Shown here: positions 1 through 64,000 of the stretch, one piece after another
Layout: each line of letters begins with the position of its first letter
Position numbering within the stretch: the first letter of the stretch is position 1
NCBI GenBank assembly: GCA_031459715.1
Contig: JAVKIA010000001.1
Location: 144,824 to 208,823, forward strand
Direction of reading: 5' to 3'
Source: Candidatus Humicultor tengchongensis
Lineage (GTDB): Bacteria > Sysuimicrobiota > Sysuimicrobiia > Sysuimicrobiales > Humicultoraceae
Length of the DNA stretch: 64,000 nucleotides
The notes under the pieces: generated by a model
Told to the model about the DNA's origin: nothing
Databases searched by the model: none
Seen by the model: the letters and a program-made list of their open reading frames with translations, nothing else
Program-made: the position numbers and the translations under genes

Positions 1-142
1 CTCCCTTCCTGCCGGGCGCGGTACAGTGGTAAGAGCCACGCATCGTGGAGTTCAGCGAGACCACTGTGAGGCGGGTGAACAGGGTGGAGGCCGATCCGGA
101 GAAGTGGATGCTCCAGTCCAGCTACACCAGCGATGCCCTCCC

Positions 143-3601
<3,459 letters not shown>

Positions 3602-3667
3602 GCGCGTGTCCGGGAGCCGCGGAGGAGGGCGTTCCGCTACAATAGGGAGGCCGGAGCGGGGTCGGTC

Positions 3668-4822
3668 ATGGCCAGAGAAGTCTACGCGGAGGAGATCGAG
3701 CAGTTCCTGGAGCGGCTGGAAGGGGTGGCCTCAGCCCGCGTCGTGGCCAACCAGGAAGGGCAGATCGAGCGCATCTTCCTGACCACGGAGAGCGTACGCG
3801 ATGACGGGGGGCTGCGCCGCCAGGTCAGCGCGGCACTGATGAGCGAATACGGCCTGCCCATCGAAGGGTGGCGCCTGCAGATCGCGCACCTGCGGCCCGA
3901 GCCCGGTCGGGTGCCTCCCGCCCGCTTCCGTCTATTCCGCATCGAGGAGACACTGACCGAGAGCGCCACGCGTGTCCTGGTGGACCTGCGGTACGACCGT
4001 CAGGGGGCGCAGAAGCAGGCGGTGGGGGTGGCCCAGTCCTCGCCCGGCGCCGCCTTCCGCCTGCGCACCGTGGCCCAGGCGACGCTGGAGGCCGCGAGCA
4101 GGGTCCTGGAGGACGTGGGGTGGAAGGCCGCCCTGGAGTCGGTGGCGGTGGTGCCCTTCGCCGGTGTCTCCGTGGCGCTGGTCGGGCTCACCCTGGCCGC
4201 CGCTGGCGGGGAGGTGGAGGGACCTCTGGTCCAGGTCGGCGGCGAGGTGGTGCGGACCAGCGAGACGGAGGCGGTGGTGAAGGCGACGCTGCGGGCGCTG
4301 GGACAGCTGCCCGACGAGGAGCTGCCGCGGCCGCGGGACCGGTGGAGCCGCATGGAGGAGATGCGTGCCCACTACCAGCGTCTCATCCGCCTTCCACAGG
4401 CCCCGCCATCCCCCGCGGCGCAGGGTCAGGCGCAGGCCGGTCCCCCGGCCAGTCCCCCTGGACAGGAGACCGTGGAGGACACCATCGCCAGCGTGCAGGA
4501 GATTCGTCCGGAAGTGCAGGGAGGTGCAGGGATGGCCACACGCGAGGAGCCGTACCGCGCCGAGGGCGGTCGCCCTGAAGGCGGCCGCGCCCCACGGGGC
4601 GGGATGGAAGACGACTTTTACCGCCGGCTGATCCACAGCGGGGTCGCCGTCCACATCCGCTGTCGCGACGGCTATGAGATCCCCGAGGCGGTGGTGCGGG
4701 ACTTCGGGACCTACAGCCTGCTGGTGCAGGCCCGGGGGGTGGAGGAGCTGATCTTCAAGCACGCCATCATCTCCATCCGCCCTCGGGCCCTCCTGCCACG
4801 GGAAGTCCCGGTGCAGGCCTAG
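3668..4822 (+). CDS. Hfq (Sm-like) domain protein with a ~300-aa uncharacterised N-terminal extension
   Basis: The C-terminal ~60 aa, '[56 protein letters not shown]', align with the Hfq Sm1/Sm2 region. The N-terminal 300 aa has no recognisable family, a Pro/Gly-rich linker and possible internal repeats. Confidence 0.6.
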
Positions 4823-4839
4823 GCCCGCCCGACGCCGGA

Positions 4840-6411
4840 GTGGGCGACCTGCAGAAGAGGGAGGCCCCCGTGGATCGGCTGGACGAGCTCCGCCGCCGCG
4901 CCCAGGCGGTCCTGGCCATGGGCGGCGAGGAGCGGATCCGCCGGCAGCATGCCGCGGGCAAGCTCACCGCCCGCGAGCGCCTGGACCTGCTGCTGGACGC
5001 GGGATCGTTTGTGGAGCTGGACCGCTTCGTCACCCACCGCGGCCGGGAGTTCGGCCTGGACCGGGTGGAAGCCCCGGCCGACGGCGTGGTCACCGGCTGG
5101 GGGACCATCGACGGCCGTCCGGTAGCCGTCTTCTCCCAGGACTTCACCGTGCTGGGCGGGTCGCTGGGTGAGGGGCACGCCGGGAAGATCGTCAAGGTCA
5201 TGGACCTGGCGCTTGGTAGCGGCATCCCCATCATCGGCCTCAACGACTCGGGCGGAGCCCGCATCCAGGAAGGGGTGGCCGCGCTGGGGGGGTACGCTGA
5301 GATCTTCCTGCGCAACGTGCTGGCCTCCGGCGTCGTCCCGCAGATCTCCGCGGTGCTGGGCCCCTGCGCCGGCGGCGCCGTCTACTCGCCGGCCATGACC
5401 GATTTCATCATCATGGTGCGCGGCACGTCCTACATGTACGTCACCGGCCCGCAGGTGGTGAAGGCAGTGACCCGCGAGGAGGTCAGCCACGAGGAGCTGG
5501 GCGGGGCGGGGGTGCACGCCACCAGGAGCGGCGTGGCCCACTTCGTGGCCGACGACGACGAGGAGGCTCTGGGGCTGGTGCGCCGGCTGCTGGCCTACCT
5601 GCCGCAGAACAACGTGGACGATCCGCCGCGCCTGGAGCCCAGCGACGACCCGGCGCGCATGGACGACGCCCTGAACACGCTGGTTCCGGAGGACCCGGCC
5701 AGGCCCTACGACATGCGCGAGGTCATCCGGCGCGTCGTCGATCACGGAGAGTTCCTGGAGGTGCACCGCGACTTCGCCCCCAACCTGCTGGTGGGCTTCG
5801 CCCGCCTCCACGGCCGGTCCGTCGGCATCGTGGCGCAGCAGCCCGCGGTGCTGGCCGGGGTGCTGGATATCGACTCCTCGGACAAGGGCGCCCGCTTCGT
5901 CCGTTTCTGTGACGCCTTCAACATCCCGCTGCTCACCTTCGTGGACGTGCCGGGGTTCATGCCGGGGACGGCCCAGGAGGCCGGCGGGATCATCCGTCAC
6001 GGGGCCAAGCTCCTCTACGCCTACTGCGAGGCCACAGTGCCCAAGCTGACGGTGATCACGCGCAAGGCCTACGGTGGAGCCTACGATGTGATGAGCAGCC
6101 GGCATATCCGCGGCGACCTGAACCTGGCCTGGCCCACCGCCGAGATTGCGGTGATGGGACCGGAGGGAGCCATCGATATCATCTTCCGCAAGGAGCTGGC
6201 TGAGGCCGAGGATCCCGAGGCGCGTCGCCGCAAGCTGGTTGACGCCTACCGCGCTCAGTTCGCCAACCCCTATGTGGCCGCCGCCCGCGGCTACATCGAC
6301 GACGTCATCGAACCGCGGGAGACCCGCCCCCGCCTCATCGCCGCCCTGGAGGTCCTGCAGGGCAAGCGCCAGCCAACCCCCAAGCGCAAGCATGGCAACA
6401 TCCCTCTCTGA
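4840..6411 (+). CDS. pccB: Acyl-CoA carboxylase carboxyltransferase subunit (propionyl-CoA carboxylase beta chain-like)
   Basis: GTG start. Typical carboxyltransferase motifs: '[21 protein letters not shown]', '[26 protein letters not shown]' and 'GGAYDVMSS'. 523 aa. Confidence 0.8.
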
Positions 6412-6412
6412 G

Positions 6413-7576
6413 ATGGATAGCGCCGACGTGGTGGTCATTGGCGGTGGGTGCACCGGCACCAGCACAGCCTTCCAGCTGGCGCGCCGGGGGGCGGGCCGCG
6501 TCCTACTGCTGGAGCAGGATCAGGTGGGAGGCGGGCCCACGGGTAAGTCCAGCGGCATCGTCCGCCTGCACTACTCTCTGGAGCCGTTGATCCGCCTGGC
6601 CCGGCGCAGCCTGGAGATCTTCCAGCGCTTCGCCGACCTGGTGGGGGGGACTGCCGACTTCCGCAGCACCGGGTTCCTCCTGCTGGCCGGAGAGGCCGAC
6701 CGCCCCCGGCTGGAGGCCAACGTCCGCCTGCAGTCCGCTCTGGGCGTGCGCACCTCGGTGCTCGGGCCGCACCAGCTGGCGGAGCTGGAACCGGCCATGC
6801 GCCTGGAGGACGTAACCGCGGCCGCCTTCGAGCCGGACTCCGGGTATGCCGACGGACACGCCACCAGCACATCGTTCGCCGCGGCGGCGCGACGCCACGG
6901 CGCGGTCGTCTCCCCCGGCACCGCCGCCAGGCGCATCGTCGTGGAGCGCGGCAGGGTGCAGGGGGTAGAGACCGATGCCGGGTGGATCCGCACCGCTCGC
7001 GTCCTGGTGGCCGCCGGACCGTGGACACCGCGCCTGCTGGAGCCGCTGGGCGTTCGCCTGCCCATCCGCGCCGTGCGCGTGCAGGTGGCCGCAGTGTATA
7101 TATCCGCGGTGGTCATCCGGCGGATCTGCGGCGACCTGCTGCGGGGCTTCTACCTGCGGCCCGATGTGGGCGGTCAGGTACTCCTGGGATCTCTGCAGGA
7201 GGCCGACGAGCAGGAGGTCTCCGTCGACCGCTACGACCAGGGGCTGGACTTCGCCTTCGCCGAGCGCGTGGGGCGGTGGCTGGCCTGGCGGTACCCGGCA
7301 GCGGCGGAGGGAGAAGTGCGCGGCGGGTTTGCCAGCCTCTACGACGTCACCCCCGACTGGCAGCCGGTGCTGGGGCCGGTGGAGGGTGTGGAGGGGCTCT
7401 TCGTCGCCGCGGGGTTCAGCGGACACGGTTTCAAGCTCAGTCCCGCCCTGGGCGAGGTCCTGGCGCAGTACCTGCTCGGCGAGCGTCCCGCCATCGACCT
7501 GGGGATCTTTCGTCCCTCGCGCTTCGTGGAAGGGGCCCTCATCCGCAGCCCCTACGAGTACGGCATTCTGGGCTGA
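6413..7576 (+). CDS. FAD-dependent oxidoreductase (DAO / glycine-sarcosine oxidase-like family)
   Basis: ATG 1 nt after the pccB stop. N-terminal Rossmann dinucleotide motif 'VVVIGGGCTGTSTAFQLARRG'. C-terminal 'GFSGHGFKLSPALGE', typical of the DAO family. Confidence 0.75.
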   Translation: MDSADVVVIGGGCTGTSTAFQLARRGAGRVLLLEQDQVGGGPTGKSSGIVRLHYSLEPLIRLARRSLEIFQRFADLVGGTADFRSTGFLLLAGEADRPRLEANVRLQSALGVRTSVLGPHQLAELEPAMRLEDVTAAAFEPDSGYADGHATSTSFAAAARRHGAVVSPGTAARRIVVERGRVQGVETDAGWIRTARVLVAAGPWTPRLLEPLGVRLPIRAVRVQVAAVYISAVVIRRICGDLLRGFYLRPDVGGQVLLGSLQEADEQEVSVDRYDQGLDFAFAERVGRWLAWRYPAAAEGEVRGGFASLYDVTPDWQPVLGPVEGVEGLFVAAGFSGHGFKLSPALGEVLAQYLLGERPAIDLGIFRPSRFVEGALIRSPYEYGILG

Positions 7577-7700
7577 GCCGCCTGGCACCGCCCTGCTCTG
7601 GCCATGGAGCACCCTGCCCTCCTACAGGAGTCTCCCGGTGCAAGGGTGAATACCCTACCCGCGCCCGACCTCTGTGAGCACTCGAGGACTACGTGTCGCC

Positions 7701-8174
7701 ATGAAACTGGAGCACGTCGACCCCGGCGACAGGAAGTTCCGGGACTGGATGCGCCACTACCGCGAGGAGATCAACGGGGAGGCGCCTCCGGAGGAGTGGC
7801 TGGACCAGTACCTGAAGGTCCTCTTCCGGGACCAGGGCAAGACGCGACACATCTGGTGGGCGGTGGACCAGGGACGGAAGGTGGGCTTCGCCATCGCCAC
7901 CCTGCAGCGGGGGATGGTGGACGGGCGGGCCCAGGGGATGATTGCCGAGTTTTTCATCTACCCGGAATACCGCCGTGAGGGGCTCGGCCGCCGCCTGGCC
8001 GAGGCGGTGATCACCTTCCTCAAGGCGCAGGGCGCGGGCGAGATCTACGCCGCCGTGGTGGCGGGCAACGTCCGCGGGCTGCGCTTCTGGGAGGCGTGCG
8101 GGTTCCAGATCGCCCGCTACTCCATGGTCTACCGGCCGGACGCCCGGCGTGAGGAGGAGGACGAAGAGCTCTGA
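7701..8174 (+). CDS. GNAT-family N-acetyltransferase
   Basis: Acetyl-CoA-binding motif 'YRREGLGRRLAEAV' and GNAT core 'WWAVDQGRKVGFAI...IAEFFIYPEYR'. The ATG at 7701 is in frame with ORF 7674. Confidence 0.7.
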   Translation: MKLEHVDPGDRKFRDWMRHYREEINGEAPPEEWLDQYLKVLFRDQGKTRHIWWAVDQGRKVGFAIATLQRGMVDGRAQGMIAEFFIYPEYRREGLGRRLAEAVITFLKAQGAGEIYAAVVAGNVRGLRFWEACGFQIARYSMVYRPDARREEEDEEL

Positions 8175-8247
8175 GGAGTGAAGGAAGCGCTGCCGTCGCA
8201 GGTCTTGCTGATCCCGCTCCTCTGCGTGCGGTGTCTCTCATCTTCCG

Positions 8248-9741
8248 GTGCGCATCCGCCGCCTGCTGATTGCCAACCGCGGTGAGATTGCCGTCCGCAT
8301 CATCCGGGCGTGCCGCGCGCTGGGTGTCGTCCCCCTGGCCGTCTTCTCCCCGGTGGACCGGAGCGCGCCGCACGTGCGCCTGGCGGCGGAGGCCTGGCCG
8401 CTGCCGGGCGACTCTCCGGCTGAATCCTACCTGAACATCCCCCGCCTGCTGGAGATCGCCCGCGCCGCAGAGGCCGACGCCCTCCACCCCGGCTACGGCT
8501 TCCTCGCGGAGAACCCGGCCTTCGCCGCCGCCTGCGCCGCCGCGGGGGTGATCTTCGTGGGTCCGCCGGCCGAGGTGCTGGCGCGGTGTGGCGACAAGGT
8601 GACGGCCCGGCAGCGGATCGCCGCCGCCGGCGTCCCGGTCCTGCCGGGAACCGGAGCGGTGGACGACCGGGAGGCAATCGCTGCCGCCGATGTGGTGGGC
8701 TATCCGCTGCTGATCAAGGCGGTTGGGGGCGGAGGGGGAAAGGGAATCCACCTGGTGGAGTCGGCGGCTGACCTGCCATCAGCGCTGCGGCTGGCCCGGG
8801 GAGAGGCGGTCGCCGCCTTCGGCGACCCGCGGCTGTACCTGGAGCGGTGGCTGGACCGTCCGCGGCACGTGGAGGTGCAGGTGCTGGCCGACGCCCGCGG
8901 GGAGGTCGTCCACCTGGGGGAACGGGAGTGCTCGGTGCAGCGGCGCCACCAGAAGGTGATCGAGGAGTCCCCCGCGCCAGCCCTGACCCCCGCGCTGCGC
9001 GACCGCCTGGGTATGGCGGCGGTGGCCGCGGCCCGCGCCGTGGGGTACGTCAACGCCGGGACGGTGGAGTTCCTCCTGGACGGGGAGGCCTTCTACTGCA
9101 TCGAGGTGAACGCGCGGCTGCAGGTGGAACACCCCGTCACAGAGATGGTGACGGGGGTGGACCTGGTGGAGGCGCAGCTGCGCATCGCCGGGGGCGAGCC
9201 GCTGTGGTTGGGTCAGGACCAGGTGGTCCTGCGGGGGCACGCCATCGAGTGCCGCGTGGGCGCCGAGGACCCGCACCACGGCTTTCTCCCGTCGCTGGGG
9301 GTGATTGTGGAGGTGCGCGAACCCGCAGGGCCGGGCGTGCGGGTGGACAGCGGACTTGTGCCGGGGCTGCCGGTGTCACGGTACTACGATCCGCTGCTGG
9401 CCAAGGTGATCACCTGGGGTCCCTCCCGCTCCACCGCCCTCGACCGCATGGCCGCCGCTCTGGACGAAATGGCCGTCTCCGGCGTGCGGACCACCCTGCC
9501 CTTCCTCCGCTGGGCAGTGCGCGATCCGGCATTCCGCGCGGGGGCCTACGACATCCGCTTCGCCCAGCGCTGGGACCGGCGGCTGGACGAGCAGCCACCG
9601 GACCGGGAGGCGCAGGAGGTCTCGGTGATCGCCGCCTCCCTCTGGACCCACCAGCGGCTGCGGGCAAGGGCGCGTCGCCAGGTGCCGGCGGATGGCTGGC
9701 AGCGGGTGGCCCGGCTGGAGGCGCTGCGAGGCGGGATGTGA
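8248..9741 (+). CDS. accC: Biotin carboxylase (ATP-grasp) subunit of the acyl-CoA carboxylase
   Basis: GTG start. 'RRLLIANRGEIAVRIIRA', 'CGDKVTARQ', an ATP-grasp fold and 'EVNARLQVEHPVTE'. It has no C-terminal biotinyl domain; that is a separate ORF. Confidence 0.85.
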   Translation: MRIRRLLIANRGEIAVRIIRACRALGVVPLAVFSPVDRSAPHVRLAAEAWPLPGDSPAESYLNIPRLLEIARAAEADALHPGYGFLAENPAFAAACAAAGVIFVGPPAEVLARCGDKVTARQRIAAAGVPVLPGTGAVDDREAIAAADVVGYPLLIKAVGGGGGKGIHLVESAADLPSALRLARGEAVAAFGDPRLYLERWLDRPRHVEVQVLADARGEVVHLGERECSVQRRHQKVIEESPAPALTPALRDRLGMAAVAAARAVGYVNAGTVEFLLDGEAFYCIEVNARLQVEHPVTEMVTGVDLVEAQLRIAGGEPLWLGQDQVVLRGHAIECRVGAEDPHHGFLPSLGVIVEVREPAGPGVRVDSGLVPGLPVSRYYDPLLAKVITWGPSRSTALDRMAAALDEMAVSGVRTTLPFLRWAVRDPAFRAGAYDIRFAQRWDRRLDEQPPDREAQEVSVIAASLWTHQRLRARARRQVPADGWQRVARLEALRGGM

Positions 9742-10265
9742 AGTACGTCGTCAGCGGCGCCGGCCTCGATGTGGAGGTAGAGGTGGTGGAGGTCCCCGGT
9801 GGAGGCTACCGCGTCCGCCTGGAGGGGAAGGAGTATGATGTCCGATGGAATCCCGCCCTGGGCGGCACGCACTGGTGGCTGGAGTGGGACAGCCGGCGGC
9901 AGGTCGTGGTGGTGGAGTCTGAGGGCGACCTGGTGGGCGTGACACTGGCGGTCGACCACCTGGATCTCCGGGTGGCTCCGGCCAGTCCCCTGCACCGTCC
10001 AGGCCGTGCGCCGGACCGGGCGCTGCCCGCGGTAGAGGTGCGCGCGCCGATGCCCGGGCTGCTGGTGGCCGTGGAAGTACGGGCGGGCCAGGCGGTGGGC
10101 GCCGGAGAGGCGGTGGCGGTGATCGAGGCGATGAAGATGCAGATGGAGCTCCGCACGCCCGCAGCGGGGACGGTGCGGGAGGTGCGGGCGAGCGCCGGCG
10201 GTGAGGTCTCAGCCGGAGACGTGATCGTGGTGCTGCAACCGGATCGGGCAGCGGGGGCGGTGTGA
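9738..10265 (+). CDS. Biotin carboxyl carrier protein (biotinyl/lipoyl attachment domain)
   Basis: GTG overlaps the accC stop (ATGTGA). The C-terminus, '[38 protein letters not shown]', carries the AMKM biotinylation motif. The start is uncertain. Confidence 0.65.
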
Positions 10266-10266
10266 G

Positions 10267-11828
<1,562 letters not shown>

Positions 11829-11832
<4 letters not shown>

Positions 11833-12773
11833 GCCTTCCGGTCGAGGCCCTGGTCGCCCAGGTGCTGGCCGGGTCTCATCAGGCGGCGGCACGGCTCATC
11901 TCCCTGGTGGAGGACGGGGAGCCCGAGGGCCGGGAAGCGCTGCGCGCCCTCCTGCCGCACGCCGGGCGGGCCTACACCATAGGGATCACCGGCCCGCCGG
12001 GGGCGGGCAAGTCCACCCTGGTCGACGCCCTGACCGCGCTGCTGCGAGCCGAAGGCCGCCAGGTGGGGATCATCGCCGTGGACCCGACCAGCCCCTTCAG
12101 CGGCGGGGCGCTCCTGGCGGACAGAGTGCGGATGCAGGCGCACGCCACCGACCCCGGGGTCTTCGTCCGCAGCATGGCCACGCGAGGTCACCTGGGAGGG
12201 CTGGCCCCGGCCACGGGCGACGTGGTGCGCATCCTGGACGCGCTGGGATGCAACACCATCCTCATCGAGACGGTGGGCGCAGGGCAGGGGGAGGTGGACG
12301 TGGTAAGCGCCGCAGACACGATCGCCGTCGTCACCGTCCCGGGCCTGGGCGACGCCGTGCAGATGCTCAAGGCCGGGATCATGGAGATCGGAGACCTCTT
12401 CGTGGTCAACAAGGCCGACCGCCCGGATGCGGAGCGGACTGTCACCGAGATCAGCGCCATGCTCCGGCTGGCCCCCCCGGGGGGGTGGCAGCCTCCGGTG
12501 CTGAAGACGGTGGCCCTGCGGGGGGAGGGGGTGGGGGAGGTACTGGGGGCGATCCATGGCCACCGTGCCTACCTGGAGGCGGAAGGGCTGCTCGCCATCC
12601 GCCGGCGTGAGAGGCGGAAGGCGGAGATCCTTCGGGCCCTGCAGACCCGGATCAGCGAGGAGGTGGTGGCGCGGGCTCGCGCCGACGGGACGCTGGAGGC
12701 CCTGGTCGAGGCGGTAGCCGAGGGACGTCTGGACCCCCATACCGCTGCAATAAGCCTGCTACGCGGGATCTGA
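11829..12773 (+). CDS. meaB: Methylmalonyl-CoA mutase-associated GTPase MeaB/ArgK
   Basis: P-loop '[12 protein letters not shown]' and 'VNKADR' G4 motif. The GTG overlaps the mutase stop. Confidence 0.85.
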
Positions 12774-12820
12774 GTCCGCAACGGGCCCCGGTGGCCTCGG
12801 GCCAGGCGGCGGCCTTAATG

Positions 12821-12850
12821 CGTCCGGCCGCGTGCGGACGATTATTCGCT
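12821..12850 (+). terminator. Candidate intrinsic terminator after meaB (6-bp GC stem cgtccg/cggacg followed by ATTATTCGCTT)
   Basis: Inverted repeat 12821-12826 / 12835-12840 with a U-rich tail, about 50 nt after the meaB stop. Confidence 0.35.
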
Positions 12851-12878
12851 TCAGAGGAAGAGCCGGACCGAGAGCGGA

Positions 12879-12907
12879 TTGTCACCTGCGCCCAGATCTG
12901 CTATAGT
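12879..12907 (+). promoter_or_regulatory. Sigma-A-type promoter (TTGTCA-17-TATAGT) for the 3D/G5 gene
   Basis: -35 TTGTCA at 12879-12884, a 17-nt spacer and -10 TATAGT at 12902-12907, about 80 nt upstream of the ATG at 12988. Confidence 0.4.
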
Positions 12908-12987
12908 CGTCCGCAGTGAGCCCTGGGGTGCAATGATTAGCCTCAGGGTTCGATGTTTCATGCAGCTGGATCCCTGGAGGTGGTGGC

Positions 12988-14109
12988 ATGAGGGGTGGCA
13001 TGCCCTCGCCCCCGCACGGCTCCCCGGTGTCAGTTCTCGCCCTCCCTGCTCGGCGCAGTTCCTCGGCCTGGCTCTCCCCATTGCTGATCGGTTTGACCGT
13101 CGCCCTGGCTGGTGCATCGACCGGATACTCCGCCGCCAACCTGCGGCAGCCCGGGGTGCAGGGCCCGGTCAGGCGCCACCCGCAGGCCCGAGCCCTCTCC
13201 GCCCTCCCCTTCTTCCCCCCAGCGCCCTCCCGGTCTGCTCCCTCCAGGGCAGAGGTCCTCTCCCCGGTCCTCCAGCGGCGACCCGCCCCGGTCCCCGATC
13301 CTCTGGCCCGGCTGGTGGACGATCCCGTGGTGAGGCAGGTGCCTGCCAGGCCGGAGCGGGCCATCCCCCTGACGGTCATCGCCGATGGGAAGGTCTACCA
13401 GCTCAAGAGCGCCTCTCGCACCCCGGGGGAGGCGCTGGATGACCTGCAGATCCGGCTGAGGCCGGGCGACCGGATCTTCCCCGCCGGGGAGGGACCTCTC
13501 TGGCCGGGAGCGACCGTCCGGGTCATCCGCATCCGCACGGCCGCGGTAGCCAAGCGCGTTCCCCTCCCCGTGCCCGTCGTCTACCGGTCCGATCCCACCC
13601 TGCCCCGGGGTCGGGTCGTGGTCACCCGGGGACGTCCCGGGGTCAAAGTGCAGCGCTTCCTCCAGACCTTCGCCGACGGGAAGCTGGTCTCGCAGTCGTT
13701 CCTGAGCCAGGAGGTGATCCGCCCCAGTACCCCGCAGGTGGTGCGCAGAGGCACAAGGTTCCTGGTCGCCTCGCGGGGGGCCTTCACCGGATATGAGTAC
13801 CTGGACATGGTGGCCACCGCCTACGCTCCCTGGTGCTGCCGCGGGGTGGATCACGTCACCGCCACGGGCCGGCGCGCCGGGTACGGCGTGGTCGCCGTTG
13901 ACCCGCGGGTCATCCCTCTGGGCAGCCAGGTCTACGTCGAAGGCTACGGCTATGCTATCGCCGGAGACGTGGGCAGCGCCATCAAGGGGCTGCGCATAGA
14001 CCTGGGCATGGACACCACGCGCCTGGCCAGGCAGTTCGGTCGCCGTTCGGTGCGTGTCTACATAATCCAGAAGGCCCCGCCAAAGCGTCCCGCGAACACC
14101 CAGACGTGA
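12988..14109 (+). CDS. YabE-like cell-wall protein (Pro-rich N-terminus, DUF348/G5 domain, C-terminal 3D domain)
   Basis: G5-like 'VPVVYRSDPTLPRGRVVVTRGRPGVKVQRF' and a 3D-domain C-terminus ('VATAYAPWCCRGVDHVTATG...VDPRVIPLGSQVYVEGYGYAIAGDVGSAIKG'). There is an N-terminal signal/TM segment. Its position 5' of rsmA mirrors Bacillus yabE-ksgA. Confidence 0.75.
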   Translation: MRGGMPSPPHGSPVSVLALPARRSSSAWLSPLLIGLTVALAGASTGYSAANLRQPGVQGPVRRHPQARALSALPFFPPAPSRSAPSRAEVLSPVLQRRPAPVPDPLARLVDDPVVRQVPARPERAIPLTVIADGKVYQLKSASRTPGEALDDLQIRLRPGDRIFPAGEGPLWPGATVRVIRIRTAAVAKRVPLPVPVVYRSDPTLPRGRVVVTRGRPGVKVQRFLQTFADGKLVSQSFLSQEVIRPSTPQVVRRGTRFLVASRGAFTGYEYLDMVATAYAPWCCRGVDHVTATGRRAGYGVVAVDPRVIPLGSQVYVEGYGYAIAGDVGSAIKGLRIDLGMDTTRLARQFGRRSVRVYIIQKAPPKRPANTQT

Positions 14110-15032
14110 CCCTTCCACTGGGCGACCCGGGGGAACTGGCCACCCCCGCCGGGACCGCCCGCATCCTGCGCGCCTTTGCCATCCGCCCCCGCAAGCGCCT
14201 GGGGCAGCACTTCCTCGTCAGCCGCCGCGTGCTGCAGCGCCTGCTGGCTGAGGCCGACCTCCGCCCCGGCGAACTGGCCCTGGAGGTAGGTGCCGGCCTG
14301 GGCACGCTCACCGTGGCTCTGGCTGCCACGGGAGCGGCGGTGGTGGCCGTGGAGGTGGACGAACGGCTGATCCCCGTGCTGCGCGCCGCCACCGCCGGAT
14401 GTCAGGCGGTTCGCATCGTGCACGGTGACATCATGGCGCTGGACCCGGTGGCCCTCACCCTGGGGCACCCCGCGGTGAAGCTGGTGGCCAACCTGCCCTA
14501 CCAGATTGCCTCCCCGCTGCTGGTGCGCTGCCTGGAGACGCTCCCCGCGCTGACTCGCGCCGTGGTCACCGTGCAGGCGGAGGTGGCGGAGCGCATCCAG
14601 GCCTCGCCAGGGAGCCCGGCCTACGGGGCGCTCTCGGTGGCGGTGCAGTTCCGGGCCCGGGCCCGCAGGGTGCTGCGGGTGCCACCCGGCGCCTTTTTGC
14701 CTCCGCCGCAGGTGCACTCGGCGGTACTGCGGCTGGACGTCCTCCCGGCGCCGCGGGTGCGGGTGCGCGACGCGGCCCTCTTCTTCGCCGTGGTGCGCGC
14801 CGCCTTCGGCCAGCGGCGCAAGATGCTGCGCCGCGCTCTGGCGGCGGCCTGGCCCACTGCTGCGGCGGAGCTGCCCGAGATCTGTGCGCGCGCAGGAATC
14901 GACCCACAGCGCCGGGGCGAGACGCTCACCCTGGCGGAGTTTGCCGCCCTGACGGATGCCCTGGCTGAGGCCCTGCGCCATAATGGAGAGGGAAGAGGAA
15001 GCGGCTCTCCTCCCCCAGGAGGTAGGTCATGA
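14106..15032 (+). CDS. rsmA: 16S rRNA (adenine1518/1519-N6)-dimethyltransferase
   Basis: 'LGQHFLVSRRVLQRLL', SAM motif 'LEVGAGLGTLT' and 'LVANLPYQIASPLL'. Confidence 0.85.
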   Translation: MTLPLGDPGELATPAGTARILRAFAIRPRKRLGQHFLVSRRVLQRLLAEADLRPGELALEVGAGLGTLTVALAATGAAVVAVEVDERLIPVLRAATAGCQAVRIVHGDIMALDPVALTLGHPAVKLVANLPYQIASPLLVRCLETLPALTRAVVTVQAEVAERIQASPGSPAYGALSVAVQFRARARRVLRVPPGAFLPPPQVHSAVLRLDVLPAPRVRVRDAALFFAVVRAAFGQRRKMLRRALAAAWPTAAAELPEICARAGIDPQRRGETLTLAEFAALTDALAEALRHNGEGRGSGSPPPGGRS

Positions 15033-16282
15033 CCGTGGACCTGGACACCTTCCTCTCCGCCAGCGCGCGGAGCATGCGGCGCTCACTGATCCGCGAGCTG
15101 CTCAAGCTGACCGCCCGGGGCGGGATCATCTCCTTCGCCGGGGGATTCCCCGACCCCGCCACCTTTCCCGTCGCCGAGCTCCAGGAGGTGACGCGTGACG
15201 TCCTGGCCGACCAGGCGCACCGTGCCCTGCAGTACAGCACCACCGAGGGCGATGCGGGCCTGCGCGACCAGCTGGCCCGCTGGATGGCCAAGGACGGGAT
15301 CACCGCCAATCGCGACCAGATCCTGGTCACCAGTGGCTCGCAGCAGGGCCTGGACCTGGTAGGCAGGATCTTCCTCGACCCGGGCGACGTGGTGGTCGTG
15401 GAGCTGCCTTCGTACATGGCGGCGCTGCAGGTCTTCCGCGCCTGTCGGGCGGAGATGGTGGGCGTCCCTCAGGACGAAGAGGGGATGCAGACCGACCGCC
15501 TGGCCGAGATCCTGGCCGACCTGGCGCGGCGGGGTCGTCGTCCCAAGTTTATTTACGTGGTCCCCGACTTCCAGAACCCCTCCGGGATCACCTGGAGCGA
15601 GGAGCGCCGCCGCGTCCTGCTGCAGCTGGCGGCACAGTACGACACCCTGGTGGTGGAGGACAACCCTTACCGGGAGATCCGCTTCGAGGGCACGGCCCCG
15701 CCGCCGATCCACGCGCTGGACGGCGGAGACCGGACCATCTACCTCTCCACCTTCAGCAAGACGCTCTGCCCCGGGCTGCGCATCGGCTGGATGGTGGCGC
15801 GGGAGGAGGTGATGGCCCAGCTGGTCACCGCCAAGCAGGGAATGGACCTGTGCAGTCCGGCCTTCACCCAGGCCATCGCTGCGGAGATGCTGCGGCGAGA
15901 TATCCTCTACCGCCGCCTCCCGCTCATCACCACACTCTACCGGCGCAAGCGCGACGCCATGCTGCGTGCGCTGCAAGGGGAAATGCCGTCGGGGGTGCGG
16001 TGGACCCGTCCGCTGGGCGGGCTCTTCCTCTGGGTGCGCCTGCCTGCGGGGATGAACACCGAGGTTCTGCTGCCCGAGGCGGTGGAGCGGGAGCAGGTGG
16101 CCTACGTGGTCGGCTCCGGTTTCCACGCCGACGGCGGAGGGGAGGAGGCCATGCGCCTGAACTTCTCCTACCCCTCGGAGGAGGAGATCGACGAAGGCAT
16201 CCGCCGGCTGGCGCGGCTGGTGCGCCGACACCTGCCGTTGTCCACATCATCCACAACACCGCGAACGACAGTTTCGGATTGA
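15029..16282 (+). CDS. PLP-dependent aminotransferase, class I (LysN / 2-aminoadipate aminotransferase-like)
   Basis: 'ISFAGGFPDP', 'YSTTEGDAGLR', 'IYVVPDFQNPSGITWS' and the PLP-lysine region 'STFSKTLCPGLRIGW'. No HTH domain. Confidence 0.75.
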   Translation: MTVDLDTFLSASARSMRRSLIRELLKLTARGGIISFAGGFPDPATFPVAELQEVTRDVLADQAHRALQYSTTEGDAGLRDQLARWMAKDGITANRDQILVTSGSQQGLDLVGRIFLDPGDVVVVELPSYMAALQVFRACRAEMVGVPQDEEGMQTDRLAEILADLARRGRRPKFIYVVPDFQNPSGITWSEERRRVLLQLAAQYDTLVVEDNPYREIRFEGTAPPPIHALDGGDRTIYLSTFSKTLCPGLRIGWMVAREEVMAQLVTAKQGMDLCSPAFTQAIAAEMLRRDILYRRLPLITTLYRRKRDAMLRALQGEMPSGVRWTRPLGGLFLWVRLPAGMNTEVLLPEAVEREQVAYVVGSGFHADGGGEEAMRLNFSYPSEEEIDEGIRRLARLVRRHLPLSTSSTTPRTTVSD

Positions 16283-16375
16283 CGCAGCAGGGACCCGGTG
16301 CTAGGGTAGCCGTGTCGGCGGTGCGTGCTCGGCAAGGTGGGAGGAGGTACTCCTCCGGGAGCAACCCGGCCTAAC

Positions 16376-16410
16376 TTGCGAGCCCGGCCGCCGACGCTTT
16401 TTTCTCGCGA
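16376..16410. terminator. Possible shared terminator region between convergent genes (imperfect stem enclosing a T6 run)
   Basis: 'ttgcgag...ctcgcga' inverted repeat around 'cgcttttttctc'. A separate perfect 7-bp hairpin, ggaggag-gta-ctcctcc, lies at about 16340-16356. Weak. Confidence 0.25.
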
Positions 16411-16426
16411 GTGCGGCGCGCTGCGA

Positions 16427-17707
16427 TTAGGGCCGGGGGGGGCGCGACAGGGTCGAGGAGACTGCGGCGAAGTCCCGCGCCAGCAGCACGGTGATGTCCA
16501 CGTCGGCGGGCTGCACCTGGCGGACGATCCGGGGTTTTCCCAGGACCTCGGCCAGCAGCCGGGTTACGGCGTGCTTTCCCGCGCGGTCGATGATCACGGT
16601 GTTGGCCGCGACCTCCCTGGCCGTGCCTATGCGGACGATGCGGAAGCCCAGCCGCTCCAGGCGGCTGGCGGTGCGGCGGGCCAGCCCGGGGATGCCGCTG
16701 GCATTGAGCAGCTCGATGGTGGTCGCGGCCAGCACCTGCGGGGAGACCCCGTGGAAGTAGTCCAGCACCAGGGGCAGGGCCCGCGACCAGTCCGGCTCCC
16801 AGAAGTTGGGGGCGAACGTCCCCGGCAAGGTGGCCGTGCGGATGTCCGCCTCCTCCAGGCGCAGGGCGAACATTCCCAGCGACATCATCTCCGGCAGGGT
16901 GAGGTTGGTCTGGGTGTTGTCGGTGAACGCCCGGATGAGGTGGGGGGCACGCACCAGCATCGCCGGGTTCTTCAACTTGCGGAAGATGGCCAGCAGGATC
17001 TTCTGTTGCCGCTCCACCCGGCCGATATCCCCCAGGGCATCGTGCCGGAAGCGGATGTAGCCCTCCGCCTGCGCGCCGTCCAGCACCTGCAGGCCCTTTT
17101 TCAGGTTGATGCGCAGTCCGGCCCAGGTGTCGGTGTAGCGCATGTCCTTCTCCACTTCCACCTCCACGCCCCCGATGGCGTCCACCAGTCTGGCGAAGGA
17201 GGCGGGGCCCAGCTTGACGTAGTAGTCGACCCGTAATCCCAGCAGCTGTTCCACCGCACGGATGGTCAGCCCCGGGCCGCCGAAGGCGTAGGCGGCGTTG
17301 ATCTTGGTCACCCCCACCCCGGGAATCGCCGCCCGTGTGTCGCGGGGGATGGAGAGGGCGTTGATCTTCCCCTCCTCCGGGTCCACCGACACCAGCAGGA
17401 GGGAGTCCGCCCGGGCCAAGGGGAGGATCTGGCGTCGCGGACCGATGGTGACGTCGGTACCGATGACCAGGATGTTCACCCGCTGGGTCAGGCGCAGCGG
17501 CCAGGAGAACGACTGCTCAACCCCGCTTGGCCGGTCCACCACCCGCCCGCCGGTGAAGGTCTCGACCTGGCGGGCCACGGCCAGGTAGGCCCCCAGGGTG
17601 AAGCCGAAAAGGAAGACGACCAGCGCGGAGAGGGCGATGCGGACGCTCCACCCCCACCTTCGGCGGGGAGGACGCGGTGAAGCGCGGGTGGGTGGGTGGT
17701 CAGCCAT
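16427..17707 (-). CDS. LytR-CpsA-Psr (LCP) family cell-envelope phosphotransferase with a C-terminal LytR_C-like domain
   Basis: N-terminal TM helix, 'VNILVIGTDV...ADSLLLVSVDP...INALSIPRDT...VDYYVKL' LCP core, then an extra C-terminal domain. Start ambiguous (ATG 17707 or GTG 17725). Confidence 0.75.
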   Translation of the reverse strand: MADHPPTRASPRPPRRRWGWSVRIALSALVVFLFGFTLGAYLAVARQVETFTGGRVVDRPSGVEQSFSWPLRLTQRVNILVIGTDVTIGPRRQILPLARADSLLLVSVDPEEGKINALSIPRDTRAAIPGVGVTKINAAYAFGGPGLTIRAVEQLLGLRVDYYVKLGPASFARLVDAIGGVEVEVEKDMRYTDTWAGLRINLKKGLQVLDGAQAEGYIRFRHDALGDIGRVERQQKILLAIFRKLKNPAMLVRAPHLIRAFTDNTQTNLTLPEMMSLGMFALRLEEADIRTATLPGTFAPNFWEPDWSRALPLVLDYFHGVSPQVLAATTIELLNASGIPGLARRTASRLERLGFRIVRIGTAREVAANTVIIDRAGKHAVTRLLAEVLGKPRIVRQVQPADVDITVLLARDFAAVSSTLSRPPRP

Positions 17708-17840
17708 CGGATGTCGCAAACACACCTATCGTACGGGTGCGCAGGGGAAAGTCAACACGGCGCCCAAGAGTAATAGTACCCTTGAGCGGCCGGAGACGAC
17801 AGCACGAACAGGGAGCGGAAAGGCGAGGGGAGGGGGGCGG

Positions 17841-18710
17841 TTGCTGAAGGAGCTGCACCTGAACGCCTACGCCAAGGTGAACCTGGCTCTGGACGTGTTG
17901 GGACCCCGCGAAGACGGCTTTCACGAGATCGAGACGGTGCTGCACACCGTCGAGCTGCACGATACCATCACCCTGCGCGAACAGGAGGACGGCATCACCG
18001 TCCGCACCGACGACCCGGCGGTGCCGGACGACGCCCGGAACCTGGTGGTGCGCGCCGCGCAGGTGCTGCGGGAAACCTTCCAGGTGTCCCGCGGCGTGGA
18101 TATCGAGATCAAGAAGGGCATCCCGGTGGGTTCCGGGCTGGGCGGGGGAAGCTCGGACGCCGCCATCACCCTGCTGGGGCTCGTCCAGATGTGGAAGCTC
18201 CGGCTGAACGGACGGGGGCTGCTGTCTCTGGCCGCCACCCTGGGCTCGGACGTCCCCTTCTTCCTGGAAGGGGGAGCGGCCATCGCCCGCGGCCGGGGTG
18301 AGAGGGTCACCTGGCTGCCCCCACTGCCCACCACCTGGGTGGTGCTGGCGCGTCCACGGGTGGAGGTCTCCACCGCCTGGGCCTACCAGGTGCTGGACCT
18401 CTCCCGTGTGTGGCGCCGGCCCGACGTGGCCGCCCTGGTGGCGGCCATGCGGCGCGAGGATGTGGCCGCCGTGGGCCGGCTGATGGGGAACGTTTTCGAG
18501 GAGCTGCTGGTGCAACACCACCCGGTGGTGGGCGAGCTGAAGCAGCTGATCCTGGCGGGGGAAGCCTACGGGGCGGCACTCTCGGGCACCGGGCCCACCG
18601 TCTTTGGGCTGATGGCCAACGAAGCCGCGGCCCGTAAGACGGCCGACGATCTGCGGGCCCTGCCGGATGTGGACGTCCTGGTGAGCCGCACCTTCGCCGA
18701 GGAACGGTGA
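17841..18710 (+). CDS. ispE: 4-diphosphocytidyl-2-C-methyl-D-erythritol kinase
   Basis: 'AYAKVNLALDV', 'GIPVGSGLGGGSSDAAITL' and 'GSDVPFFL' GHMP motifs. TTG start preceded by a G-rich SD. The gene is followed by purR, as in Bacillus. Confidence 0.85.
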   Translation: MLKELHLNAYAKVNLALDVLGPREDGFHEIETVLHTVELHDTITLREQEDGITVRTDDPAVPDDARNLVVRAAQVLRETFQVSRGVDIEIKKGIPVGSGLGGGSSDAAITLLGLVQMWKLRLNGRGLLSLAATLGSDVPFFLEGGAAIARGRGERVTWLPPLPTTWVVLARPRVEVSTAWAYQVLDLSRVWRRPDVAALVAAMRREDVAAVGRLMGNVFEELLVQHHPVVGELKQLILAGEAYGAALSGTGPTVFGLMANEAAARKTADDLRALPDVDVLVSRTFAEER

Positions 18711-19459
18711 TCGACGCCCTCCTGCTTGCCGGCGGGGGCACAGCTGCTGCAGCAAACAAGGCCTTCCTGGATGTCGCGGGCCGCCCCCTGGTCTGGTACG
18801 TGGCGCGGGCGCTGGCCGAGGCTCCCTCGGTGGGCCGGATCGTGGCGGTGGGCCCGGCAGAGGACCTGCGCCGGGCCTGTGGCCCCATCCTCGCCGCCGT
18901 TGTCCCCGAAACCGGGAGCTCAGTGGTGGAGAACCTGCTGGCCGCGCTGGCGGCACTGCCGCCCGCGCCGCGGGTGCTGGCCGCGGCCGCCGACATCCCC
19001 CTGCTCAGCGCTGCGGTGGTGGAGGAGTTTCTCTCCGCCTGCGCGAAGGAGGAGGCCGACTTCTACTATCCCATCGTCCCGCAAACCGTCGTCCAGGACC
19101 GGTACCCGGGAGCTCGCAAAACCTTTGTTCGGGTGCTGGAGGGATCGTTCACCGGCGGCAGCATGTTCGTATTCAACCCGAGCGTGGTCCCGCGGGTGCG
19201 CGAGCTGCTGGATAAAATGGTGCGGGCCCGGAAGAAACCGTGGATCATGGCCGGTATCGTCGGCTGGTCCACAGTGATGAAGCTGGCCTCTGGCCGCCTG
19301 GCTATCTCAGAGGTGGAGGCCAGGCTGGGCGAGATTACGGGGCTGGTGCTGCGGGCGGTGGTGCTGCGGCGGCCGGAGCTGGCCCTGGACGTCGACCTGG
19401 AGCACCCAGAGAACCTGGAGCTGATCCGGAGGGCGCTGCAGGATTCCCCCGAGCGTTAG
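18707..19459 (+). CDS. Nucleotidyltransferase-family protein (MobA-like NTP_transf_3)
   Basis: N-terminal 'LLLAGGGTAAAANKAFLDVAGRPLVWYV' nucleotide-binding fold. ATG overlaps the ispE stop. Confidence 0.6.
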   Translation: MIDALLLAGGGTAAAANKAFLDVAGRPLVWYVARALAEAPSVGRIVAVGPAEDLRRACGPILAAVVPETGSSVVENLLAALAALPPAPRVLAAAADIPLLSAAVVEEFLSACAKEEADFYYPIVPQTVVQDRYPGARKTFVRVLEGSFTGGSMFVFNPSVVPRVRELLDKMVRARKKPWIMAGIVGWSTVMKLASGRLAISEVEARLGEITGLVLRAVVLRRPELALDVDLEHPENLELIRRALQDSPER

Positions 19460-19610
19460 GCGCATCTCCAGGGATTGGCGGGAGAAAGGCGGGCCGGGCG
19501 TGCGGGAGATGCTGGATCCGCGGGGGGTGCCGCCAGCTGCGGCAGAGGGAGGGGAACGGGCGGCGCCGGAGAGGCGACCGCGGCGGGCCAGGCTGCGGCG
19601 GGGGGAACGG

Positions 19611-20396
19611 ATGGTGGTGATCGCGCACCATCTGCTCTCTCACCCCTACCAGCTCTTTCCCCTGGCGACGTTTATGGAACTGCTGGGCGCGGCCAAGTCT
19701 ACCATCAGCGAGGATCTGGGCTTTCTACGCCAGACCTTCGACCGCTTCCGCCTGGGCAGGGTGGAGACGCTGGCCGGCGCAGCCGGCGGGGTACGCTACC
19801 TGCCCCAGATGCACCGCGAGCAGATCCGCGCCCTGGTCGAGGACCTCTGCCGCCGCCTGCGCGATCCCGCCCGGGTGCTGCCCGGAGGGTTCCTGCACGT
19901 CACCGACCTGATCAGCAGCCCGCAGTTCGCCACCCCCATCGGGCAGGCGTTCGCCACCCTGCTGGGGGGCGGGCGTCCCGACGTGGTCCTGACCATGGAG
20001 GTGAAGGGGATTCCCCTGGCGCTGGAGACCGCCCGGGCCTTCAACGTCCCCCTGGTGACCATCCGCCGCGGCGGTCGGGTGACGGAGGGGCCCGCGGTGA
20101 CGGTAAATTACGTCTCGGGCTCCTCCCGCCTGGTGGGGCAGATGACGCTGCCCCTGCGGGCCATCCCCCCCGGTGCCCGGGCGGTCTTCATTGACGACTT
20201 CCTCCGCGGCGGGGGCACGGCGCGCGGCGTGGTGGACCTGATGAAGGAATTCCGCGCCGAGCTGGTCGGGATCGGTGTCCTGGTGGAGACCGCCCTGCCC
20301 CGGGAGAAGATGGCGCAGCGCTACCTCTCGCTCATCGTGTACGAGGGGACCAGCGAGCACGGGGAGGTCCTGGTATACCCCAGCCGCCACGTCTGA
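19611..20396 (+). CDS. purR: Pur operon repressor PurR (N-terminal wHTH plus PRTase domain)
   Basis: 'IAHHLLSHPYQLFPLATFMELLGAAKSTISEDL' resembles the B. subtilis PurR N-terminus. PRTase motif 'VFIDDFLRGGGTARG'. The ATG at 19611 has an SD 'gggggaacgg'; an upstream start is possible. Confidence 0.8.
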   Translation: MVVIAHHLLSHPYQLFPLATFMELLGAAKSTISEDLGFLRQTFDRFRLGRVETLAGAAGGVRYLPQMHREQIRALVEDLCRRLRDPARVLPGGFLHVTDLISSPQFATPIGQAFATLLGGGRPDVVLTMEVKGIPLALETARAFNVPLVTIRRGGRVTEGPAVTVNYVSGSSRLVGQMTLPLRAIPPGARAVFIDDFLRGGGTARGVVDLMKEFRAELVGIGVLVETALPREKMAQRYLSLIVYEGTSEHGEVLVYPSRHV

Positions 20397-20512
20397 CGCC
20401 GCCGGGATAAGCGCCAGCCACTATGTCTTACGCCCATGTCTGACGCCCGGGTCGGTGCCGTCTGCGGATCGACCGCGGTGGGTACATAGCCTGCGGGGGG
20501 AAGCGGGGCTGG

Positions 20513-21115
20513 ATGACGCTTGAGGACATCAGGCAGGCGCTAGGGTATTTCGCGCCCGGGGTCTGCAAGCTGAACCCGGGCGCGCTGCCGAACCAGATCA
20601 CCCGGGCGGAGACACTCCTGGGCGTGGCCTTCCCTCCCACCTTCCGCCAGCTTCTTCGTGTCTTCAACGGAGGGATGGTGGTGCACGAACCCCTGCTGGG
20701 GGTACCCCCGGTGGCGACGGCGCTGGATCTGGTGCGGGTGACGCGGCAGGCCCGTACCTACTGGGGCGCGCTGGGGTGGTCGCGGGAGTTCGTGGAGGTG
20801 GGCTCAGACGGTGCGGGCAACCCCTTCGTCCTGCTGCTGGACCGGCACGACGAGCGGGACGAGTGCCCGGTGGGGATCTTCGACGCCGGCACCATGCAGG
20901 TCAGCGAGATCGTCGCCTCCGACTACCTGCACTTCGTCTGGTTCCTGGTGCAGGACGTGAAGTGGTACCACGGATCCGACGGCCGGCTCCTGGGCCGGGA
21001 TCCGGTGGTCTGGACCAGGCACCAGGTGAAGGTACGCCCCGCCGCCCTTTCCCCCTGGCGGTTCAACGAAGCCTGGATGATGGCCAACGACCCCGGACTG
21101 GCCCGCTGGCGCTAG
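20513..21115 (+). CDS. SMI1/KNR4 (SUKH-1) family protein
   Basis: 'LGVAFPPTFRQLLRVFNGGMV...VEVGSDGAGNPFVLLLD' is the SUKH signature. The gene stands alone with no adjacent toxin gene. Confidence 0.65.
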   Translation: MTLEDIRQALGYFAPGVCKLNPGALPNQITRAETLLGVAFPPTFRQLLRVFNGGMVVHEPLLGVPPVATALDLVRVTRQARTYWGALGWSREFVEVGSDGAGNPFVLLLDRHDERDECPVGIFDAGTMQVSEIVASDYLHFVWFLVQDVKWYHGSDGRLLGRDPVVWTRHQVKVRPAALSPWRFNEAWMMANDPGLARWR

Positions 21116-22287
21116 CGCGCCGCGATCTCCGGGGCGAGCCTGACCCTGGCCGCGGTACCCAGCGTGGCCAGGAGGAAGAGGAGGAAGACCGCGCTGCTGC
21201 TCAGGAACGGGGCACGGATGTCCACGGCGTAGATCATCCCCGCCCACAGCGGCCCCACGGTGCGCCCCAGGCTGTCGAAGGCCGTCTGCACGCCCATGGC
21301 CAGACCGAGCCCCTGCTCTGCCCGTTTGGACAGCAGCGAGGTGATCGCAGGTCTAATGAGCGCCAGTCCAGCCCCGATAAGCACGACGCAGGCGACGACC
21401 ACCGGTACGGAGGCGCTGGCCGCCGTGAGCGCAAAGCCGATCGCCCCCAGCACCAGGCCCGCGCAGGTGACGGCCACCTCACCCCAGTGCCGGATCAGCG
21501 GTCCCACCAGCCCGAACTGGAGGATCACCCCCGCCACCCCCAGCAGGGTGAAGGCTACGCCCACCTGTGTCGGGCTGCCTGCCAGGCGGTCGATGAAGTA
21601 GTACCCCAGCATGCTGAACATGGCCGAGCCGCCGAAGGTGGCCCCGAAGGCCAGCCAGAAGAGGATGCTGTAGGGGCTGCGTACCGCTGCCCAAACTCCG
21701 CGCCACAGCGGCCGGCGCATCCTCGTCACCCGCGATGGGGGCTCGCGCAGCAGCAGCAGGCCCACGGGCGCAGCTGCCACGCCCAGGGCGCCGGCCACCA
21801 GGAAGGGCACGGCCAGGCCCAGCGGCGCCAGCGCTCCGCCGATGGCCGGCCCAAACATGAACCCCAGGGAGAAGACGCCGCCTATGGCTCCCATGGCCGC
21901 TCCCCGGCGCTCCGGTTCTGTGAGGTCGGCGACCATGGCCTGGGAGGTGGGGAGGGCCGCGCTGGAGAGCAGGCCCCCGGCCAGACGCGCCACCAGCAGC
22001 GCCAGGTACGAGCGGGCCAGGGCCATGAGGAAGAAGGTCAGCCCGAAGCCGAGGACGCCTACCAGGAGCACCGGCTTGCGCCCCACGCGGTCAGAGACAT
22101 CGCCCCACAGCGGCGCGGTGAGGAACTGGGCCGCTGCCCACACCGTGACCAGCAGGCCCATCTGCACAGGGCTGGCGTCGACGCGGCGGGCCAGGAAGGG
22201 AAGCGTGGGGATGACGATGCCAAACCCGACCATCATGATGAACAGGGTCAGCAAGAGCAGCAGGATCTGGACGGTGGGACGGTGCAT
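21112..22287 (-). CDS. MFS transporter (DHA1-type, 12 TM)
   Basis: Internal ATG at 22287 ('MHRPTVQILLLLL...'). MFS motif 'GDVSDRVGRKPVLL'. 391 aa. Its stop shares a CTAG with the convergent SUKH gene. Confidence 0.8.
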   Translation of the reverse strand: MHRPTVQILLLLLTLFIMMVGFGIVIPTLPFLARRVDASPVQMGLLVTVWAAAQFLTAPLWGDVSDRVGRKPVLLVGVLGFGLTFFLMALARSYLALLVARLAGGLLSSAALPTSQAMVADLTEPERRGAAMGAIGGVFSLGFMFGPAIGGALAPLGLAVPFLVAGALGVAAAPVGLLLLREPPSRVTRMRRPLWRGVWAAVRSPYSILFWLAFGATFGGSAMFSMLGYYFIDRLAGSPTQVGVAFTLLGVAGVILQFGLVGPLIRHWGEVAVTCAGLVLGAIGFALTAASASVPVVVACVVLIGAGLALIRPAITSLLSKRAEQGLGLAMGVQTAFDSLGRTVGPLWAGMIYAVDIRAPFLSSSAVFLLFLLATLGTAARVRLAPEIAAR

Positions 22288-22489
22288 GCTCGGGATCCGG
22301 CGCTCACCCCTTCGGCACGCGGGGTGCCTGCTTCCTGCTTCGTGTGTCGCAGCCGTTCTCTCCCTCCGCGCTGCGCCCGATGGCGCAGGGCGCGCCAACC
22401 ATCTACAATGCGGAAGGTTCCACGCTCCGGGTGAATCCGTCGCGCCCTGCCAGGAGACCCCCGAAGGACGCGACGTTCGGAGGTTGCCC

Positions 22490-23848
22490 ATGAAGGCGCT
22501 GTTGACGAAGAGTTGTCTGCTCCTTTCCCTGGTCGTGTTCGCCTCAGCCCCTGCGCTCTGGGCGCAGACGGCGCCGCCGGCTCTTGAAGTGCGGCCCATC
22601 ACCCTGAGCCAGGCCCTGCTCACGGCACTGCAGAACAACCTGGCGCTGCGGATCGCCCTCTTCGAGGTGCAGGTCACGCAGGCGCAACTGGCGCAGGCCC
22701 TGGCGGCAAGAAGCGGCGCCCTGACCGGCACCCTGGGCTACACCCGCACTAGTGAGCGTGTCACCAGCTTCGTCATCCCGGCCAACGCCTTCGGACCGGG
22801 GCTGCCTCCTGTGGAGACGACCATCACCTTTCCGGTCTCCCCCAACGTCTACGTGGTCAACCTGGGCTACCAGTACCCCGTCTACAGCGGCGGACGGCTG
22901 GAGGCGCAGATCGCCCTGGCCCGGGCGGGGGTGAAGGGAGCGGAGGCGGCGCTGGAGCGGACCAAGCAGGAGGTAGCTTTGCAGACCAAGCTCGCCTACT
23001 TCCAGGTGCTGGTGGCGCAGGCGGGGCTGCAGGTGGCACAGCAGAACGTGGCGCAGGCGGAGGAGACCCTGCGCATCGCCCAGGCCCGCGTGCGGGCGGG
23101 GACCTCGCCCCGCTTCGACGAGATCCAGGCGGAGGTCAACCTGGCTAACGCCCGCCAGGGGCTGCTTCGTGCCCGCAACGGCGTTGCCGTGGCCACACAG
23201 GGGCTGGCCGCGATACTGGCCCTGCCGCTGGATGCGGCCCTCCACCCGCAGGAGACCATGGAGGTGGTCCCGGTGACGGCCTCGCTAGCCGACCTGGTGG
23301 CACGCGGCCTGCGGGAGCGGCCGGAGCTGGCCGAGCATCAGGCGAAGGTGGAAGCGGCGGAGGCGGCGCTGGAGCTGGCTCGGACCGGAGGGCGGCCGGT
23401 GGTGGGATTGAGCGGGGGACTCTCCCTGGACGGCCTGGGCACCGGCGCCGTGGCCCTGGGGTGGAGCATCGGTCTGGCCGCCACTTTTCCCCTCTTCGAT
23501 GGTGGCATCACCGCGGCGAAGATTCGAGAGGCCGAACTGCGACTGGAACAGCTCAAGGTGGTGGGGGCACAGCTTCGCCAGTCCATCGAGCTGCAGGTGC
23601 GGCAGGGGGTCCTCAACCTGGGAGCGGCGGCAGAGGAGGTGAGCACGGCCAGGGCTGCCATCGAGCAGGCGCGCGAGGCGCTGCGCATCGCCCAGGTCCG
23701 CTTCCGCGAGGGAGTGGGCACCAACCTGGAGGTGATCTCGGCCCAGGCCGCCCTGGCCCAGGCCGAGGGGGCGAGGGTGCAGGCGCTGTTCTCCTACAAC
23801 ACCGCCCGCGCTCAGCTGGAGCGGGCGGTGGGCGGGCCGGTGCAGTAG
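22490..23848 (+). CDS. TolC-family outer-membrane efflux protein
   Basis: Signal peptide 'MKALLTKSCLLLSLVVFASAPALWAQ', then two TolC repeats ('LSQALLTALQNNLALRIA...', 'LADLVARGLRERPELAE...'). SD ggagg 7 nt upstream. Confidence 0.8.
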   Translation: MKALLTKSCLLLSLVVFASAPALWAQTAPPALEVRPITLSQALLTALQNNLALRIALFEVQVTQAQLAQALAARSGALTGTLGYTRTSERVTSFVIPANAFGPGLPPVETTITFPVSPNVYVVNLGYQYPVYSGGRLEAQIALARAGVKGAEAALERTKQEVALQTKLAYFQVLVAQAGLQVAQQNVAQAEETLRIAQARVRAGTSPRFDEIQAEVNLANARQGLLRARNGVAVATQGLAAILALPLDAALHPQETMEVVPVTASLADLVARGLRERPELAEHQAKVEAAEAALELARTGGRPVVGLSGGLSLDGLGTGAVALGWSIGLAATFPLFDGGITAAKIREAELRLEQLKVVGAQLRQSIELQVRQGVLNLGAAAEEVSTARAAIEQAREALRIAQVRFREGVGTNLEVISAQAALAQAEGARVQALFSYNTARAQLERAVGGPVQ

Positions 23849-23916
23849 GAGCGGGCTGCGCCGCCGCTGTCGGCTATGGTAAGTAATAGGGGCAAAGGCC
23901 GGTGGGAGGTGACCCC

Positions 23917-25896
23917 ATGAAGACGCCACTGTGGGTGCCTTCCGATGCGGTGAAGCGCCGGGCGAACATCACCAGGTTCATGGACATGGTCAACGGGCGG
24001 TGGGGCCTGGAGATCCAGTCGTACCCCGAGCTCTACGCCTGGTCCGTTGAGCACATCCCGGATTTCTGGGCCGCCATGTGGGACTTTGGGGGGATCCTCG
24101 CCTCCCGCGGGTACCGCCAGGTGGTGGATGACCTCACCAAATTCCCCGGGGCCAGGTGGTTCGACGGCGCCCGGCTGAACTTTGCGGAGAACCTCCTCAG
24201 GTACCGCGACGATCATCCCGCGCTGGTGTTCAGGGGAGAGACGCGGGCATCGGCGCAGCTGACGTACTCCGAGCTGTACGACGCCGTGGCCCGCCTGGCG
24301 GCATCCCTGCGCGAGCTGGGGATTCGCCCCGGCGACCGGGTGGCCGCCTACATGCCCAACCTCATCGAGACGGCCGTGGCCATGCTGGCGGCCACCAGCC
24401 TTGGGGCCACCTGGGCTTCCTGCGCCACCGACCTGGGTCCGCAGGCGGCGCTGGACCGCCTCGGCCAGGTGCACCCCAGAGTGCTCTTTACCTCCGACGG
24501 CTACTACTACAAGGGCACCCGCTTCGACACCCGGAGCAACGCGGCTGAGGTCGCCCGAGGCATCCCCTCCCTGGACAAGGTCATCGTCGTGCCCTACACG
24601 AGGGTGAAGCCCGACATCAGTGTCATCCCCAAGGCGGTGCTCTACGAGGACTTCCTGGTGCGGGGGGAAGGGCTGAAGATGGACTTCGCCCACCTGCCGT
24701 TCGATCATCCGGGCTTCATCATGTTCTCCTCCGGGACCACCGGGAAGCCTAAGTGCATGGTGCAGGGAGCGGGCGGCGTCCTGCTCAACCACCTGAAGGA
24801 GCTCCTCCTGCACACTGACCTAAAGCGGGAGGACAGCATCCTCTACATCACCACCTGTAGCTGGATGATGTGGAACTGGCTGCTCAGCAGCCTGGCCGTG
24901 GGTGCCACGGTGGTCCTATACGACGGCCATCCCGCCTACCCCGAGCCCGGTGCCATGTGGAAGCTGGTGCAGGACCAGGGCATCACCATCTTCGGGACCA
25001 GCGCCACCTACATCAACTTCCTCAGGCGGGAGGGGGTCAGGCCCGGCCGGGAATACGACCTGTCCACGCTGCGGGAGATCTCCCAGACCGGCTCCGCCCT
25101 CTCCGCCCAGGGCTTCGAGTACGTCTACCGGGAGATCAAGGCAGACCTGCACTTCAACTCCATTTCGGGGGGGACCGACATCAACGGCTGCTTTGCCGCC
25201 GGCAGCCCCATTCAGCCCGTGTACGCCGGCGAGCTGCAGGGCCCCGCCCTGGCCATGAAGGTCAAGGCCTATGACGAGGAGGGCCGGGAGGTGTGGGATC
25301 GGCAGGGCGAGCTGGTATGCGAGGCCCCCTCCCCTTCCATGCCCCTGTACTTCTGGAACGACCCCGATGGGGAGAAGTACCGCAACGCCTACTTCACCTT
25401 CTACCCTCAGAAGAACGTCTGGCGGCACGGCGACTTCATCGTCATGCACAGCGACACGGGGGGCATCACCTTTCACGGCCGATCCGACGCCACCCTGAAG
25501 CCGGCGGGGGTGCGCATCGGCACTGCGGAGATCTACAGCGTCGTGGAGAGCCTGGAGGAGGTGGCGGACAGTCTGGCCGTGGGACAGGACTGGCGCGGCG
25601 ACCAGCGCATCCTCCTGTTCGTGAAGCTGGCCCCGGGCTACACCCTGACCGAGGAGCTGAAGGGCAGGATCGCGACCGCGCTGCGCACCCGGGCCTCGCC
25701 GCGGCACGTTCCGGCGATGATCCTGGAGACCCCGGAAGTGCCCTACACCTTCAACATGAAGAAGGTGGAGAGCGCTGTGGCCAACATCATCAACGGCAGA
25801 CCCGTGGTCAACCGGGACGCCCTGGTCAACCCCCAGGCCCTGGACTACTTCGAGCGCATCCTCCCCGAGCTTGGGCGCGACTCCTTCGGGCGCTGA
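23917..25896 (+). CDS. Acetoacetate-CoA ligase (acetoacetyl-CoA synthetase)
   Basis: '[31 protein letters not shown]' N-terminus, the AMP-binding motif '[11 protein letters not shown]' and the AACS-specific C-terminus. ATG 23917 with SD ggtgggagg. Confidence 0.85.
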
Positions 25897-25997
25897 GGTC
25901 CCGCGCCGCCCCGACTGCCGCCACCCGCCTGGAAGCGCAGGGTCGGACCTGGCTGGATGAGGCAGTCTGAGGCGGTGTTTTGAGGCAGTGCGGCGCG

Positions 25998-26025
25998 TTG
26001 ACAGCCGGCGGACGAGCCGTATAAT
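25998..26025 (+). promoter_or_regulatory. Near-consensus sigma-70 promoter (TTGACA-16-TATAAT) driving tRNA-fMet
   Basis: TTGACA at 25998-26003, TATAAT at 26020-26025. The mature tRNA 5' end is 13 nt downstream. Confidence 0.6.
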
Positions 26026-26037
26026 TAACGGTGCTGA

Positions 26038-26114
<77 letters not shown>

Positions 26115-26331
26115 CCGGTTTTGAAGGGGTTCCGTCGGCTGCCAGCCGCGGGACCCATATCAGTTTTTATCGGCGGTAGTCCTCGGAAGTATCTCCCTGC
26201 TCAACGGGCGCAGGGAAGGGTGCTTCCTGCCCGAGAGGCCCCCCGCTAGCCTTCTGGAACTCGGTTGGATCGAGGAGTTTGAGCCCCCGAGTAACTGTGC
26301 TAGCATCGACGATAGATTAGAGGGAGCGGAA

Positions 26332-27063
26332 GTGCTGGAAGCGCGCGTGGACAGGCTCGAGGTAGCTCTCCAGCGGCTGGCTGAGGCCCAGGCCGAGACG
26401 CAGGCAGAACTTCGCGCGCTGGCCGAGGCCCAGCGGCGGACGGAGCAGCGGTTGGAGGCACTGACCGCGCGGGTGGACGATCTGGCCGAGGCCCAGCGGC
26501 GGACGGAGCAGCGGTTGGAGGCGCTGACCGCGCGGGTGGACACCCTGGCCGTGCGGGTGGACACCCTGGCCGCGCAACTTAGCGAACTGGTGGTCCAGGT
26601 GTCCCGTCTTGCAGGCATTGTAGGAGACGTGCGCGGCAGGGTGCTCGAGCTCGACTACCGGGAGAAGGCGCACGCCTATTTCCTGAGGATCCTGCGGGCG
26701 ATCCACCTGGTGCCCCGGGCGGAGCTGGCCGCGATGGCCGAGGACGCCGAGGGGCGCGCCCTTCTTTCGCTGGACGAACACACGGATCTCTTGCAGGCCG
26801 ATGTGGTCATCCGCGGGCGGCGCCGAGATGGCGACGAAGAGTGCTACCTCGTCGCCGAGGTCTCCGCGGTGGTGGACGCACGCGACGTGGAACGGGCGGC
26901 TCGCCGGGCACGGCTGCTCCAGCGGATGGTCGCCATGCCGGCGCTGGCGGCTATGGCCGGGGAGCGCGCCACGGCCGATGCCAGCCGGGAAGCCGCCACC
27001 GCAGGGGTCTGGCTGGTGATCGACGGACGGGCCTACCCGCCAGGGAGCCTTCCGGAGAGCTGA
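26332..27063 (+). CDS. Hypothetical coiled-coil protein with tandem 21-aa repeats and an uncharacterised C-terminal domain
   Basis: GTG start with SD agggag. The N-terminal 100 aa are heptad-like and rich in A/E/R/L/Q. The C-terminal ~110 aa ('DLLQADVVIRGRRRDGDEECYLVAEVSAVVDARD') has a D...E pattern, possibly nuclease-like. No family could be assigned. Confidence 0.5.
   Translation: MLEARVDRLEVALQRLAEAQAETQAELRALAEAQRRTEQRLEALTARVDDLAEAQRRTEQRLEALTARVDTLAVRVDTLAAQLSELVVQVSRLAGIVGDVRGRVLELDYREKAHAYFLRILRAIHLVPRAELAAMAEDAEGRALLSLDEHTDLLQADVVIRGRRRDGDEECYLVAEVSAVVDARDVERAARRARLLQRMVAMPALAAMAGERATADASREAATAGVWLVIDGRAYPPGSLPES
26419..26544 (+). repeat. Perfect-to-near-perfect 63-bp tandem direct repeat (2 copies plus a partial third) inside the coiled-coil ORF
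   Basis: Unit 'ctggccgaggcccagcggcggacggagcagcggttggaggc(a/g)ctgaccgcgcgggtggac...' at 26419-26481 and 26482-26544, encoding 'LAEAQRRTEQRLEALTARVDD/T'. Confidence 0.8.
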
Positions 27064-27093
27064 TTGCCCAAGAGACGTTCGGGGGCTTCTTCA

Positions 27094-27122
27094 GGGGCTG
27101 CGGCGTAAAGGCCAGCAGCCCC
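27094..27122 (+). terminator. GC-rich hairpin (8-bp stem ggggctgc/gcagcccc) 30 nt after the coiled-coil gene stop; no U-tract
   Basis: Inverted repeat 27094-27101 / 27115-27122. Could be a weak terminator or RNA-stability element. Confidence 0.3.
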
Positions 27123-27186
27123 TGACTATGGTCGCCGCCGGGGCTGCCCTTGCGCCTGGCTCGGTGCCTTGCTAGCATCCTGCTGT

Positions 27187-27204
27187 AGACCGACGCGTCG
27201 GTCT
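27187..27204. promoter_or_regulatory. Perfect 18-bp palindrome AGACCGACGCGTCGGTCT just upstream of the men operon
   Basis: Self-complementary over all 18 nt. Lies 5 nt 5' of the first possible menF ATG (27210) and 36 nt 5' of the SD-supported ATG (27240). Candidate operator for a dimeric regulator, or an RNA hairpin. Confidence 0.35.
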
Positions 27205-27239
27205 ATCCCATGACCCCGAACCAGGACGGTGGAAGAAGC

Positions 27240-28736
27240 ATGGCAACCACGCCGGCCGGCACACACCGTGTCGACATGGCCGTTGCCCCGCTGATTCAGG
27301 GGCTCAGAGCCGCGTCGACGGTGGGCCGGCGGGTCGCCGCGCGTCAGGGGCGTCCGGTTCTGGTCTGGACCTCGGCCGCCGTTCCGGCGGTCGATCCCAT
27401 CGCTCTCTTCGAACGCGCCGCCGGGTTCGGGGCGGCACGGCTGCTGTGGGCGCGCCCGGCCGATGGGGAGAGTCTCGTAGGGATTGGGGCGGCCTGGGAG
27501 GCCACGGCGGAAGGCCCGGCGCGGTTGGGCGCGGTGGGGGATGCATGGCGCCGCTGCCTGGCTGAGGCAGTAGGTGTAGGCGATGGAGCCGGTCCGGCGG
27601 CGATGGGCGGCTTCGCCTTCGCTCCCACCGTCGATCCCCGGTCTCCGTGGCGCACGTTCCCGGCCGGCTGGCTGCTGGTACCGTGGCTGGTGGTTCGCAC
27701 AACCGGCGCAGGCTCTCAGGCGGTGCTCAGCACGCTGGTGCCCCCCGACGGCGACGGCACTTCCCCGTACAACGATGGCAGCTCCCTGCACGACGCCACG
27801 CACCTGGCCGCGTTGCTGGATCCGCAGGACGGGCCGGGGCGTCCGCAGCCTGTGCAGCCCGCCTCCTACCGCGTGCAGAACACGGTCACGACGGCTCCGC
27901 CGGTCGCGGAAATCCCGGCGACTTCACGCTGGAAGGCGCTGGTCGTCGAGGCCGCGGCGGCCGTGCGCGGCGGCGCGCTTCGCAAGGTGGTACTTGCGCG
28001 CGCCGTGACGGTGGACGGGGTGACGACCGGCCTGGCCACGGCGCTGCACCGCCTGCGCACCGCCTACCCGGGGTGCGCGCTGTTTGCGGTGGCCCGCGGC
28101 GACCTCTGCTTCCTGGGTGCGACCCCCGAGCGCCTGTTGCGGGTGCGAAACGGTGTGGTGAGCACCGGAGCCCTGGCCGGGTCGGCTCCCCGGGGCACGG
28201 CGCCGGAAGAGGACGAGTACCTGGGCCAGGTGCTGCTCGCCAGCTCCAAAGACCGGCTGGAGCACGCGCTGGTCGTGGAAGCGGTCCGCGACGCGATGAC
28301 CGCGGCGTGTGACGACGTGGTGGCCCCGCCCACCCCGGTCCTGCTGCGCATGCCCAACGTACAGCACCTCTATACGCCGCTGCGGGGGCGCCTGCGCGCC
28401 CCGCTGGAGATCCTGGAGCTGGCCAGCCGCCTGCATCCCACCCCTGCTGTGGGCGGCGTCCCCCAGGAGGCGGCCCTGAAGTGGATCGCCCGGCACGAGG
28501 GGTTCGAGCGTGGGTGGTACGCGGGCGTCGTAGGCTGGCTGGATGGGGCCGGCGACGGCGAGCTGTCGGTGGCCATCCGGTGTGCACTGCTGCGCGGCCG
28601 GCGCGCCACGTTGTTCGCCGGGTGCGGCATCGTGGGCGACTCCGATCCGGAGGCAGAGTACGCGGAGTCATGCCTGAAGCTGCGCCCCCTGGCCGAGGCG
28701 CTGGACGCGCCCGGGGCGCTCCATGGCTGCCGCTGA
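27240..28736 (+). CDS. menF: Isochorismate synthase (menaquinone-specific)
   Basis: Chorismate-binding C-terminal domain ('LHPTPAVGGVP...WYAGVVGWLDGAGDGELSVAIRCAL...AGCGIVGDSDPEAEYAE'). The ATG at 27240 has an SD ggtgga; the alternative ATG at 27210 has no SD. Confidence 0.8.
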   Translation: MATTPAGTHRVDMAVAPLIQGLRAASTVGRRVAARQGRPVLVWTSAAVPAVDPIALFERAAGFGAARLLWARPADGESLVGIGAAWEATAEGPARLGAVGDAWRRCLAEAVGVGDGAGPAAMGGFAFAPTVDPRSPWRTFPAGWLLVPWLVVRTTGAGSQAVLSTLVPPDGDGTSPYNDGSSLHDATHLAALLDPQDGPGRPQPVQPASYRVQNTVTTAPPVAEIPATSRWKALVVEAAAAVRGGALRKVVLARAVTVDGVTTGLATALHRLRTAYPGCALFAVARGDLCFLGATPERLLRVRNGVVSTGALAGSAPRGTAPEEDEYLGQVLLASSKDRLEHALVVEAVRDAMTAACDDVVAPPTPVLLRMPNVQHLYTPLRGRLRAPLEILELASRLHPTPAVGGVPQEAALKWIARHEGFERGWYAGVVGWLDGAGDGELSVAIRCALLRGRRATLFAGCGIVGDSDPEAEYAESCLKLRPLAEALDAPGALHGCR

Positions 28737-30546
28737 GCCTGGCCGCGCACCGCTAGCGCCCGAGAACGCCACCTATGCGTTCGTCGGCGCCCTGGTCGAC
28801 GAGCTGGTCCGGGCGGGTGTGCGTCACTTCTGCCTGTGCCCGGGATCCCGCTCGACACCGCTGGCCATGACGGCAGTCCGGCAGGGGGGCCTGAAGGTCT
28901 GGATGCACGTGGACGAACGCGCGGCCGCTTACTTCGCGCTGGGCCTGGCCAAGGCCTTGCGCTCGCCAGTGGCAGTGGTATCCACCTCGGGAACCGCGGC
29001 CGCCAACTTCCTCCCGGCGGTGATCGAGGCCCGGTTCGGCCGGGTACCGCTGCTGGTGCTTACCGCGGACCGGCCGCACGAGCTACGCGACGCCGGCGCC
29101 AACCAGACCATCGATCAGCTGCGGCTCTTCGGGGTGCAGGTGAAGTGGTTCGCGGAGGTTGCCCCGCCGCTGGCTACGGAGGCGATGCTGCGGTACGCGC
29201 GCCAGCTGGCAGCCCAGGCCACCTTCCACGCGGTTGAGGCGCCCGCAGGACCCGTGCACCTCAACTTCCCCTTCCGCGAGCCGCTAGTTCCCGTACCCGC
29301 ACCCAACGAGCTGCCCCCCACGGACGATCGCGCCGGACCTGCCTGGGAGGGCCGTGCGGAGGGGCAGCCTTACACGGTCGCGCTGCACGCCGTCCGGGCC
29401 CCGGATGCGGCGGTTGCGCGGGCGCTGGCTGGCATCGTGGGCGCCGCGCGGCGCGGCCTGATCGTCTGCGGGCCGCAGGACGATCCGGCCTTCCCCCAGG
29501 CGCTGACACGGCTGGCGGATGTGGTTCGCTTCCCGGTGCTGGCCGATCCGCTGTCCGGGGTGCGGTGCGGCCCCCACGACCGCAGCCTGGTGGTGGATGC
29601 CTATGATCTCGTCCTGCGCGCCGATCGCGCTGCGGCCACCCTCGAGCCCGACCTGGTCCTGCGCTTCGGCGCCATGCCGGCGTCGCGGCCGCTGCTGCAG
29701 TACCTGCAGCGCCACAGCCGGGCGCGGCAGGTCGTGGCCGACGGTGCCCGGTGGAGCGACCCCCTGCGCGTGGCCGCGCAGATCCTGGCAGCCGACCCAC
29801 GGCTGGTGTGCGAGGCCCTGACGGCGGCGCTGGCCGGTCACCGGCCCGCGCCGGCGCAGGAGGAGTGGACCGACCGCTGGCTGGAGCTGAGCTGCTCCGC
29901 CCGCGCCGCTGCCGCCCGCCGCCTGCTGGAGATCACCGAGCCGTTTGAGGGCAGGGTGTTCGCCGAGCTGGGGGCGCTGCTGCCCGATGGTGCGCTGCTG
30001 GTGGTGGGCAACAGCATGCCGGTGCGCGACCTGGACACCTTCCTGCCGTCGGTGCCCACGCGCCTGCGCGTGCTCGGCAACCGCGGCGCCAGCGGCATCG
30101 ACGGCCTGCTCTCCACCGCCCTGGGCGCCGCTGCGGCCGCCGCCGGCCCGGTGGTGGCCGTCCTGGGCGACCTGGCGTTCTACCACGACATGAACGGCCT
30201 GCTGGCGGCCAGGCTGCACGGGCTGGCGGCCACCATCGTGCTGCTCAACAACAACGGCGGCGGGATCTTCAACTTCATGCCGCAGGCAGCGTACCCGGCC
30301 TACTTCGAGGCGCTCTTTGGGGTGCCCCACGGGCTGGAGTTCCGCCATGCGGCCGATCTGTACGGCGCCACCTACGCGGTTTTCGAAGGATGGAGCGCCT
30401 TTGGCCAACAGGTGCGCGCGGGCCTGGCCCGGTCGGGGCTGACCATCGTGGAGATTCAGACCGATCGGGGGCGCAATGTCCGTCTGCACCAGGAGATCTG
30501 GGCCAGCGCCGCCGAGGCGCTCGGCGCCGGCCTGTCCACGAGGTGA
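28723..30546 (+). CDS. menD: 2-succinyl-5-enolpyruvyl-6-hydroxy-3-cyclohexene-1-carboxylate synthase (ThDP-dependent)
   Basis: ThDP-enzyme N-terminus '[30 protein letters not shown]' and ThDP motif '[12 protein letters not shown]...NNNGGGIF'. Confidence 0.85.
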
Positions 30547-30550
30547 GAGG

Positions 30551-31369
30551 ATGCCCGTGAACTGGATGAAAGTACGTGAGTACACAGATATCGTCTACGA
30601 ACAGGCTGATGGGATGGCCAAGATCACCATCAACCGGCCTGAGGTCCGCAACGCCTTCCGCCCGCAGACCATCGTCGAGCTGATCGACGCCTTCACCCAC
30701 GCCCGCGAGGACCCAGCCGTGGGGGTCATCCTGTTCACCGGAGCGGGGACCGAGGCCTTCTGCTCGGGCGGGGACCAGCGCGTGCGCGGAGACGCCGGCT
30801 ACCTGGACGAGACGGGAATCCCACGCCTCAATGTGCTGGACCTGCAGCGGCTGCTCCGGGTGCTTCCCAAACCCGTGATCGCGCTGGTCGCGGGCTACGC
30901 CATCGGCGGCGGCAACGTGCTGGCCACCGTCTGCGACCTCACCATCGCCGCCGAGAACGCTGTTTTCGGCCAGACCGGGCCAAAGGTCGGCTCGTTCGAC
31001 GCGGGCTACGGGTCCACTTACCTGGCCCGCATCGTGGGTCACAAGAAGGCCCGGGAGATCTGGTACCTATGTCGCCAGTACACGGCGCAGCAGGCGCTGG
31101 AGATGGGGCTGGTCAACGCCGTGGTGCCGCTGGAACAGTTGGAGGAGGAGGGCATCCGGTGGGCCCGGGAAATCCTTGAGAAGAGCCCGCTGGCCATCAG
31201 GCTGCTCAAGGCGGCGTTCAACGCCGACACGGACGGACTGGCCGGCATCCAGCAGCTGGGCGGCGACGCCACGCTGCTGTACTACCTGACCGATGAGGCA
31301 AAGGAAGGGCGCGACGCCTTTCTCCAGAAGCGCCGACCCGACTTCTCCAGGTTCCCCCGCTATCCGTGA
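30551..31369 (+). CDS. menB: 1,4-dihydroxy-2-naphthoyl-CoA synthase (crotonase fold)
   Basis: '[23 protein letters not shown]', 'FCSGGDQ', '[19 protein letters not shown]' and '[14 protein letters not shown]'. Confidence 0.9.
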
Positions 31370-32280
31370 CTGCCCGCCCTTCCGTGGCTCCGGAGCGCCG
31401 GCCCGTCTCCCGCCGGCGCGCCTGGGTGCATGCGGCGCGTATCCCCACGCTGCCGGCGGCCGTGGCCCCGGTGCTGGTGGGCAGCGGCGCCGCAGCCGCT
31501 GCAGGCGGGTTTGACGCGCCGGCAGCGCTGGGGGCGCTGGTGGTGGCCCTGGCCATCCAGATCGGCACCAACCTCCACAACGATGCCGCGGACTTCCTGC
31601 GTGGCACCGACGCGACACACCGACTGGGTCCGCCCCGCGTCACCCAGGCCGGCTGGCTTGCGGCGCACGAAGTGCTGGCCGGCGCCTACGCATGTTTCGG
31701 CCTGGCGGCGCTGGTGGGGCTTCTCTTCGTCTGGCGGTGGGGGTGGCCGGTGCTGGCGGCGGGGGGACTTTCCATCCTGGCCGCCCTAGCCTACACCGCT
31801 GGGCCCTGGCCGCTCGGCTACCACGGCCTGGGCGAAGTGTTCGTCTTCCTCTTCTTCGGCGTCGTGGCCACCGCCGGAACCGCCTTCGTTCAGTTGGGAC
31901 GGATCAGCCCGGCCGCGCTGGCGGCCTCGGTCCCGGTGGGCCTGCTGTGCGCAGCGATCCTGGTCGCCAACAACCTGCGCGATGTGGCCAGCGACGCCCT
32001 GGCGGGCAAGCGCACCCTGGCGGTGCGCCTGGGTCCGGATCGGACCCGTGTGCTCTACGAGGTTTTGCTGGCCGCCGCCGTGGCCGCACCGCCGGTTCTG
32101 CGGCTGGCCGGGCTGGCCGGGCGGTGGTTCTGGCTGCCCTGGCTGGCCCTGCCCGAGTTCCTGGCGCTGGGGCACGCCGCGTGGTGGCACCATGAGGCGC
32201 CCGCGCTGGTGGCCGTCCTGAAGCGCACGGCCCGGCTGCACCTGGTTTACGGGGCGCTTTTGGGCGCCGGCCTGCTGTGA
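31366..32280 (+). CDS. menA: 1,4-dihydroxy-2-naphthoate polyprenyltransferase (UbiA family)
   Basis: About 8 TM helices with UbiA Asp-rich motifs '[12 protein letters not shown]' and 'NNLRDVASD'. Confidence 0.8.
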
Positions 32281-34508
32281 GGCAGACCGACGCGGGCCAC
32301 GCGGCCCTGCACACCCCCGACTGGCTCGCCTACCGCGCCGCCGTCTCCCCAAGCCACCTGGCGCTGGTTGCCGGCGCCGAGCGGCTGACGTTCACCGACC
32401 TCGACCGCCGGGCTGGGGCTCTGGCCCGACGCCTGAGGCATGCGGGTGTGTCAGCCGGCGACCGCGTGGCGGTCCTCCTGCGCAACGGCCCGGCCTACGT
32501 CGAGGTGACCTTCGGCCTGGCGCGCGCAGGCGCCGTGATGGTACCGCTGAACACGCGCCTGGCCCCGCCGGAGATTGCCTGGCAGCTGACGGACAGCAGC
32601 GCCCGGTGGCTGGTGTGCGAGGAGCGTACGGCCGCACAGGTACCCGGGATCTCCCCGGACCTCTGCCTGGTGGTCGTAGAGGAGCTGGCCCGGGAGCCCG
32701 AGGGCGAGGTGACGCTGGACGACCGGTGGCACCTCTCCCGCGTGCAGGGCATCGTTTACACCTCGGCCACGACGGGCCGCCCCAAGGGGGCACAGCTCAC
32801 CTTCGGCAACCACTGGTGGAATGCCGCGGGCTCGGCGTTGCTCCTGGGTGCGCACCGCGGGGACGCCTGGCTGGCGGTGCTGCCCTTCTTCCATGTCGGC
32901 GGTCTGGCTCTGCTGTGGCGCGGTGTGCTGTACGCCACTCCCCTGGTCGTGCACGATGCCTTCGACCCGGAGGCCGCCAACCGGGCCGTGGACGCAGGGG
33001 AGGTGACCCTGGTCTCGCTGGTGGCTCCCATGCTCCAGCGCATGCTGGACGCCCGCCGGGATCGGCCGTTCCCTCCGACGCTGCGCGCTGTGCTGCTGGG
33101 AGGCGGGCCGACGGGCCGCGACCTCCTCGACCGGTGCGTGGCCCTGGGCGTGCCCGCAGCCCCCACCTACGGGCTGACGGAAGCAGCCTCGCAGGTGGCG
33201 ACGCTGCCGCCGTGGGAGTTCCCGCGGAAGGTCGGTGCATCCGGCCGGCCGCTGTTCCCGGTGGAGCTGTGCATCGATGCACCGCCCGGCGAGGTGGGGG
33301 AGATCCTGGTGCGCGGCCCCACGGTCATGGCTGGCTACTGGAACCGGCCCGAGGAGACCGCGCGGGTGCTGCGCAGTGGATGGCTGCATACCGGCGATCT
33401 GGGCTACGTCGATCCCGACGGTGATCTGTTCGTCGTGGACCGCCGCGATGACCTCATCATCACCGGCGGTGAAAACGTGTACCCCTCTGAAGTGGAGGAG
33501 GCGTTGCGGGCCCACCCCGCCGTGGCCGATGCCGGTGTCTTCGGGATGCCGGACCCCCTGTGGGGCCAGGCGGTCGCCGGGGCCGTGGTCGTCCGCCCAG
33601 GGGCCAGCGTGGACGCCGCTACGCTGGAAGCGTTCTGCGCGGCACGCCTGGCCCGCTACAAGGTGCCGCGGCGCGTCTGGTTCGTCACGGAGCTCCCGCG
33701 GTCGGCCGGGGGGAAGGTGATGCGCCGCGAGCTCCAGGCGCGTTTCGTGCCTTCGGTTCCCGGAAAGCCCACCGGCCCGCGCAGCGTACCGGGCGTCGCC
33801 CTGCCGGCCGCGGTGCCGCGGTGGTGGGTGCGCGACGCCTTCCACGCCATCGCCGGACGCTACGACCTCCTCAACCACCTGCTCAGCGGCGGCCTGCACC
33901 TGGTCTGGAAGCGTGCCGCTGTGCGGGCCGCTGCTCTGGGCCCCGGCGGCCGGGCGGTGGACGTGTGCTGCGGGACGGGGGACCTGCTGGTGGGGCTTGC
34001 CCGCATCGTCGGCCCCGGCGGCCGGGTGCTCGGTGTCGACTTTGCCGCGGGCATGGTGGCCGCAGCGGCCGCCCGCCTGGCACGCCGGCGGCTGGCCGGC
34101 GCTACCGTGCTGCTGGGAGATGCCGAGGCCCTGCCGCTAGGCGACGCGACGGTGGACGCGGCGACCATCGCCTTCGGCCTGCGCAACGTGGCGGACCCTG
34201 CCCGGGCGCTGCGCGAGATGCACCGGGTGCTGCGCCCCGGAGGGCGGTTGGTGGTGCTGGAGTTCGGGCAGCCTCGCCCGTCGTGGTTCCGAGCGCTCTA
34301 CGACCTCTATTCGCGCACGGTGATCCCGCGCTGCGGCGGCTGGCTCTCCGGGCGGCACGATGCCTACCGCTACCTGCACGACTCCATCCGCCAGTGGCCC
34401 GATCCGGAGCAGCTCAGTGACCTCATCCGCGAAGCAGGGTTTGCGCAGGTGCGCTATCACCTCCTGACGCGCGGCATCTCCGTGCTGCACCTGGGCACCA
34501 AGCCCTGA
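32277..34508 (+). CDS. Fusion protein: o-succinylbenzoate-CoA ligase (MenE, aa 1-~495) plus demethylmenaquinone methyltransferase (MenG/UbiE, aa ~518-743)
   Basis: Single uninterrupted frame of 743 aa. AMP-binding motifs ('YTSATTGRPKGA', 'GWLHTGDLGY', '...GKVMRRELQARF'), a ~20-aa Pro-rich linker, then the UbiE signature 'DAFHAIAGRYDLLNHLLSGGLHLVWKR' with SAM motif 'VDVCCGTGDL' and 'LRPGGRLVVLEF'. Confidence 0.8.
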   Translation: MRQTDAGHAALHTPDWLAYRAAVSPSHLALVAGAERLTFTDLDRRAGALARRLRHAGVSAGDRVAVLLRNGPAYVEVTFGLARAGAVMVPLNTRLAPPEIAWQLTDSSARWLVCEERTAAQVPGISPDLCLVVVEELAREPEGEVTLDDRWHLSRVQGIVYTSATTGRPKGAQLTFGNHWWNAAGSALLLGAHRGDAWLAVLPFFHVGGLALLWRGVLYATPLVVHDAFDPEAANRAVDAGEVTLVSLVAPMLQRMLDARRDRPFPPTLRAVLLGGGPTGRDLLDRCVALGVPAAPTYGLTEAASQVATLPPWEFPRKVGASGRPLFPVELCIDAPPGEVGEILVRGPTVMAGYWNRPEETARVLRSGWLHTGDLGYVDPDGDLFVVDRRDDLIITGGENVYPSEVEEALRAHPAVADAGVFGMPDPLWGQAVAGAVVVRPGASVDAATLEAFCAARLARYKVPRRVWFVTELPRSAGGKVMRRELQARFVPSVPGKPTGPRSVPGVALPAAVPRWWVRDAFHAIAGRYDLLNHLLSGGLHLVWKRAAVRAAALGPGGRAVDVCCGTGDLLVGLARIVGPGGRVLGVDFAAGMVAAAAARLARRRLAGATVLLGDAEALPLGDATVDAATIAFGLRNVADPARALREMHRVLRPGGRLVVLEFGQPRPSWFRALYDLYSRTVIPRCGGWLSGRHDAYRYLHDSIRQWPDPEQLSDLIREAGFAQVRYHLLTRGISVLHLGTKP

Positions 34509-34587
34509 CCCGCCCCCTGTCAAGAGCCAAGACGGCGATCGCGGTTCCTGGAGGAGAGCGGAGGTTCGCAGCACGCGTCGGGGTCCC

Positions 34588-34617
34588 TTGACAGCTCCCG
34601 CCTCTCCTTGCTATCGT
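34588..34617 (+). promoter_or_regulatory. Candidate promoter (TTGACA-18-TATCGT) for the cimA leader
   Basis: -35 at 34588-34593, -10 at 34612-34617. About 210 nt upstream of cimA. Confidence 0.35.
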
Positions 34618-34637
34618 CCGCTGCAAGTCCACGGGGT

Positions 34638-34806
34638 CCGCGGCCGGCAGTGGCAGCCGCGGCGAGGAAGCGCGCCCCAGAATCCACGGCTCCCACAAGG
34701 GCCGGTCGGTTCACGCGGCGCGGGCGGCCGGAGATGGCCGCCACTCCGTCAGGAGCAAAGCCTGAGGGGCAGGTTCCTCCCGGAATCGGTCTCTCGGGCT
34801 TTTGTC
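34638..34806 (+). promoter_or_regulatory. Structured 5' leader of cimA: two perfect 7-bp GC hairpins plus a terminator-like element directly before the SD
   Basis: Hairpins ccgcggc/gccgcgg (34638-34662) and ggcggcc/ggccgcc (34723-34742). cccg-N12-cggg followed by CUUUUGUC (34779-34806), then SD ggggagg (34811-34817). Candidate attenuator or riboregulator. No T-box or known riboswitch consensus was recognised. Confidence 0.3.
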
Positions 34807-34825
34807 ATCCGGGGAGGATGCGACC

Positions 34826-36390
<1,565 letters not shown>

Positions 36391-36394
<4 letters not shown>

Positions 36395-37266
36395 CCCTTC
36401 ACATAGGACCGACCCAGAGCTTCGGGCTTGGCCAAGCCCCAGCGGGTGCGGAACCAGGAGGTGGAGATGACCACCAGGATGGGGATGGTGATGGCGAAGG
36501 GCACCGTGCGCCACACGTAGCGTGAGAGCACCCCCGGGAGGACCAGCTCCGGGCTCAGCGAGAGCTGCCACATCACCCCAAACAGTGAGGCTCCCGCCAG
36601 CAAGATCCAGGGGTTCCACATGGAGAAGAAGACCAGAGCCAGGCTGACAAACCCCCAGCCCATGAGGAAATTGTAGGTCCACACGGGGTTGTAGGAGAGC
36701 GTGTAGGTAGCCCCGGCCAGGCCGGCCAGCGTGCCGCCGCCGATGACGCAGAGGTAGCGGATGGCCACCACGGAGACGCCGGAGGCCTCCGCAGCCGCCG
36801 GGTTCTCCCCCGCGGAGCGGATGGCCAGCCCCAGGCTGGTGCGGAAGAGGAGGAACCAGACAGCCGCCACCAGGATGACCCCGATGGGGAAGAACGGCGA
36901 GAGGCCCAGGACACCGGGGATCCGCTCCAGCCCCAGGGGGCCGGTGCGAGGGCCGCCCAGGTAGGTGGTCAGGCCGAAGCTGAGGATCCACAGGCCCATC
37001 CCGCTCACTACCTGGTCGCCCCGCAGGGTGATGGAGAAGAAACCGTGGGCCAGGCCCAGGAACGCACCCAGGGCCATGCCGGCGAGGAAGCCCAGCGGGT
37101 AGCTCGCCGTGGTCTGGGCGGTGATGAAGGCCGCAGTACCCCCGAACAGCATCAGGCCCTCCAGCCCCACGTTGAGGACGCCGGCGCGCTGGTCGACCAG
37201 CTCGCCCAGCGCTGCAAAGAGGAAGACGGTGGACGCTTCCAGGCTGCGTGCCAGCAGCTCCCACAC
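36391..37266 (-). CDS. ABC transporter permease (BMP/CUT2-type, YufQ-like)
   Basis: Multi-TM protein. It is last in the minus-strand operon and its stop overlaps the cimA stop. Confidence 0.75.
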
Positions 37267-37271
37267 AGCCG

Positions 37272-38411
37272 CTACTCCCTGGACATCTCCGCCGCGATGG
37301 CCGGGGCCTGGGCCTCGACCCGCCGCCAGATCAGGCGGAACTGATAGAGGACGTGGGAGGCGATAAACGTCATCATGAGCAGGCCCAGAAGCGCATAATC
37401 CACCCCGAAGGGGAGGCGCAACGCTCCCTGGGCGAACCTGGCTCCCAGGGACAGGCCGGCGAAGAGGACGGCGATGGGGACAGCGCCCAGGGATGAGCCG
37501 CGGGCAATCAGGGCGGAGATGATACCGTAGAACCCCAGGTCCCCATAGTAGCCGTAGTTCCCCGGGATCTTGTACACACCGGGGACGGCGGCGAAGTAGT
37601 GGTAGCCGGCCAGACCGGCGAAGGCGCCGCCCAGAAGGAAGACGAACAGGGAGAGGGTCACAGGGATAATGCCGCCGTACCGGGCGGCGGAGGGGTTCTC
37701 ACCGAAGGCCCGGATGCGGTAGCCCAGCGCGGTCTTGGCGAAGAGAAGATCCAGGAAGACCGCCGCCCCCAGGGCCAGCAGCGCGGTGAAGGGCACCCCC
37801 TGCAAGAGAGGCGCGTACAGCGGCGGGGGTAGGCTGAAGCTCTCCCCTTCGGCCGTGGCACCCATGAACGGTCCGCCTTCCTTGATCATGTACGCCACGA
37901 GCCAGACCAGGATCGAGTTCAGCATCATGGTGACCAGGATCTCGTTCACCTGAAGCCTGGCGCGGAGCAGGCCAGCAAAGCCGCCCAGGGCCGCGCCCGC
38001 GGTGGCCGCAGCCGCGACCATGAGGGCGACCAGGACTCCGGCCGGGAGGGCGGGGGGCGATCCCGTGGCGCGCAGGGCGAAGGGGACAGCGAAGGCCGCC
38101 AGCGCCCCGGCGTACACCTGACCGGGCAGCCCGATGTTCCACAGGCCGGCCCGCAGGGGCACGAGGAAGGCGTAGGTGCACAACAGGAGGTAGATGGAGC
38201 GCTGGGCGGTGGCCAGGACGCCGTGGGGGTTGAAGAAGGCGTAGGAGAAGACCGTGCGGTAGGCGGCGAAGAGGGGAGCATCGGCGGAAAGGAAGAGGAC
38301 GCTGGCCAGCACCAGGGCCAGCAGGATGGCCACAACCGCCCCCAGTACCGCGTAGACGGCAGGCAGCGCGGGCCGCGGCTCCAGGGTCAGCTCGTGACGC
38401 CCCAGCCTCAC
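37272..38411 (-). CDS. ABC transporter permease (BMP/CUT2-type, YufP-like)
   Basis: Multi-TM protein. Overlaps the ATPase stop, indicating translational coupling. Confidence 0.75.
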   Translation of the reverse strand: MRLGRHELTLEPRPALPAVYAVLGAVVAILLALVLASVLFLSADAPLFAAYRTVFSYAFFNPHGVLATAQRSIYLLLCTYAFLVPLRAGLWNIGLPGQVYAGALAAFAVPFALRATGSPPALPAGVLVALMVAAAATAGAALGGFAGLLRARLQVNEILVTMMLNSILVWLVAYMIKEGGPFMGATAEGESFSLPPPLYAPLLQGVPFTALLALGAAVFLDLLFAKTALGYRIRAFGENPSAARYGGIIPVTLSLFVFLLGGAFAGLAGYHYFAAVPGVYKIPGNYGYYGDLGFYGIISALIARGSSLGAVPIAVLFAGLSLGARFAQGALRLPFGVDYALLGLLMMTFIASHVLYQFRLIWRRVEAQAPAIAAEMSRE

Positions 38412-39961
38412 CGCAGGCGGGTCTCCTGCGGCCGCGATCCGGCCATCATGGCGCCCACCATCTCGGCGTCGGCCTGCTCCCGGGGGAGGACGGCGACGAA
38501 TCGCCCTTCGTAGATGGGCGCCACCCGGTCGCTGAGGGAGAGGATTTCGTCCAGGTCTTCGGAGATGAGCAGAACCGCCGCCCCTTCCTCCCGGGCCTCC
38601 AGGAGCTTGGCCCTAACGAACGCCGTCGCCTCCACGTCCAGCCCCTGCGTGGGGAGGTGGGCGATGAGGAAGCGGGGGCGGCGGGAGAGCACCCGGCCTA
38701 GGATGAGCTTCTGCAGGTTGCCTCCGGAGAGGTGCCGCGCCGGAGCGTGGTGATGGGGAGCCACCACATTATAGGTGGAAAGGATGTGCCGCGTGAGCCG
38801 GCCCAGGCCCGCCTGGTCCAGCAGGCCGCGTGGCGTGTACGCCGGGTCGAAGTGGTAGGTGAGCGCGGTGTTCTCCACCAGGGAGAAAGAGGCGATGGAG
38901 GCCACCTCGGTTCGTTCCGCCGGGATGTAGCCCATCCCGATGCGCCACCGCTCCAGGGGTGAGAGGTGGGTCACGTCGCGGCCATCGAAGCGGATCCGCC
39001 CCCCGCTGGCCGGACGCAGCCCTGCCAGGACCTGGGCCAGCTCCTCCTGACCGTTCCCGCTGACGCCAGCCACGCCCAGGATCTCGCCCGCGCGCAGGGC
39101 GAAGGATACGCCGCGCAGGGCCAGGAGGCCCCGGTCGTTGAAGGCGGAGAGCTGCTCCACCTGCAGCAGGGGATGCCCCGCGCCGACGGATCGCTCCACG
39201 GTGCGGAAGGCCACCTCGCGGCCGATCATGTGCTGCACCAGGGTCTCCTCGGTGGCCTCCGCCGTCCACAGGCGGGCGGCGACCCTTCCGGAACGGAAGA
39301 CCGTCACTCGGTGGCTGGCGGCCATGACAATGGGCAGCTTGTGGGTGACTAGCAGGACGGTGACGCCCCGGTCGCGGACCAGGGTCTGCAGGCCGGCCAG
39401 GAGGGTCTTGACCTCAGGGGGCGTGAGCACCGAAGTGGGCTCGTCCAGGATGAGGATACGCGCCCCCCCGTAGAGGGCCTTGAGGATCTCCACCCACTGC
39501 CGCTCCCCCTCCGAGAGCTGCCACACCCTGGCCCCCAGGTCGACGGCAAAGCCGTAGCGGCGGCACAGGGCCTCCACCTCGGCACGGGCGGCGCGCAGGT
39601 TGAGGAGGCCGCGTATGCGGGGGTGCCCCAGGACGATGTTCTCCAGCACCGTGTGCGCGGCCACCAGGCGGCGGGTCTGGTGCACCATCCCGATCCCCTG
39701 GGCGATGGCGTCGTGGGGCGAACGGAAGTGCACCCGCCCCCCCCGCAGGTAGAGGGCACCCGCGTCGGGCTGCACCAGGCCGAAGAGGATATTCATCAGG
39801 GTGGTCTTGCCGGCGCCGTTCTGCCCCAGGACCGCGTGCACCTCGCCCGCCTGGACCTCGAAGTCCACCCGGTCCAGGGCCAGCACCCCGGGGAAGCGCT
39901 TACTGATGCCGCGGGCCGCGAGGAGGGGCTCGGTCCCCGCGCGCTCAGCCGGTACGGTCAT
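38408..39961 (-). CDS. ABC transporter ATP-binding protein with duplicated NBDs (CUT2-type)
   Basis: Two Walker A sites ('GQNGAGKTT', 'GVSGNGQEE'), signature 'LSEGERQ' and 'LSGGNLQK'. 517 aa. Confidence 0.85.
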   Translation of the reverse strand: MTVPAERAGTEPLLAARGISKRFPGVLALDRVDFEVQAGEVHAVLGQNGAGKTTLMNILFGLVQPDAGALYLRGGRVHFRSPHDAIAQGIGMVHQTRRLVAAHTVLENIVLGHPRIRGLLNLRAARAEVEALCRRYGFAVDLGARVWQLSEGERQWVEILKALYGGARILILDEPTSVLTPPEVKTLLAGLQTLVRDRGVTVLLVTHKLPIVMAASHRVTVFRSGRVAARLWTAEATEETLVQHMIGREVAFRTVERSVGAGHPLLQVEQLSAFNDRGLLALRGVSFALRAGEILGVAGVSGNGQEELAQVLAGLRPASGGRIRFDGRDVTHLSPLERWRIGMGYIPAERTEVASIASFSLVENTALTYHFDPAYTPRGLLDQAGLGRLTRHILSTYNVVAPHHHAPARHLSGGNLQKLILGRVLSRRPRFLIAHLPTQGLDVEATAFVRAKLLEAREEGAAVLLISEDLDEILSLSDRVAPIYEGRFVAVLPREQADAEMVGAMMAGSRPQETRLR

Positions 39962-40030
39962 GACCTCATCCGTTTGGGGAAAGAACGGCCGGCCGCTGGA
40001 CCCTGCCGGGGCCCGCGGCCGGCACCCACC

Positions 40031-41293
40031 TCACTTCAGGATAGTTATCCCGTTGAGGTCGAAGTTGAACTTCCCCAGCAGCCATGTGTCGGACGGCGTC
40101 TGCCGCGCCTTCTTCACCACCCTCCCCTTGGCGGGAATCGGGGTGTCCTTGAGGGCCAGCCCGGTGCCGTTGCTGATGAAGGCGTGCTCGAAAAACGGAT
40201 CCCACTGCCCCTTCATCATCTGCTCGCGGCGCTGGCTCACCAGGCGGAGGATGGAGGCCGGGATGAGCGGCCGCGCCTTGGGGCTGATGGCGTCCACCCC
40301 CACCTTCTTGTTGTTCATGATGTCCACGGTGGGCTCCACCGTGCCGTCGGCCAGGGTCATGGTATCCCGCATACCCAGGTAGAGCAGGGTGCGCGGGGTC
40401 TGGTTGCCGGCCAGCCACTCCTTCACCATGCGCTCGTAGAGGACCTCCCAGCGGGTGTCGAAGGAGACGGCTACCGTGTCGGTACTGGACCACCCGTAGA
40501 AGCCCACCACGTCCATGTCCTTGCCCACGAACCAGATCTTGCGCTCCTGGGCCACGTCCAGCGGGGAGCCGGAGTCGGTCTGCTGGGTGATCACGTCCAC
40601 CTTGTACTGACGCACCAGGGTCGTGGCCACCTCGCGCTCCTCCGCGGGCTTGTACCAGTCTCCCACGTACTTCACGTAGACGGTGACCTTCTTGCCCAGG
40701 GCCTTGGCCCCGTCCTGTACCCCCAGGAAGAAGCCGGCCTGGCGGCGGATGACCTGCACGTTGGGGAAGGCAGAGACGATGCCGATGTTCCCGCTGCGGG
40801 TGAGGGCGGCGGCGATCAGCCCCTCCAGGTAGAGGGCCTGGTACTGGCGCGGGAAGAACCGGATGAAGTTGCGCTTGGTGGTCACATCGCTGGCCACCAC
40901 GGACCCGAAGTAGACCTTGGGGTACTTGTCGGCGATGTCCTTGAGGGGAAGGCCCATGAACTCGGCATTCCCCACCACGATGTTTGCGCCCTGCCGGATC
41001 AACTCTTCGGCGTAGGGCACGGTGAGGTCCGGTCCCACTTCTTCGCGGTAGACGTACTTCACGTTGGGGTACTTCTCGGCGATGCGCTGGGCGGCGCGGT
41101 GGTGGGCGCCGGACCAGGTCGTCCCCTTGATCACGCTGAAGTGCAGGATCGCCAGGGTCGCATTCGCTGCTCCTGCGTGGGCAGACGAACCCACAGCGCC
41201 TGCGGCGCCTGCCAGGAGCGCCGCGAGCAGCAACGACGGGATGACGATCCGCACTGGAGCCAACCTCCTGCGCCACCCATTTGTCCGGTCCAT
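40031..41293 (-). CDS. ABC transporter substrate-binding protein (PBP type-1, BMP/Med-like), secreted
   Basis: ATG at 41293 preceded by a perfect SD AAGGAGG. Signal-peptide-like 'VRIVIPSLLLAALLAGAAGAVG'. First gene of a four-gene importer operon. Confidence 0.7.
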   Translation of the reverse strand: MDRTNGWRRRLAPVRIVIPSLLLAALLAGAAGAVGSSAHAGAANATLAILHFSVIKGTTWSGAHHRAAQRIAEKYPNVKYVYREEVGPDLTVPYAEELIRQGANIVVGNAEFMGLPLKDIADKYPKVYFGSVVASDVTTKRNFIRFFPRQYQALYLEGLIAAALTRSGNIGIVSAFPNVQVIRRQAGFFLGVQDGAKALGKKVTVYVKYVGDWYKPAEEREVATTLVRQYKVDVITQQTDSGSPLDVAQERKIWFVGKDMDVVGFYGWSSTDTVAVSFDTRWEVLYERMVKEWLAGNQTPRTLLYLGMRDTMTLADGTVEPTVDIMNNKKVGVDAISPKARPLIPASILRLVSQRREQMMKGQWDPFFEHAFISNGTGLALKDTPIPAKGRVVKKARQTPSDTWLLGKFNFDLNGITILK

Positions 41294-41675
41294 GTCAACC
41301 TCCTTTCCGCCCCTCCTGACCTGGGTGTTCTCGCCCGGGGCACCCCAAGAATCGCAGGCAATCCCCTCGGGGTCCTGCCATCTACTCTGCCGGATTTCTC
41401 GGACAGACCCCTGGCCTGGTGGATGTTCCGCGAAGCACCCGCTGCGCCACGGTTCTACAGGACGCGCGCGTTTCCCTTTCGCCGGATGCGCACACCACTG
41501 CCGCGGGTGGCGAGAGGAGCCCCGTGTTGCGGCCATGGTCCCGGTGCGGCGGCAACGCCGCTTGCGGCAGCGGGGCAAGCCGCCTGGTACGGGTGGGCCG
41601 GGGCTGTAGCGGGACTGCCGGCTGTCCAGGCGGGGCGCAGGAGGAAGACCGGGGACGCGGGAGGAGAAGGTATCC

Positions 41676-41692
41676 TTGTATAGAAGATACAA
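41676..41692. promoter_or_regulatory. Candidate GntR-type operator: perfect inverted repeat TTGTAT-N5-ATACAA inside a short AT-rich island
   Basis: Arms at 41676-41681 and 41687-41692. Embedded in 'ggtatccttgtatagaagatacaatatac' immediately 5' of the GntR ATG (41698), at the end of a ~400-bp divergent intergenic region. Fits the GT-N-AC core of GntR/FadR operators. Confidence 0.4.
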
Positions 41693-41697
41693 TATAC

Positions 41698-42405
41698 ATG
41701 CTCTCTCTGGGAGACCTGGCCACGCAACTGGGCAAGCGGCGCAGCGCGCCTGACCTGGTGGCGGAGGTGCTGCGCGAGGCTATCCTCAGGGGGATTCTCC
41801 GCGGCGGGGAGCCTCTCCCCCAGGATGAGGTGGCGGCGCAGCTGGGCGTGAGCCGGATTCCCGTACGCGAAGCCCTGCGGCAGCTGGAGGCCGAGGGGCT
41901 GGTCAAGTTCAACCCACACCGCGCCGTGGTTGTCTCCGAACTCTCGGCCGCCGAGGTGGAGGAGATCTACGATATCCGCATTCCCCTGGAGTGCACCGCC
42001 CTCCGCCTGGCTCTCCCCCGCATCAGCGCCGAGGACCTGCGGCGGGCCGAGGCGATTCTGGAGGCCATCGACGCGGAGACGGACATCTTCCGCTGGAGCC
42101 AGCTGAACCGGGACTTTCACGCCGTTCTCTATACCCCGGCCAACCGCCCTCGCCTGCTGGACCTGATCAACACCATGCGAGCCAACGTCGACCGTTACAT
42201 GCGCATCTACATCTCGCTGCTTAACTTCAAGCCCCGGTCGCAGCAGGAGCATCGCCGCATCCTGGCAGCGGTGCGGCGGCGCGACACTCGCAGGGCCATC
42301 ACCGCCCTGGAGAGGCACCTGGGGGCGGCGTGCCGGGAACTGGTGGCGTATCTCTCCCGGGAACCTGTCTCTGCAGCGTCGCGCGCGCCCGGTCGCCCAG
42401 GGTAA
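41698..42405 (+). CDS. GntR-family transcriptional regulator (FadR/FCD subfamily)
   Basis: wHTH 'APDLVAEVLREAILRGILRGGEPLPQDEVAAQLGVSRIPVREALRQLEAEGLV' plus a C-terminal all-helical FCD domain. No obvious SD, so it may be leaderless. Confidence 0.8.
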   Translation: MLSLGDLATQLGKRRSAPDLVAEVLREAILRGILRGGEPLPQDEVAAQLGVSRIPVREALRQLEAEGLVKFNPHRAVVVSELSAAEVEEIYDIRIPLECTALRLALPRISAEDLRRAEAILEAIDAETDIFRWSQLNRDFHAVLYTPANRPRLLDLINTMRANVDRYMRIYISLLNFKPRSQQEHRRILAAVRRRDTRRAITALERHLGAACRELVAYLSREPVSAASRAPGRPG

Positions 42406-42446
42406 CCGCGACCGGCGCGCCTGGAGGGCGGTAGCGGCAACAAGGT

Positions 42447-43442
42447 GTGACGGTGGGCCGCTGGATGGTGCTGGTCACCGACTACGTTTTTCCTTCCCTG
42501 GAGGTGGAGCGGGCGGTCCTGCGGGCCGCCGGTGCCGAGCTGGTGGCCATGCAGGCGGGCAGCGAAGCCGAGCTGGCAGAGGCGGTGGGCAATGCAGATG
42601 GCCTGCTGGTCTGCTACGCCCCGGTCACGCGTCGGGTCATCGAGCGGGCACAGCGTTGTCGGGTCATCGCTCGCTACGGCATCGGCGTGGACAACGTGGA
42701 TGTAGATGCAGCTACAGAGCGGGGCATTGTGGTCACCAACGTGCCAGACTACTGCATCGAGGAGGTGAGCGACCACGCCCTGGCCCTGCTGCTGGCCTGC
42801 GCCCGTAAGGTGGCTTTCCTGGACCGGGGGGTGCGCGCCGGCCGCTGGGAGGCCAGAGACGCTGTGCCCATCCGCCGCCTGCGGGGGCAGGTGCTGGGGC
42901 TGGTGGGCTTCGGCAAGATCCCCCGGCTCCTGGCGGCCAAGGCGCGGGCCCTGGGCCTGACGGTGCTGGCCTACGACCCCTACCTGGATGCTGCCACCTG
43001 CGAGGCGTACGGAGCACGCCAGGTGGAGCTGGGGGAGCTGCTGGCCCGGGCCGACTTTGTTTCGGTGCACGCGCCCCTTACCCCGCAAACCAGGGGACTG
43101 ATCGGCGAGGCCGAGCTGCGCCGCATGAAGCCCACCGCCTACCTGATCAACACGGCGCGGGGCCCCATCGTCCACGAGGCGGCGCTGCTGCAGGCGCTGC
43201 AGGAGGGCTGGATCGCCGGGGCGGCGCTGGACGTCCTGGAGAGCGAGCCGCCGCCTGCCGGCCACCCCCTGCTGCAGGCCCCGCAGGTGGTTCTCACCCC
43301 CCATGTGGCCTTCTACTCCGAGGAGTCGCTGCAGGAGCTGCAACGCAAGGCGGCGGAGGAGGTGGCCCGGGTGCTCACGGGTCAACCGCCGCGCTACCCC
43401 GTGAACGTGGTCCAGGCACCAGGTACGAGAGGAGGGTCCTGA
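42447..43442 (+). CDS. D-isomer-specific 2-hydroxyacid dehydrogenase (NAD-binding)
   Basis: 'LGLVGFGKIPRLLAAKARALG' Rossmann motif. Catalytic 'TARGPIVHEAALLQAL' and 'LDVLESEP...LTPHVAFYS'. Confidence 0.8.
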   Translation: MTVGRWMVLVTDYVFPSLEVERAVLRAAGAELVAMQAGSEAELAEAVGNADGLLVCYAPVTRRVIERAQRCRVIARYGIGVDNVDVDAATERGIVVTNVPDYCIEEVSDHALALLLACARKVAFLDRGVRAGRWEARDAVPIRRLRGQVLGLVGFGKIPRLLAAKARALGLTVLAYDPYLDAATCEAYGARQVELGELLARADFVSVHAPLTPQTRGLIGEAELRRMKPTAYLINTARGPIVHEAALLQALQEGWIAGAALDVLESEPPPAGHPLLQAPQVVLTPHVAFYSEESLQELQRKAAEEVARVLTGQPPRYPVNVVQAPGTRGGS

Positions 43443-44707
43443 TGGCGACACCCTGGTTCAGCGAGCGGTGGTTCACCAGCCCGCACAACTTCAGCGAGGA
43501 GGTACGCGCCCAGCTCAGGTTCCCCCAGCAGATTATCTTCCACGACATCACCCTGCGGGACGGCGAACAGCAGGCGGGGGTGGTCTTCACCAGGGATGAC
43601 AAGATCCGCATCGCCGAGAAGCTGGCCGAGGCCGGGGTGCACCGCATCGAGGCGGGGATGGCCACAGTCTCCCCAGCGGACGAGGAGGCCATCCGGGAGA
43701 TCGTCAGGCGCCGCCTGGGCCCCAAGATCTTCGCCTTCTCCCGCTGTATGGTCTCGGACATCCAGCGGGCCGTGGACTGCGGCGTTGAGGGGGTGGTGGT
43801 AGAGATCCCCAGCAGCGAGCACATCATCGAGCTGGGCTACCAGTGGCCCCTGCAAAAGGCCATCGACCTCTCCGTGGAGGCCACCCGCTTCGCCCACGAG
43901 CAGGGGCTATACGTGGTCTTCTTCCCCATCGATGCCACCCGCGCCGAGCCGGGTTGGTTCCTGAACCTCATCGAGCAGGTGGCCACCCAGGGGCACATGG
44001 ACGCCCTGGTGCTGGTGGACACCTTCGGAGGCTCCTCGCCCCACGCCATCAGCTACTTCACCCGGCAGGTGCAAGCGCGCATCCACAAACCCCTGGAGGC
44101 CCACTTCCACGACGACTTCGGCATGGCGGTGGCCAATACGCTGATAGCCCTCTCCCTGGGGGTGGAGGTGGCGCATGTGACGGTCTCTTCCCTGGGGGAG
44201 CGCGCCGGCAACTGCGCCCTGGAGGACCTGGCCCTGGCCCTGCTCACCCTCTACGGCATCGACACGGGCCTGCGCACCGAGACCTTCTACGACCTCTCCC
44301 GCCTGGTGCGCGAGCTGGCCGGGATCACCCTGCCTCCAAACCGGCCCATCGTGGGCGACATGCTCTTTAAGGTGGAGTCGGGGATCATCGCCACCTGGCT
44401 GGCCCGCCTGCAGGAGAAGCGGCCGGTGGAGCTGTTTCCCTTCCACTGGGGACTGGTGGGCCAGCCCCCGGCGGAGATCGTACTGGGCAAGGGCAGCGGC
44501 CGCGATTCCATCCTATACTTCCTCAGCCGCCTGGGCTACGACCTGTCCCCCGGCGACCCGCGTGTCGACGAGCTGCTAGTGCGGGTGAAGGAGCACTCCC
44601 TGACCACCAAGCGGCTGCTTGGCGACGAGGAGTTCCGCGGCCTGGCCGAGTTGGTGCTGGGTCCTCCCGCCGCCGCGCCGACCGGCCGCGAGGTGCATCC
44701 CGGCTGA
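43442..44707 (+). CDS. HMGL-like (DRE-TIM metallolyase) family protein related to LeuA/NifV condensing enzymes
   Basis: 'FHDITLRDGEQQAGVVF' and the metal-binding 'HFHDDFGMAVANTL'. 421 aa, with no LeuA regulatory domain. Confidence 0.7.
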   Translation: MATPWFSERWFTSPHNFSEEVRAQLRFPQQIIFHDITLRDGEQQAGVVFTRDDKIRIAEKLAEAGVHRIEAGMATVSPADEEAIREIVRRRLGPKIFAFSRCMVSDIQRAVDCGVEGVVVEIPSSEHIIELGYQWPLQKAIDLSVEATRFAHEQGLYVVFFPIDATRAEPGWFLNLIEQVATQGHMDALVLVDTFGGSSPHAISYFTRQVQARIHKPLEAHFHDDFGMAVANTLIALSLGVEVAHVTVSSLGERAGNCALEDLALALLTLYGIDTGLRTETFYDLSRLVRELAGITLPPNRPIVGDMLFKVESGIIATWLARLQEKRPVELFPFHWGLVGQPPAEIVLGKGSGRDSILYFLSRLGYDLSPGDPRVDELLVRVKEHSLTTKRLLGDEEFRGLAELVLGPPAAAPTGREVHPG

Positions 44708-44710
44708 TCC

Positions 44711-45718
44711 ATGGACACCGTGGATGTGCACAGCCACTTCTTCCCCCAGCCCTTCCTGCGGCTAATACGCTCCCACGGCGAGCCCCATGGGGCGTCGCTG
44801 CAGCGGCGGGAGGGGGTGGAGTGGTTGACCATGCCCGGGCATCCCCCGGTGCCGCTGGCGCCGCTGTTCGTGGACGCCGAGGCCCGCCGGGCCAGTCTGG
44901 AGCAGGCGGGGATTACCGCCCAGGCCCTCTCGCTGTCCCCGCCCATGGTCTACTGGGCGCCGCCCGACCTGGGTGTGGCTCTGGCCCAGGCCTTCAACGA
45001 CGGGATCAGCGAGCTGGCCCGGGCCTACCCGGATCAGTTCGTGGGGCTGGCCACGCTGCCGCTGCAGGACGTCCCGGCGGCGCTGCGGGAGATGGAGCGG
45101 GCCAGCACCCTGCAGATGCGGGGGGTCTACCTGGCCACCACGGTGCGGGGACGCTACCTGGATGCCCCGGAATTCGCCCCCCTGTGGGAGCTGGCCGTGG
45201 CCCTGGACCTCCCGGTGTTCATCCACCCCCAGACCCACCTGGGCGCCGATGTGCTGGCGCACTGCCACCTGTTCAACAGTGTGGGCTTCCCCGTGGAGAC
45301 TGCGGTGCTGGCGGCGCGCCTGATCTACGCTGGTACCTTCGACCGCTACCCGTCGCTGCGGGTGGTGCTGGCGCATGCCGGAGGGGTCCTGCCCATGCTG
45401 CTGGGACGACTGGACCACGCCCACCGGCAGCGTCCGGAGTGCCGGCAGGCCATCCAGGCGCCGCCGTCCTTTTACCTGCGACACTTCTACTTCGACACGG
45501 TGACCCACGACGACATCACCCTGCGGTTCCTGGTGCAGCGGGTGGGCATCCGGCAGGTGGTGCTGGGCAGCGACGCCCCCTATGACATGGCCGACGAGGG
45601 GCCTGTGGTCCGGGTACGCCGCCTGGGCCTGCAGCCGGAGGCGACGGCCTGCATTCTTGGCCGCACCGCCCGTCGGCTACTGCACTGGGAGCTCAAGCCT
45701 GCGGTGAAGGAGGGATGA
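44711..45718 (+). CDS. Amidohydrolase-2 family protein (ACMSD-like decarboxylase/hydratase)
   Basis: 'VDVHSHFFPQPF' HxH metal motif. 'FIHPQTH...AHAGGVLP...SDAPYD' matches PF04909 architecture. Confidence 0.75.
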   Translation: MDTVDVHSHFFPQPFLRLIRSHGEPHGASLQRREGVEWLTMPGHPPVPLAPLFVDAEARRASLEQAGITAQALSLSPPMVYWAPPDLGVALAQAFNDGISELARAYPDQFVGLATLPLQDVPAALREMERASTLQMRGVYLATTVRGRYLDAPEFAPLWELAVALDLPVFIHPQTHLGADVLAHCHLFNSVGFPVETAVLAARLIYAGTFDRYPSLRVVLAHAGGVLPMLLGRLDHAHRQRPECRQAIQAPPSFYLRHFYFDTVTHDDITLRFLVQRVGIRQVVLGSDAPYDMADEGPVVRVRRLGLQPEATACILGRTARRLLHWELKPAVKEG

Positions 45719-46980
45719 GTATGGCCTACCACGAGTTTCTTCAGGGATATCACGAGTACCAGCCGCGGCGCGTCTACAGCACCACCGCCACCGACTGGCA
45801 GGGACGTGTGGACTTCGCCCGCATGCGCGCCGCCCGTCTGCAGCGGGCGCGGGAGCAGATGGAGCGCCACGGCCTGGGCGGGCTGGTGCTGTTCGTGGGG
45901 GAGAACATCCGCTATGTGACCGGCGTCTGGCAGGGCAACTGGAAAAACAACATTTTCATCCGCTACTGCGTCCTTCCCCGCGGCGGCCAGCCGGTGCTCT
46001 TCGAGACCGTGGGCTCTGACATGGTCTGCGCCCAGATTGACGCCCCCTGGCTGGAGACCGAAGTGCGCCCCGCCATTACCTGGAAGTGGTCGGAGGGGGC
46101 GGAGCCGGAGATGGCTCAGCGCATGGCCCAGAGCGTCTACGACGTGCTGCGGGAGCACGGGGTGCACATGGAGCGCATCGGCATCGACGTCATGGACATG
46201 ATGGCCTACCAGGCGCTGACCGGGCTGGGGCTGAACATCGTCAACGCCTGGCCGGCCATGTCCGCCGCCAGGGTGATCAAGACCCCGGACGAGATCGAGT
46301 GTCTGAAGATCTCCGCCGCCCACGGGGATGCGGCCATGTGGATGGCTATGCACGAGTGGGCCAAGCCCGGCGTGCGCGAGTCTGAGGTCTGCGCCAAGGT
46401 CAACGAGTACCTCTACCGCAGCGGGTTCGACTTCGTCTACGACATCATCGTGGCCAGCGGAGGCAACACCAGCCCCTACCGCCGCTGGCACACCGACAAG
46501 GTGATCCGCCAGGGCGACCTGATGATCGTGGACATCAACGCCGTGGGGCCGGGGGGTTACTTCATCGACTTCGTCCGCTGCTGGAAGGTGGCGGCCAAGC
46601 CCACTCCGCAGGAGAAGGACCTGTTCAAGCGCTGCTACGACTCGCTTTACGCCGGCATCGCCGCCATGAAGCCTGGCGCCACCACGGCGGATGTGGCGGC
46701 GCAGTTCCCCGAGTACGACGACGACAAGTACGGCAGCGTCAGCCTGCAGCAGTTCGCCCACAGCATCGGCCTGTCGCTGTACGAGGGCATGTGGGTGTCC
46801 CGCGCCTACTCCTTCAAGTATCCGGCCGAGATCAAACAGAACATGTACTTCGCCATCGAGACCTTCAGTGGCTTCCCCGGCCTGGAGCAGACGGTACGCC
46901 TGGAGGAGAACATCTGCATCACCGACAAGGGGGCGGAGCGCTTCACCCTGTGCGAGCACCCGGAGTACTGGTGGGACTGA
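45715..46980 (+). CDS. M24 metallopeptidase-family hydrolase (creatinase/prolidase-like, with creatinase N-domain)
   Basis: 'GDLMIVDINAVGPGGYFIDFVRCW' and 'HSIGLSLYEGMWVS', with 'ENICITDKG' in the M24 pita-bread fold. Its ATG overlaps the upstream stop. Confidence 0.75.
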   Translation: MSMAYHEFLQGYHEYQPRRVYSTTATDWQGRVDFARMRAARLQRAREQMERHGLGGLVLFVGENIRYVTGVWQGNWKNNIFIRYCVLPRGGQPVLFETVGSDMVCAQIDAPWLETEVRPAITWKWSEGAEPEMAQRMAQSVYDVLREHGVHMERIGIDVMDMMAYQALTGLGLNIVNAWPAMSAARVIKTPDEIECLKISAAHGDAAMWMAMHEWAKPGVRESEVCAKVNEYLYRSGFDFVYDIIVASGGNTSPYRRWHTDKVIRQGDLMIVDINAVGPGGYFIDFVRCWKVAAKPTPQEKDLFKRCYDSLYAGIAAMKPGATTADVAAQFPEYDDDKYGSVSLQQFAHSIGLSLYEGMWVSRAYSFKYPAEIKQNMYFAIETFSGFPGLEQTVRLEENICITDKGAERFTLCEHPEYWWD

Positions 46981-47044
46981 GTGGGGGTGGCGGCGGAATG
47001 GTCCCCTATGGCAGGCGGGGCGATTGGTGCGATCGGGGTGAGCG

Positions 47045-47899
47045 ATGGAGTTCTGGGTAGGGCAGACGCTGAATGGGCTCTCCTTTGGGGCTCTTCTCTT
47101 TCTGCTGGCCAGCGGGCTCTCATTGATGTTTGGGTTGATGCGCATCGTCAACATCGCCATCGGCTCCTACTACCTGATCGGTGCCTACGTGGCCCTTTCG
47201 GCACTGAAGTTCAGCGGGCAGCTGGGCTTGGCGCTGCTGGGGGCGGTGGCGGCCGTAGCGCTCATCGGCGTGGGTATGCAGCGTTTCCTGCTGGCACGGT
47301 TCCACGCGGAGCCACAGCCTCAAGTCCTGCTCACCATGGGTGCGGCCTTCATGTTCGCTGACATCGCGCTCTGGCTGTGGGGGGGCGACCCCCAGCGCCT
47401 CCCCACGCCAAGAATGGTCGCCTTCTCCGTGGAGATCGGCCCCTCGGTCTTCCCTGCCTACCGCCTGGTTGTGATCGCGGTAGGCGTGCTGGTGTACCTG
47501 TTCCTGTGGCTGATCCAGGAGCGAACCCGCTTGGGGGCCATTGTCCGCGCGGCGGTGGACGACCAAGAGATGGCCAGGGGGCTGGGGATCAACGTGGGAC
47601 GGATTCTCACCGCCATGTTCGCTGTGGGCGCAGGCCTGGCGGCACTGGCGGGCGTGGTGGGCGGGCCGTTCCTGGGCGTCTACCCGGGGGCCGATTTCGA
47701 GGTTATCCCGCTCGCCTTCGCCGTAGTGATCATCGGCGGGCTGGGCAGCTTGCATGGCGCGCTGGCCGGAAGCCTGCTGGTGGGACTGGTGGACAACTTT
47801 GGGAAGGCGCTCTTCCCCGAGCTGTCCTACTTCACGCTGTTCCTGCCCATGGCGCTGGTGCTGGCCATCCGGCCCACCGGGCTTTTCGGGAAGGGGTGA
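47045..47899 (+). CDS. livH: Branched-chain amino-acid ABC transporter permease
   Basis: LivH-type TM protein. It is followed directly by livM, a PBP, livG and livF. Confidence 0.8.
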   Translation: MEFWVGQTLNGLSFGALLFLLASGLSLMFGLMRIVNIAIGSYYLIGAYVALSALKFSGQLGLALLGAVAAVALIGVGMQRFLLARFHAEPQPQVLLTMGAAFMFADIALWLWGGDPQRLPTPRMVAFSVEIGPSVFPAYRLVVIAVGVLVYLFLWLIQERTRLGAIVRAAVDDQEMARGLGINVGRILTAMFAVGAGLAALAGVVGGPFLGVYPGADFEVIPLAFAVVIIGGLGSLHGALAGSLLVGLVDNFGKALFPELSYFTLFLPMALVLAIRPTGLFGKG

Positions 47900-48948
47900 G
47901 CTCACTGCGCAGCGTCCTGCGGGTGCTCCGTCCCGTGGCGCTGGCCGCCCTGGCCGCTGCCTTTCTGGTCGTGCCACGGATCGTGCCGGTCTACTTCGTA
48001 CACCTCCTCATCCTGACGCTCGTCTACGGCACCATGGCCATGAGCCTGGACCTGCTTATGGGCTACACCGGGCTGGTCTCCTTCGGTCACGCAGCGTACT
48101 TCGGGGTCGGGGGCTATACCGTGGGAATCCTGGCACTGCGCTATGGCCTGCCCACGCTGGCCGCGGGGGTGGGCGGGGTGCTGGTGGCCTTCGTGCAGGC
48201 CCTGCTGTTTGGCCTGGTGGCACTCCGAGCCACCGCCGTCTACTTTCTGATCATCACACTGGCCCTGGGCATGGCGACGTGGGGTCTGGCCTACCGCTGG
48301 GTCTCTCTCACCGGGGGTGACAACGGACTGGCGGGGATCCCTCCGCCGGAGGTGGGGTTGCCCTGGTCGCTGAGCGATCCCACCAACCTCTACTACCTGA
48401 TCCTGGGTGTGGTGGTCCTGGCCGCGCTGGTTCTTTACCGGTTCGTGAGATCGCCGTTCGGGCTCAGTCTGCGGGGCATCCGGGAGAGCGAGTCTCGCAT
48501 GCGGGTGCTGGGCTATAACACCTGGGCTCACAAGTACGTGGCCTTCGTGGTGGCCGGAACTTTCTCCGGGCTCGGTGGCGTCCTCTACGTCTTCTACAAC
48601 GGCTTCGTCAGCCCCGCGGACGTCCACCTGACCGGTTCCGCGGAAGCCGTCCTCATGGTGCTGCTGGGCGGGTCCGGCACGCTCTTTGGTCCCGTGATCG
48701 GCGCGGGAGTTGTGGTCTTCCTGCGCAACCTGGTCAGTGCTTACACCCACCGCTGGCTGCTGATTCTGGGGCTGGTGTACGTGCTCACCGTGCTCTACGC
48801 GCCGCGCGGCATCCTGGGTGCGGCGCAGGAGTTGTGGAGGCGCCTGGAGCGGGCGGTGGTGAGGGAAGCGGAGCCCAGGGCGGAGGTGAGACCCATAGAG
48901 GAGGTTGCACCGCAACAGAATCCCACTGGAGGGGAGGAGAGCGTATGA
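47896..48948 (+). CDS. livM: Branched-chain amino-acid ABC transporter permease
   Basis: GTG overlaps the livH stop (GTGA). LivM-type TM protein. Confidence 0.8.
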   Translation: MSSLRSVLRVLRPVALAALAAAFLVVPRIVPVYFVHLLILTLVYGTMAMSLDLLMGYTGLVSFGHAAYFGVGGYTVGILALRYGLPTLAAGVGGVLVAFVQALLFGLVALRATAVYFLIITLALGMATWGLAYRWVSLTGGDNGLAGIPPPEVGLPWSLSDPTNLYYLILGVVVLAALVLYRFVRSPFGLSLRGIRESESRMRVLGYNTWAHKYVAFVVAGTFSGLGGVLYVFYNGFVSPADVHLTGSAEAVLMVLLGGSGTLFGPVIGAGVVVFLRNLVSAYTHRWLLILGLVYVLTVLYAPRGILGAAQELWRRLERAVVREAEPRAEVRPIEEVAPQQNPTGGEESV

Positions 48949-50195
48949 GAAGGTCGATGGTCGTAGCACTGTGCGCGGTGCTGGTGCTCGTGGCCACGCT
49001 GGGTGGGGTCCCGCCCACGGGCTGGGCCCAGCAAGGACCCATCAAGATCGGTGCCGCCTGGCCACTCACCGGCTTGGTGGCGGCCAGCGGCAAGGACATG
49101 CTTAACGGGTTCGAGCTCTATCTTGAATCAATCAACCGCACCATGGCCGGCCGCCGGGTCGAGTTCATCATGGAGGACACGGGTGGCGTCCCGGCCAACG
49201 CCCTGACCAAGACACGTAAGCTGGTAGAGCGGGACCGCGTCCACCTGGTGATGGTGGGCCTGCTGGCCACCGAGGGGTATGCGGTCCGCGACTACGTTAC
49301 CCGCTTCAGGGCCATCACGCTGTTTCCTATCGTCGCCGCAGACGACCTCACCCAGCGCGTCGGCAGCCCCTACATCATCCGCACTGGGTGGGCCAGCAGC
49401 CAGCCCTCCCACCCCTTCGCCGAGTACGTCTACAAAACCCTGAGGTACCGGAAGGTCGCCACCATTGCCAATGACTATGCCTTCGGGTACGAGGTGGTAG
49501 GGGGGTTCCACAAGAGCTTTGAGGACCTGGGTGGGTGCGTGGTGCAGAAGATCTGGAACCCCCTGGGGACCCCGGACTTCGGTCCCTTCCTGGCCCAGCT
49601 CCGCCGCGACGTGGACGCCATCTTCGCCCTGGAGGTGGGGGCGGATGCGATCCGCTTCATGAAGCAGTACGAGGAGTTCGGGCTGAAGGCCCGGCTGCCG
49701 CTCATCGGCGGCGGCGTCCTCACCGATGAGAGCCTGCTGCGCAGTATGGGGGATGAGGCCATTGGGACCATCACCGCGCTGCAGTGGTCCGCGGCCCTGG
49801 CCACCGATCACGCCAAGCGCTTCGTGGACGCCTATAAGGCCAAGTTCGGAACCGCACCCTCCTACTACGCCGAATCGCTTTACAGCACCGGTCGCTGGAT
49901 CGACGCCGCCGTCCGCCGCATCCGGGGCAACGTGGAGGACAAGACAGCTTTCATCAACGCGCTGAAGATGGTGGAGCTGTTCGATGCGGCCCGCGGGCCC
50001 ATCAAGCTCGATAAGTACAACAACCCCATCCACAACGTCTACGTGCGCCGCGTGGAGAAGGTAGCCGGTACCCTGCAGAATACCGTCATCTACACCTTCT
50101 TCAACGTGTCGCAGTTCTGGAAGTACGACCCGCAGAAGTTCTTGCAGCAGCCGCTCTACACGCGGGACTTTCCGCCGCTGTCCGGCTGCCGCTAG
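48945..50195 (+). CDS. ABC transporter substrate-binding protein, Leu/Ile/Val-binding family (PBP type 1)
   Basis: ATG overlaps the livM stop (ATGA). Signal peptide 'MRRSMVVALCAVLVLVATLGG' and 'IKIGAAWPLTGLVAASGKDMLNGFELY'. Confidence 0.8.
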   Translation: MRRSMVVALCAVLVLVATLGGVPPTGWAQQGPIKIGAAWPLTGLVAASGKDMLNGFELYLESINRTMAGRRVEFIMEDTGGVPANALTKTRKLVERDRVHLVMVGLLATEGYAVRDYVTRFRAITLFPIVAADDLTQRVGSPYIIRTGWASSQPSHPFAEYVYKTLRYRKVATIANDYAFGYEVVGGFHKSFEDLGGCVVQKIWNPLGTPDFGPFLAQLRRDVDAIFALEVGADAIRFMKQYEEFGLKARLPLIGGGVLTDESLLRSMGDEAIGTITALQWSAALATDHAKRFVDAYKAKFGTAPSYYAESLYSTGRWIDAAVRRIRGNVEDKTAFINALKMVELFDAARGPIKLDKYNNPIHNVYVRRVEKVAGTLQNTVIYTFFNVSQFWKYDPQKFLQQPLYTRDFPPLSGCR

Positions 50196-50223
50196 TAAGG
50201 CGGAGGCGCCCCCGGGAGGTGCG

Positions 50224-50985
<762 letters not shown>

Positions 50986-50986
50986 A

Positions 50987-51697
50987 ATGAGCAGCCGGCC
51001 GATCCTGGAGATCGAGGACATCCACACCTACTACGGCGAGAGCTACATCCTGCAGGGGGTCTCCCTACAGGTGGCCGAGGGCAGCGTAGTGGCGGTGCTG
51101 GGGCGTAACGGGATGGGAAAGACCACGCTCATCCGCTCCATCATCGGGTTTACCCCGCCCCGCAGGGGACGGATCGTCTACCGCGGCACCGACATCACTC
51201 GCCGTCCCTCCCACGAGATCGCCCGCATGGGTGTGGGGATCGTGCCCCAGGCGCGGCGTATCTTCCCGTCCCTCACCGCGCTGGAGAACCTTGCCGTGGC
51301 GGCCCGGCAGAGCCCGAAAAACGAGTGGGACCTGGCCCGCGTCTTCGAGGTCTTCCCGCGGCTGCAGGAGCGTCTGCACCACAGGGGAGGTAAGCTCAGC
51401 GGCGGCGAGCAGCAGATGCTGGCCATTGCCCGCGCCCTGATGACCAATCCCGCGTTCCTCCTGATGGACGAGCCCTCGGAGGGCCTGGCCCCGCTGCTGG
51501 TGATGGAGCTGCGGGACGTGCTGCTGGATCTGAGGCGGCGCGGTCTATCCATCCTGCTCGTGGAGCAGAACCTCCCCCTGGCGTTGCGGGTGGCAGACGT
51601 CGTGCACGTGCTGAGCAAGGGCCGTGTGGTTTTCGAGGGCTCACCACAGGAGCTAGACGCGGCGGAGGAGGTCAAGCGGCGCTACCTGGGCGTGTAG
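50987..51697 (+). CDS. livF: Branched-chain amino-acid ABC transporter ATP-binding protein
   Basis: Walker A 'GRNGMGKTT' and signature 'LSGGEQQM'. Starts 1 nt after the livG stop. Confidence 0.85.
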   Translation: MSSRPILEIEDIHTYYGESYILQGVSLQVAEGSVVAVLGRNGMGKTTLIRSIIGFTPPRRGRIVYRGTDITRRPSHEIARMGVGIVPQARRIFPSLTALENLAVAARQSPKNEWDLARVFEVFPRLQERLHHRGGKLSGGEQQMLAIARALMTNPAFLLMDEPSEGLAPLLVMELRDVLLDLRRRGLSILLVEQNLPLALRVADVVHVLSKGRVVFEGSPQELDAAEEVKRRYLGV

Positions 51698-51729
51698 AGC
51701 GCAACAGGAAGCGGGAAGAGGGGATACGG

Positions 51730-52611
51730 ATGCTTGAGGGCACAAGGTTTGCCTATTCTCCCATCGTCGACCGGCCGCCGCTGCGGCTACCCGGTGGGGC
51801 CCGCGTGGCGGTGTGGGTGGTGGTGAATGTGGAGCTGTGGGACATTGCCCGTCCCCTGCCCAGGACGCTACTTCCTGCCCCTGGCGGGGGATCCTACGTG
51901 CCGGACGTTACCAACTACGGTTGGTACGACTACGGACTGCGGGTGGGTTTCTGGCGCCTGCGAGAGGTGCTGGACCGCTACCACGTGCCCGCCACGCTAT
52001 CCATCAACGGGGCGGTGTGCACGACTCACCCGCGGTTGGTGGAGGCGGCGCTGGAGAGCCGCTGGGAGTTCCTGGCCCACGGCTACCTGCAGCGTCCCCT
52101 GCACCAGGAGGAGCGGGAGCGCGAAGTGATCCACATGACTGCGGAAGCCATCGCCAAAGCCACCGGCCGCCGACCGCGAGGGTGGTTGAGCCCGGGACTT
52201 GTGGAGACCTGGGCGACGTTGGACCACCTGGCAGCGGAGGGGTTCGAGTACGTGGCCGACTGGACCAACGACGACCAGCCCTACGAAATCCTGACACCGA
52301 CGACACCCCTGGTGGCGGTGCCGTACTCGCTGGAGATCAACGACATCCCCATGTTCCTGATCCAGCACCACCCCGCGCAGGAGCTCCTCCGCCGGTCGCA
52401 GGACCAGTTCTCCACCTACTATCGCGAGGGAGAGCGCAGCGCCCGCATCATGGCCGTAGCGGTGCATCCCTACATCACCGGTGTCCCCCATCGCATCGGG
52501 TACCTGGAGCAGGTCCTGGCCCACCTGCGGCGACACGAGGGCGTGCTCTTCTGGACGGGCTCCCAGATCGTCGACTGGTACCGGGAGATCAGGGCCGCGG
52601 GGGACGTATAA
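51730..52611 (+). CDS. Polysaccharide-deacetylase-family hydrolase (divergent NodB/PuuE-like)
   Basis: 'VAVWVVVNVELWD', 'HVPATLSINGAVCTTHPRLVEA' and 'EFLAHGY' are typical of the PuuE/allantoinase-like deacetylase family. The specific function is uncertain. Confidence 0.6.
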   Translation: MLEGTRFAYSPIVDRPPLRLPGGARVAVWVVVNVELWDIARPLPRTLLPAPGGGSYVPDVTNYGWYDYGLRVGFWRLREVLDRYHVPATLSINGAVCTTHPRLVEAALESRWEFLAHGYLQRPLHQEEREREVIHMTAEAIAKATGRRPRGWLSPGLVETWATLDHLAAEGFEYVADWTNDDQPYEILTPTTPLVAVPYSLEINDIPMFLIQHHPAQELLRRSQDQFSTYYREGERSARIMAVAVHPYITGVPHRIGYLEQVLAHLRRHEGVLFWTGSQIVDWYREIRAAGDV

Positions 52612-52639
52612 GGACCTGGCCATGAAGAGGAGGTGAGCC

Positions 52640-53836
52640 ATGGCAAACCCATTTGCTGTCCAGCCTCACCAGCAACAGCTGCTGGAGCTGGTGCGCGAGT
52701 TCGTAGCGCGGGTTGTGGCCCCGGTGGCTGCCGAGCTAGATCGTCGCCAAGACCCCGAGCAGTGCTTCTCCTGGCAGATCGTGGAGGAGGCCTCCCGCGT
52801 GGGAATCCGCACCCTGACCTTGGGGGAGGAGTACGGCGGAGCCGGAGCTGACTCGCTCACCACGGCCATGGTGATCGAGGAGCTGGCCAAGGGCGACCTG
52901 GGCGTTGCGGTGATCTTCGCCCAGACCCTGAAGATCGCTCAGACGCTGCAGCGGGCCTGCACCCCGGAACAGGCGGCCCGGTTCATCCCGCCCTACGCCG
53001 CTGACCCCCGCGGGTTGCTGGCCATCGCCATCACGGAGCCGGACACCTCATCCAACTACATCATCCCCTACGACAGCCCCCAGGCGCCTTACCGGACGAC
53101 GGCTGTGCGCCGGAACGGTGTGTGGACGCTCAACGGCATGAAGCACTTCATCAGCAACGGCAACCGGGCGATGCTCTACCTGGTCTTTGCCCAGACCGAT
53201 CCCGGCAAGAGCCTGGTGGAGGGTAGCACCTGTTTTCTGGTGCCGAGAGACACGCCGGGTTTTTCTATCGGGCGCGTGCACGACAAGATGGGCGAGCGAT
53301 TGGTGAACAATGCCGAGCTGATCTTCCGGGACTGCCGTCTGGGTGACGACCACGTCCTGGGCGAGGTGGGCGGGGGCTTTGACATCCTGGTACAGTTCTT
53401 CCCGGCCAGCAACGCCTATGCCGCCGCCAGCGTCCTGGGGGTGGCCGGTGCGGCCTATGAGCGGACTCTGCGCTGGGCGCGGGAGCGCGTGCAGGGCGGC
53501 CGGCGGCTGATCGACCACGACACCACCGCACAGGACCTGGCGGAGATGCGGATGCTCCTGGATGCGGCGCGGGCCTACACCTACCAGGCAGCCTACACCG
53601 CCGACCACCGCGAGTACTGGGACCCCACTCTGGGCGCGTTGCCCAAGGTCTTCGCCTCCCGGGTGGCCTGGCAGGTGGTGACCAAGGCGCTGGAGCTGCA
53701 CGGTGGGTACGGCTATATGCGGGAGATGGGTGTGGAGAAGCTGGTGCGGGACGCCGCGGCCTTCCTGCACTCCGACGGCGCCAACCGATCGCTCCTGCTC
53801 AAGGGGGCCCGGTTCATCCGGCGAGCGGCCGCCTGA
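52640..53836 (+). CDS. Acyl-CoA dehydrogenase
   Basis: 'AIAITEPDTSSN' and 'ELHGGYGYMRE'. FAD-binding ACAD fold. 398 aa. Confidence 0.85.
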   Translation: MANPFAVQPHQQQLLELVREFVARVVAPVAAELDRRQDPEQCFSWQIVEEASRVGIRTLTLGEEYGGAGADSLTTAMVIEELAKGDLGVAVIFAQTLKIAQTLQRACTPEQAARFIPPYAADPRGLLAIAITEPDTSSNYIIPYDSPQAPYRTTAVRRNGVWTLNGMKHFISNGNRAMLYLVFAQTDPGKSLVEGSTCFLVPRDTPGFSIGRVHDKMGERLVNNAELIFRDCRLGDDHVLGEVGGGFDILVQFFPASNAYAAASVLGVAGAAYERTLRWARERVQGGRRLIDHDTTAQDLAEMRMLLDAARAYTYQAAYTADHREYWDPTLGALPKVFASRVAWQVVTKALELHGGYGYMREMGVEKLVRDAAAFLHSDGANRSLLLKGARFIRRAAA

Positions 53837-53845
53837 AGGCCCGGT

Positions 53846-54643
53846 ATGCTGGTGATGCGGATCCTGGTAGCCGTCAAACAGGTCATCACACCGGACCTGC
53901 CGCCGGAACTCTTCGAGCTCGATCCCGTCGCCCTGCGCCAGCGGCCTGACGGCCACCCGCTGGTGGCGTCGGTGTACGACGAGCACGCCCTGGAGGTGGC
54001 GCTGCAGATCAAGGATCGCCACGGGGCGGCGGTGATGGTCGCCACGGTGGGACCCGAGGCTGCAACGCGCGTCCTGCGCAAGGCGCTGGCCATGGGAGCC
54101 GACGAGGCTCTCCGCGTCGACCCGGAGGGAGCGGACGACCGGGACTCCGGGGTCATCGCTGCGCTTCTGGCCGCGGTGGCGGTGCGACAGGGGGCCTCTC
54201 TGGTCCTTTGTGGCTGCCAGTCCGCGGACTGGGGTTGGGAGCAGACAGGTCCTCTGGTGGCGGGCATCCTGGCTTGGCCATGTGTCACCTTCGCCACCGC
54301 AGTGGACGTGGCACCCGGCTACCTTCTGGTCACCCGGCCGGTGAGGGACGGGTACGAACGTTTGCGCGTTCGGGGGTCGGCTGTGGTCACCATAACCAGC
54401 TCTCGGGGTAATCAGCCGCGCATGCCGCGCGTGCGGGCGATCCTCCAGGCCGAGCGGCGGGCCATCGCGGTGCTCCCGGCTGGTGAGCTGACTTCGCATA
54501 CGGCCGTCCGGCCCTCCCCGCGGCTGGTGGATCTGCGTCTGACACTGCCCCGGGCTGGGTGCGAGATGGTGGCTGGTGACGCGCCCTCCGACCAGGCGCG
54601 CGCCCTGGTGCAGCTCCTGCGCGACCGTCGTCTCCTCCCCTGA
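53846..54643 (+). CDS. etfB: Electron transfer flavoprotein beta subunit
   Basis: 'MRILVAVKQV' N-terminus and 'LVLCGCQSADWGWEQTGPLVAGILAWPCVT'. Confidence 0.85.
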   Translation: MLVMRILVAVKQVITPDLPPELFELDPVALRQRPDGHPLVASVYDEHALEVALQIKDRHGAAVMVATVGPEAATRVLRKALAMGADEALRVDPEGADDRDSGVIAALLAAVAVRQGASLVLCGCQSADWGWEQTGPLVAGILAWPCVTFATAVDVAPGYLLVTRPVRDGYERLRVRGSAVVTITSSRGNQPRMPRVRAILQAERRAIAVLPAGELTSHTAVRPSPRLVDLRLTLPRAGCEMVAGDAPSDQARALVQLLRDRRLLP

Positions 54644-55623
54644 TGCGTGTCCTGGTACTGGTCACCGACCGGACCCGCCTCCTCACTCGGACGACGCGGG
54701 AGCTGTTGGGGGCTGCCGCTCAGCTCGTGCGGCTCGGGGAAGGCAGGCTGGCCGCAGCCGCGTTCGGCTCCCAGGCGGCTGCGCTGGCAAAGGCCCTGGC
54801 CGAAGCCGGCGTGGAGGTGGCTTACGCAGCCGCTCACCAGTGGCTGGACGGCAGGTGGCCGGAGGCCGACCTGGAGGCCTTCCTGGCCGCGGTAGTCGCG
54901 GCGGAAGCCACCCACGTCATTGTGCCCGCCGACGCCACAGGCCGCGACGTGGCTCCCCGGCTGGCCTGGCGTGCCGGGATGGGCGTGGTTACCCAGGTCA
55001 CCGGGTTCGACCGGGTGGACGGCCAGCTAGTGGCCACGCGCCCGGTCTACGGCGGACGCGCCACTGCGGTCCTGGCGCTGCCCCCCAGGGTGGTTGCGAC
55101 CATCCGGGAGCGCGCCTTTCCCCCGGCCACGCTGAGTGGGCGGGGGGCTGTCGTCTACCTGGACCACTCCCCGCCGCCGGGCGCGGACTCGGTGGAGTTG
55201 GTGGAGCGTATCAGGGAGGAGGATGGTGGCGTGGATCTGGAGGAGGCGCGGGTTGTCGTCTCCGGCGGGCGGGGGGTGGGCGGGCCGGAGGGATTTGCGA
55301 TGCTGGCGGACCTGGCGCGACTGCTCGACGGGGCAGTGGGAGGCTCACGGGCAGCCACCGACGCAGGGTGGCTGCCGCCATCCTGCCAGATCGGCCTGAC
55401 CGGCCGATCCGTAGCCCCCGAGCTGTATATCGCGGTGGGCATCTCGGGTGCCAGCCAGCACCTGGCCGGCGTGAAGGCAGCCCGCACCATCGTCGCCATC
55501 AACATCGACTCCACAGCCCCCATCTTCTCCGCGGCGGACATCGGTGTGGTAGGAGACTGGCGGCCGGTGGTTGAGGCGCTGATCGCGGAGCTTCGGGCGC
55601 GTGATGACGCAAGCGGTCGGTGA
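54643..55623 (+). CDS. etfA: Electron transfer flavoprotein alpha subunit
   Basis: ATG overlaps the etfB stop (TGATG). FAD-binding C-terminus 'SRAATDAGWLPPSCQIGLTGRSVAPELYIAVGISGASQHLAG'. Confidence 0.85.
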   Translation: MRVLVLVTDRTRLLTRTTRELLGAAAQLVRLGEGRLAAAAFGSQAAALAKALAEAGVEVAYAAAHQWLDGRWPEADLEAFLAAVVAAEATHVIVPADATGRDVAPRLAWRAGMGVVTQVTGFDRVDGQLVATRPVYGGRATAVLALPPRVVATIRERAFPPATLSGRGAVVYLDHSPPPGADSVELVERIREEDGGVDLEEARVVVSGGRGVGGPEGFAMLADLARLLDGAVGGSRAATDAGWLPPSCQIGLTGRSVAPELYIAVGISGASQHLAGVKAARTIVAINIDSTAPIFSAADIGVVGDWRPVVEALIAELRARDDASGR

Positions 55624-55689
55624 ATGGCCATGGAGGGTTGCGCCTCGCACGGGCGGCCGTAGGGCTGGCCCCAAGCGACGCGGAGTGTA

Positions 55690-56574
55690 GTGGAGGAACC
55701 AAGCACGCTGAAGGTCGCCGGGGAGGTGAGGGGCTTGGCAAGACAGTTCCGGGCAGAGGAGGTCACCGCGCGCCTGCGGGCCACGGTGGCCGAGGGCTGG
55801 CCGGTCTACGTCGTCGGCGCGGGGACCGGGATCTCAGCCAAGATGGCAGAAATTGGCGGGGCGGACATCGTGGCCACCTACGCCATGGCCCGCTATCGCA
55901 TGTGGGGCCACTCCTCGATGGCGGGCTACCTCTCAATCTGCGACAGCAACCAGGTGACACTGGAGATGGGGGAGCGTGAGGTGATCCCAGCGGTGCGCGA
56001 GGTCCCTGTGGTGGCTGGTTTGCTGGGCGTGGACCCAACGCGGGAGATGGCCAGGCTGCTGGACCGTGTCCAGGTGGCTGGGTTCTCTGGCATTCACAAC
56101 TGCCCCACGGTGGCCCTCATCGACGGCACCTTTCGTGTAGCGCTGGAGGAGACGGGGCTGGGCTTTCACAAAGAGGTGGAGATGGTGCACCTGGCCCACC
56201 GTCGGGGCCTCTTCACCCAGGTGTTCGTGACCACACCGGAAGAGGCCGAGGAGATGGTGACGGCGGGCGCGGACCTGGTCATCGCGCACATGGGGAACTC
56301 CGTCGGGGGCACCGTGGGCATGCGCACAGCCATCTCCCTGGACGACGCGGTGGAGCGCGTCCAGGGCATCATCGACGCCGTCCGGGCCCGGCGGGCCGAT
56401 GGGCTGGTCATCTGTCACGGCGGGCCCATCGCTACCCCCGAGGACTTTGCCTACGTGTTGCAGCGCACGCGCGGGCTGGTGGGGTTCATGGGCGGCTCCG
56501 CGGCCGAGCGCTTCCCGGTGGAGGAAGGTATCAGGGCGGCCACGGAGCGATTCAAGGCGGTGAGGCTGCACTGA
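55690..56574 (+). CDS. TIM-barrel PEP-hydrolase-like protein (Tm-1-like C-terminal domain family)
   Basis: 'VVGAGTGISAKMAEIGGADIV...GFSGIHNCPTVALIDG...HMGNSVGGTVGM...ICHGGPIATPED' matches the TIM-barrel partner of UPF0261 proteins. GTG start. Confidence 0.65.
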   Translation: MEEPSTLKVAGEVRGLARQFRAEEVTARLRATVAEGWPVYVVGAGTGISAKMAEIGGADIVATYAMARYRMWGHSSMAGYLSICDSNQVTLEMGEREVIPAVREVPVVAGLLGVDPTREMARLLDRVQVAGFSGIHNCPTVALIDGTFRVALEETGLGFHKEVEMVHLAHRRGLFTQVFVTTPEEAEEMVTAGADLVIAHMGNSVGGTVGMRTAISLDDAVERVQGIIDAVRARRADGLVICHGGPIATPEDFAYVLQRTRGLVGFMGGSAAERFPVEEGIRAATERFKAVRLH

Positions 56575-56606
56575 CTGGCCATACGGATGCACCGGCGAGA
56601 GCGGTC

Positions 56607-57860
56607 GTGGTGATCCTGGGAACGCTGGACACCAAGGGGGAGGAATGCCGGTACCTGAGGAGGGCTGTGGAGGCTCTTGGCGGCAGGACCCTGCTGCTGG
56701 ACGTGAGCTGCCTCCACGCGGCGGGCGGCTCAGACGTCGACATCTCCGCCGAGCGCGTCGCCGCTGCGGCGGGGATGTCGTTTGCCCAGGTGGCGGCCAT
56801 GCCCCGGCGCGAGGCGGTGGAGGTCATGGGGCGCGGTGCTGCTGAGATCCTTGAGCAGCTGATCCGCGAGGGGCGGGTAGCGGCCGCCATTGCGCTGGGT
56901 GGCGCCAACGGGTCGCGGCTGGCAGCCCGGGCCGTGGCGCCGCTCCCTCTGGGGATGCCCAAGGTGCTGGTGGCGGTCGTGGGAGCTACCGACCTCACCG
57001 CACTTGTCGGCCCACGGGACATAACGGTCGTGAACGCAGTCTGCGACATTTCGCTGAATCCGATCACCCGACCCATCCTCCGCCAGGCTGCCGCCGCGGT
57101 GCTGAAGATGAGCACAGTGCCCAGGGACGAGCCGGGAGCCGCGCCCACTGTGGCCATGTCGGTACTCGGCGTAACGCAGGCGGCCGCCGAGGCGTGCCGC
57201 CGCCTCCTGGAGGCTGGCGGGGAAGAAGTCGCCGCCTTCCACGCCAACGGCGTCGGTGGACGGGCCCTGGAGGCCGCGATCCTCGACGGCCGGATCGCCC
57301 GGGCGGTGGAGTTGACGCCGAGTGAGCTGATCAACCACCTCGTGGGCGGCGTCTTCTCTGCGGGGGAAGGGCGGATGGACGCCGCTATCGCGCGAGGGCT
57401 CCCCCTGGTGGTCATCCCCGGAGCCATCGACTTCGTGAACTTCTGGACCGGGCGGGTGCCGGAGCGGTTCGCCGGACGACGATTTCTCCAGTACACGGAG
57501 CAGAATGTCCTCATGCGGACCAGCAAGGAGGAGATCGGGGCCTTCGGCGTCCTGCTGGCGGCGAAGCTGAACCGGGTGCGCCGGCCGGCAGCGGTCGCCA
57601 TCCCTACACGGGGGTTCTCCCGGTTCGACCACGCGGACGGACCGGAAGCCCGCACCCTCCGAGGAGAGGCGGCGGGCCCATGGTTCGACCCGGAGGCCGA
57701 TGCCGTCTTTGGGCAGGCGCTTGAGGGCGGCCTGCGCACCGACCTGGTACGCGCGGTATTCGTACCCTACCATATCAACGATCCCGGCTTCGCGGAGGTG
57801 GTGGTGGGACTGCTGGACGAAGTTACGTTGGAATGCAAGGGACGGGCTGGGCGATGGTGA
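56607..57860 (+). CDS. UPF0261 family protein (Tm-1-like N-terminal domain)
   Basis: The N-terminus 'VVILGTLDTKGEECRYLRRAVEALGG' is the family hallmark. 417 aa. Immediately downstream of its TIM-barrel partner. Confidence 0.7.
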   Translation: MVILGTLDTKGEECRYLRRAVEALGGRTLLLDVSCLHAAGGSDVDISAERVAAAAGMSFAQVAAMPRREAVEVMGRGAAEILEQLIREGRVAAAIALGGANGSRLAARAVAPLPLGMPKVLVAVVGATDLTALVGPRDITVVNAVCDISLNPITRPILRQAAAAVLKMSTVPRDEPGAAPTVAMSVLGVTQAAAEACRRLLEAGGEEVAAFHANGVGGRALEAAILDGRIARAVELTPSELINHLVGGVFSAGEGRMDAAIARGLPLVVIPGAIDFVNFWTGRVPERFAGRRFLQYTEQNVLMRTSKEEIGAFGVLLAAKLNRVRRPAAVAIPTRGFSRFDHADGPEARTLRGEAAGPWFDPEADAVFGQALEGGLRTDLVRAVFVPYHINDPGFAEVVVGLLDEVTLECKGRAGRW

Positions 57861-58633
57861 CGCGACGAGCGCTGATCAGGCGGGCGGGCGACCGGGCGGA
57901 GCATTTCCGCCAGCAGGGTTTTCACTGTTCGGAGGCCGTCCTTCGGGGGGCGGCGGCGGCGCTGGGCCTGCGGCCGGATGAGGCCCTCCTGAGGGCCTGC
58001 ACGGGGTTGCGCGGGGGCGGCGGGGGGTACGGGGACCGCTGCGGCGCGCTAGAGGCTGGCGCGATGCTCATTGGGTGGATCTTCGGCCGCAGGCGGTCGG
58101 AGGAGGACAACTCCTGTGCCAGCGCGCTCGTGCACTGGCTGCACGAGCGGTTCGTACGGGAGCTAGGCAGCACCTCTTGCCGGGTCCTCAAGCCCCTGTC
58201 CCACGAGCAGTGGAGCAAGGACTTCTCATGCGGCCCGGTCTACCGCCGGGGCGCGGAGCTGGCCGTGCAGGCCATCCTCAGCGCCCACGAGCTCTCCCTG
58301 ACCTGCCCCCGTTTTGACCACCGCCGCCGGCGAGCACAGCGGGCACCGGTCCGGCGTGCGGAGGTCCTGGCTGCGCGGCGCCACATCAGAGCCCTGGCGC
58401 GCCGTGGAGAAATCCAGGTGGGCGCGGCGGTTCGCCACGCACAGGCACGCCTGGGGATTTCAGAAGAGGACATCTCGTACAGCTTGGCCACGGCTGTGCG
58501 TGTGCACCCGGCCGTGGGTGGACGTCTCGTGGTGGAGGGACGGCGCCGGGACCGCTGGTACCTGACGACGGTGGTGCAGCTCCGCCCATCGGGGGGCAGG
58601 CCCGATCGGGTGGAGGTGGTGGCGATCCTGTAA
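57854..58633 (+). CDS. C_GCAxxG_C_C family putative redox-active protein with an extra C-terminal ~100-aa region
   Basis: 'GFHCSEAV...ACTGLRGGGGGYGDRCGALEAGAMLIG' Cys/Gly signature. The ATG at 57854 overlaps the upstream stop (ATGGTGA). An alternative ATG lies at 57833. Confidence 0.6.
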   Translation: MVTRRALIRRAGDRAEHFRQQGFHCSEAVLRGAAAALGLRPDEALLRACTGLRGGGGGYGDRCGALEAGAMLIGWIFGRRRSEEDNSCASALVHWLHERFVRELGSTSCRVLKPLSHEQWSKDFSCGPVYRRGAELAVQAILSAHELSLTCPRFDHRRRRAQRAPVRRAEVLAARRHIRALARRGEIQVGAAVRHAQARLGISEEDISYSLATAVRVHPAVGGRLVVEGRRRDRWYLTTVVQLRPSGGRPDRVEVVAIL

Positions 58634-58692
58634 GGCGACGACGACCTGCATCGACCTAGTGCCATGGCGGCGCGGTGGAAGAGGTGGTGGGG

Positions 58693-59145
58693 GTGGGCGT
58701 CGTAGTCAGGCAGCTGGAGAACTTCTTCACCCTGGTGACCGTGGAGGGGAGCCATCACGTCCTGGTGGGGGACGAGCCCGTGCACAGTGGGGGCACCGAC
58801 AGGGGGCCCAGTCCCTTCAATCTGTTCCTGGCCGCGCTCGGGACCTGAACCGCCGTCACCCTCGTGGGCGTGGCCCGCGAATTCCAGATACCGCTGGAGG
58901 GGCTCCAGGTGCGCGTCAGCCACAAGCAGAATCTCCTCGTAGGCGGCCCCAACGACCCCCAGCAGCGACAGATGCGCATCACGGAACTCTACCGGCACAT
59001 CAGTGTCCGCGGTCCCATCACAGAGGAAGAACGGGAGCGGCTCCTGTGGGGCGCGGAGCACTGCCCCGTCCACAACTCTATCAGCGCCGCCATCCCCATC
59101 CGAACCACGATCGCCGTCTTACAGGAGGGGGCGTCCCGTGGCTAG
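58693..59145 (+). CDS. OsmC/Ohr-family peroxiredoxin-like gene with an in-frame TGA (58846-58848) at the first catalytic-Cys position: selenoprotein candidate or pseudogene
   Basis: One frame reads '...GGTDRGPSPFNLFLAALGT[TGA]TAVTLVGVAREF...LLWGAEHCPVHNSISAAIP...'. The second OsmC cysteine motif (CPxxN) is intact, and the frame stays open for 99 codons after the TGA. GTG start candidates at 58675-58693, the last with an SD 'gaggtggtgg'. Confidence 0.5.
58862..58880 (+). promoter_or_regulatory. Stable hairpin 13 nt 3' of the in-frame UGA (8-bp stem UCGUGGGC/GCCCGCGA, GUG loop): candidate bacterial SECIS-like element
   Basis: Stem arms 58862-58869 / 58873-58880, with G and U in the apical loop. 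Distance from the UGA is comparable to bacterial SECIS geometry. Confidence 0.3.
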
Positions 59146-59265
59146 GGGGGCGCCGACCGATTCGCCGTCGGCGTTCCCCCGGGCCGGCGAAGTGTTCCGG
59201 CTGCGGACGGAGCGCCTCCGGATCGGGGTCGGCTCCAGCAAGCCCCCCGTGCAGGGGTGATGTGG

Positions 59266-59979
59266 ATGAAGCGGGCGCTGGTGACGGGTGCCGGCGGGGG
59301 CATCGGGCAGGCGATCGTCCGTGCCCTTTTGGACGCCGGCTACCGGGTGATCGCCACTGACCGGGATGCGGATGCGCTCCGTTCCCTGCAGGGCGTCGTG
59401 ACTCCACAGGAGACCAGCGTGCTGGACGTGGCCGATGTTTCGTCCATCGCCGCATGCTTTGCCCGAGTAGAGCCGGTGGACGTGCTGGTAAACTGCGCCG
59501 GGGTCCAGATCCGGCGCCCCGCGCTGGAGGTAACCCCCGAGCAGTGGGACCACATTCACGCGGTGAACCTGCGCGGGCTCTTCTTCTGCTCGCAGGCCGC
59601 GGCACAGTCCATGGCCCGGCGCGGCGGAGGTGTCATTATCAACGTCGCCTCCATCCTGGGCGTCGTGGGCCGTCAGCACAATGCCGCCTACGCCGCCAGC
59701 AAAGGGGGCATCGTAGCGCTGACCCGTACCCTGGCGGTGGAGTGGGCTCCCCTGGGGATCAGGGTGAACGCCATAGCCCCGGGGCTGGTGTGGACGCCCA
59801 TGACCGCTGACCTCCGCCAGGATCCCGTGGTCTACGCTGACGTACTGCGCCGGATCCCCGTAGGCCGGTTCGCCACCCCCGAGGAGATTGCTCCGACCGT
59901 GGTCTTCCTGGCGTCCGATGACGCGCGGTATGTCACCGGGGAGGTATTCGTGGTAGACGGCGGGTACACCGCCCAGTAG
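59266..59979 (+). CDS. SDR-family oxidoreductase
   Basis: 'ALVTGAGGGIGQAI' cofactor motif and catalytic 'YAASKGGIVALTR'. The ATG at 59266 has an SD agggg; upstream GTG/ATG alternatives exist. Confidence 0.8.
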   Translation: MKRALVTGAGGGIGQAIVRALLDAGYRVIATDRDADALRSLQGVVTPQETSVLDVADVSSIAACFARVEPVDVLVNCAGVQIRRPALEVTPEQWDHIHAVNLRGLFFCSQAAAQSMARRGGGVIINVASILGVVGRQHNAAYAASKGGIVALTRTLAVEWAPLGIRVNAIAPGLVWTPMTADLRQDPVVYADVLRRIPVGRFATPEEIAPTVVFLASDDARYVTGEVFVVDGGYTAQ

Positions 59980-60125
59980 CCGGAAGGAGAGAGGAGATGG
60001 CACGCCGGAGGGTCACCGTGACGCAACCTTTGCGGCACCGGCGTATGCGAGCGGAGGTCGACGGTCCACCCTGAACTGGTGGGCAACCGCAGGGTGCTGA
60101 AGTCTTTGACCAAAGGAGGCAGCAT

Positions 60126-61163
60126 ATGTTCGCACAGGTGCTGCACCGCTGGGGAGGAGCGCTCTCCTATGAGGAGGTTCCGGTGCCTGTTCCGGCTCCC
60201 GGGGAGGCGCTAGTGAGGGTGGAGGCGTGCGGCGTGGGGCTGACGGTCCTGAACTACATGCGCGGTGATCTCCGGCAGCCCGGGCCGGGGCTGCCCCGCA
60301 TCCCCGGGCACGAGATCGTGGGCCGGGTAGAAGCCCTGGGCGACGGTACCACCGGGCTCGATCCTGGGGATCGAGTGATGGCCTACTTCTATCTAACATG
60401 CGGGCATTGCGATTTCTGCCGGCTGGCGCATGAGCCCCTTTGCCGCAACTTCGGGGGGTACGTGGGGGTGAACCGCGACGGCGGCTATGCGGAGTACGTG
60501 AGCCTGCCGGTGGCCAACTGGCTGCCTGTGCCCAAGGAGATCCCCGCTGTAGAGGCCACGGCGATTCCGGACGCCATCGCCACCCCCTATCACGTCTGCC
60601 GGCGGGCGGGCATTGGTACCGGCGACCTGGTCATGGTGGTAGGGGCGGGAGGCGGTGTCGGTATCCACATGGTACAGATGGTGCGGGCGTTCGGCGGCGA
60701 AGCCGTCGGTGTCGACCTGGGCGAGGCGAAGCTCCAGGCGATCCGCGCGGCCGGGGCGATGGCCGCGGTGGACTTCCGTGCCGGGGATAGGCTGGACCGA
60801 ATCCGTGCGGTCGCGCCCGCAGGGGTGACGGCAGCCATCGACTTCGTGGGGTCGCCGGAAACCCTGGCCTTCTGCCTGGAGGCGCTGGGCCGTCGCGGGC
60901 GACTGGTGCTGCTGACTACCTTTCCTGGTGTGGAGTTCCCTGTAAGCCCTCGTCAGATGGTCTTCGACGAGCTGACGGTGCTGGGCTCGCGCTACACCTC
61001 TCGCTGGGAGCTGATGCAGGCTGCGCGTCTGGTGGCGCGGGGTGCAATCAGGCCCGTGGTCTCTGAGGTGGTCCCCCTGGCTGCGGTGGAGACGCTGCAT
61101 AACAAACTCCACGAGGGAACGCTGATCGGCCGGGGGGCCGTCCGCTGCCAGCCCCCGCTGTAG
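60126..61163 (+). CDS. Zinc-dependent alcohol dehydrogenase family (MDR) oxidoreductase
   Basis: SD AAGGAGG 6 nt upstream. 'CGVGLTVLNYMRGD...GHEIVGRV', structural-Zn 'CGHCDFCRLAHEPLC' and 'VVGAGGGVGIHMVQ'. Confidence 0.8.
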   Translation: MFAQVLHRWGGALSYEEVPVPVPAPGEALVRVEACGVGLTVLNYMRGDLRQPGPGLPRIPGHEIVGRVEALGDGTTGLDPGDRVMAYFYLTCGHCDFCRLAHEPLCRNFGGYVGVNRDGGYAEYVSLPVANWLPVPKEIPAVEATAIPDAIATPYHVCRRAGIGTGDLVMVVGAGGGVGIHMVQMVRAFGGEAVGVDLGEAKLQAIRAAGAMAAVDFRAGDRLDRIRAVAPAGVTAAIDFVGSPETLAFCLEALGRRGRLVLLTTFPGVEFPVSPRQMVFDELTVLGSRYTSRWELMQAARLVARGAIRPVVSEVVPLAAVETLHNKLHEGTLIGRGAVRCQPPL

Positions 61164-61196
61164 ACGGAGGGCACCGGTCGGGGGGATGACGCGGTG

Positions 61197-62978
61197 ATGG
61201 CACGGCGGACCGGAGGGAAGATGCCGCGGCGGGGGACGAACCCGCTGCAAAGGAGCGTCACAGTGGATGGCATGCACATCGACTACGACGTTCCCATCCC
61301 CATGGACGACGGAGTGATCCTGCGGGCCGACGTCTTCCGCCCTGCGGTCGAGGGCCGTTACCCTGTCATCCTCAGCTATGGGCCCTATGCCAAGGGCCTC
61401 CCCTACCAGGTGGGCTACCCCGACCAGTGGCACGCGTTGGTCCGCGACTTCCCCGAGGTGGCCCGGGGGTCGACCTGCCGCTACCAGAACTGGGAAGTGG
61501 TGGACCCGGAGAAGTGGGTCCCGCACGGCTACGCCTGCGTGCGCGTGGACTCCCGGGGTGCGGGGCGCTCTCCAGGCCTCCTGGACATCTTCTCCCCGCG
61601 GGAGACGCGCGACTTCGCCGCCTGCATCGAGTGGGCGGCCGGCCAGCCCTGGAGCAGCGGGAGGGTGGGCCTGAACGGGATCTCCTACTACGCCATCAAC
61701 CAGTGGCTGGTGGCCGGGTTGCAACCCCCGCACCTGGCCGCCATCTGCGCCTGGGAGGGGGCGGCCGACTACTACCGCGACTGGCACCGCCACGGCGGCA
61801 TTCTGTGCACCTTCACCGGTGCCTGGTTCAAGGCGCAGGTGGAGACGGTGCAGCACGGCGTGGGGGCCCGCGGTCCGGTAAACCCGCATACCGGCGAGCT
61901 GGTCGCCGGTCCGGAGACCCTGCCCGAGCACGAGCTGGCCCAGAACCGGGTGGACCCGCTGCGCCAGGCCCTGCTGCGTGAGCTGGACGGCCCGTGGTAC
62001 CGGGAGCGGTCGGCGGACTGGTCGCGGATCACCGTGCCCTTGCTTTCAGCGGGCAACTGGGGCGGACAGGGGCTGCACCTGCGGGGCAACGTGGAGGCGT
62101 TCGTCCGTGCAGCCTCGGCCCAAAAGTGGCTGGAGATCCACGGGCACGCGCACTGGACGCACTTCTCCACCGACTACGGCCTGGCGCTGCAGCGACGGTT
62201 CTTCGACCACTTCCTCAAAGGACTGGACAACGGGTGGGAGCGGGAGCCGCGGGTCCTGCTAAACATCCGCCGCGTCGACGGGTTCGTCCTGCGCAAAGAG
62301 CACGAATGGCCCCTGGCCCGTACCCGCTGGACAAGGTTGTACCTGGACCCGGCACGGCGGACGCTGGGACAGGAGCCGCCGGCGGCCCAGAGCTGGGTGG
62401 AGTACGCACCGCTACAGGAGGGGGTGGCCTTCCGCACCCCCCCGTTTGAGGCGGAGACGGAGATCACCGGCCCGCTGGCGGCCAGGCTCTTCATCGCCTC
62501 CACCACATCCGACGCCGACCTGTTCCTGGTGATCCGGCTGCTGGACCCCTCCGGGGTGGAGGTTACGTTTACCGGGGCGGTGGAGCCCCGCGCGCCCATC
62601 GCCCAGGGGTGGCTGCGGGCCTCGCACCGCAAGCTGGACCTGCACCTTAGCATGCCCTACCGCCCCTACCACACCCACGACGAGATCCAGCCGCTTGTCC
62701 CGGGCCGCGTCTACGAGGTGCAGGTGGAGATCTGGCCTACCTGCATCGTCGTCCCCCCCGGCTACTCGCTGGAGCTGCTGGTGCAGGGGAGGGACTTCCA
62801 GCGGGAGATGCCCAGCGGGGACCTGGGGCCCTGGTCGGGACTGCGGGGCTCGGGGCCCTTCCTGCACGACCACCCCTGGGACCGGCGCCCGGAGGTCTAT
62901 GGCGGGCAGGTCCGGGTGTACGGTGGGGGCGACACGGCTTCCTACCTGCTGCTGCCGGTCATCCCCGGTGAGGCCTGA
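61197..62978 (+). CDS. CocE/NonD-family alpha/beta hydrolase (S15 X-Pro dipeptidyl-peptidase-like)
   Basis: 'PMDDGVILRADVFRP', 'YPVILSYGPY', the nucleophile elbow 'GLNGISYYA' and a C-terminal beta-sandwich domain. The start is uncertain (GTG 61194, ATG 61197 or ATG 61221). Confidence 0.75.
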   Translation: MARRTGGKMPRRGTNPLQRSVTVDGMHIDYDVPIPMDDGVILRADVFRPAVEGRYPVILSYGPYAKGLPYQVGYPDQWHALVRDFPEVARGSTCRYQNWEVVDPEKWVPHGYACVRVDSRGAGRSPGLLDIFSPRETRDFAACIEWAAGQPWSSGRVGLNGISYYAINQWLVAGLQPPHLAAICAWEGAADYYRDWHRHGGILCTFTGAWFKAQVETVQHGVGARGPVNPHTGELVAGPETLPEHELAQNRVDPLRQALLRELDGPWYRERSADWSRITVPLLSAGNWGGQGLHLRGNVEAFVRAASAQKWLEIHGHAHWTHFSTDYGLALQRRFFDHFLKGLDNGWEREPRVLLNIRRVDGFVLRKEHEWPLARTRWTRLYLDPARRTLGQEPPAAQSWVEYAPLQEGVAFRTPPFEAETEITGPLAARLFIASTTSDADLFLVIRLLDPSGVEVTFTGAVEPRAPIAQGWLRASHRKLDLHLSMPYRPYHTHDEIQPLVPGRVYEVQVEIWPTCIVVPPGYSLELLVQGRDFQREMPSGDLGPWSGLRGSGPFLHDHPWDRRPEVYGGQVRVYGGGDTASYLLLPVIPGEA

Positions 62979-63073
62979 TCCCTGGAGGCGGTGATGGAGG
63001 AAACCTTGTTGCGTATAGTCGGCCGCTCGCAGATGGTGGCCGCACTGGAGCTCCTGCGCCAGGAGGTCTCACC

Positions 63074-64000
63074 GTGAGGAGCATGGCCCTGGTGGCCTTC
63101 GGCCAGCCGCTGGTCCCCCGGGAGGTAGAGCCGCCCCGGCCCGGGCCGGGCGAGGTGCTGGTGCAGGTGCTGGCCTGCGGGGTCTGCCGCACCGACCTCA
63201 AGATCGTGGACGGGCAGATGTCCTTCTCCGCCCATCAGAGGTTGCCCCACGTCCCCGGGCACGAGATCGCCGGCGTGGTGGCGGCCTCGGGTGCGGAGGT
63301 CGCCCTGCCCCCGGGCCAGCGGGTGGTGGTCTACAACTACTGGGGCTGCGGCGGGTGCCCTCACTGCGTTGCCGGGGAAGAGAACCTCTGTGATGCCCTG
63401 CGGGGGTGGGTGGGATTCACCACGCCGGGTGGCTTTCAGGAGTTCCTGACGGTGCCGGCCAGCCACGTGCTTCCGCTTCCCAACCAGGTCAACGCCACCC
63501 AGGGCGCGGCCATGTCCTGCGCCCTGGGCACGGCCTACCGCGCCGTGCTCACCCGGGGGCGAGTGCAGGTCGGGGAGACTGCAGTCATCCTGGGGACGGG
63601 CGGGGTGGGCATCCACGCCCTGCAGTTCGCCCGGGCTGCCGGCGCAAGACCGGTGGCCGTGGACGTCGCCGAGCGCAAGCTCCAGGCAGCGCGGGAAGCC
63701 GGCGCAGAGGAGGCGGTCCTGGTCGATGAGGCGGTGGAGCGTGTACGGGCCATGACCACAGGCCGCGGCGCCGACCTGGTGGTGGACTGCGTGGGCAGCG
63801 GCAACACTACCGGTGTGGCCCTGACCCTGGTGCGTAAAGGGGGCCGGATCGTGCAGGTGGGATACACCACCAGGGAGGGGCACCACCCCGCCCTGCCCAC
63901 AGATCGAATGGCCCTGGGCGAGGTCAGCATCATCGGCTCCCGCTACGTCACGCGGCCGGAGCTGGCCAGGGCCATCGAGCTGGTGGCGCGGGGCCAGGTA
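63074..64000 (+). CDS. Zinc-dependent alcohol dehydrogenase family protein (partial; runs off the window)
   Basis: GTG 8 nt after SD AGGAGG. 'VLACGVCRTDLKIVDG...GHEIAGVV', 'CGGCPHCVAGEENLC' and 'ILGTGGVGIHALQFA'. No stop before 64000. Confidence 0.75.
   Translation, partial: MRSMALVAFGQPLVPREVEPPRPGPGEVLVQVLACGVCRTDLKIVDGQMSFSAHQRLPHVPGHEIAGVVAASGAEVALPPGQRVVVYNYWGCGGCPHCVAGEENLCDALRGWVGFTTPGGFQEFLTVPASHVLPLPNQVNATQGAAMSCALGTAYRAVLTRGRVQVGETAVILGTGGVGIHALQFARAAGARPVAVDVAERKLQAAREAGAEEAVLVDEAVERVRAMTTGRGADLVVDCVGSGNTTGVALTLVRKGGRIVQVGYTTREGHHPALPTDRMALGEVSIIGSRYVTRPELARAIELVARGQV

Follow-up and report, generated by a model that had tools for sequence, protein, structure and literature searches.

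A gene in the genome of Candidatus Humicultor tengchongensis raises the question of whether a protein of the Hfq family can carry a large module at its N-terminus and, if so, what such a module would do there. The gene lies at positions 3668 to 4822, on the forward strand, of the 64,000-nucleotide stretch of DNA that we analysed (the window), and its ATG-to-stop open reading frame encodes 384 amino acids. The sequence-only reading had placed an Hfq-type Sm domain at the very C-terminus of the product, behind some 300 residues of no recognisable family, and had named an artificial joining of two genes, by frameshift or misassembly, as the scenario that would overturn it. We found that sequence, profile and fold evidence concur on the C-terminal Sm domain. 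The protein is a true Hfq family member with several domains and a signature of the uncultivated phylum CSP1-3/Sysuimicrobiota, a lineage abundant in soils and hot springs.

The fusion is well represented outside the window. We collected 120 homologues (34–100% identity), about 100 of them full-length proteins from independent assemblies (34–89% identity). The identical protein (P0001) was recovered from 12 contigs of several assemblies, and is present in the NCBI MAGs GCA_031458875.1, GCA_031459065.1 and GCA_031458955.1. GTDB species genomes contained 56 fusion loci, the named records being all CSP1-3/Sysuimicrobiota or unclassified; the fusion is conserved across this lineage. In 48 of 49 species-level loci the N-terminal module and the Sm domain are encoded by a single uninterrupted frame; the lone exception is locus L060, whose two halves are out of frame, and no other split version was seen among the 49. 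The frame in the window also has a coding signature along its whole length (GC3 0.87 versus GC2 0.50). An artefact, in which two genes were fused by frameshift or misassembly or in which the likeness to Hfq arose by chance, would have the out-of-frame halves of L060 as its sole hint. It is refuted by the conservation of the fusion across assemblies, and the uniform coding signature and the significant Hfq profile and fold matches described below argue against it as well, which leaves it a negligible probability.

The gene sits in a conserved neighbourhood, in the order ligA, GerMN, fusion gene, carboxyltransferase. The GerMN (Germane) gene (3068 to 3601, forward strand; PF10646, E 2.5e-21), whose product has a hydrophobic N-terminus, lies upstream in 46 of 56 species loci. 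An acyl-CoA carboxyltransferase gene (4840 to 6411, forward strand; annotated as Carboxyl_trans by Pfam) begins 18 nt past the stop codon of the fusion gene and lies downstream in 48 of 56. In the window, open reading frame order and Pfam gave thrB-ligA-GerMN ahead of the gene, as had been proposed. The conserved GerMN and carboxyltransferase neighbours may reflect lineage-wide synteny and hold no clue to function. Scanning for promoters and terminators gave no promoter-like site around the fusion gene and no terminator-like site between it and the carboxyltransferase gene, the sole terminator-like site lying inside the latter. By eye, TACAAT and GGGAGG can be seen 18–31 nt upstream of the ATG. 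Rfam detected one tRNA and nothing else over the whole window. Neither miaA, nor hflX, nor a second hfq was found within these 64 kb; the earlier statement that the gene stands away from miaA thus holds, and for the window the question of a separate canonical hfq is answered in the negative.

The identity of the C-terminal domain (aa 312–373; 4601 to 4786, forward strand) rests on Pfam, PDB profile, Foldseek and DSSP results. Against the full protein, the Pfam Hfq model PF17209 matched aa 315–373 with 24.3 bits, below its curated threshold of 27 bits; against the last 84 residues alone it scored 28.3 bits (E 1.3e-6), which is above the threshold, marginal but consistent. Of 52 family members, 47 gave a match to the same model at E≤0.01, the lowest value being 4.4e-9. 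When a profile built from the family was searched against the PDB, 34 structures of Hfq were matched, with Thermotoga maritima Hfq at the top (4y91, E 2.6e-7); the best sequence matches among Hfqs were those of T. maritima and Bacillus subtilis. E. coli Hfq, used as a tblastn query, matched three family loci in their Sm region (E 2e-6 to 5e-4). The AlphaFold model of the domain superimposed on Hfq crystal structures in Foldseek with TM 0.85–0.93 and an rmsd of 0.9–2.1 Å. In this predicted model (pLDDT 89–97) DSSP assigned a helix at 313–324 and strands at 327–332, 337–346, 350–355, 358–363 and 367–372, that is, the N-terminal α-helix and five-stranded bent β-sheet of the Sm fold. Both the profile searches and the monomer prediction that had been proposed as checks therefore came out in favour of an Hfq domain.

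The domain is, nevertheless, divergent. It scored 26–30 bits with the NCBIfam equivalog TIGR02383 (cut-off 61.7) and 17.5–21.7 bits with NF001602 (cut-off 95); by the rule of NCBI it therefore does not count as an equivalog of housekeeping Hfq. It contains the motif IRCRDGYE and a second motif of 10 residues. The Sm domain is followed by a short C-terminal tail (aa 374–384, with the stop codon at the end of 4787 to 4822, forward strand; low pLDDT at 380–384), and the long C-terminal domain of the Hfq type is absent.

We mapped the Sm residues of 52 family members in E. coli Hfq numbering. The YKHAI-like Sm2 motif noticed earlier is present as F-K-H-A/G-I: K56, H57 and I59 are invariant (52/52) and Y55 is Phe in 51. 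The related claim that conserved Q and F positions of the proximal face are retained stands in part: Tyr takes the place of F42 in 51 of the 52, as in T. maritima, and the K56/H57 pair is kept, but the equivalents of the two glutamines are Glu (Q8, 51/52) and Thr (Q41, 50/52). On the distal face, all five residues of the A-rich RNA site are replaced, in 50–52 of the 52 members each: Y25 by R, L26 by C, I30 by Y, K31 by E and Q52 by E. The basic rim patch is absent too, with V/I, A/Q/T, G and E at R16, R17, R19 and K47; two arginines are found three residues before the rim position in the N-terminal helix (FYRRL), and others in the segment immediately preceding that helix. The net charge of the Sm core is −5 to +1 (median −1); three canonical Hfqs have values of +1 to +3. 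The glutamate at position 8 and the neutral-to-acidic core suggest that RNA binding could be weaker, and together the remodelled distal face, the missing arginine rim and the charge point to an RNA recognition unlike that of enterobacterial Hfq.

What precedes the Sm domain is a folded two-domain module rather than a featureless extension. We could not detect any significant Pfam or NCBIfam match in the first 300 residues, which agrees with the sequence-only reading insofar as no named family applies; the module is, however, a separate protein family elsewhere (see below). A sequence search of the module against the PDB returned noise only (best E 0.078, an unrelated reductase). CheZ was considered and rejected, its weak match (E 0.12–0.28) being noise. 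The predicted structure of the module is confident (pLDDT 90.2, pTM 0.72). The first domain, N1 (aa 1–76; 3668 to 3895, forward strand; AlphaFold2 pLDDT 83–97), has a ferredoxin-like α-β-β-α-β order (helix 7–15, strands 20–27 and 33–40, helix 46–61, strand 70–74). Every alignment shows E11 unchanged; within the fusion proteins, L14, R24, G31 and T39 do not vary either. Its Foldseek analogues were FliF RBM2 and the C-terminal domains of zinc transporters (E ~1e-2), and weak ZT_dimer Pfam matches appeared in 3 of 59 relatives.

The second domain, N2, consists of two β-β-β-α units. The first (aa 87–149; 3926 to 4114, forward strand; pLDDT >90) comprises strands 87–96, 101–111 and 114–124 and helix 128–149, with G120, A122, R131, R133, A138 and A142 conserved; the second (aa 152–212; 4121 to 4303, forward strand) comprises strands 152–164, 167–178 and 187–194 and helix 199–212, with E157, G191, A206, L208 and A210 conserved. 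Comparison of aa 85–150 with aa 151–214 by hhalign gave a probability of 77% (E 2e-5), indicating an internal duplication. The suspected pair of repeats is thus real, with units of about 63 residues instead of about 90. N1 is acidic (net charge −5) and N2 is neutral.

Between the module and the Sm domain lie a helix and a linker. The conserved 16-residue basic amphipathic helix (aa 225–240; 4340 to 4387, forward strand; pLDDT 73–88) has a net charge of +4, with D224, R225 and E230 at least 90% conserved, and is found only in the fusion proteins, their stand-alone relatives ending before it. The Pro/Gly/Ala-rich linker that had been placed at about aa 230–300 is indeed present, but extends over about aa 241–311 (4388 to 4600, forward strand; pLDDT 39–57). 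This disordered segment contains 12 P, 11 A, 11 G and 8 E in 71 residues, corresponds to indel-rich alignment columns and varies from 49 to 137 residues across the family. Embedded in its hypervariable sequence is a motif, E-I-R-P-E-x-x-G-G-A (aa 278–287; 4499 to 4528, forward strand), whose I, R, P, E, G, G and A are present in 42–50 of the 52 aligned members. In the full-length monomer model (pTM 0.48) the orientation of the domains is undefined.

The sole strong structural match of N2 was to the regulatory domain of LeuA. Foldseek aligned N2 with M. tuberculosis LeuA (3hps_B, 1sr9_B and 3fig_A; E 4e-5 to 6e-5, probability 1.0; aligned LeuA residues not reported), and the match was reproduced with two models. 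LeuA_dimer (PF08502) was also the only Pfam family to recur in the relatives: it matched 10 of 59, the best at E 7.5e-4, and in addition P0313 at E 2.5e-4. With the Pfam cut-off at 24.9 bits, these matches, of at most 21.4 bits, are below threshold; in P0140 and P0313 the match maps to the second N2 unit. The protein in the window itself gave no Pfam match to LeuA_dimer. Profile comparisons were not significant either with E. coli LeuA alone (hhalign probability 0.5%) or with a 122-sequence LeuA_dimer alignment, which was colinear over 102 columns (P 0.098). We therefore do not claim homology, and the link between N2 and LeuA is one of predicted structure. Pfam detected neither an HMGL-like barrel nor an HCS_D2 domain in the fusion protein; a true LeuA_dimer domain (97 bits) resides in a separate leuA-like gene of the same genome (34766–36394). 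The regulatory domain of LeuA hosts the leucine site and forms dimers (PMC9860122).

The N-terminal module also exists on its own. This N1+N2 family is widespread in other bacteria and comprises 4185 clusters (E≤1e-3), nearly all 205–245 residues long; stand-alone members align across aa 1–215 with E 1e-36 to 1e-56. They share E11, G31, V105, G120, A138, A142, E157, G191, A206, L208 and A210 with the fusion proteins. There is no Pfam or NCBIfam model for this family, and NCBIfam gave nothing on eight stand-alone members; some are named 'predicted nucleic-acid-binding protein' in IMG. Hfq is the sole recurrent partner to which the family is fused. In nine genomic contexts of stand-alone genes, an HD_5/HD-GYP gene lay downstream in seven, a DUF5317 gene downstream in six, and pheST or hpf upstream in six. 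The module gene thus usually directly precedes the HD-GYP and DUF5317 genes, and its surroundings are often related to translation; the HD-GYP/DUF5317 contexts include that of the cultured Natranaerobius thermophilus (WP_012448484.1, 'hypothetical protein'). We found no paper on DUF5317. Neither the window nor any of the 56 fusion loci contains HD_5/HD-GYP or DUF5317 genes, suggesting that the signalling context may not carry over to the fusion.

Taken with the retained Hfq fold, these observations favour, with a probability that we put at about 0.55, a dimerising and possibly ligand-sensing N-terminal module that controls an Hfq-like RNA-binding ring, a mechanism that we infer. The Sm domain would probably assemble into an Hfq-like ring and bind RNA through the partly retained proximal pocket, formed by the aromatic residue at position 42, Lys56/His57 and FKHAI. 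By analogy with LeuA regulatory domains, N2 might pair with another N2 and so tie together neighbouring protomers or two rings; jointly with this tentative step, N2 might bind a small ligand where its helices begin, at Gly/Ala/Arg-rich positions, and the module would thereby gate or localise the RNA-binding ring. Somewhat more doubtful still, the acidic linker and its IRPExxGGA motif could provide self-regulation from the N-terminal side, analogous to that exerted in E. coli Hfq by its C-terminal tail. An explicit form of this reading, which we consider unlikely, is a signal-gated Hfq whose module is the receptor for an amino acid, as in LeuA, or for a nucleotide messenger processed by HD-GYP enzymes; ligand-driven pairing of N2 would then act as an on/off switch for the RNA-binding ring, or alter the ring's state of assembly.

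The alternative to which we give most weight, while still judging it rather unlikely, is that the protein is a bipartite RNA binder, whose N-terminal module would itself bind nucleic acid or the ribosome. A dsRBD-like N2 and an RNA-binding ferredoxin-like N1 would then form a second RNA surface, for example one holding a duplex annealed by Hfq, with no small-molecule sensing. After LeuA, Foldseek does list dsRBDs (Loqs-PB, 8dfv_K, E 4e-4; TARBP2, 7zpk_C, E 7e-4; those of MLE; Loqs dsRBD1), the order of helix 128–149, strands 152–194 and helix 199–212 is that of a dsRBD, and conserved arginines (R131 and R133) stand at the beginning of a helix. The IMG name of some stand-alone members, their position after pheST or near hpf, and the fusion to Hfq, a hint by guilt of association, point the same way. 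These dsRBD matches, however, have low TM (0.14–0.2), an rmsd of 15–21 Å and probabilities of 0.4–0.85, compared with 1.0 for LeuA. dsRBDs carry a KKxAK RNA-contact motif at the start of the helix that corresponds to 199–212, which in the fusion protein starts, despite the compatible topology of aa 128–212, with the acidic S-E-T-E (D/E in relatives). Nor do the charges of the two domains favour RNA, and the strongest linkage of the stand-alone genes is to HD-GYP and DUF5317 genes, not to RNA genes.

It is less probable again that the Sm ring has left RNA altogether and become a scaffold, or a peptide or small-molecule site, that arrays six N-terminal modules, the real job then being that of the module family, which might be signalling by nucleotide second messengers together with HD-GYP enzymes. 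The glutamate at position 8, the invariant RCRDGYE distal surface, the lost arginine rim, the median core charge, the scores under the NCBIfam thresholds and the linkage of the module to HD-GYP genes would all fit such a role, and there is a precedent in FlgV, which had been annotated as Hfq but proved to be something else (PMC11607428). Unlike FlgV, the fusion protein has the Hfq fold at an rmsd of 1–2 Å and keeps the K-H pair and the aromatic residue of the uridine pocket; arginines remain on and just before the N-terminal helix, and the HD-GYP and DUF5317 genes are missing from the vicinity of every fusion locus. Most improbable of the functional readings is a neutral appendage, in which the lineage's only Hfq, a housekeeping one, became fused to the upstream gene and the module works independently of the Sm ring. 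Fusions of unrelated neighbouring genes do occur, and the undefined domain orientation and the long, variable linker would suit one. However, none of about 50 species from several families, at 34–89% identity, has lost the fusion; helix 225–240, the IRPExxGGA motif and the remodelled Sm surface, all specific to it, have evolved and are conserved; and split versions are missing, apart from L060.

An Hfq that combines, throughout a phylum, a remodelled distal face with a folded and sensor-like module at its N-terminus would broaden the range of Hfq forms, and would suggest that an RNA chaperone activity can be directly tied to metabolic or signalling input. The fusion further acts as a 'Rosetta stone' that connects the very large, unannotated N1+N2 family with RNA biology on the one hand and with HD-GYP/DUF5317 genes on the other, and it yields testable hypotheses for both. 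If the signal-gated form were true, bacteria would have an RNA chaperone with its own allosteric sensor, the first of its kind, and more than 4000 unannotated protein clusters would gain a function, as the post-transcriptional effector of a signalling pathway. To our knowledge, all described variation of Hfq consists of a disordered C-terminal tail or of tandem copies, and our literature search gave no counterexample: we found no paper on an N-terminally extended Hfq, or on Hfq in Armatimonadota/CSP1-3. The main texts of two phylum papers on CSP1-3/Sysuimicrobiota do not mention Hfq, and the supplements of the Sysuimicrobiota paper hold no hfq or miaA entry.

Compared with known systems, the module resembles the allosteric domain of LeuA (PF08502) in being built of two β-β-β-α units, which the duplication in N2 fits. 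Unlike LeuA (isopropylmalate and citramalate synthases), however, N2 comes without an HMGL-like catalytic barrel and accessory domain, and it lacks significant profile–profile similarity to PF08502. The stand-alone proteins differ from the fusion in stopping right after N2, without the basic helix, linker, motif or Sm domain, and in being encoded upstream of HD-GYP and DUF5317 genes. With canonical Hfq (E. coli, B. subtilis YmaH, T. maritima and Listeria monocytogenes) the fusion shares the Sm fold, the FKHAI form of Sm2 and an aromatic residue at position 42. Canonical proteins are, however, 70–110 residues long and have a C-terminal tail, whereas the fusion has 384 residues, with a structured N-terminal module of 240 residues and a linker of 70; it carries the substitutions Q8E, Q41T, Y25R, L26C, I30Y, K31E and Q52E and has lost the rim arginines 16, 17 and 19. 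The canonical locus is often miaA-hfq-hflX, and in the window the fusion gene adjoins neither miaA nor hflX.

Long C-terminal extensions of Hfq are described for Acinetobacter and Moraxella (PMC11617691), and regulation of the core by the tail for E. coli (PMC5606850). Like the fusion, these extended proteins and the tandem two-Sm form (NF010691, which matches the fusion protein weakly, E 0.008–0.11) indicate that the Sm core tolerates added sequence; their additions are C-terminal and disordered, or a second Sm copy, whereas the fusion has two unrelated folded domains at its N-terminus. In multidomain Sm proteins of eukaryotes and archaea, the Sm domain is generally described as N-terminal and the partner domains as unrelated. 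Ataxin-2, LSm14, Edc3 and archaeal SmAP3, in which an Sm domain is joined to other folded domains (see PMC3710371), are like the fusion in principle but, unlike it, stand outside the Hfq subfamily.

We found that the fusion of a C-terminal Hfq-type Sm domain to an N-terminal module of two domains (N1 and N2; the N-module) is real and a signature of the CSP1-3/Ca. Sysuimicrobiota lineage. A protein database search returned 120 relatives, ~100 of them full length (350-460 aa) at 34-89% identity, with 'RNA chaperone Hfq', 'sRNA-binding regulator protein Hfq' and 'hypothetical' as common annotations; the identical protein is found on 12 contigs from several assemblies. Scanning one genome per GTDB species gave 56 loci, which belong to the same lineage (record titles: Armatimonadetes bacterium CSP1-3, Candidatus Fervidifonticultor, Geohabitans, Calidihabitans, Thermofontivivens and 'Bacillati bacterium ANGP1'). 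As the sequence-only reading had it, the Hfq domain and the N-terminal part form one protein: in 48 of the 49 loci having both halves, these lie in a single uninterrupted frame of 336-449 codons. The sole exception, L060 (a locus of Bacillati bacterium ANGP1 isolate NP_7, about 6001-7054), has them out of frame, which a frameshift, a pseudogene or an assembly error might explain. The main text of the CSP1-3/Sysuimicrobiota phylum papers searched does not mention Hfq, and hfq and miaA are absent from the supplements of the Sysuimicrobiota paper.

The fusion gene (3668-4822, + strand) encodes 384 aa from ATG to stop, in surroundings of ~70-75% G+C. From stop to stop, its frame has a G+C of 0.87 at the third codon position and 0.50 at the second, matching other real genes of the window. 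It begins 66 nt after a GerMN gene (Germane, PF10646; 3068-3601, +; Pfam E 2.5e-21), the start of which overlaps the ligA stop, and is followed 18 nt later by a carboxyltransferase gene; a terminator scan found no terminator-like sites between the three. Ahead of the ATG, the stretch 3637-3667 has a TACAAT hexamer and a purine run, GGGAGG, at a distance of 18-31 nt; a consensus promoter scan gave no match. GerMN is 5' of the fusion gene in 46 of the 56 loci and the carboxyltransferase 3' in 48, and several loci without one of these neighbours end at contig ends; synteny across the phylum may be all that this conserved order reflects. A propionyl-CoA carboxylase/methylmalonyl-CoA mutase/MeaB block (4840-11832 and 8248-9741, +), whose order is conserved phylum-wide, lies 3' of the fusion gene. 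The same 64 kb encode, besides the sporulation/germination-type GerMN protein, a TolC-like outer-membrane efflux protein (OEP; 21674-23848, +; 213 bits), a co-occurrence that may be informative about which type of cell envelope the uncultivated phylum has.

The C-terminal domain, claimed from sequence alone to be an Hfq Sm domain, is securely a divergent Hfq-type Sm domain, given the Pfam, PDB-profile, superposition and tblastn results together. Pfam Hfq (cut-off 27) scored 24.3 bits on the whole protein (aa 315-373) and 28.3 bits on the last 84 aa alone (E 1.3e-6), and matched 47 of 52 full-length relatives at E <= 0.01 (best 4.4e-9). The fusion-family profile retrieved 34 distinct Hfq sequences from the PDB, T. 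maritima 4y91 at the top (E 2.6e-7). In the AlphaFold2 model, aa 312-373 form a helix and five strands (pLDDT 89-97), which superpose on Listeria, Bacillus, Caulobacter, Neisseria, Aquifex and E. coli Hfq with TM 0.85-0.93 and rmsd ~1-2 A, and tblastn with E. coli Hfq matched the Sm region of three fusion-family loci (E 2e-6 to 5e-4). The Borrelia 'Hfq' proved to be FlgV (PMC11607428); for the fusion Sm domain, in contrast, the Hfq assignment holds.

We mapped the fusion family onto E. coli Hfq numbering, having verified the E. coli sequence. The Sm2 motif YKHAI reads FKHAI, with K56, H57 and I59 invariant. In the proximal pocket Tyr stands at F42 and F39 is mostly retained, while Q8 is Glu in 51 of 52 relatives and Q41 is Thr in 50 of 52. 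On the distal face Y25, L26, I30, K31 and Q52 are R, C, Y, E and E (an invariant 'IRCRDGYE' block), and on the rim R16, R17 and R19 are V/I, A/Q/T and G, with two arginines earlier in the helix (FYRRL). The net charge of the Sm core is +1 to +3 in E. coli, B. subtilis and T. maritima Hfq, whereas it runs from -5 to +1, with a median of -1, in the fusion family. Since the surface changes are invariant across the family, they appear to be selected rather than the product of decay. NCBIfam Hfq equivalog models reached 26-30 bits, below their cut-off of 61.7; in equivalog score, distal face, rim, size and locus the protein differs from a housekeeping Hfq. Its fold, as modelled, is nevertheless that of Hfq, and we infer that it works like one.

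An alignment of 52 relatives and two AlphaFold monomer models (full length, pLDDT 81.5; aa 1-245, pLDDT 90.2, pTM 0.72) agree on the anatomy of the N-terminal part. N1 (aa 1-76) has an alpha-beta-beta-alpha-beta topology, with weak structural analogues in FliF ring-building motifs and the C-terminal domains of zinc transporters. N2 (aa 87-212) consists of two beta-beta-beta-alpha units between which hhalign detects a relationship (probability 77%, E 2e-5, 57 columns); the duplication suspected earlier is therefore real, its true core being the two N2 halves. Beyond N2 come a conserved basic helix (aa 225-240), with a motif starting at D224, and a Pro/Ala/Gly/Glu-rich linker (aa 241-311) of low model confidence, 49-137 aa long across the family. 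The linker is acidic (net charge -3), and a single motif within it, [E/Q]-I-R-P-E-x-x-G-G-A (aa 278-287), stands out as strongly conserved.

Apart from Hfq, Foldseek matched both models strongly to three entries of M. tuberculosis LeuA (isopropylmalate synthase; E 4e-5 to 7e-5, probability 1.0, ~183 columns) and to nothing else, the matches being located to whole entries rather than to LeuA residues. The LeuA regulatory domain is itself made of two beta-beta-beta-alpha units. In LeuA it reportedly carries the leucine site and mediates dimer formation (PMC9860122). LeuA_dimer (PF08502) was the only recurrent Pfam family among N-module relatives: 10 of 59 matched it, with E 7.5e-4 at best, and the relative P0313 scored 21.4 bits (cut-off 24.9). 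In both relatives with coordinates given, the match fell on the second N2 unit. N2 is thus predicted to have the fold of the LeuA regulatory domain. We word this as fold likeness and do not claim membership of the LeuA_dimer family, because the window's fusion protein has no Pfam match to it and hhalign of N2 with E. coli LeuA, or with a 122-sequence alignment centred on the window's own LeuA regulatory domain (P about 0.1), was colinear and non-significant. A leuA/cimA-like gene (34766-36394, +) carries a genuine LeuA_dimer domain (97 bits), so the genome holds a true LeuA regulatory domain alongside the LeuA-like N2; a second HMGL-like synthase gene (about 43442-44700, +) is without it. Elsewhere in the window, a menaquinone-type cluster (27189-34508) has menF-, menD-, menB- and menA-like genes followed by a stop-free 770-aa frame (32196-34508, +), which joins an AMP-binding, MenE-like part (aa 46-507) to a UbiE/COQ5 methyltransferase (aa 545-769) and looks like a MenE-MenG fusion. 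The sole Rfam or ARAGORN match in the 64 kb is tRNA-Met (CAT; 26038-26114, +).

The N-module is also an independent, widespread and unannotated family. It matched nothing in Pfam, NCBIfam or PDB sequences, in keeping with the earlier claim that the N-terminal part belongs to no recognised family. Searching with a profile built from aa 1-245 brought up numerous 205-245-aa proteins that align across the whole of N1 and N2 (E 1e-36 to 1e-56), and an exhaustive HMM search gave 4185 clusters (50% identity) at E <= 1e-3, 2980 at 1e-10 and 839 at 1e-30; the long members checked among the best 150 carry Hfq or nothing recognisable. We inspected nine contexts of the stand-alone gene, from Fimbriimonadales MAGs, other MAGs, metagenome contigs and the cultured Natranaerobius thermophilus (WP_012448484.1, 'hypothetical protein'); they are not fully independent, since two of them, L004 and L067, have the same gene order. 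One or two HD_5/HD-GYP genes come next downstream in 7/9 and DUF5317 is downstream in 6/9; pheS-pheT lie upstream in 3/9, hpf (hibernation factor) close upstream in 3/9, and 2/9 fall within an hpf...secA-prfB region. The trio of N1+N2 protein, HD-GYP (HD_5) phosphohydrolase(s) and DUF5317 is conserved at L004, L005, L067, L068, L069, L073 and L074, includes the Natranaerobius protein, and often follows pheS-pheT or lies near hpf/secA/prfB. HD_5 and DUF5317 genes are absent from the window and from every fusion locus, and a literature search found no paper mentioning DUF5317.

We regard as established how the protein is built and that this architecture is conserved, that the Sm domain has the Hfq fold and N2, as modelled, a LeuA-like one, and that the N-module exists independently and is linked to particular genes. 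The Sm domain would form an Hfq-like ring and bind RNA through the retained Lys-His-aromatic pocket, with specificity altered on the distal face and rim. N2 would pair with another N2, as its structural analogue LeuA does, and would so couple protomers or rings; its conserved Gly/Ala/Arg helix starts may serve as the binding site of a small ligand. By analogy, the acidic linker with its motif, which leads into the Sm helix on the N-terminal side, may be self-regulatory. We give this picture of an RNA-binding Hfq-like ring, a pairing N2 and a self-regulatory linker a probability of about 0.55; ligand gating within it is much less certain.

Alternatively, N2 could be dsRBD-like and the protein a bipartite RNA binder. 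Proteins with a dsRBD are the next Foldseek matches after LeuA, but they score poorly and N2 lacks the basic helix motif, and we consider this unlikely. Somewhat less probable still is a Sm ring repurposed as a scaffold, a reading to be set beside both the altered surfaces and the invariant K56 and H57. That the N-module is a neutral appendage on an ordinary Hfq is improbable next to surface changes that appear selected, and an artefact, with one frame shared by nearly all loci, is hardly credible.

The Hfq extensions described so far are, to our knowledge, either tails at the C-terminus or tandem Sm copies, and our literature search turned up no account of a multidomain Hfq extended at its N-terminus or of the N-module family. 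Some members are already labelled 'Hfq' in databases, so the fusion has been visible but uninterpreted. It would surprise an Hfq specialist, and gives testable access to a protein family that is very large and lacks annotation. In E. coli Hfq the C-terminal tail reportedly plays a self-regulatory part, whereas in the fusion the proposed counterpart is the linker on the N-terminal side of the Sm domain.

Follow-up and report, generated by a model that had tools for sequence, protein, structure and literature searches.

The 64-kb window, by which we mean the whole stretch of DNA that was analysed, carries a men operon on its forward strand, in which the genes menF, menD, menB and menA are followed by an open reading frame for a single protein of 743 aa (Table 1). 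Translation of this frame gives no internal stop codon, and its codon-position GC (0.78/0.54/0.88) is usual for genes of this window. Each of the four upstream genes passes its NCBIfam equivalog cut-off, and the long frame is the closing gene of a translationally coupled operon, in line with the original prediction that it ends a menF-menD-menB-menA cluster. The overlap of menF with menD is 14 nt, while 4-nt GTGA stop/start overlaps are found at menB/menA and menA/menE. For menB, translation probably begins at the ATG of residue 26 (nt 30551), which directly follows the menD stop and has GAGGTGAGAGG in front of it; the menB profile alignment (NF005637) starts at residue 26. Downstream of the fusion stop codon no intrinsic terminator was found, and a promoter-like site for the citramalate synthase gene, of a quality that shuffled sequence reaches a mean of 0.2 times, marks the 3′ boundary of the operon. 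A perfect promoter at 25998-26025 was rejected as the men promoter, since it stands before a tRNA-Met gene, and the TetR regulator that lies upstream of menF in relatives is absent from the window. The cluster had been described as lacking menC and menH, and this extends to the entire window: none of its 50 predicted genes encodes an MR_MLE protein (menC), an alpha/beta-hydrolase (menH), a 4HBT thioesterase or a second UbiE-type domain, so that a search for standalone ubiE/menG, menC and menH in the 64 kb returned nothing.

Table 1. Coordinates of the men operon, of the modules and motifs of its closing gene, and of downstream features (positions in the window)
Feature	Position	Strand	Basis or remark
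menF (isochorismate synthase), opens the operon	27210..28736	+	TIGR00543, 306.8 bits vs cut-off 224.75
menD (SEPHCHC synthase)	28723..30546	+	TIGR00173, 467.9 bits vs cut-off 244.2
menB (DHNA-CoA synthase)	30476..31369	+	NF005637, 494.7 bits vs cut-off 380
menA (DHNA polyprenyltransferase)	31366..32280	+	NF004751, 305.4 bits vs cut-off 264
menE::menG fusion ORF	32277..34508	+	GTG start, 743 aa plus stop
MenE module, residues ~10-490	32304..33746	+	5BUQ alignment, Foldseek, invariant motifs
P-loop YTSATTGRPKG, residues 161-171	32757-32789	+	within MenE module
A10 catalytic Lys480	33714-33716	+	within MenE module
Inter-domain linker, residues ~491-514	33747..33818	+	VPSVPGKPTGPRSVPGVALPAAVP; predicted disordered, fast-evolving
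MenG/UbiE module, residues ~515-743	33819..34505	+	PF01209, Coq5 alignment, motif conservation
In-frame GTG (Val518)	33828..33830	+	internal start of the original prediction; judged an ordinary Val codon
SAM-binding motif DVCCGTGD, residues 562-569	33960-33983	+	within MenG module
Promoter-like site for citramalate synthase gene	34588..34617	+	10/12 consensus positions, extended TG
Citramalate synthase, next gene downstream	34802-36394		

The closing gene encodes one polypeptide that combines a complete MenE with a complete MenG/UbiE module, as is confirmed by four lines of evidence that agree, namely profile HMMs, solved structures that match, the AlphaFold model and recurrence in other genomes. 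Pfam places AMP-binding at residues 19-355, AMP-binding_C at 405-480 and Ubie_methyltran at 518-742; only these AMP-binding- and UbiE-type domains were found, with no PP-binding or Condensation match at E ≤ 0.01. The AlphaFold model (mean pLDDT 81.9) consists of two folded bodies. For the N-terminal body, the TIGR01923 menE profile (NCBIfam) gives the whole protein 374.4 bits (cut-off 330.15), with profile positions 1-442 of 442 covered, whereas the stricter MenE equivalog NF002966, at 510.5 bits, stays below its cut-off of 556. Both MenE subdomains are full (PF00501, profile positions 3-384 of 384; PF13193, 1-76 of 76), and residues 12-487 align with residues 6-480 of the 494-residue chain of B. 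subtilis MenE 5BUQ (E = 3.4e-107), with a Foldseek match to 5X8F of TM 0.90 and rmsd 2.5 Å. The ANL core motifs are present (P-loop, TYGxTE, GD, A8 hinge Arg/Asp and A10 Lys), and T162-T165, P169, G171, H206, T297-E302, D374, R389 and K480 are invariant in an alignment of 30 sequences. These features point to an ANL-superfamily o-succinylbenzoate-CoA ligase (MenE), predicted to act at a mid-pathway step.

The C-terminal body is matched by PF01209 (218.2 bits vs cut-off 20.1; profile positions 9-233 of 233), TIGR01934 MenG_MenH_UbiE (240.7 bits vs 158.35; 1-223 of 223) and NF001244 UbiE (223.2 bits vs 216; NCBIfam), and aligns end to end with yeast Coq5 4OBW (E = 7.9e-27). Conservation is 90% or higher in its class-I SAM motifs, DVCCGTGD (562-569), VDFA (D588), FGLRN (633-637) and LRPGGR (652-657), which also align with Coq5 4OBW; columns D562-D569, D588, F633-N637 and L652-R657 are nearly invariant in the 30-sequence alignment, where the MenE-only protein P0028 is the sole sequence without them. 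This module is presumably a class-I SAM-dependent demethylmenaquinone C-methyltransferase (MenG/UbiE) that catalyses the last step, its demethylmenaquinone substrate being deduced from the men-operon context. Most of what had been claimed for this protein thus stood. MenE and MenG/UbiE share one stop-free 743-aa frame, the ligase ends in ...GKVMRRELQARF and the methyltransferase begins with VRDAFHAIAGRYDLLNHLLS where each had been placed, and the HMMs show no truncation or degeneration of either domain, with profiles covered and curated cut-offs passed. The module identities given by the HMMs also bear out that a mid-pathway enzyme is linked to that of the last step, and hence that non-consecutive steps are joined. 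Both enzymatic activities of the fusion protein are predicted from sequence.

Between the two bodies, the short Pro-rich linker that had been proposed is a Pro/Ala/Gly-rich segment of ~25 residues. The AlphaFold pLDDT of residues 493-515 is 26-47, all below 50, and no other stretch is so low, which suggests a disordered linker. Across 29 fused proteins, 15-79 aa separate the A10 Lys from a conserved Trp, with A/P/G/S making up 61% of this spacer, and roughly 40% of the linker residues are identical to those of P0001, versus 88% for the whole protein.

Following the suggestion to look for the same fusion in related genomes, we found that no fewer than 28 further protein clusters, formed at 90% identity, have this architecture; they are 53-88% identical and come from independent projects. 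The 29 fused sequences derive from NCBI, JGI, ENA and Logan assemblies, and their linkers vary while the domains are always in frame. The named members of the fused clusters are Armatimonadota MAGs, and in L087, the closest relative (88% identical), the operon is that of the window and the spacer is likewise 129 nt long. A motif scan of species genomes, which used the generic patterns [ST]GGEN[VI]YP[SAT] and DVCCGT[GA]D and has unrelated acyl-CoA ligases among the matches listed, also has among them one fused locus, L019 (Ca. Nitrosymbiomonas sp.). A match of L069 (Alteromonadaceae) to query residues 20-665 was discarded as a tblastn chaining artefact, the ORF being a 555-aa acyl-CoA synthetase. 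At the level of 50%-identity representatives, the whole fused family forms one representative, P0001; NRPS megasynthetases are numerous among the best 150 representatives, and this search is blind to independent fusions below ~377 bits. The database label for these ~740-aa proteins is only 'o-succinylbenzoate--CoA ligase', and in the open-access literature searched we found no description of a MenE-MenG/UbiE fusion.

Close relatives show the locus in three states: fused, split into menE and menG with an ATGA overlap, and with menG absent at the locus. The split state is seen in the syntenic L001/L002 (GCA_031459175.1, GCA_031459555.1) and in L086 (GCA_052387355.1), with the ATGA overlap in both, and in L001 a Shine-Dalgarno (SD) sequence, GGGGAGGG, precedes the menG ATG. 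GTGA overlaps are already in use in the window's own operon, at menB/menA and menA/menE. The 3′ half of the fused linker has its homologue in the N-terminal extension of the split MenG (...DLGAPPLVRRTWVRDAFH). Fused loci have 129, 129, 243 and 87 nt between the A10 motif and WVRDAFH, all 0 mod 3, whereas the distances in split loci, 245 and 140 nt, are 2 mod 3, and the menG frame of L001 is open for 196 codons ahead of the Trp. In all 60 replicates, bootstrapped NJ trees built from the MenE domain call for 8 or more changes between the fused and unfused states, a count based on single-domain trees and no species tree, in which some 'unfused' database entries may adjoin menG or be truncated. 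Taken together, the frame distances and the tree changes indicate that overlapping neighbour genes have merged in frame repeatedly. In any one lineage the change may have gone towards fusion or towards fission, and this applies also to the window's own sub-clade, in which the placement of P0028 has 29/60 bootstrap support.

How such a merge may come about can be outlined as follows. The genes menE and menG are next to each other and translationally coupled, with an overlap of stop and start (ATGA), and it is to this arrangement that we attribute the fusion. In this DNA of ~72% G+C, the menG frame is open over a long distance ahead of its start, so that shifting the frame by a net 1 or 2 nt in the dispensable MenE C-terminal tail would suffice to merge both ORFs. 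The former MenE tail and the former MenG N-terminal extension would then become the linker.

In L001/L002 and L086 the overlapping genes are truly separate, and frame is all that distinguishes them from the fused form. A false indel of 1-2 nt in the homopolymer-rich, high-GC linker might thus in principle have joined separate genes during sequencing or assembly. This is very improbable, however, and the fusion is not an assembly artefact, because the at least 28 other clusters from independent projects share the in-frame architecture, with many linker lengths that are all multiples of 3. In addition, L087/P0001 and P0002 keep the exact spacer length of the window (129 nt or 36 aa) despite ~12% protein divergence, and the window has no ATG/SD/ATGA junction of the split-locus type. 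As had been claimed, neither a stop nor a frameshift was found between the domains in the assembled sequence. The identity of the C-terminal module can be questioned as well, as the family models do not tell MenG from UbiE activity and the MpqE (methyl-plastoquinone enzyme) model also gives 231 bits; the module could then be a UbiE-family paralogue with another substrate, e.g. a different quinone, or with a role in modifying or regulating MenE. We consider this very unlikely: the MpqE model demands 335 bits, far more than the score reached, while the scores for TIGR01934 and NF001244 exceed their cut-offs, the gene lies within the men operon and is translationally coupled to it in the split relatives, no second UbiE-type gene exists in the window, and the residues shared with Coq5 are kept throughout.

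A further alternative accepts the single ORF but has it yield two products, with MenG freed either by internal initiation or by cleavage of the linker. A disordered linker would be open to proteases, the split relatives of this lineage use SD-led coupled starts, and the original prediction had proposed independent initiation of MenG at GTG 33828 behind an SD-like ggtggtgg; for this G-rich stretch, pairing with the anti-SD is calculated at -9.6 kcal/mol. This pairing, however, abuts the GTG (spacing 0 nt). About 8.7% of the 1364 internal start-like codons in the window have an equal anti-SD score, and only 4.0% have it at the 4-10-nt spacing that GTG 33828 does not have. The stretch itself merely spells the codons CGG-TGG-TGG (peptide R-W-W), which the nearest relative replaces by R-S-W. 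The codon orthologous to V518 is GTC in L087, L001 and L088 and ATC in L019, and GTG 33828 is therefore ruled out as a conserved internal start; in the split loci menG begins ~20-30 codons further upstream. The proposal for GTG 33828 is thus not supported, and release of MenG by this or another in-frame start, or by cleavage, appears unlikely overall.

We therefore favour, at a probability of roughly 85%, a genuine bifunctional MenE-MenG protein with a flexible linker of ~25 residues, which the sequence comparisons suggest was born by the merging of coupled neighbour genes and whose modules are most likely independent. The two modules of this protein most likely act as separate catalysts, and the floppy tether would allow the C-terminal subdomain of MenE to make its large turn from the adenylation to the thioester-forming state. 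Fusion would guarantee 1:1 co-synthesis and make re-initiation unnecessary, although any selective benefit is presumptive. It could be hypothesized that the MenE-MenG link, recurrent and of independent origins, is a 'Rosetta-stone' sign of one physical assembly, a selectively favoured menaquinone metabolon in which the soluble MenE is tethered via the membrane-peripheral methyltransferase near MenA. We regard this as doubtful; if true, it would bring late soluble steps to the membrane and make the fusion more than a neutral frame-merge. The recurrent link of non-consecutive steps is in any case a testable hint that Men enzymes associate physically, a point of interest given that antibacterial research is targeting both MenE and MenG (e.g. 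PMC6653581; bioRxiv 10.64898/2026.02.10.702511). For annotation, genome-based pathway reconstructions of these Armatimonadota would wrongly score menG as missing, because public records name the fusions only as the ligase. The clade also presents, as a clean series in nature (fused, split with ATGA, menG absent), how coupled genes of high-GC genomes merge and come apart by frame changes of 1-2 nt, and the fusion gives engineers of the menaquinone pathway a bifunctional part that already exists.

Each half of the protein has well-known counterparts. B. subtilis MenE (5BUQ/5BUS/5GTD/5X8F) shares fold, length, motifs and men-operon context with the N-terminal module and is 38% identical over residues 12-487, but it stands alone and stops ~10 residues past the A10 lysine, where the fusion runs on into the linker and a second enzyme. 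The UbiE/MenG/Coq5 family (PF01209, TIGR01934; yeast Coq5 4OBW, E. coli UbiE, B. subtilis MenH/MenG) agrees with the C-terminal module in the full-length profile, in DVCCGTGD and, for Coq5, from end to end, whereas its members are free proteins of ~230-260 aa (yeast ~310 aa with transit peptide) and here the N-terminus is tied to MenE. Also related are the split pairs of sister Armatimonadota MAGs (L001/L002, L086), with 75% identity in MenE, 81% in the split-type MenG P0160, and the same operon order and flanking synteny; these differ in having two ORFs in different frames, the ATGA overlap (with an SD before the menG ATG in L001) and a spacer of 2 mod 3.

Multi-enzyme fusions are known from the menaquinone/phylloquinone pathway, namely PHYLLO (plant/algal MenF-MenD-MenC-MenH) and bacterial MenY-MenI (PMC6189191; PMC4746308), neither of which contains MenE or MenG. 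PHYLLO unites four consecutive early steps in one chain, while menF and menD are separate genes here and the MenE-MenG fusion joins non-consecutive ones, a ligase and the terminal methylation. Public protein sets hold further MenE fusions, in which the partner is a MenH-like hydrolase (MenE-alpha/beta-hydrolase; P0093, P0130, P0162) or MenC, of the adjacent step (MenC-MenE; P0260), and not a methyltransferase; in the literature searched we found no description of either type, and the hydrolase fusions indicate that the MenE C-terminus tolerates an appended domain. NRPS proteins with adenylation and methyltransferase domains likewise have an ANL and a SAM methyltransferase unit in one chain, as in pyochelin synthetase (7EMY; Foldseek 815 columns, rank 43), but their modules contain carrier and condensation/cyclisation domains as well and work on a single substrate that is tethered, whereas two different free substrates are predicted here and the best structural matches of the fusion are stand-alone acyl-CoA ligases. 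In essence, the fusion is an evolutionary variation on well-known enzymes, and neither a new kind of system nor a new chemistry.

One reading frame of the men operon runs unbroken through both MenE and MenG/UbiE, as the original prediction held, with Pfam and NCBIfam matches to each enzyme. The N-terminal part scores above the MenE equivalog cut-off (TIGR01923, 374.4 vs 330.15) and fails the narrower MenE model NF002966 (510.5 vs 556). The C-terminal part passes both TIGR01934 MenG_MenH_UbiE (240.7 vs 158.35) and NF001244 UbiE (223.2 vs 216), and falls below the cut-off of the methyl-plastoquinone model MpqE (231 vs 335). Truncation or decay of either domain would show in profile searches, and here both domains cover nearly the full profile and keep their motifs. 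In a 30-sequence alignment, the P-loop (T162-T165, P169, G171), H206, T297-E302, D374, R389 and the A10 lysine K480 of the MenE half are invariant. In the MenG half, conservation reaches 90% or more at DVCCGTGD (SAM-binding), D588, FGLRN and LRPGGR, the sole sequence without them being a MenE-only protein. Neither half of the fusion looks degenerate.

Position and domain content of the fusion gene
Feature	Position	Strand	Remarks
menE::menG ORF	32277-34508	+	GTG start, 743 codons, without internal stop
AMP-binding (Pfam)	residues 19-355		profile 3-384 of 384
AMP-binding_C (Pfam)	residues 405-480		profile 1-76 of 76
Ubie_methyltran (Pfam)	residues 518-742		profile 9-233 of 233

Could two separate genes have been wrongly joined? 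Among 5.8 billion protein clusters searched, at least 28 further 90%-identity clusters have the same two-domain architecture (P0001-P0027 and P0030; 53-88% identical, 717-807 aa), and one more, P0029, is a partial match. These derive from NCBI, JGI, ENA and Logan assemblies, and the source name, where given, is 'MAG: o-succinylbenzoate--CoA ligase [Armatimonadota bacterium]', leaving the fusion under-annotated in databases. Across the fused sequences, the spacer from the MenE catalytic Lys to the first conserved MenG residue has a median of 31 residues (range 15-79; 61% Ala/Pro/Gly/Ser), and it is always in frame. The nearest relative (L087, GCA_900175145.1; 88% identical) shares the operon, the upstream acetoacetate-CoA ligase and an identical 129-nt spacer, although only ~40% of its linker residues match. 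This recurrence, the in-frame variable spacers and the matching spacer of L087 make an artefact very unlikely. In an exhaustive library of representatives at 50% identity, only P0001 covers both halves among the best 150 matches (>= 377 bits), so the architecture appears confined to one family; weaker independent cases would hide behind NRPS matches. The MenE-MenG protein is thus real, recurrent and phylogenetically narrow, with both activities predicted from sequence.

The MenE half aligns over its whole length with B. subtilis MenE 5BUQ (E = 3.4e-107, query 12-487 vs chain 6-480 of 494), and the MenG half matches yeast Coq5 4OBW along its entire length (E = 7.9e-27). An AlphaFold model built from 30 sequences (mean pLDDT 81.9, pTM 0.64) contains two folded bodies; pLDDT falls below 50 only at residues 1-9, 165-167 and 493-515, the last of which marks the linker as predicted to be disordered. 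The closest Foldseek match of the MenE half is B. subtilis MenE 5X8F in the thioester-forming state (TM 0.90, rmsd 2.5 Å), whereas the adenylation-state structures 5GTD and 5BUS lie at ~10 Å rmsd, a difference that follows from the large swing the C-terminal subdomain makes between states in the ANL superfamily. A flexible tether after this subdomain would be expected if an appended enzyme must leave the swing free.

An internal start has also been proposed, by which GTG 33828, behind an SD-like ggtggtgg, would yield free MenG. The G-rich stretch does pair with the canonical anti-SD at -9.6 kcal/mol, yet with 0-nt spacing to the start codon. Of the 1364 internal codons in window genes that resemble starts, ~8.7% score equally well (4.0% with 4-10-nt spacing, which GTG 33828 lacks). 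This GTG encodes Val518, a conserved UbiE-family residue, and its codon is GTC in L087, L001 and L088, ATC in L019 and GTG in L003 and L086, all men loci of relatives. The ggtggtgg is simply codons CGG-TGG-TGG, read CGG-TCG-TGG in the nearest relative, and the true menG start of split loci lies ~20-30 codons further upstream. Internal initiation is improbable, and nothing supports it.

A likely origin of the fusion emerges from relatives that share the flanking gene order. Separate menE and menG genes occur in L001/L002 (two MAGs, GCA_031459175.1 and GCA_031459555.1; MenE 75% identical) and in L086 (GCA_052387355.1), with the menE TGA overlapped by the menG ATG (ATGA); in L001, GGGGAGGG lies upstream of this ATG. 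The 3′ half of the fused linker has its homolog in the N-terminal extension of split MenG (...DLGAPPLVRRTWVRDAFH). The A10 motif and the MenG motif WVRDAFH are 129, 129, 243 and 87 nt apart in four fused loci (all 0 mod 3), and 245 and 140 nt apart in the two split loci (both 2 mod 3). A net 2 nt separates the sister loci L003 (fused, 243 nt) and L001 (split, 245 nt). In L001, no stop interrupts the menG frame over the 196 codons ahead of the conserved Trp, as expected in DNA of ~72% G+C; a short insertion or deletion in the MenE tail would therefore suffice to merge the ORFs. GTGA overlaps already couple menB/menA and menA/menE in the window. A third state is found in L085 (GCA_964615245.1, 6001-7500), which shares flanking genes with fused L088 (GCA_031082185.1, 6001-8190) and carries menE only, with no menG remnant at the locus by tblastn; either menG was lost or moved, or the pathway of that organism ends at demethylmenaquinone.

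In a neighbor-joining (NJ) tree of the MenE domain alone (108 sequences), fused and unfused proteins are interleaved. Fitch parsimony over 60 bootstrap replicates needs 8-13 state changes (median 10), with 'unfused' entries taken as listed, some of which may have an adjacent menG or be truncated. The window, P0001-P0004 and the split P0028 form a clade in 60/60 replicates, the exact position of P0028 inside this clade having 29/60 support. These single-domain trees lead us to conclude that the group has switched repeatedly between the fused and the split state. The fusion is best explained by a frame change in the MenE tail that would have merged overlapping neighbours, giving two catalytic modules that would act independently, joined by a flexible tether. 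We think it improbable that the repeated fusion is a sign of a physical Men-enzyme assembly located at the membrane.

Upstream of the fusion lie menF, menD, menB and menA, all of which exceed their respective NCBIfam cut-offs, and downstream a citramalate synthase gene. The longest menB ORF (from 30476) overlaps menD by 71 nt; its HMM alignment begins at residue 26, an ATG at nt 30551 behind GAGGTGAGAGG and the menD stop, so this is probably the true start. The reported absence of menC and menH from the cluster holds: among the window's 50 genes, predicted from codon-position GC and all scanned for domains, there is no MR_MLE (MenC), alpha/beta-hydrolase (MenH), 4HBT thioesterase or second UbiE-type domain. 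No examined men cluster contains menC. A MenH-like hydrolase gene sits between menD and menB in the more distant Armatimonadota L085, L086 and L088, and is missing from the men clusters of the window's sub-clade (window, L087, L001, L003). Bacteria that use the classical pathway are reported to lack MenH in many cases (PMC6189191).

Between the acetoacetate-CoA ligase gene and the operon, a perfect sigma-70 promoter (TTGACA-16-TATAAT, 12/12; 25998-26025) directly precedes a tRNA-Met (CAT) gene (26038-26114). It is followed by a 243-aa ORF (26332-27063) with coding-like codon-position GC, tandem coiled-coil-like repeats (AEAQRRTEQRLEALTARVD, twice) and no Pfam or NCBIfam match. Here L001, L003, L085 and L088 have a TetR-family regulator upstream of menF, for which tblastn found no homolog in window 25800-27300; L087 has a 1.5-kb gap with no called gene, of which only the first ~280 nt align to the window's DNA. 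Elsewhere, genes at 12988-20396 encode a G5/3D-domain protein, rRNA adenine dimethylase, aminotransferase, LytR_cpsA_psr protein, GHMP kinase, MobA-like NTP transferase and PurR-type regulator, an order that we take to resemble the Bacillus yabE-ksgA-ispE-purR region. Together with a 'Germane' (sporulation/germination) domain protein (3068-3601) and a TolC-family outer-membrane protein (21842-23848), this mix fits a diderm Terrabacteria member such as Armatimonadota.

A full-text search of open-access literature found no description of a MenE-MenG/UbiE fusion. Public metagenome proteins hold further, apparently undescribed architectures: MenE with a C-terminal alpha/beta-hydrolase (P0093, P0130, P0162), MR_MLE/MenC with MenE (P0260, 1029 aa) and tandem MenE (P0208, 1030 aa). 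These indicate that MenE fuses readily with operon neighbours, and suggest that it commonly merges with whichever men gene adjoins. The published Men-pathway fusions found in that literature are PHYLLO, which joins MenF-MenD-MenC-MenH (PMC6189191), and MenY-MenI (PMC4746308); beside these, the MenE-MenG protein is a new domain architecture of well-known enzymes.

Follow-up and report, generated by a model that had tools for sequence, protein, structure and literature searches.

A modular catabolic gene cluster of a hot-spring Armatimonadota genome and its possible role in the breakdown of N-heteroaromatic acids

The window, a stretch of 64,000 nucleotides from a hot-spring Armatimonadota genome, carries 22 co-directional genes, all on the + strand, which span position 41698 to beyond 64000. 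The best explanation for these genes is one functionally linked, modular catabolic cluster with a GntR/FCD regulator. It is likely that this linked cluster acts on an organic acid with amide or lactam nitrogen. More tentatively, the gene families suggest oxygen-independent catabolism of a pyridine- or pyridone-type carboxylic acid. The first-pass annotation had suggested the uptake and breakdown of an N-containing or branched organic acid or amide; our analysis supports a genuine catabolic cluster for the N-containing type of such compounds, and the genes are co-conserved.

Extent and layout of the cluster

Using Pfam, we verified every gene family named in the first-pass annotation and the order of the genes. 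Distances between neighbouring genes run from -28 to +146 nt, with overlaps at six junctions. No terminator-like sites were found in the intergenic gaps of the cluster; the 8 sites detected are all intragenic, against 5.6 ± 2.8 expected. Since the + strand layout is unbroken, the junctions are short and there is no intergenic terminator, the cluster extends past 63000. The single-strand cluster reported earlier for 41698-63000 is thus real, but its end lies past 64000. The left boundary is genuine: upstream there are a Bmp-type ABC importer in divergent orientation, a full-length gene of LeuA/CimA type and a menaquinone operon. Sister MAGs carry the same gene order, and in the related species L090 this order is preserved throughout, the in-frame OsmC TGA included, at 65–99% amino-acid identity. 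Because the same order is found both in sister MAGs and in this distinct relative, the arrangement is beyond chance. The earlier statement that the cluster matches no described pathway is upheld: no catabolic enzyme reaches the cut-off of an NCBIfam model, and the models passed are NF002674 (UPF0261) and TIGR00976 (CocE/NonD).

The conserved core

A comparison of neighbourhoods in relatives had been put forward as a check on the cluster, and it showed co-conservation, with the order kept in L090 and the core recurring across phyla. The neighbour census comprised 79 genome loci anchored on the M24 gene. The conserved four-enzyme core consists of the M24 enzyme, a D-2-hydroxyacid dehydrogenase (2HADH), an IPMS/homocitrate-synthase-like enzyme (HMGL) and an ACMSD-like decarboxylase (Amidohydro_2); its partners are Zn-ADH (MDR) and SDR dehydrogenases. 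Near M24 we found 2HADH in 51/79 loci, Zn-ADH in 39/79, HMGL in 34/79, Amidohydro_2 in 33/79, SDR in 31/79 and a second M24 paralogue in 26/79. At the 35 loci with full flanks, these frequencies were 66%, 57%, 46%, 46%, 54% and 40%, respectively. The core genes travel as a group through seven bacterial phyla and one archaeon (Haloarcula), and their order is shuffled among Armatimonadota, Bacillota, Actinomycetota, Dormibacterota, Spirochaetota, Planctomycetota and Acetobacteraceae. The variant order of locus L088 is 2HADH-HMGL-Amidohydro_2-M24-Liv-amidase-PuuE-CocE-cyclase-2HADH'-ZnADH-ZnADH-M24b-Amidohydro_1.

The first gene of the cluster encodes the GntR/FCD transcriptional regulator (41698..42405; Pfam GntR and FCD; 235 aa in the NCBI gene call). 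GntR genes of this type are found near M24 at 13 further loci, and those of a second GntR/FCD type at 10. The D-isomer-specific 2-hydroxyacid dehydrogenase (42447..43442; Pfam 2-Hacid_dh and 2-Hacid_dh_C) scores under every NCBIfam cut-off. Its orthologues near M24, separated from it by a median of 47 nt, are 45–92% identical, the one of Haloarcula 51%.

The third gene encodes a DRE-TIM enzyme (43442..44707; Pfam HMGL-like, without LeuA_dimer), which matches 3RMJ and 6KTQ best in the PDB (~153 bits). The RDGEQ and HxH motifs are retained. However, FKVESGIIATW stands in place of FSHESGIHQDG, so that both histidines of HxxGxH are lost, and this histidine-less motif is common to almost all of the ~34 M24-linked orthologues. 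With both IPMS/HCS motif histidines missing, a role as a Claisen synthase is unlikely. Of the previous assignment, a LeuA/NifV-like HMGL lyase or synthase, the likeness to IPMS/HCS holds but the synthase is improbable.

The ACMSD-type Amidohydro_2 enzyme (44711..45718; Pfam Amidohydro_2) matches human ACMSD best (PDB 4IGN, 166 bits), followed by LigW and by gamma-resorcylate and isoorotate decarboxylases, and is probably a non-oxidative decarboxylase. Its stop codon overlaps the start of the gene for the metallohydrolase that anchors the core (45715..46980; Pfam Creatinase_N and Peptidase_M24). The M24 orthologues are 67–99% identical in 7 bacterial phyla and Haloarcula (the Haloarcula plasmid copy is given as 64%), and all five pita-bread metal ligands (D273, D285, H349, E382 and E397) are invariant. 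The protein scores 114 bits against the DddP model, with a cut-off of 600.

The substrates suggested previously, namely hydroxyproline, creatine or guanidino compounds, ectoine and branched hydroxy-acids, are without support. The M24 protein reaches 59 bits against the DoeA model (cut-off 613), and PLP enzymes are absent.

Importer and accessory genes

Downstream of the core there is a five-gene LIV-type ABC importer (47045..51697; Pfam and gene calls), with two BPD_transp_2 permeases (47045-47899 and 47896-48948), a Peripla_BP_6 binding protein (48945-50195) and two ATPases (50224-50985 and 50987-51697). The nearest PDB entry to the binding protein is 4ZPJ (236 bits). The importer had been called a LivHMKGF-type amino-acid system; it is of LIV type, but its binding protein is near the aromatic-acid (benzoate-derivative) binders of R. 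palustris 4EY3, 4EVQ, 4EVS and 4F06 (110–190 bits) and far from LivJ (2LBP, 38 bits only). Among the loci, uptake systems vary (LIV-type, TRAP, NitT/TauT, SSF, MFS), so the substrate may differ from locus to locus.

The description of one 21 kb cluster is correct in that the genes are linked, but the cluster is modular. Besides the conserved core, PuuE, ACAD, PEP_hydrolase/UPF0261, CocE and C_GCAxxG are accessory and each recurs near the core elsewhere, whereas EtfBA and OsmC are specific to the window's lineage, the only one in which they were seen. The PuuE or cyclic-imidase-type CE4 hydrolase (51730..52611; Pfam Polysacc_deac_1) scores 125 bits against the PuuE model (cut-off 425) and matches 3S6O, 1Z7A, 3CL6 and 3QBU in the PDB; its gene is part of the cluster in both L090 and L088, and in L004 and L094 it adjoins ACAD. 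The acyl-CoA-dehydrogenase-family flavoprotein (52640..53836; Pfam ACAD N, M and C domains) has HSDGA aligned at the position of the canonical YEGT motif. Orthologues of it that are 42–46% identical adjoin the M24 core in Dormibacterota, and ACAD also adjoins M24 in Solirubrobacterales.

EtfB (53846-54643; Pfam ETF) and EtfA (54643-55623; Pfam ETF_alpha) accompany the cluster in L090, L001 and L002 only. A check for bifurcating-type EtfBA had been suggested; EtfB reads ADWGWEQTGP where DGDTAQVGP is expected and lacks RxFxG. With the bifurcating motifs absent, this ETF is of the non-bifurcating motif type as judged by sequence.

Next are a PEP_hydrolase-like TIM barrel (55690..56574; PF09370, 327 bits) and its partner, a MarK/Tm-1-type UPF0261 ATP-binding protein (56607..57860; Pfam UPF0261 and UPF0261_C). 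The pair is kept in L090, L093 and L044, a Bacillota MAG where it adjoins M24. The UPF0261 protein scores 350.6 bits against NF002674 (cut-off 335), its best PDB match is 9MPY (MarK, 188 bits), and its N-terminal LDTKG agrees with the conserved D-T-K described in PMC12624787; it is probably a small-molecule kinase. The putative redox protein C_GCAxxG_C_C (57833..58633; PF09719) has a long C-terminal extension, and homologues are in the cluster in L090 (86%), L011 (65%) and L088 (62%). In the OsmC-like ORF (58675..59145), we confirmed the in-frame TGA reported before; it occupies 58846-58848, the catalytic Cys position. This TGA and the reading frame are kept in L090 and L093, a hairpin lies 3' of the UGA, and the product is probably a selenoprotein.

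The right part of the cluster contains a short-chain dehydrogenase/reductase (59257..59979; Pfam adh_short_C2), Zn-dependent MDR dehydrogenase 1 (60126..61163; Pfam ADH_N and ADH_zinc_N), which is of the type that is the commonest metagenome partner of the ACAD subfamily, and a CocE/NonD (S15) alpha/beta hydrolase (61194..62978; Pfam Peptidase_S15 and PepX_C; 246 bits against TIGR00976, cut-off 66). In Bacillota, Actinomycetota and Armatimonadota, CocE homologues with 59–79% identity occur near M24. MDR dehydrogenase 2 (62975..64000) is cut by the window end; it is IolM/Tdh-like, with all NCBIfam scores sub-cut-off, and in L010, L015, L019, L020, L088 and L004 the region downstream of the transporter contains homologues of it (55–71%).

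Such modularity could also mean that two or three independent operons have come to lie next to each other and that the 22 genes form a catabolic island instead of a single pathway, which we regard as unlikely. The units would be the core with the importer, PuuE-ACAD-ETF, UPF0261/TIM-barrel/redox, and SDR/ADH/CocE. Divergence from L090/L007 is indeed mosaic (M24 99%, its neighbours 91–95%, Liv/PuuE/EtfBA 56–81%), the GC content dips at 46–54 kb, and internal promoters could be located in the two largest gaps (111 and 146 nt). L011, L010 and L088 are without ACAD, Etf, PEP_hydrolase and UPF0261, PuuE homologues of 57–60% identity occur in unrelated contexts, and the ACAD subfamily is mostly paired with Zn-ADH away from any M24. 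However, for each module but EtfBA and OsmC, one or more distant lineages have it adjacent to an M24 orthologue, and M24 elsewhere neighbours both ends of the cluster (2HADH and HMGL from the left; SDR, Zn-ADH and CocE from the right). There are no terminators between the modules, and L090 retains the full order.

Molybdenum hydroxylases and the substrate

Xanthine-dehydrogenase-family Mo hydroxylases occur at 7 other loci of ~85, many of whose contigs are incomplete, and those of five loci belong to the nicotinate-dehydrogenase type. In L174/L041 a single strand carries 2HADH-M24-ZnADH-HMGL-GntR-XdhC-MoeA-ModAB-MocA-NdhFSL. In L044, M24 is followed by NdhF, L and M; the Mo subunits are split (419 + 333 aa), with E. 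barkeri nicotinate dehydrogenase 3HRD as the best PDB match (332 bits; next match 243). Nicotinate-dehydrogenase-type orthologues are also present in L031, L042 and L011 (Armatimonadota). XDH-family genes of another type lie near the cluster in L004 and, on a Haloarcula plasmid, around M24 (64% identical) and 2HADH (51%). The window cluster itself has no Mo hydroxylase gene.

The recurrence of Mo hydroxylases points to an N-heteroaromatic acid, which we hold as a possible substrate with some reserve. In class, we infer a carboxylated N-heteroaromatic or lactam compound. Its most likely kind, by the families present, would be a pyridine- or pyridone-carboxylate such as nicotinate, 6-hydroxynicotinate or a related hydroxylated pyridine acid; that it should be nicotinate or hydroxynicotinate specifically is rather doubtful. 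The loci repeatedly carry extra hydrolases of types that open rings or amides (AllB-like Amidohydro_1, AtzE-like amidase, isochorismatase, cyclase and CN_hydrolase), and the annotated recurrent neighbours include neither a PLP enzyme nor an oxygenase. Further recurrent neighbours, namely adenine-deaminase-like genes, Bmp-type nucleoside-like ABC systems and GFO_IDH_MocA with AP_endonuc_2, suit a purine/ureide or cyclitol-like substrate equally well.

We assigned each functional step of the proposed pathway from family membership. The substrate would be imported by the ABC system with its aromatic-acid-binder-like protein. Only in loci with a Mo hydroxylase would a water-derived OH then be added beside the ring nitrogen, which would create a lactam. 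The ACMSD-like enzyme may remove a ring or enamine carboxyl, and the Zn-ADH and SDR enzymes may set the oxidation state of the ring. M24, with the PuuE/imidase-like enzyme in the window lineage, would open the ring and release ammonia hydrolytically, with neither aminotransferase nor oxygenase; M24 is the best-conserved enzyme, and we know of no precedent for an M24-family role on lactams. The resulting D-2-hydroxy (di)carboxylate would be oxidised by the 2-hydroxyacid dehydrogenase, and the histidine-less IPMS-like enzyme would perform metal-dependent C-C cleavage or decarboxylation of the 2-oxo acid, not acetyl-CoA condensation. As lineage additions, ACAD with the non-bifurcating ETF could dehydrogenate the carbon skeleton, for example in a glutaryl-CoA-type step (the window cluster has no CoA ligase or CoA transferase to supply ACAD), UPF0261 with the TIM barrel could activate a hydroxyl or lactam oxygen at the expense of ATP, and C_GCAxxG with the selenocysteine OsmC could provide redox protection.

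The cluster could instead degrade a ureide or hydantoin that derives from a purine or pyrimidine and is allantoin-like or of hydantoin or barbiturate type, an explanation we consider improbable. PuuE/AllB-like enzymes would open the ring, M24, amidase and isochorismatase would free urea or ammonia, and the 2-hydroxyacid dehydrogenase and LeuA-like enzyme would handle glyoxylate, ureidoglycolate or tartronate. The window has the PuuE-like protein and, divergent from the cluster, the Bmp/PnrA-type importer, whose ATPase type is found in 8 loci. Elsewhere there are an allantoinase-like Amidohydro_1 (321 bits, cut-off 358), an AtzE-like amidase preceded by a small ORF (418, cut-off 461), a RutB/BiuH-like isochorismatase in ~10 loci, an adenine-deaminase-like gene in 7, a glyoxylate-reductase-like second 2HADH in L088 (348, cut-off 455), and an AllH domain with XDH-type genes in L004. 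However, every one of these model scores is below its cut-off, PuuE is accessory and outside the core, and the window is without allantoate/ureidoglycolate enzymes (M20, ureidoglycolate lyase), urease and allophanate genes. A C2-C3 ureide skeleton would offer no role for the 3–5 alcohol dehydrogenases, the ACMSD-like decarboxylase, ACAD and the CocE esterase, and in comparison with solved structures the split Mo enzyme resembles nicotinate dehydrogenase more than xanthine dehydrogenases.

Degradation of an amide-linked hydroxy-acid or proline-type peptide (pantothenate, other N-acyl amino acids, Xaa-Pro peptides or diketopiperazines) is very improbable: the 'Xaa-Pro' peptidase families of M24, with all its metal ligands, and S15 would suit true amidases or peptidases, the importer is LIV-type, and the IPMS-like scaffold, which binds 2-oxo acids yet lacks the acetyl-CoA histidines, could cut a 4-hydroxy-2-oxo acid to 2-oxoisovalerate after the 2-hydroxyacid dehydrogenase has oxidised the freed D-2-hydroxy acid (e.g. 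pantoate), but there is no aminotransferase or deaminase for the freed amino acid, the binding protein is far from LivJ, and such a substrate explains neither the co-operonic Mo hydroxylase and its Moco-maturation genes nor the ACMSD-like decarboxylase nor the many ring hydrolases. An S58 peptidase, an ECF S-component and the pantothenate kinase CoaX are encoded divergently from the L174 core, but this neighbourhood is a single occurrence; the L044 SSF symporter is weakly PanF-like (78 bits, cut-off 328).

Comparison with known systems

The proposed route for a pyridine- or pyridone-type acid is undescribed. In E. barkeri, the enzymes downstream of nicotinate dehydrogenase (B12 mutase, enamidase and others) are all absent from the cluster, and so are the monooxygenases of the fungal nicotinate route. 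The nicotinate route of A. nidulans is a described parallel to the proposed pathway: it employs a Mo hydroxylase, an ene-reductase and an SDR together with a PuuE-like cyclic imidase and an amidase, and its end product is alpha-hydroxyglutarate (PMC9304392).

The catabolic cluster is conserved and modular

Counted from the GntR/FCD regulator at 41698, the cluster has 22 genes, all on the + strand; the last, a second zinc-dependent alcohol dehydrogenase (Zn-ADH), is cut by the window end. The cluster described in the first-pass annotation is confirmed, and Pfam bears out its gene families and gene order. Spacing between adjacent genes is -28 to +146 nt, with overlaps at six junctions. All eight terminator-like sites on the + strand are intragenic, with 5.6 ± 2.8 expected from shuffled sequence. 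A sigma-70 promoter scan, which is uninformative for the host phylum, returned no sites. The source genome is a hot-spring MAG. The same genes are present in two sister MAGs, and close relatives in the genome collection carry the label Armatimonadota. No catabolic enzyme of the cluster reached a curated NCBIfam cut-off, except with the general CocE/NonD model and a UPF0261 subfamily model named 'hypothetical protein'; judged by these scores, the cluster genes are unnamed subfamilies.

The left boundary is sound, because unrelated genes (DNA ligase, propionyl-CoA carboxylase, methylmalonyl-CoA mutase, a menaquinone operon and a full-length LeuA/CimA-type gene) and a divergent importer stand upstream. 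This Bmp/PnrA-type ABC importer (36391-41692, - strand; binding protein, double-ABC ATPase and two permeases) is divergent from the GntR gene. Since its ATPase type also occurs within 10 kb of M24 in eight other loci, it may serve the cluster as a second uptake system. The right boundary lies beyond the window end, and a search with the Zn-ADH1 protein for an extension of the contig returned only a 6.4-kb Logan contig. The menaquinone-biosynthesis-like operon (27210-34508) contains a chorismate-binding MenF-like gene, a ThDP-dependent MenD-like gene and others. Its last gene encodes a 743-aa protein in which an AMP-binding domain (MenE-like) is fused to a UbiE-type methyltransferase.

The protein search gave 1474 homologues of the M24 hydrolase, the best 120 of which are 69-92% identical to it. 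A scan with one genome per species gave 212 encoded relatives. The best 79 loci (66-99% identical) belong to Armatimonadota, Bacillota (Thermaerobacter, Symbiobacteriaceae, Halanaerobiales and others), Actinomycetota (Solirubrobacterales, Thermoleophilia, Gaiellaceae), Dormibacterota, Spirochaetota, Planctomycetota and Acetobacteraceae. The neighbours of M24 in these 79 loci were determined by tblastn with the 22 window proteins, and also by clustering every ORF independently of the window; the two methods agree on the recurrent neighbours. The most frequent were the D-2-hydroxyacid dehydrogenase 2HADH (51 loci), Zn-ADH (39), the HMGL-like protein (34), the ACMSD-like Amidohydro_2 (33) and SDR (31). 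A second M24 paralogue (26), LIV-type permease (21), two kinds of GntR/FCD regulator (13 and 10), isochorismatase, GFO_IDH_MocA and HTH-cupin regulator (10 each), CocE and FAA hydrolase (8 each), an adenine-deaminase-like protein (7) and ACAD (5) followed. Among the 35 loci with full 10-kb flanks, 2HADH was found in 66%, Zn-ADH in 57%, SDR in 54%, and HMGL and Amidohydro_2 in 46% each. The core order varies by phylum: 2HADH-HMGL-M24 in Bacillota, M24-2HADH-SDR-...-HMGL in Actinomycetota and ZnADH-M24-2HADH-SDR-ACAD-Amidohydro_2-...-HMGL in Dormibacterota. That the association persists through this rearrangement is a mark of functional linkage. Two cultured hosts carry the core: Thermaerobacter composti (CP132508, about 2.254-2.276 Mb) and Haloarcula sp. 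JP-L23 (plasmid CP050017, about 33-63 kb).

Co-conservation in relatives had been set beforehand as a point on which the cluster would stand or fall, and it holds: the core occurs in many phyla, and a related species from a JGI metagenome (L090) has the complete order GntR-2HADH-HMGL-Amidohydro_2-M24-LivHMKGF-PuuE-ACAD-EtfBA-PEP_hydrolase-UPF0261-C_GCAxxG-split OsmC-SDR-ZnADH, with proteins 65-99% identical to those of the window. Other loci carry different sets of genes. Besides the core and its importer, locus L088 holds an amidase (AtzE-like, preceded by a small ORF), PuuE, CocE, a cyclase, another 2HADH, two Zn-ADH genes, M24b and an Amidohydro_1 that resembles allantoinase; the ACAD, ETF and UPF0261 block is not present there. 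In L011 and L010, PuuE through UPF0261 are missing, and CocE, C_GCAxxG or Zn-ADH2 are retained. Three further loci (L004, L094, L134) show Liv-isochorismatase-ZnADH1-ZnADH2-Amidohydro_1-PuuE/ACAD-CoA transferase-carboxyltransferase. In Dormibacterota the ACAD orthologues lie within the core cluster, and in a Bacillota MAG the PEP_hydrolase and UPF0261 pair adjoins GntR-ZnADH-M24.

It is unlikely that the cluster is a mere island of separate operons. Three PuuE homologues of 57-71% identity have heterogeneous contexts, and the cluster is visible only around homologues of at least 75% identity. The ACAD-anchored metagenome search returned mostly an ACAD-ZnADH pair in unrelated contexts (MmgE/PrpD, TctC) and was informative only for L094/L134 and Dormibacterota-type loci. 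Against this, all modules but EtfBA and OsmC have M24 orthologues beside them in one or more distant lineages. The cluster is modular, built of a core and accessories, and not an accidental juxtaposition. Its divergence from L007 and L090 is mosaic: M24 is 99% identical, its neighbours 91-95%, and Liv, PuuE and EtfBA 56-81%. Together with a dip in G+C to 0.656-0.671 at 46-54 kb, in a window of about 70% G+C, this suggests that parts of the cluster were exchanged by recombination or cassette replacement.

Properties of the core enzymes

The M24 protein retains all five pita-bread metal ligands and on that ground is a metallohydrolase; creatinase, by contrast, is without these ligands. Against the curated DddP model it scored 114 bits (cut-off 600), and against the DddP structure PDB 4S01 just 88 bits, yet the five metal ligands align. 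The scores with DoeA (58.6 bits, cut-off 613) and DoeA_2 (36.7, cut-off 575) were also low. A DddP/acrylate route, to which the best models point (DddP for M24, AcrABC for ACAD and ETF), was rejected, as the scores are far under the cut-offs and the habitat fits poorly.

Amidohydro_2 had no match among NCBIfam models. Its best PDB match is human ACMSD (166 bits), followed by LigW, gamma-resorcylate and isoorotate decarboxylases, and its sequence shows the N-terminal HxH, the AHxGG histidine and the GR(I/L)xH segment. The enzymes named remove a carboxyl group from an sp2 carbon adjacent to OH or NH2. The window enzyme has the Amidohydro_2 fold in common with known decarboxylases of the ACMSD superfamily. 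Unlike described members, it is translationally coupled to the M24 hydrolase, its stop codon overlapping the M24 start; we know of no member for which such coupling has been described.

The HMGL-like protein (43442-44707) aligns end to end with isopropylmalate synthase (IPMS) and homocitrate synthase. It contains 'HDITLRDGEQ' (RDGxQ motif) and 'HFHDDFG' (HxH metal ligands), both conserved in orthologues. We take the H-x-x-G-x-H segment to be the site of the histidine that enolises acetyl-CoA (MtIPMS His379). Its histidines are lost: the window protein has FKVESGIIATW, compared with FSHESGIHQDG in 3RMJ and FVHKAGVHVAG in 6KTQ, and nearly all of the ~34 M24-linked orthologues have [VI]E[SA]GI[IP]..W, in which both histidines are likewise missing. 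Because of this loss, we infer that the protein would cleave or decarboxylate a 2-oxo acid instead of working as a synthase. Pfam found no LeuA_dimer domain in it, and the curated scores fall below the cut-offs (LEU1_arch 296 vs 485, NifV 280 vs 463, LeuA_bact 183 vs 599). The subfamily (the window protein and the ~34 orthologues, L007-L092) always stands in catabolic clusters with the M24 hydrolase, and its database naming as isopropylmalate or homocitrate synthase is probably a mis-annotation.

Evidence on the substrate class

All five components of the LIV importer (47045-51697) are present according to Pfam. Its binding protein scored 110-236 bits with 4ZPJ and with 4EY3, 4EVQ, 4EVS and 4F06, which are Rhodopseudomonas palustris proteins crystallised with benzoate derivatives. 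Urea and amide binders scored much weaker and LivJ (2LBP, 38 bits) weaker still; with the curated Liv model the score was 51 bits against a cut-off of 477. In other loci the uptake systems of the core are TRAP, NitT/TauT, SSF, MFS or Bmp-type. The binding-protein matches and the varied uptake systems suggest that the substrate is a small anion, not necessarily an amino acid.

Among the annotated recurrent neighbours there is no aminotransferase, no other PLP enzyme and no oxygenase; the extra recurrent enzymes comprise NAD(P) dehydrogenases and hydrolases of the kinds that open rings or amides. This suggests that nitrogen leaves by hydrolysis and that the route is oxygen-independent. Ectoine and creatine, which had been put forward as candidate substrates from the sequence, were not borne out, nor was branched-chain amino-acid catabolism: the scores are far under the cut-offs, PLP enzymes are absent and the binding protein is unlike LivJ.

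Molybdenum hydroxylases of the xanthine-dehydrogenase (XDH) family hydroxylate N-heteroaromatic rings using water. The window cluster has no enzyme of this family, and no nicotinate-dehydrogenase-type (Ndh) genes lie in the window; the recurrence of such enzymes in related loci is the strongest pointer to the substrate class. In L174/L041 the order on one strand is 2HADH-M24-ZnADH-HMGL-GntR-XdhC-MoeA-ModA-ModB-MocA-NdhF-NdhS-NdhL, and in L044 it is SSF-PEP_hydrolase-UPF0261-GntR-ZnADH-M24-NdhF-...-NdhL-NdhM. The split Mo subunits (419 + 333 aa) best match the nicotinate dehydrogenase of E. barkeri (3HRD, 332 bits), followed by 4-hydroxybenzoyl-CoA reductase (243 bits). In L031, L042 and the Armatimonadota locus L011, orthologues (57-68% identity) are found no more than 10 kb from M24. 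On a Haloarcula plasmid, M24 (64% identical) and 2HADH (51%) stand among XDH-family subunits, together with XdhC, SDRs, an amidohydrolase and a cyclase.

A ureide or purine-derived substrate is quite unlikely. Among the accessory genes of related loci, NCBIfam gave AllB-like and AtzE-like matches, which are only near the cut-offs. The PuuE-like protein of the window scored 125 bits with TIGR03212 (PuuE; cut-off 425) and about 90 bits with the PuuE structures 1Z7A and 3CL6, and has the general CE4 domain only. Degradation of an amide-linked hydroxy-acid or proline-type peptide is very unlikely. For pantothenate in particular, the sole hint is a CoaX neighbourhood seen once, in L174. That neighbourhood (DATIKW010000030.1, 6124-8763) encodes an S58 (DmpA-type) peptidase, an ECF-transporter S component and the CoaX pantothenate kinase; these genes are divergent from the 2HADH-M24-ZnADH-HMGL-Ndh cluster, and CoaBC lies further on.

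Accessory proteins

The ACAD (52640-53836) and its orthologues (L090, L004 and L087, and the metagenome loci L094-L153) have an invariant FLHSDGA at the canonical catalytic-Glu motif; in the alignment, Asp379 stands in place of the catalytic Glu. In metagenomes the commonest neighbour of this subfamily is a Zn-ADH1-type gene (at least 12 loci), often without M24. The ACAD substrate is uncertain, because the window cluster has no CoA ligase or transferase. The DGDTAQVGP (b-FAD) and RxFxG (NAD) motifs of EtfB mark bifurcating ETFs (PMC9232219). EtfB of the window and of L090 has ADWGWEQTGP in place of the former and no RxFxG, so the bifurcating type raised in the first-pass annotation found no support.

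The UPF0261 protein has both PF06792 and PF23189, scores 350.6 bits with NF002674 (cut-off 335) and carries 'LDTKG' at residues 7-11, the conserved N-terminal D-T-K. Its best PDB match is the MarK structure 9MPY (188 bits). By domains, score and motif it is a member of the MarK/Tm-1 N-domain kinase family and a putative kinase. The one known activity of UPF0261 is that of the ATP-dependent aromatic kinase MarK of Novosphingobium aromaticivorans (PMC12624787). The D-T-K motif is common to MarK and the window protein, and an association with aromatic catabolism would be too. However, MarK works alone and adjoins a biotin carboxylase (acvCDEF) (PMC12624787), whereas the window cluster has no carboxylase and its UPF0261 has a PEP_hydrolase-like TIM barrel as its partner, an arrangement also found in plant Tm-1 fusions.

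The C_GCAxxG_C_C protein (57833-58633), whose family NCBIfam labels '(seleno)protein', is 266 aa long compared with a 118-aa domain and has an arginine-rich C-terminal extension of about 120 aa; in the longest reading its start overlaps the UPF0261 stop by 28 nt. The OsmC-like gene (58675-59145) contains an in-frame TGA (58846-58848) at the position of the OsmC/Ohr catalytic Cys (LAALGT-U-TAVTL) and retains the second Cys (EHCPVH). The TGA and the reading frame are conserved in L090 (17026-17496) and in a further locus, L093 (about 3390-3860). A GC-rich hairpin of 8-9 bp starts 16 nt downstream of the UGA and recurs behind the UGA of L090, but with z-scores of just -0.7 and -2.1. The score with NF041052 (OsmC-related selenoproteins) was 62.8 bits, below the cut-off of 95, and no tRNA-Sec or sel genes lie within the window. 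From the position and conservation of the TGA, the gene probably encodes a selenoprotein.

Proposed pathway

These genes probably form one linked cluster for an organic acid with amide or lactam nitrogen. A tentative reading, to which we give somewhat less than an even chance, is that a modular pathway, independent of oxygen, breaks down a carboxylated acid, N-heteroaromatic or lactam, of pyridine or pyridone type. In such a pathway the ring would be decarboxylated, dehydrogenases would act, M24 and PuuE-type enzymes would carry out the hydrolytic opening of the ring and the de-amidation, and 2-hydroxy/2-oxo-acid chemistry would stand at the end. It is possible, if doubtful, that the core with an optional molybdenum hydroxylase constitutes an undescribed oxygen-independent mineralisation of pyridine-type N-heteroaromatic acids, which crossed phyla by gene transfer. 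This would involve three new activities: an M24 'peptidase' opening or de-amidating a lactam, a lyase or decarboxylase of the LeuA family, and an ATP-dependent activator formed by UPF0261 and the TIM barrel.

If so, a widespread unannotated gene set would explain oxygenase-free recycling of N-heterocyclic vitamins, cofactors or related acids in many lineages that are uncultured and anaerobic or thermophilic (among them Armatimonadota, Limnochordia-like Bacillota, Solirubrobacterales, Dormibacterota and a haloarchaeon). A first function would be assigned to an M24 subfamily 67-99% conserved between phyla and to a LeuA-like subfamily now labelled isopropylmalate or homocitrate synthase in databases, and the UPF0261 kinases would gain a second biochemical context. 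If the reading fails, the core remains a well-delimited target for enzyme discovery, with the two cultured hosts as its carriers.

Comparison with described pathways

The cluster matches no described pathway. On this point the earlier interpretation, a genuine linked catabolic cluster without a described match, stood; as a whole it is supported in part and is sharpened here. A literature search for a nicotinate gene cluster of bacteria in which these families occur (B. niacini) found nothing. The anaerobic phloroglucinol pathway was rejected: its ring-opening enzyme is of the cyclase family, not M24, and TAL and TfD are absent.

Ectoine degradation (DoeA with a deacetylase) and creatinase systems would resemble the cluster in that a creatinase-fold M24 protein acts on a small non-peptide C-N bond and a second hydrolase follows, and in having an ABC importer and a GntR-type regulator. 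Unlike ectoine degradation, the cluster has no aminotransferase and no aspartate-semialdehyde dehydrogenase.

The nicotinate fermentation of E. barkeri (NdhFSLM, 3HRD) is oxygen-independent and releases ammonia by hydrolytic ring opening, as the proposed pathway would. Split L/M Mo subunits of the E. barkeri kind, most similar to NdhL, adjoin M24 in L044, L031, L041/L174, L042 and L011. However, the cluster does not belong to the nic set (NdhFSLM, Hnr, enamidase, Hgd, Hmd, B12 mutase, Mii, DmdAB, Dml): 6-hydroxynicotinate reductase, enamidase, B12-dependent 2-methyleneglutarate mutase, and dimethylmalate dehydratase and lyase are absent from it, and Pfam domains of B12 mutase, aconitase-type dehydratase and ICL/PEP-mutase lyase were not found in the window cluster.

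The hxn nicotinate route of A. nidulans employs a Mo hydroxylase, reduces the ring, makes further use of an SDR, an amidase and a cyclic imidase of PuuE/CIH-like type, and ends at alpha-hydroxyglutarate (PMC9304392). It needs two flavin monooxygenases and an OYE reductase (PMC9304392), whereas the cluster has none of these; conversely, the M24, ACMSD-like, IPMS-like, ACAD/ETF and UPF0261 components of the cluster are missing from hxn. The two would be alike in the Mo hydroxylase (on the cluster side in related loci only), ring saturation, SDR-type oxidation, the PuuE/CIH-like cyclic imidase, the amidase (missing from the window and present only in L088) and hydrolytic release of nitrogen. The lower half of hxn is thus paralleled by the PuuE-like, SDR, amidase (L088) and 2HADH genes. 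The hxn product is the (S)-isomer, whereas the dehydrogenase family of the cluster is D-specific; as a 2-hydroxy dicarboxylate, alpha-hydroxyglutarate would suit the 2-hydroxyacid dehydrogenase of the cluster.

Follow-up and report, generated by a model that had tools for sequence, protein, structure and literature searches.

In the Ohr/OsmC two-cysteine reductases, the first cysteine is peroxidatic and the second is resolving. OsmC-like selenoproteins entered the literature in 2005, when Zhang, Fomenko & Gladyshev described three sequences from the Sargasso Sea under COG1765 with the motif UxxT (PMC1088965), and they are still listed in a 2026 review, under PF02566, with the same motif and MCS5647933.1 as the example (PMC13188914). 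A curated family model, NF041052 'OsmC-related (seleno)protein' (OsmC_like_Se), exists in NCBIfam. The original prediction for the locus described here had stated, correctly, that such proteins are on record (PMC1088965; NCBIfam NF041052), and had proposed that a further one is encoded by an OsmC-type gene interrupted by a single in-frame TGA.

This gene lies near the end of the window, by which we mean the whole 64-kb stretch of DNA that was analysed. Positions 58675-59145 of the + strand translate in one frame, interrupted only by the TGA at 58846-58848. When this stop was read as cysteine, the 156-residue product from 58675 matched the Pfam domain OsmC (PF02566) over residues 40-144, with 57.1 bits against a gathering cut-off of 27.5. 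Translation and the Pfam match thus bear out that the OsmC frame is intact but for this one codon, and 98 sense codons follow it, not 99 as first counted. The start had been placed at 58675. A GTG at 58693 is probably the real start, since its product, MGVVVRQ..., fits the N-termini of the homologues ('MGVVV') and a Shine-Dalgarno-like GAGGTGG is found just 5' of it. In two conspecific assemblies (L021 and L022), the six codons 5' of 58693 contain a nonsynonymous change of E to Q. Counted from GTG 58693, the predicted selenocysteine (Sec) is residue 52 and the second redox cysteine is residue 124. The features of the locus are the following.

58675, + strand: alternative start codon GTG, upstream, which adds 6 residues.
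58682..58689, + strand: putative Shine-Dalgarno-like sequence GAGGTGG(T), 5' of GTG 58693, from reading of the sequence.
58693..59145, + strand: predicted coding sequence of an OsmC-family selenoprotein, 150 codons plus stop, from the single frame, the Pfam OsmC match and the homologue N-termini.
58846..58848, + strand: in-frame UGA, predicted Sec codon, in the column of the first (peroxidatic) cysteine of OsmC/Ohr.
58862..58880, + strand: predicted bacterial SECIS hairpin, with an 8-bp stem (58862-58869 / 58873-58880) and the apical loop GUG (58870-58872).
59062..59064, + strand: TGC, second (resolving) cysteine, motif HCPV in AEHCPVHNS, present as predicted and invariant in the homologue alignment; it aligns to the second cysteine of the PDB entry 9wo1.
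59143..59145, + strand: terminal stop TAG, from translation.

The GenBank annotation of this locus in four conspecific MAGs contains only a 93-aa C-terminal piece (window 58864-59145 and its equivalent in L019-L022), as a 'hypothetical protein' (MDR7426176.1, MDR7464749.1, MDR7469047.1 and MDR7475624.1; locus tag QN152_00965). An exact look-up of the 93-aa piece retrieved these four NCBI MAG assemblies of the window's species, GCA_031458875.1, GCA_031459305.1, GCA_031459065.1 and GCA_031458955.1, which share 99.86-99.97% identity with the window across stretches of 9-15 kb; a search of the literature for their accessions gave no match.

Similar fragments were encountered among the homologues. 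The homologue search returned 18 proteins, 12 of which were pieces of 91-97 aa corresponding to the C-terminal 60% of the query, with 65-91% identity. For the pieces whose DNA was fetched, an in-frame TGA was found in the same column in every case, with a conserved N-terminal half upstream. The remaining 6 matches were full-length proteins with 49-55% identity, and these have cysteine in the UGA column (LGNCT, VGTCT, LANCT). A metagenome scan added 10 TGA forms, compared to 2 Cys forms, among the close relatives, and cysteine was present in all the distant metagenome relatives of the 9wo1 type. Altogether, 16 distinct homologous sequences carry the TGA, and they fall into four sub-clades, LGTU, LGNU, LANU and LGHU, each followed by T. 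Cysteine occupies the column in the 6 full-length database homologues, in 5 GTDB genomes, in 2 close metagenome loci and in 2 PDB chains (9wo1 and 1vla). Both Cys columns are invariant in the homologue alignment. The alignment of orthologues therefore places the TGA at the position of the first cysteine, as had been proposed.

A profile of the C-terminal 97 positions only was run against 1.84 billion representatives (50% identity clusters). About 30 of the best 150 matches were proteins of 82-98 aa which begin 1-4 residues after the Sec/Cys column (P0020, P0022, P0023, P0027, P0032, P0033, P0036, P0037, P0039-P0041, P0043 and others). The pattern suggests that Sec forms which have escaped annotation may be common throughout this branch of the OsmC superfamily.

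Within the window, TGA terminates 31 of the 46 genes with Pfam support; it is therefore an ordinary stop codon, and the genetic code is not reassigned. A GC3/GC2 scan pointed to three more TGAs as selenoprotein candidates, at 44705, at 40033 (- strand) and at 53834. All three were rejected, as they sit at junctions of distinct adjacent genes: HMGL-like/amidohydrolase at 44705, Bmp-type binding protein/ABC ATPase at 40033, and acyl-CoA dehydrogenase/ETF beta at 53834.

Bacterial SECIS elements follow a published consensus: an apical loop of 3-9 nt on an upper stem of 4-16 bp, a G as the first or second loop nucleotide, mostly with G or U after it, a distance of 16-37 nt from the UGA to the loop, and a minimum free energy (MFE) of -7.5 kcal/mol or lower (PMC13188914). 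The GC-rich 8-bp hairpin with a GUG loop that had been predicted 13 nt after the UGA was confirmed, and with its 3-nt loop, 21 nt from UGA to loop and -13.8 kcal/mol it falls within the consensus on all four counts (loop, G, spacing and MFE). Taken alone, the window element was not significantly more stable than shuffled sequence in this DNA of 70% GC (z = -0.70), and it is the comparison with homologues alone that makes it significant. No SECIS family was matched in Rfam, either over the whole window at gathering thresholds, where the sole match was a tRNA-Met, or over 58780-58960 at E <= 10; this was expected, since bacterial SECIS elements are diverse.

The comparative data are of two kinds. 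The first concerns the pairing of the stem. Over the 16 TGA forms, 93% of the stem cells were paired, as opposed to 30-57% when the 3' arm was slid by 1-3 nt, and the stem score was matched by 3 of 500 shuffles. A compensatory change of G-C to A-U was found in 2 sequences, its 3' partner being the synonymous change CGC to CGT. Other changes keep the pairing: U-G to C-G in 3 sequences, U-G to U-A in 2 and G-C to G-U in 1. Unpaired cells were confined to the pair that closes the loop, where Ser (UCC) replaces Ala (GCC) and the loop widens to CGUGU. By itself the covariation is modest, since only one pair, in 2 sequences, is truly compensatory.

The second kind concerns synonymous sites. At the codons +5 to +8 after the UGA, the TGA forms have CTC in 15/15, GTG in 13/13, GGC in 16/16 and GTG in 16/16 sequences, and this invariance extends to lineages of 52-57% GC. 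Elsewhere in the same alignment, invariant Gly, Pro, Leu, Val and Thr residues are encoded by 3-5 codons each, the commonest accounting for 44-62%, and at the hairpin residues themselves the Cys forms use GGG/GGA/GGC/GCC and GTC/GTA/GTG. This synonymous constraint on the hairpin codons, confined to the Sec forms, is the strongest evidence for a SECIS element. At the hairpin site, 5 of 7 Cys forms reach no more than -4.8 to -6.3 kcal/mol. The other 2 (L013 and L015) can still fold there into a hairpin of -12 to -13 kcal/mol, indicating that the capacity to form the stem is due in part to the encoded LVGVAR peptide or to ancestry.

A recoding signature is therefore present at this locus, consisting of the conserved UGA, the Cys/Sec pair in one column, purifying selection on both sides of the UGA (described below) and RNA-level constraint on the hairpin, in a gene whose product belongs to the OsmC fold. 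Judged on these sequence comparisons, the gene at 58693-59145 very probably encodes an OsmC/Ohr-type selenoprotein, produced by SECIS-dependent recoding of the UGA at 58846-58848. The original reading of the codon as Sec is supported by the UGA/Cys column and its conservation, the two-sided purifying selection, the agreement with the SECIS consensus, the synonymous constraint and the pairing-preserving changes in the stem.

If the UGA is decoded, which amino acid is inserted? The same SECIS/SelB route might deliver cysteine, or a mixture of Sec and cysteine, by means of a tRNA-ReC (selC*)-type tRNA. The window's species is labelled Armatimonadota by NCBI ('Armatimonadota bacterium'). Other Armatimonadota MAGs carry canonical selC together with Sec-type hydrogenases (PMC13582414), which makes the use of Sec plausible for the phylum. 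In 5/5 Armatimonadota genomes with UXXU hydrogenases, tRNA-ReC-like tRNAs, which can decode a SECIS-linked UGA as cysteine, are present beside the canonical selC (PMC13582414), and this leaves a small chance of cysteine insertion here. A conserved UGA with a SECIS element would be equally expected in that case. However, the only tRNA found in the window by ARAGORN was tRNA-Met, and neither a tRNA-ReC-type tRNA was seen there nor a tRNA-Sec there or in the 28 fetched loci. The genes selA, selB and selD were likewise absent from the 64-kb window (Pfam annotation, about 50 genes) and from the fetched flanks. Moreover, several other lineages have Sec forms, among them the Chloroflexota (the Ardenticatenaceae genome that hosts L018) and those of metagenome contigs with 52-64% GC, and canonical Sec insertion is the default for genes of this kind. 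We therefore consider decoding as cysteine improbable, and Sec is the residue that we infer to be inserted.

A second question is whether the UGA is decoded at all. The original prediction had named a nonsense mutation, and hence a pseudogene, as the alternative to Sec. An OsmC gene could be inactivated in this way by one mutation from TGC or TGT, and the lack of Sec machinery genes in the window and the fetched flanks would be in line with it. To assess the selection acting on the gene, dN/dS was calculated by the Nei-Gojobori method for the window gene against four TGA-bearing relatives. Downstream of the UGA (88 codons) the values were 0.05-0.17, and upstream of it (50 codons) 0.01-0.20, with dS of 0.6-1.6. 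Equal purifying selection on both sides of the UGA, at dS near saturation, excludes a recent nonsense mutation. The same TGA has been kept in 16 distinct sequences with dS up to 1.6, as well as in the four conspecific MAGs, and the absence of synonymous variation in the hairpin codons is particular to the TGA forms. Additional disabling lesions in orthologues, named in advance as a sign of a pseudogene, were found neither in the window gene nor in 15/16 of the TGA-bearing relatives. The single case is L018 (Ardenticatenaceae bacterium FR_9, JAOSJS010000001.1, a 10.4-Mb contig), where a tandem 5-nt duplication (GATGA GATGA, L018:9970-9990) shifts the frame in the N-terminal third of a Sec-form OsmC; its TGA and the SECIS-like hairpin downstream are intact. 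The duplication marks either a gene that was lately inactivated or a fault in the assembly of long reads. Although one homologue, L018, is thus frameshifted, inactivation of the window gene is very unlikely, and the pseudogene alternative is rejected.

It could also be imagined that the gene is split, so that polypeptides of 51 aa and about 93 aa are made separately and reassemble, with the hairpin taking part in translational coupling. A GTG or ATG 3-6 codons past the TGA is called as a start in every homologue, and GenBank contains the corresponding 93-aa piece. Such an arrangement would nevertheless lose exactly the catalytic residue, the position and the codon of the restart differ among homologues (V+3 in some, V+6 in the window) and have no conserved Shine-Dalgarno-like sequence in front of them, and the Cys homologues are all single chains; this possibility thus seems hardly tenable. 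Finally, a sequencing or assembly miscall of TGC or TGT, which would need a single-base difference, has a negligible probability, since the TGA is identical in the four independent conspecific MAG assemblies, which excludes a base-calling error, and is found in all the Sec-form relatives.

The protein was also compared with the known OsmC families. The AlphaFold (AF2) model of the Cys homologue P0007, which is 49% identical to the window protein, has a pLDDT of 85 and matches only OsmC/Ohr structures, with a Foldseek probability of 1.0 to 1lql, 6mjn, 1nye, 4xx2 and others. In this model, a long helix (41-63) carries the first cysteine, and the second lies where the helix 125-131 starts. The Ohr/OsmC two-cysteine reductases, such as E. 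coli OsmC (1nye/1qwi) and Xylella Ohr (4xx2), share the fold and have two conserved redox residues at corresponding positions, one likewise on the long helix and the other at the N-terminal end of a helix that follows later. They differ by the low identity (12-24%) and by Sec replacing the first cysteine here. The Ohr/OsmC subfamily models TIGR03561, TIGR03562 and NF052637 matched some members of our family only weakly, with 26-33 bits against cut-offs of 86-240. The closest solved sequence is PDB 9wo1 ('Osmotically inducible protein C', 400 aa; E = 1.3e-18), in which LGACTAMTL and DKCPVH correspond to LGTUTAVTL and EHCPVH. It is a Cys form, and its OsmC domain (260-388) is fused to an N-terminal domain of about 250 residues that is absent in the window protein.

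The OsmC-like proteins of the Sargasso Sea (PMC1088965) resemble the present ones in their PF02566 domain, in having Sec in place of a redox cysteine that Cys homologues retain in that column, and in a bacterial SECIS immediately downstream with a G in a small apical loop. By motif, the two differ: the present forms read U-T-A/I/V-V-T, with Thr at +1 and +4, rather than UxxT, and the window protein, U-T-A-V-T, has Val at +3. The sources differ as well, the former being marine plankton and the latter terrestrial, hot-spring and soil-type metagenomes and a MAG labelled Armatimonadota. Among NCBIfam models, NF041052 gave the best score for each of the 14 family members tested, the window protein and 13 relatives, with an alignment over nearly its full length (profile positions 11-141 of 144). 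The scores lay below its cut-off of 95 bits: 62.8 for the window protein and 38-72 overall, with a best E-value of 2.6e-18 (about 65 bits) among the 14 family members and a best score of 71.7 bits among 10 further full-length relatives. The clade thus lies outside the curated family and is not named or read through by that rule, which presumably explains why the selenoprotein was missed in GenBank. The protein is of the same kind as the known OsmC-like selenoproteins and works like them, but falls outside the curated family model.

Based on these comparisons, the following mechanism can be proposed. During translation of the OsmC/Ohr-superfamily protein of about 150 residues, the UGA at 58846-58848 would be recoded as Sec: the mRNA hairpin 58862-58880 would recruit SelB-GTP-Sec-tRNA(Sec) to the ribosome, and Sec would be inserted instead of termination. 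On the long central helix, Sec52 would take the place of the peroxidatic cysteine, while the resolving residue would be Cys124 (HCPV). By analogy with Ohr/OsmC, the selenolate of Sec52 may attack a hydroperoxide or another oxidant, the resulting selenenic acid may form a selenenylsulfide with Cys124, and a dithiol reductant may then regenerate the enzyme. Peroxidase function is proposed here from homology, and we infer the chemistry, the substrate and the reductant in the same manner.

The surroundings of the gene, which had been described as a redox-flavoured cluster, include the following neighbours.

57833-58633: C_GCAxxG_C_C protein, upstream neighbour.
59257-59979: SDR, downstream neighbour.
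60126-61163 and 63074 onward: Zn-ADHs, downstream neighbours.

The C_GCAxxG_C_C, SDR and ADH genes are indeed present, the first upstream and the others downstream in the window's own clade, but the neighbours that are conserved across lineages are catabolic and not thiol-redox partners. In lineages ranging from 52 to 70% GC (L001, L008, L009, L027, L029, L031, L033 and L034), the Sec-OsmC gene lies between a Zn-ADH of about 344 aa and an amidohydrolase (about 452 aa) and/or an M24 creatinase-like gene, and the same loci also contain a branched-chain-type ABC transporter (ATPases), a 2-hydroxyacid dehydrogenase and an acyl-CoA dehydrogenase. The window has the same neighbour families at 42447-64000, in a rearranged order. 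This conserved synteny hints that the protein may have a pathway-specific role rather than one in general peroxide defence. It is tempting to go further and speculate that the UGA is partly read as cysteine via tRNA-ReC and SelB, with a switch between Sec and cysteine set by the selenium supply and, separately, that the mostly Sec-containing OsmC branch in the Zn-ADH/amidohydrolase/creatinase-like island serves that pathway and not general peroxide defence; we give this extended proposal only a slim chance.

Some other parts of the window are also of note. A menaquinone cluster at 27210-34508 encodes a MenF-like chorismate-binding protein, a MenD-like TPP enzyme, a MenB-like enoyl-CoA hydratase and a MenA-like UbiA prenyltransferase, and ends with one ORF of 743 aa in which an AMP-binding (MenE-like) ligase is fused to a UbiE/COQ5 methyltransferase. 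At 3068-3601 and 12988-20396, the window contains yabE-like (DUF348/G5/3D), ksgA, an ispE-like GHMP kinase and purR genes, in this order and with others in between, and a Germane (GerM) domain protein. The gene order and the GerM protein resemble a conserved Bacillota arrangement. An outer-membrane efflux protein is encoded at 21842-23848, and the MAG is labelled Armatimonadota by NCBI. The taxonomic placement of the MAG may deserve a check.

Our understanding of Sec biology is left unchanged by this case which, OsmC-like selenoproteins having been known since 2005, is solid but will not surprise a specialist. Its interest lies in a branch of OsmC proteins that is mostly Sec-containing and scores below the NCBIfam cut-off, and is for this reason systematically annotated as 'hypothetical' fragments of 51 aa and 93 aa. 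The finding can be used for the correction of annotations and in selenoproteome censuses. It also provides a clean natural case of synonymous-site constraint from a SECIS element situated in a coding region, and gives an uncultured lineage that has been little studied a well-supported selenoprotein.
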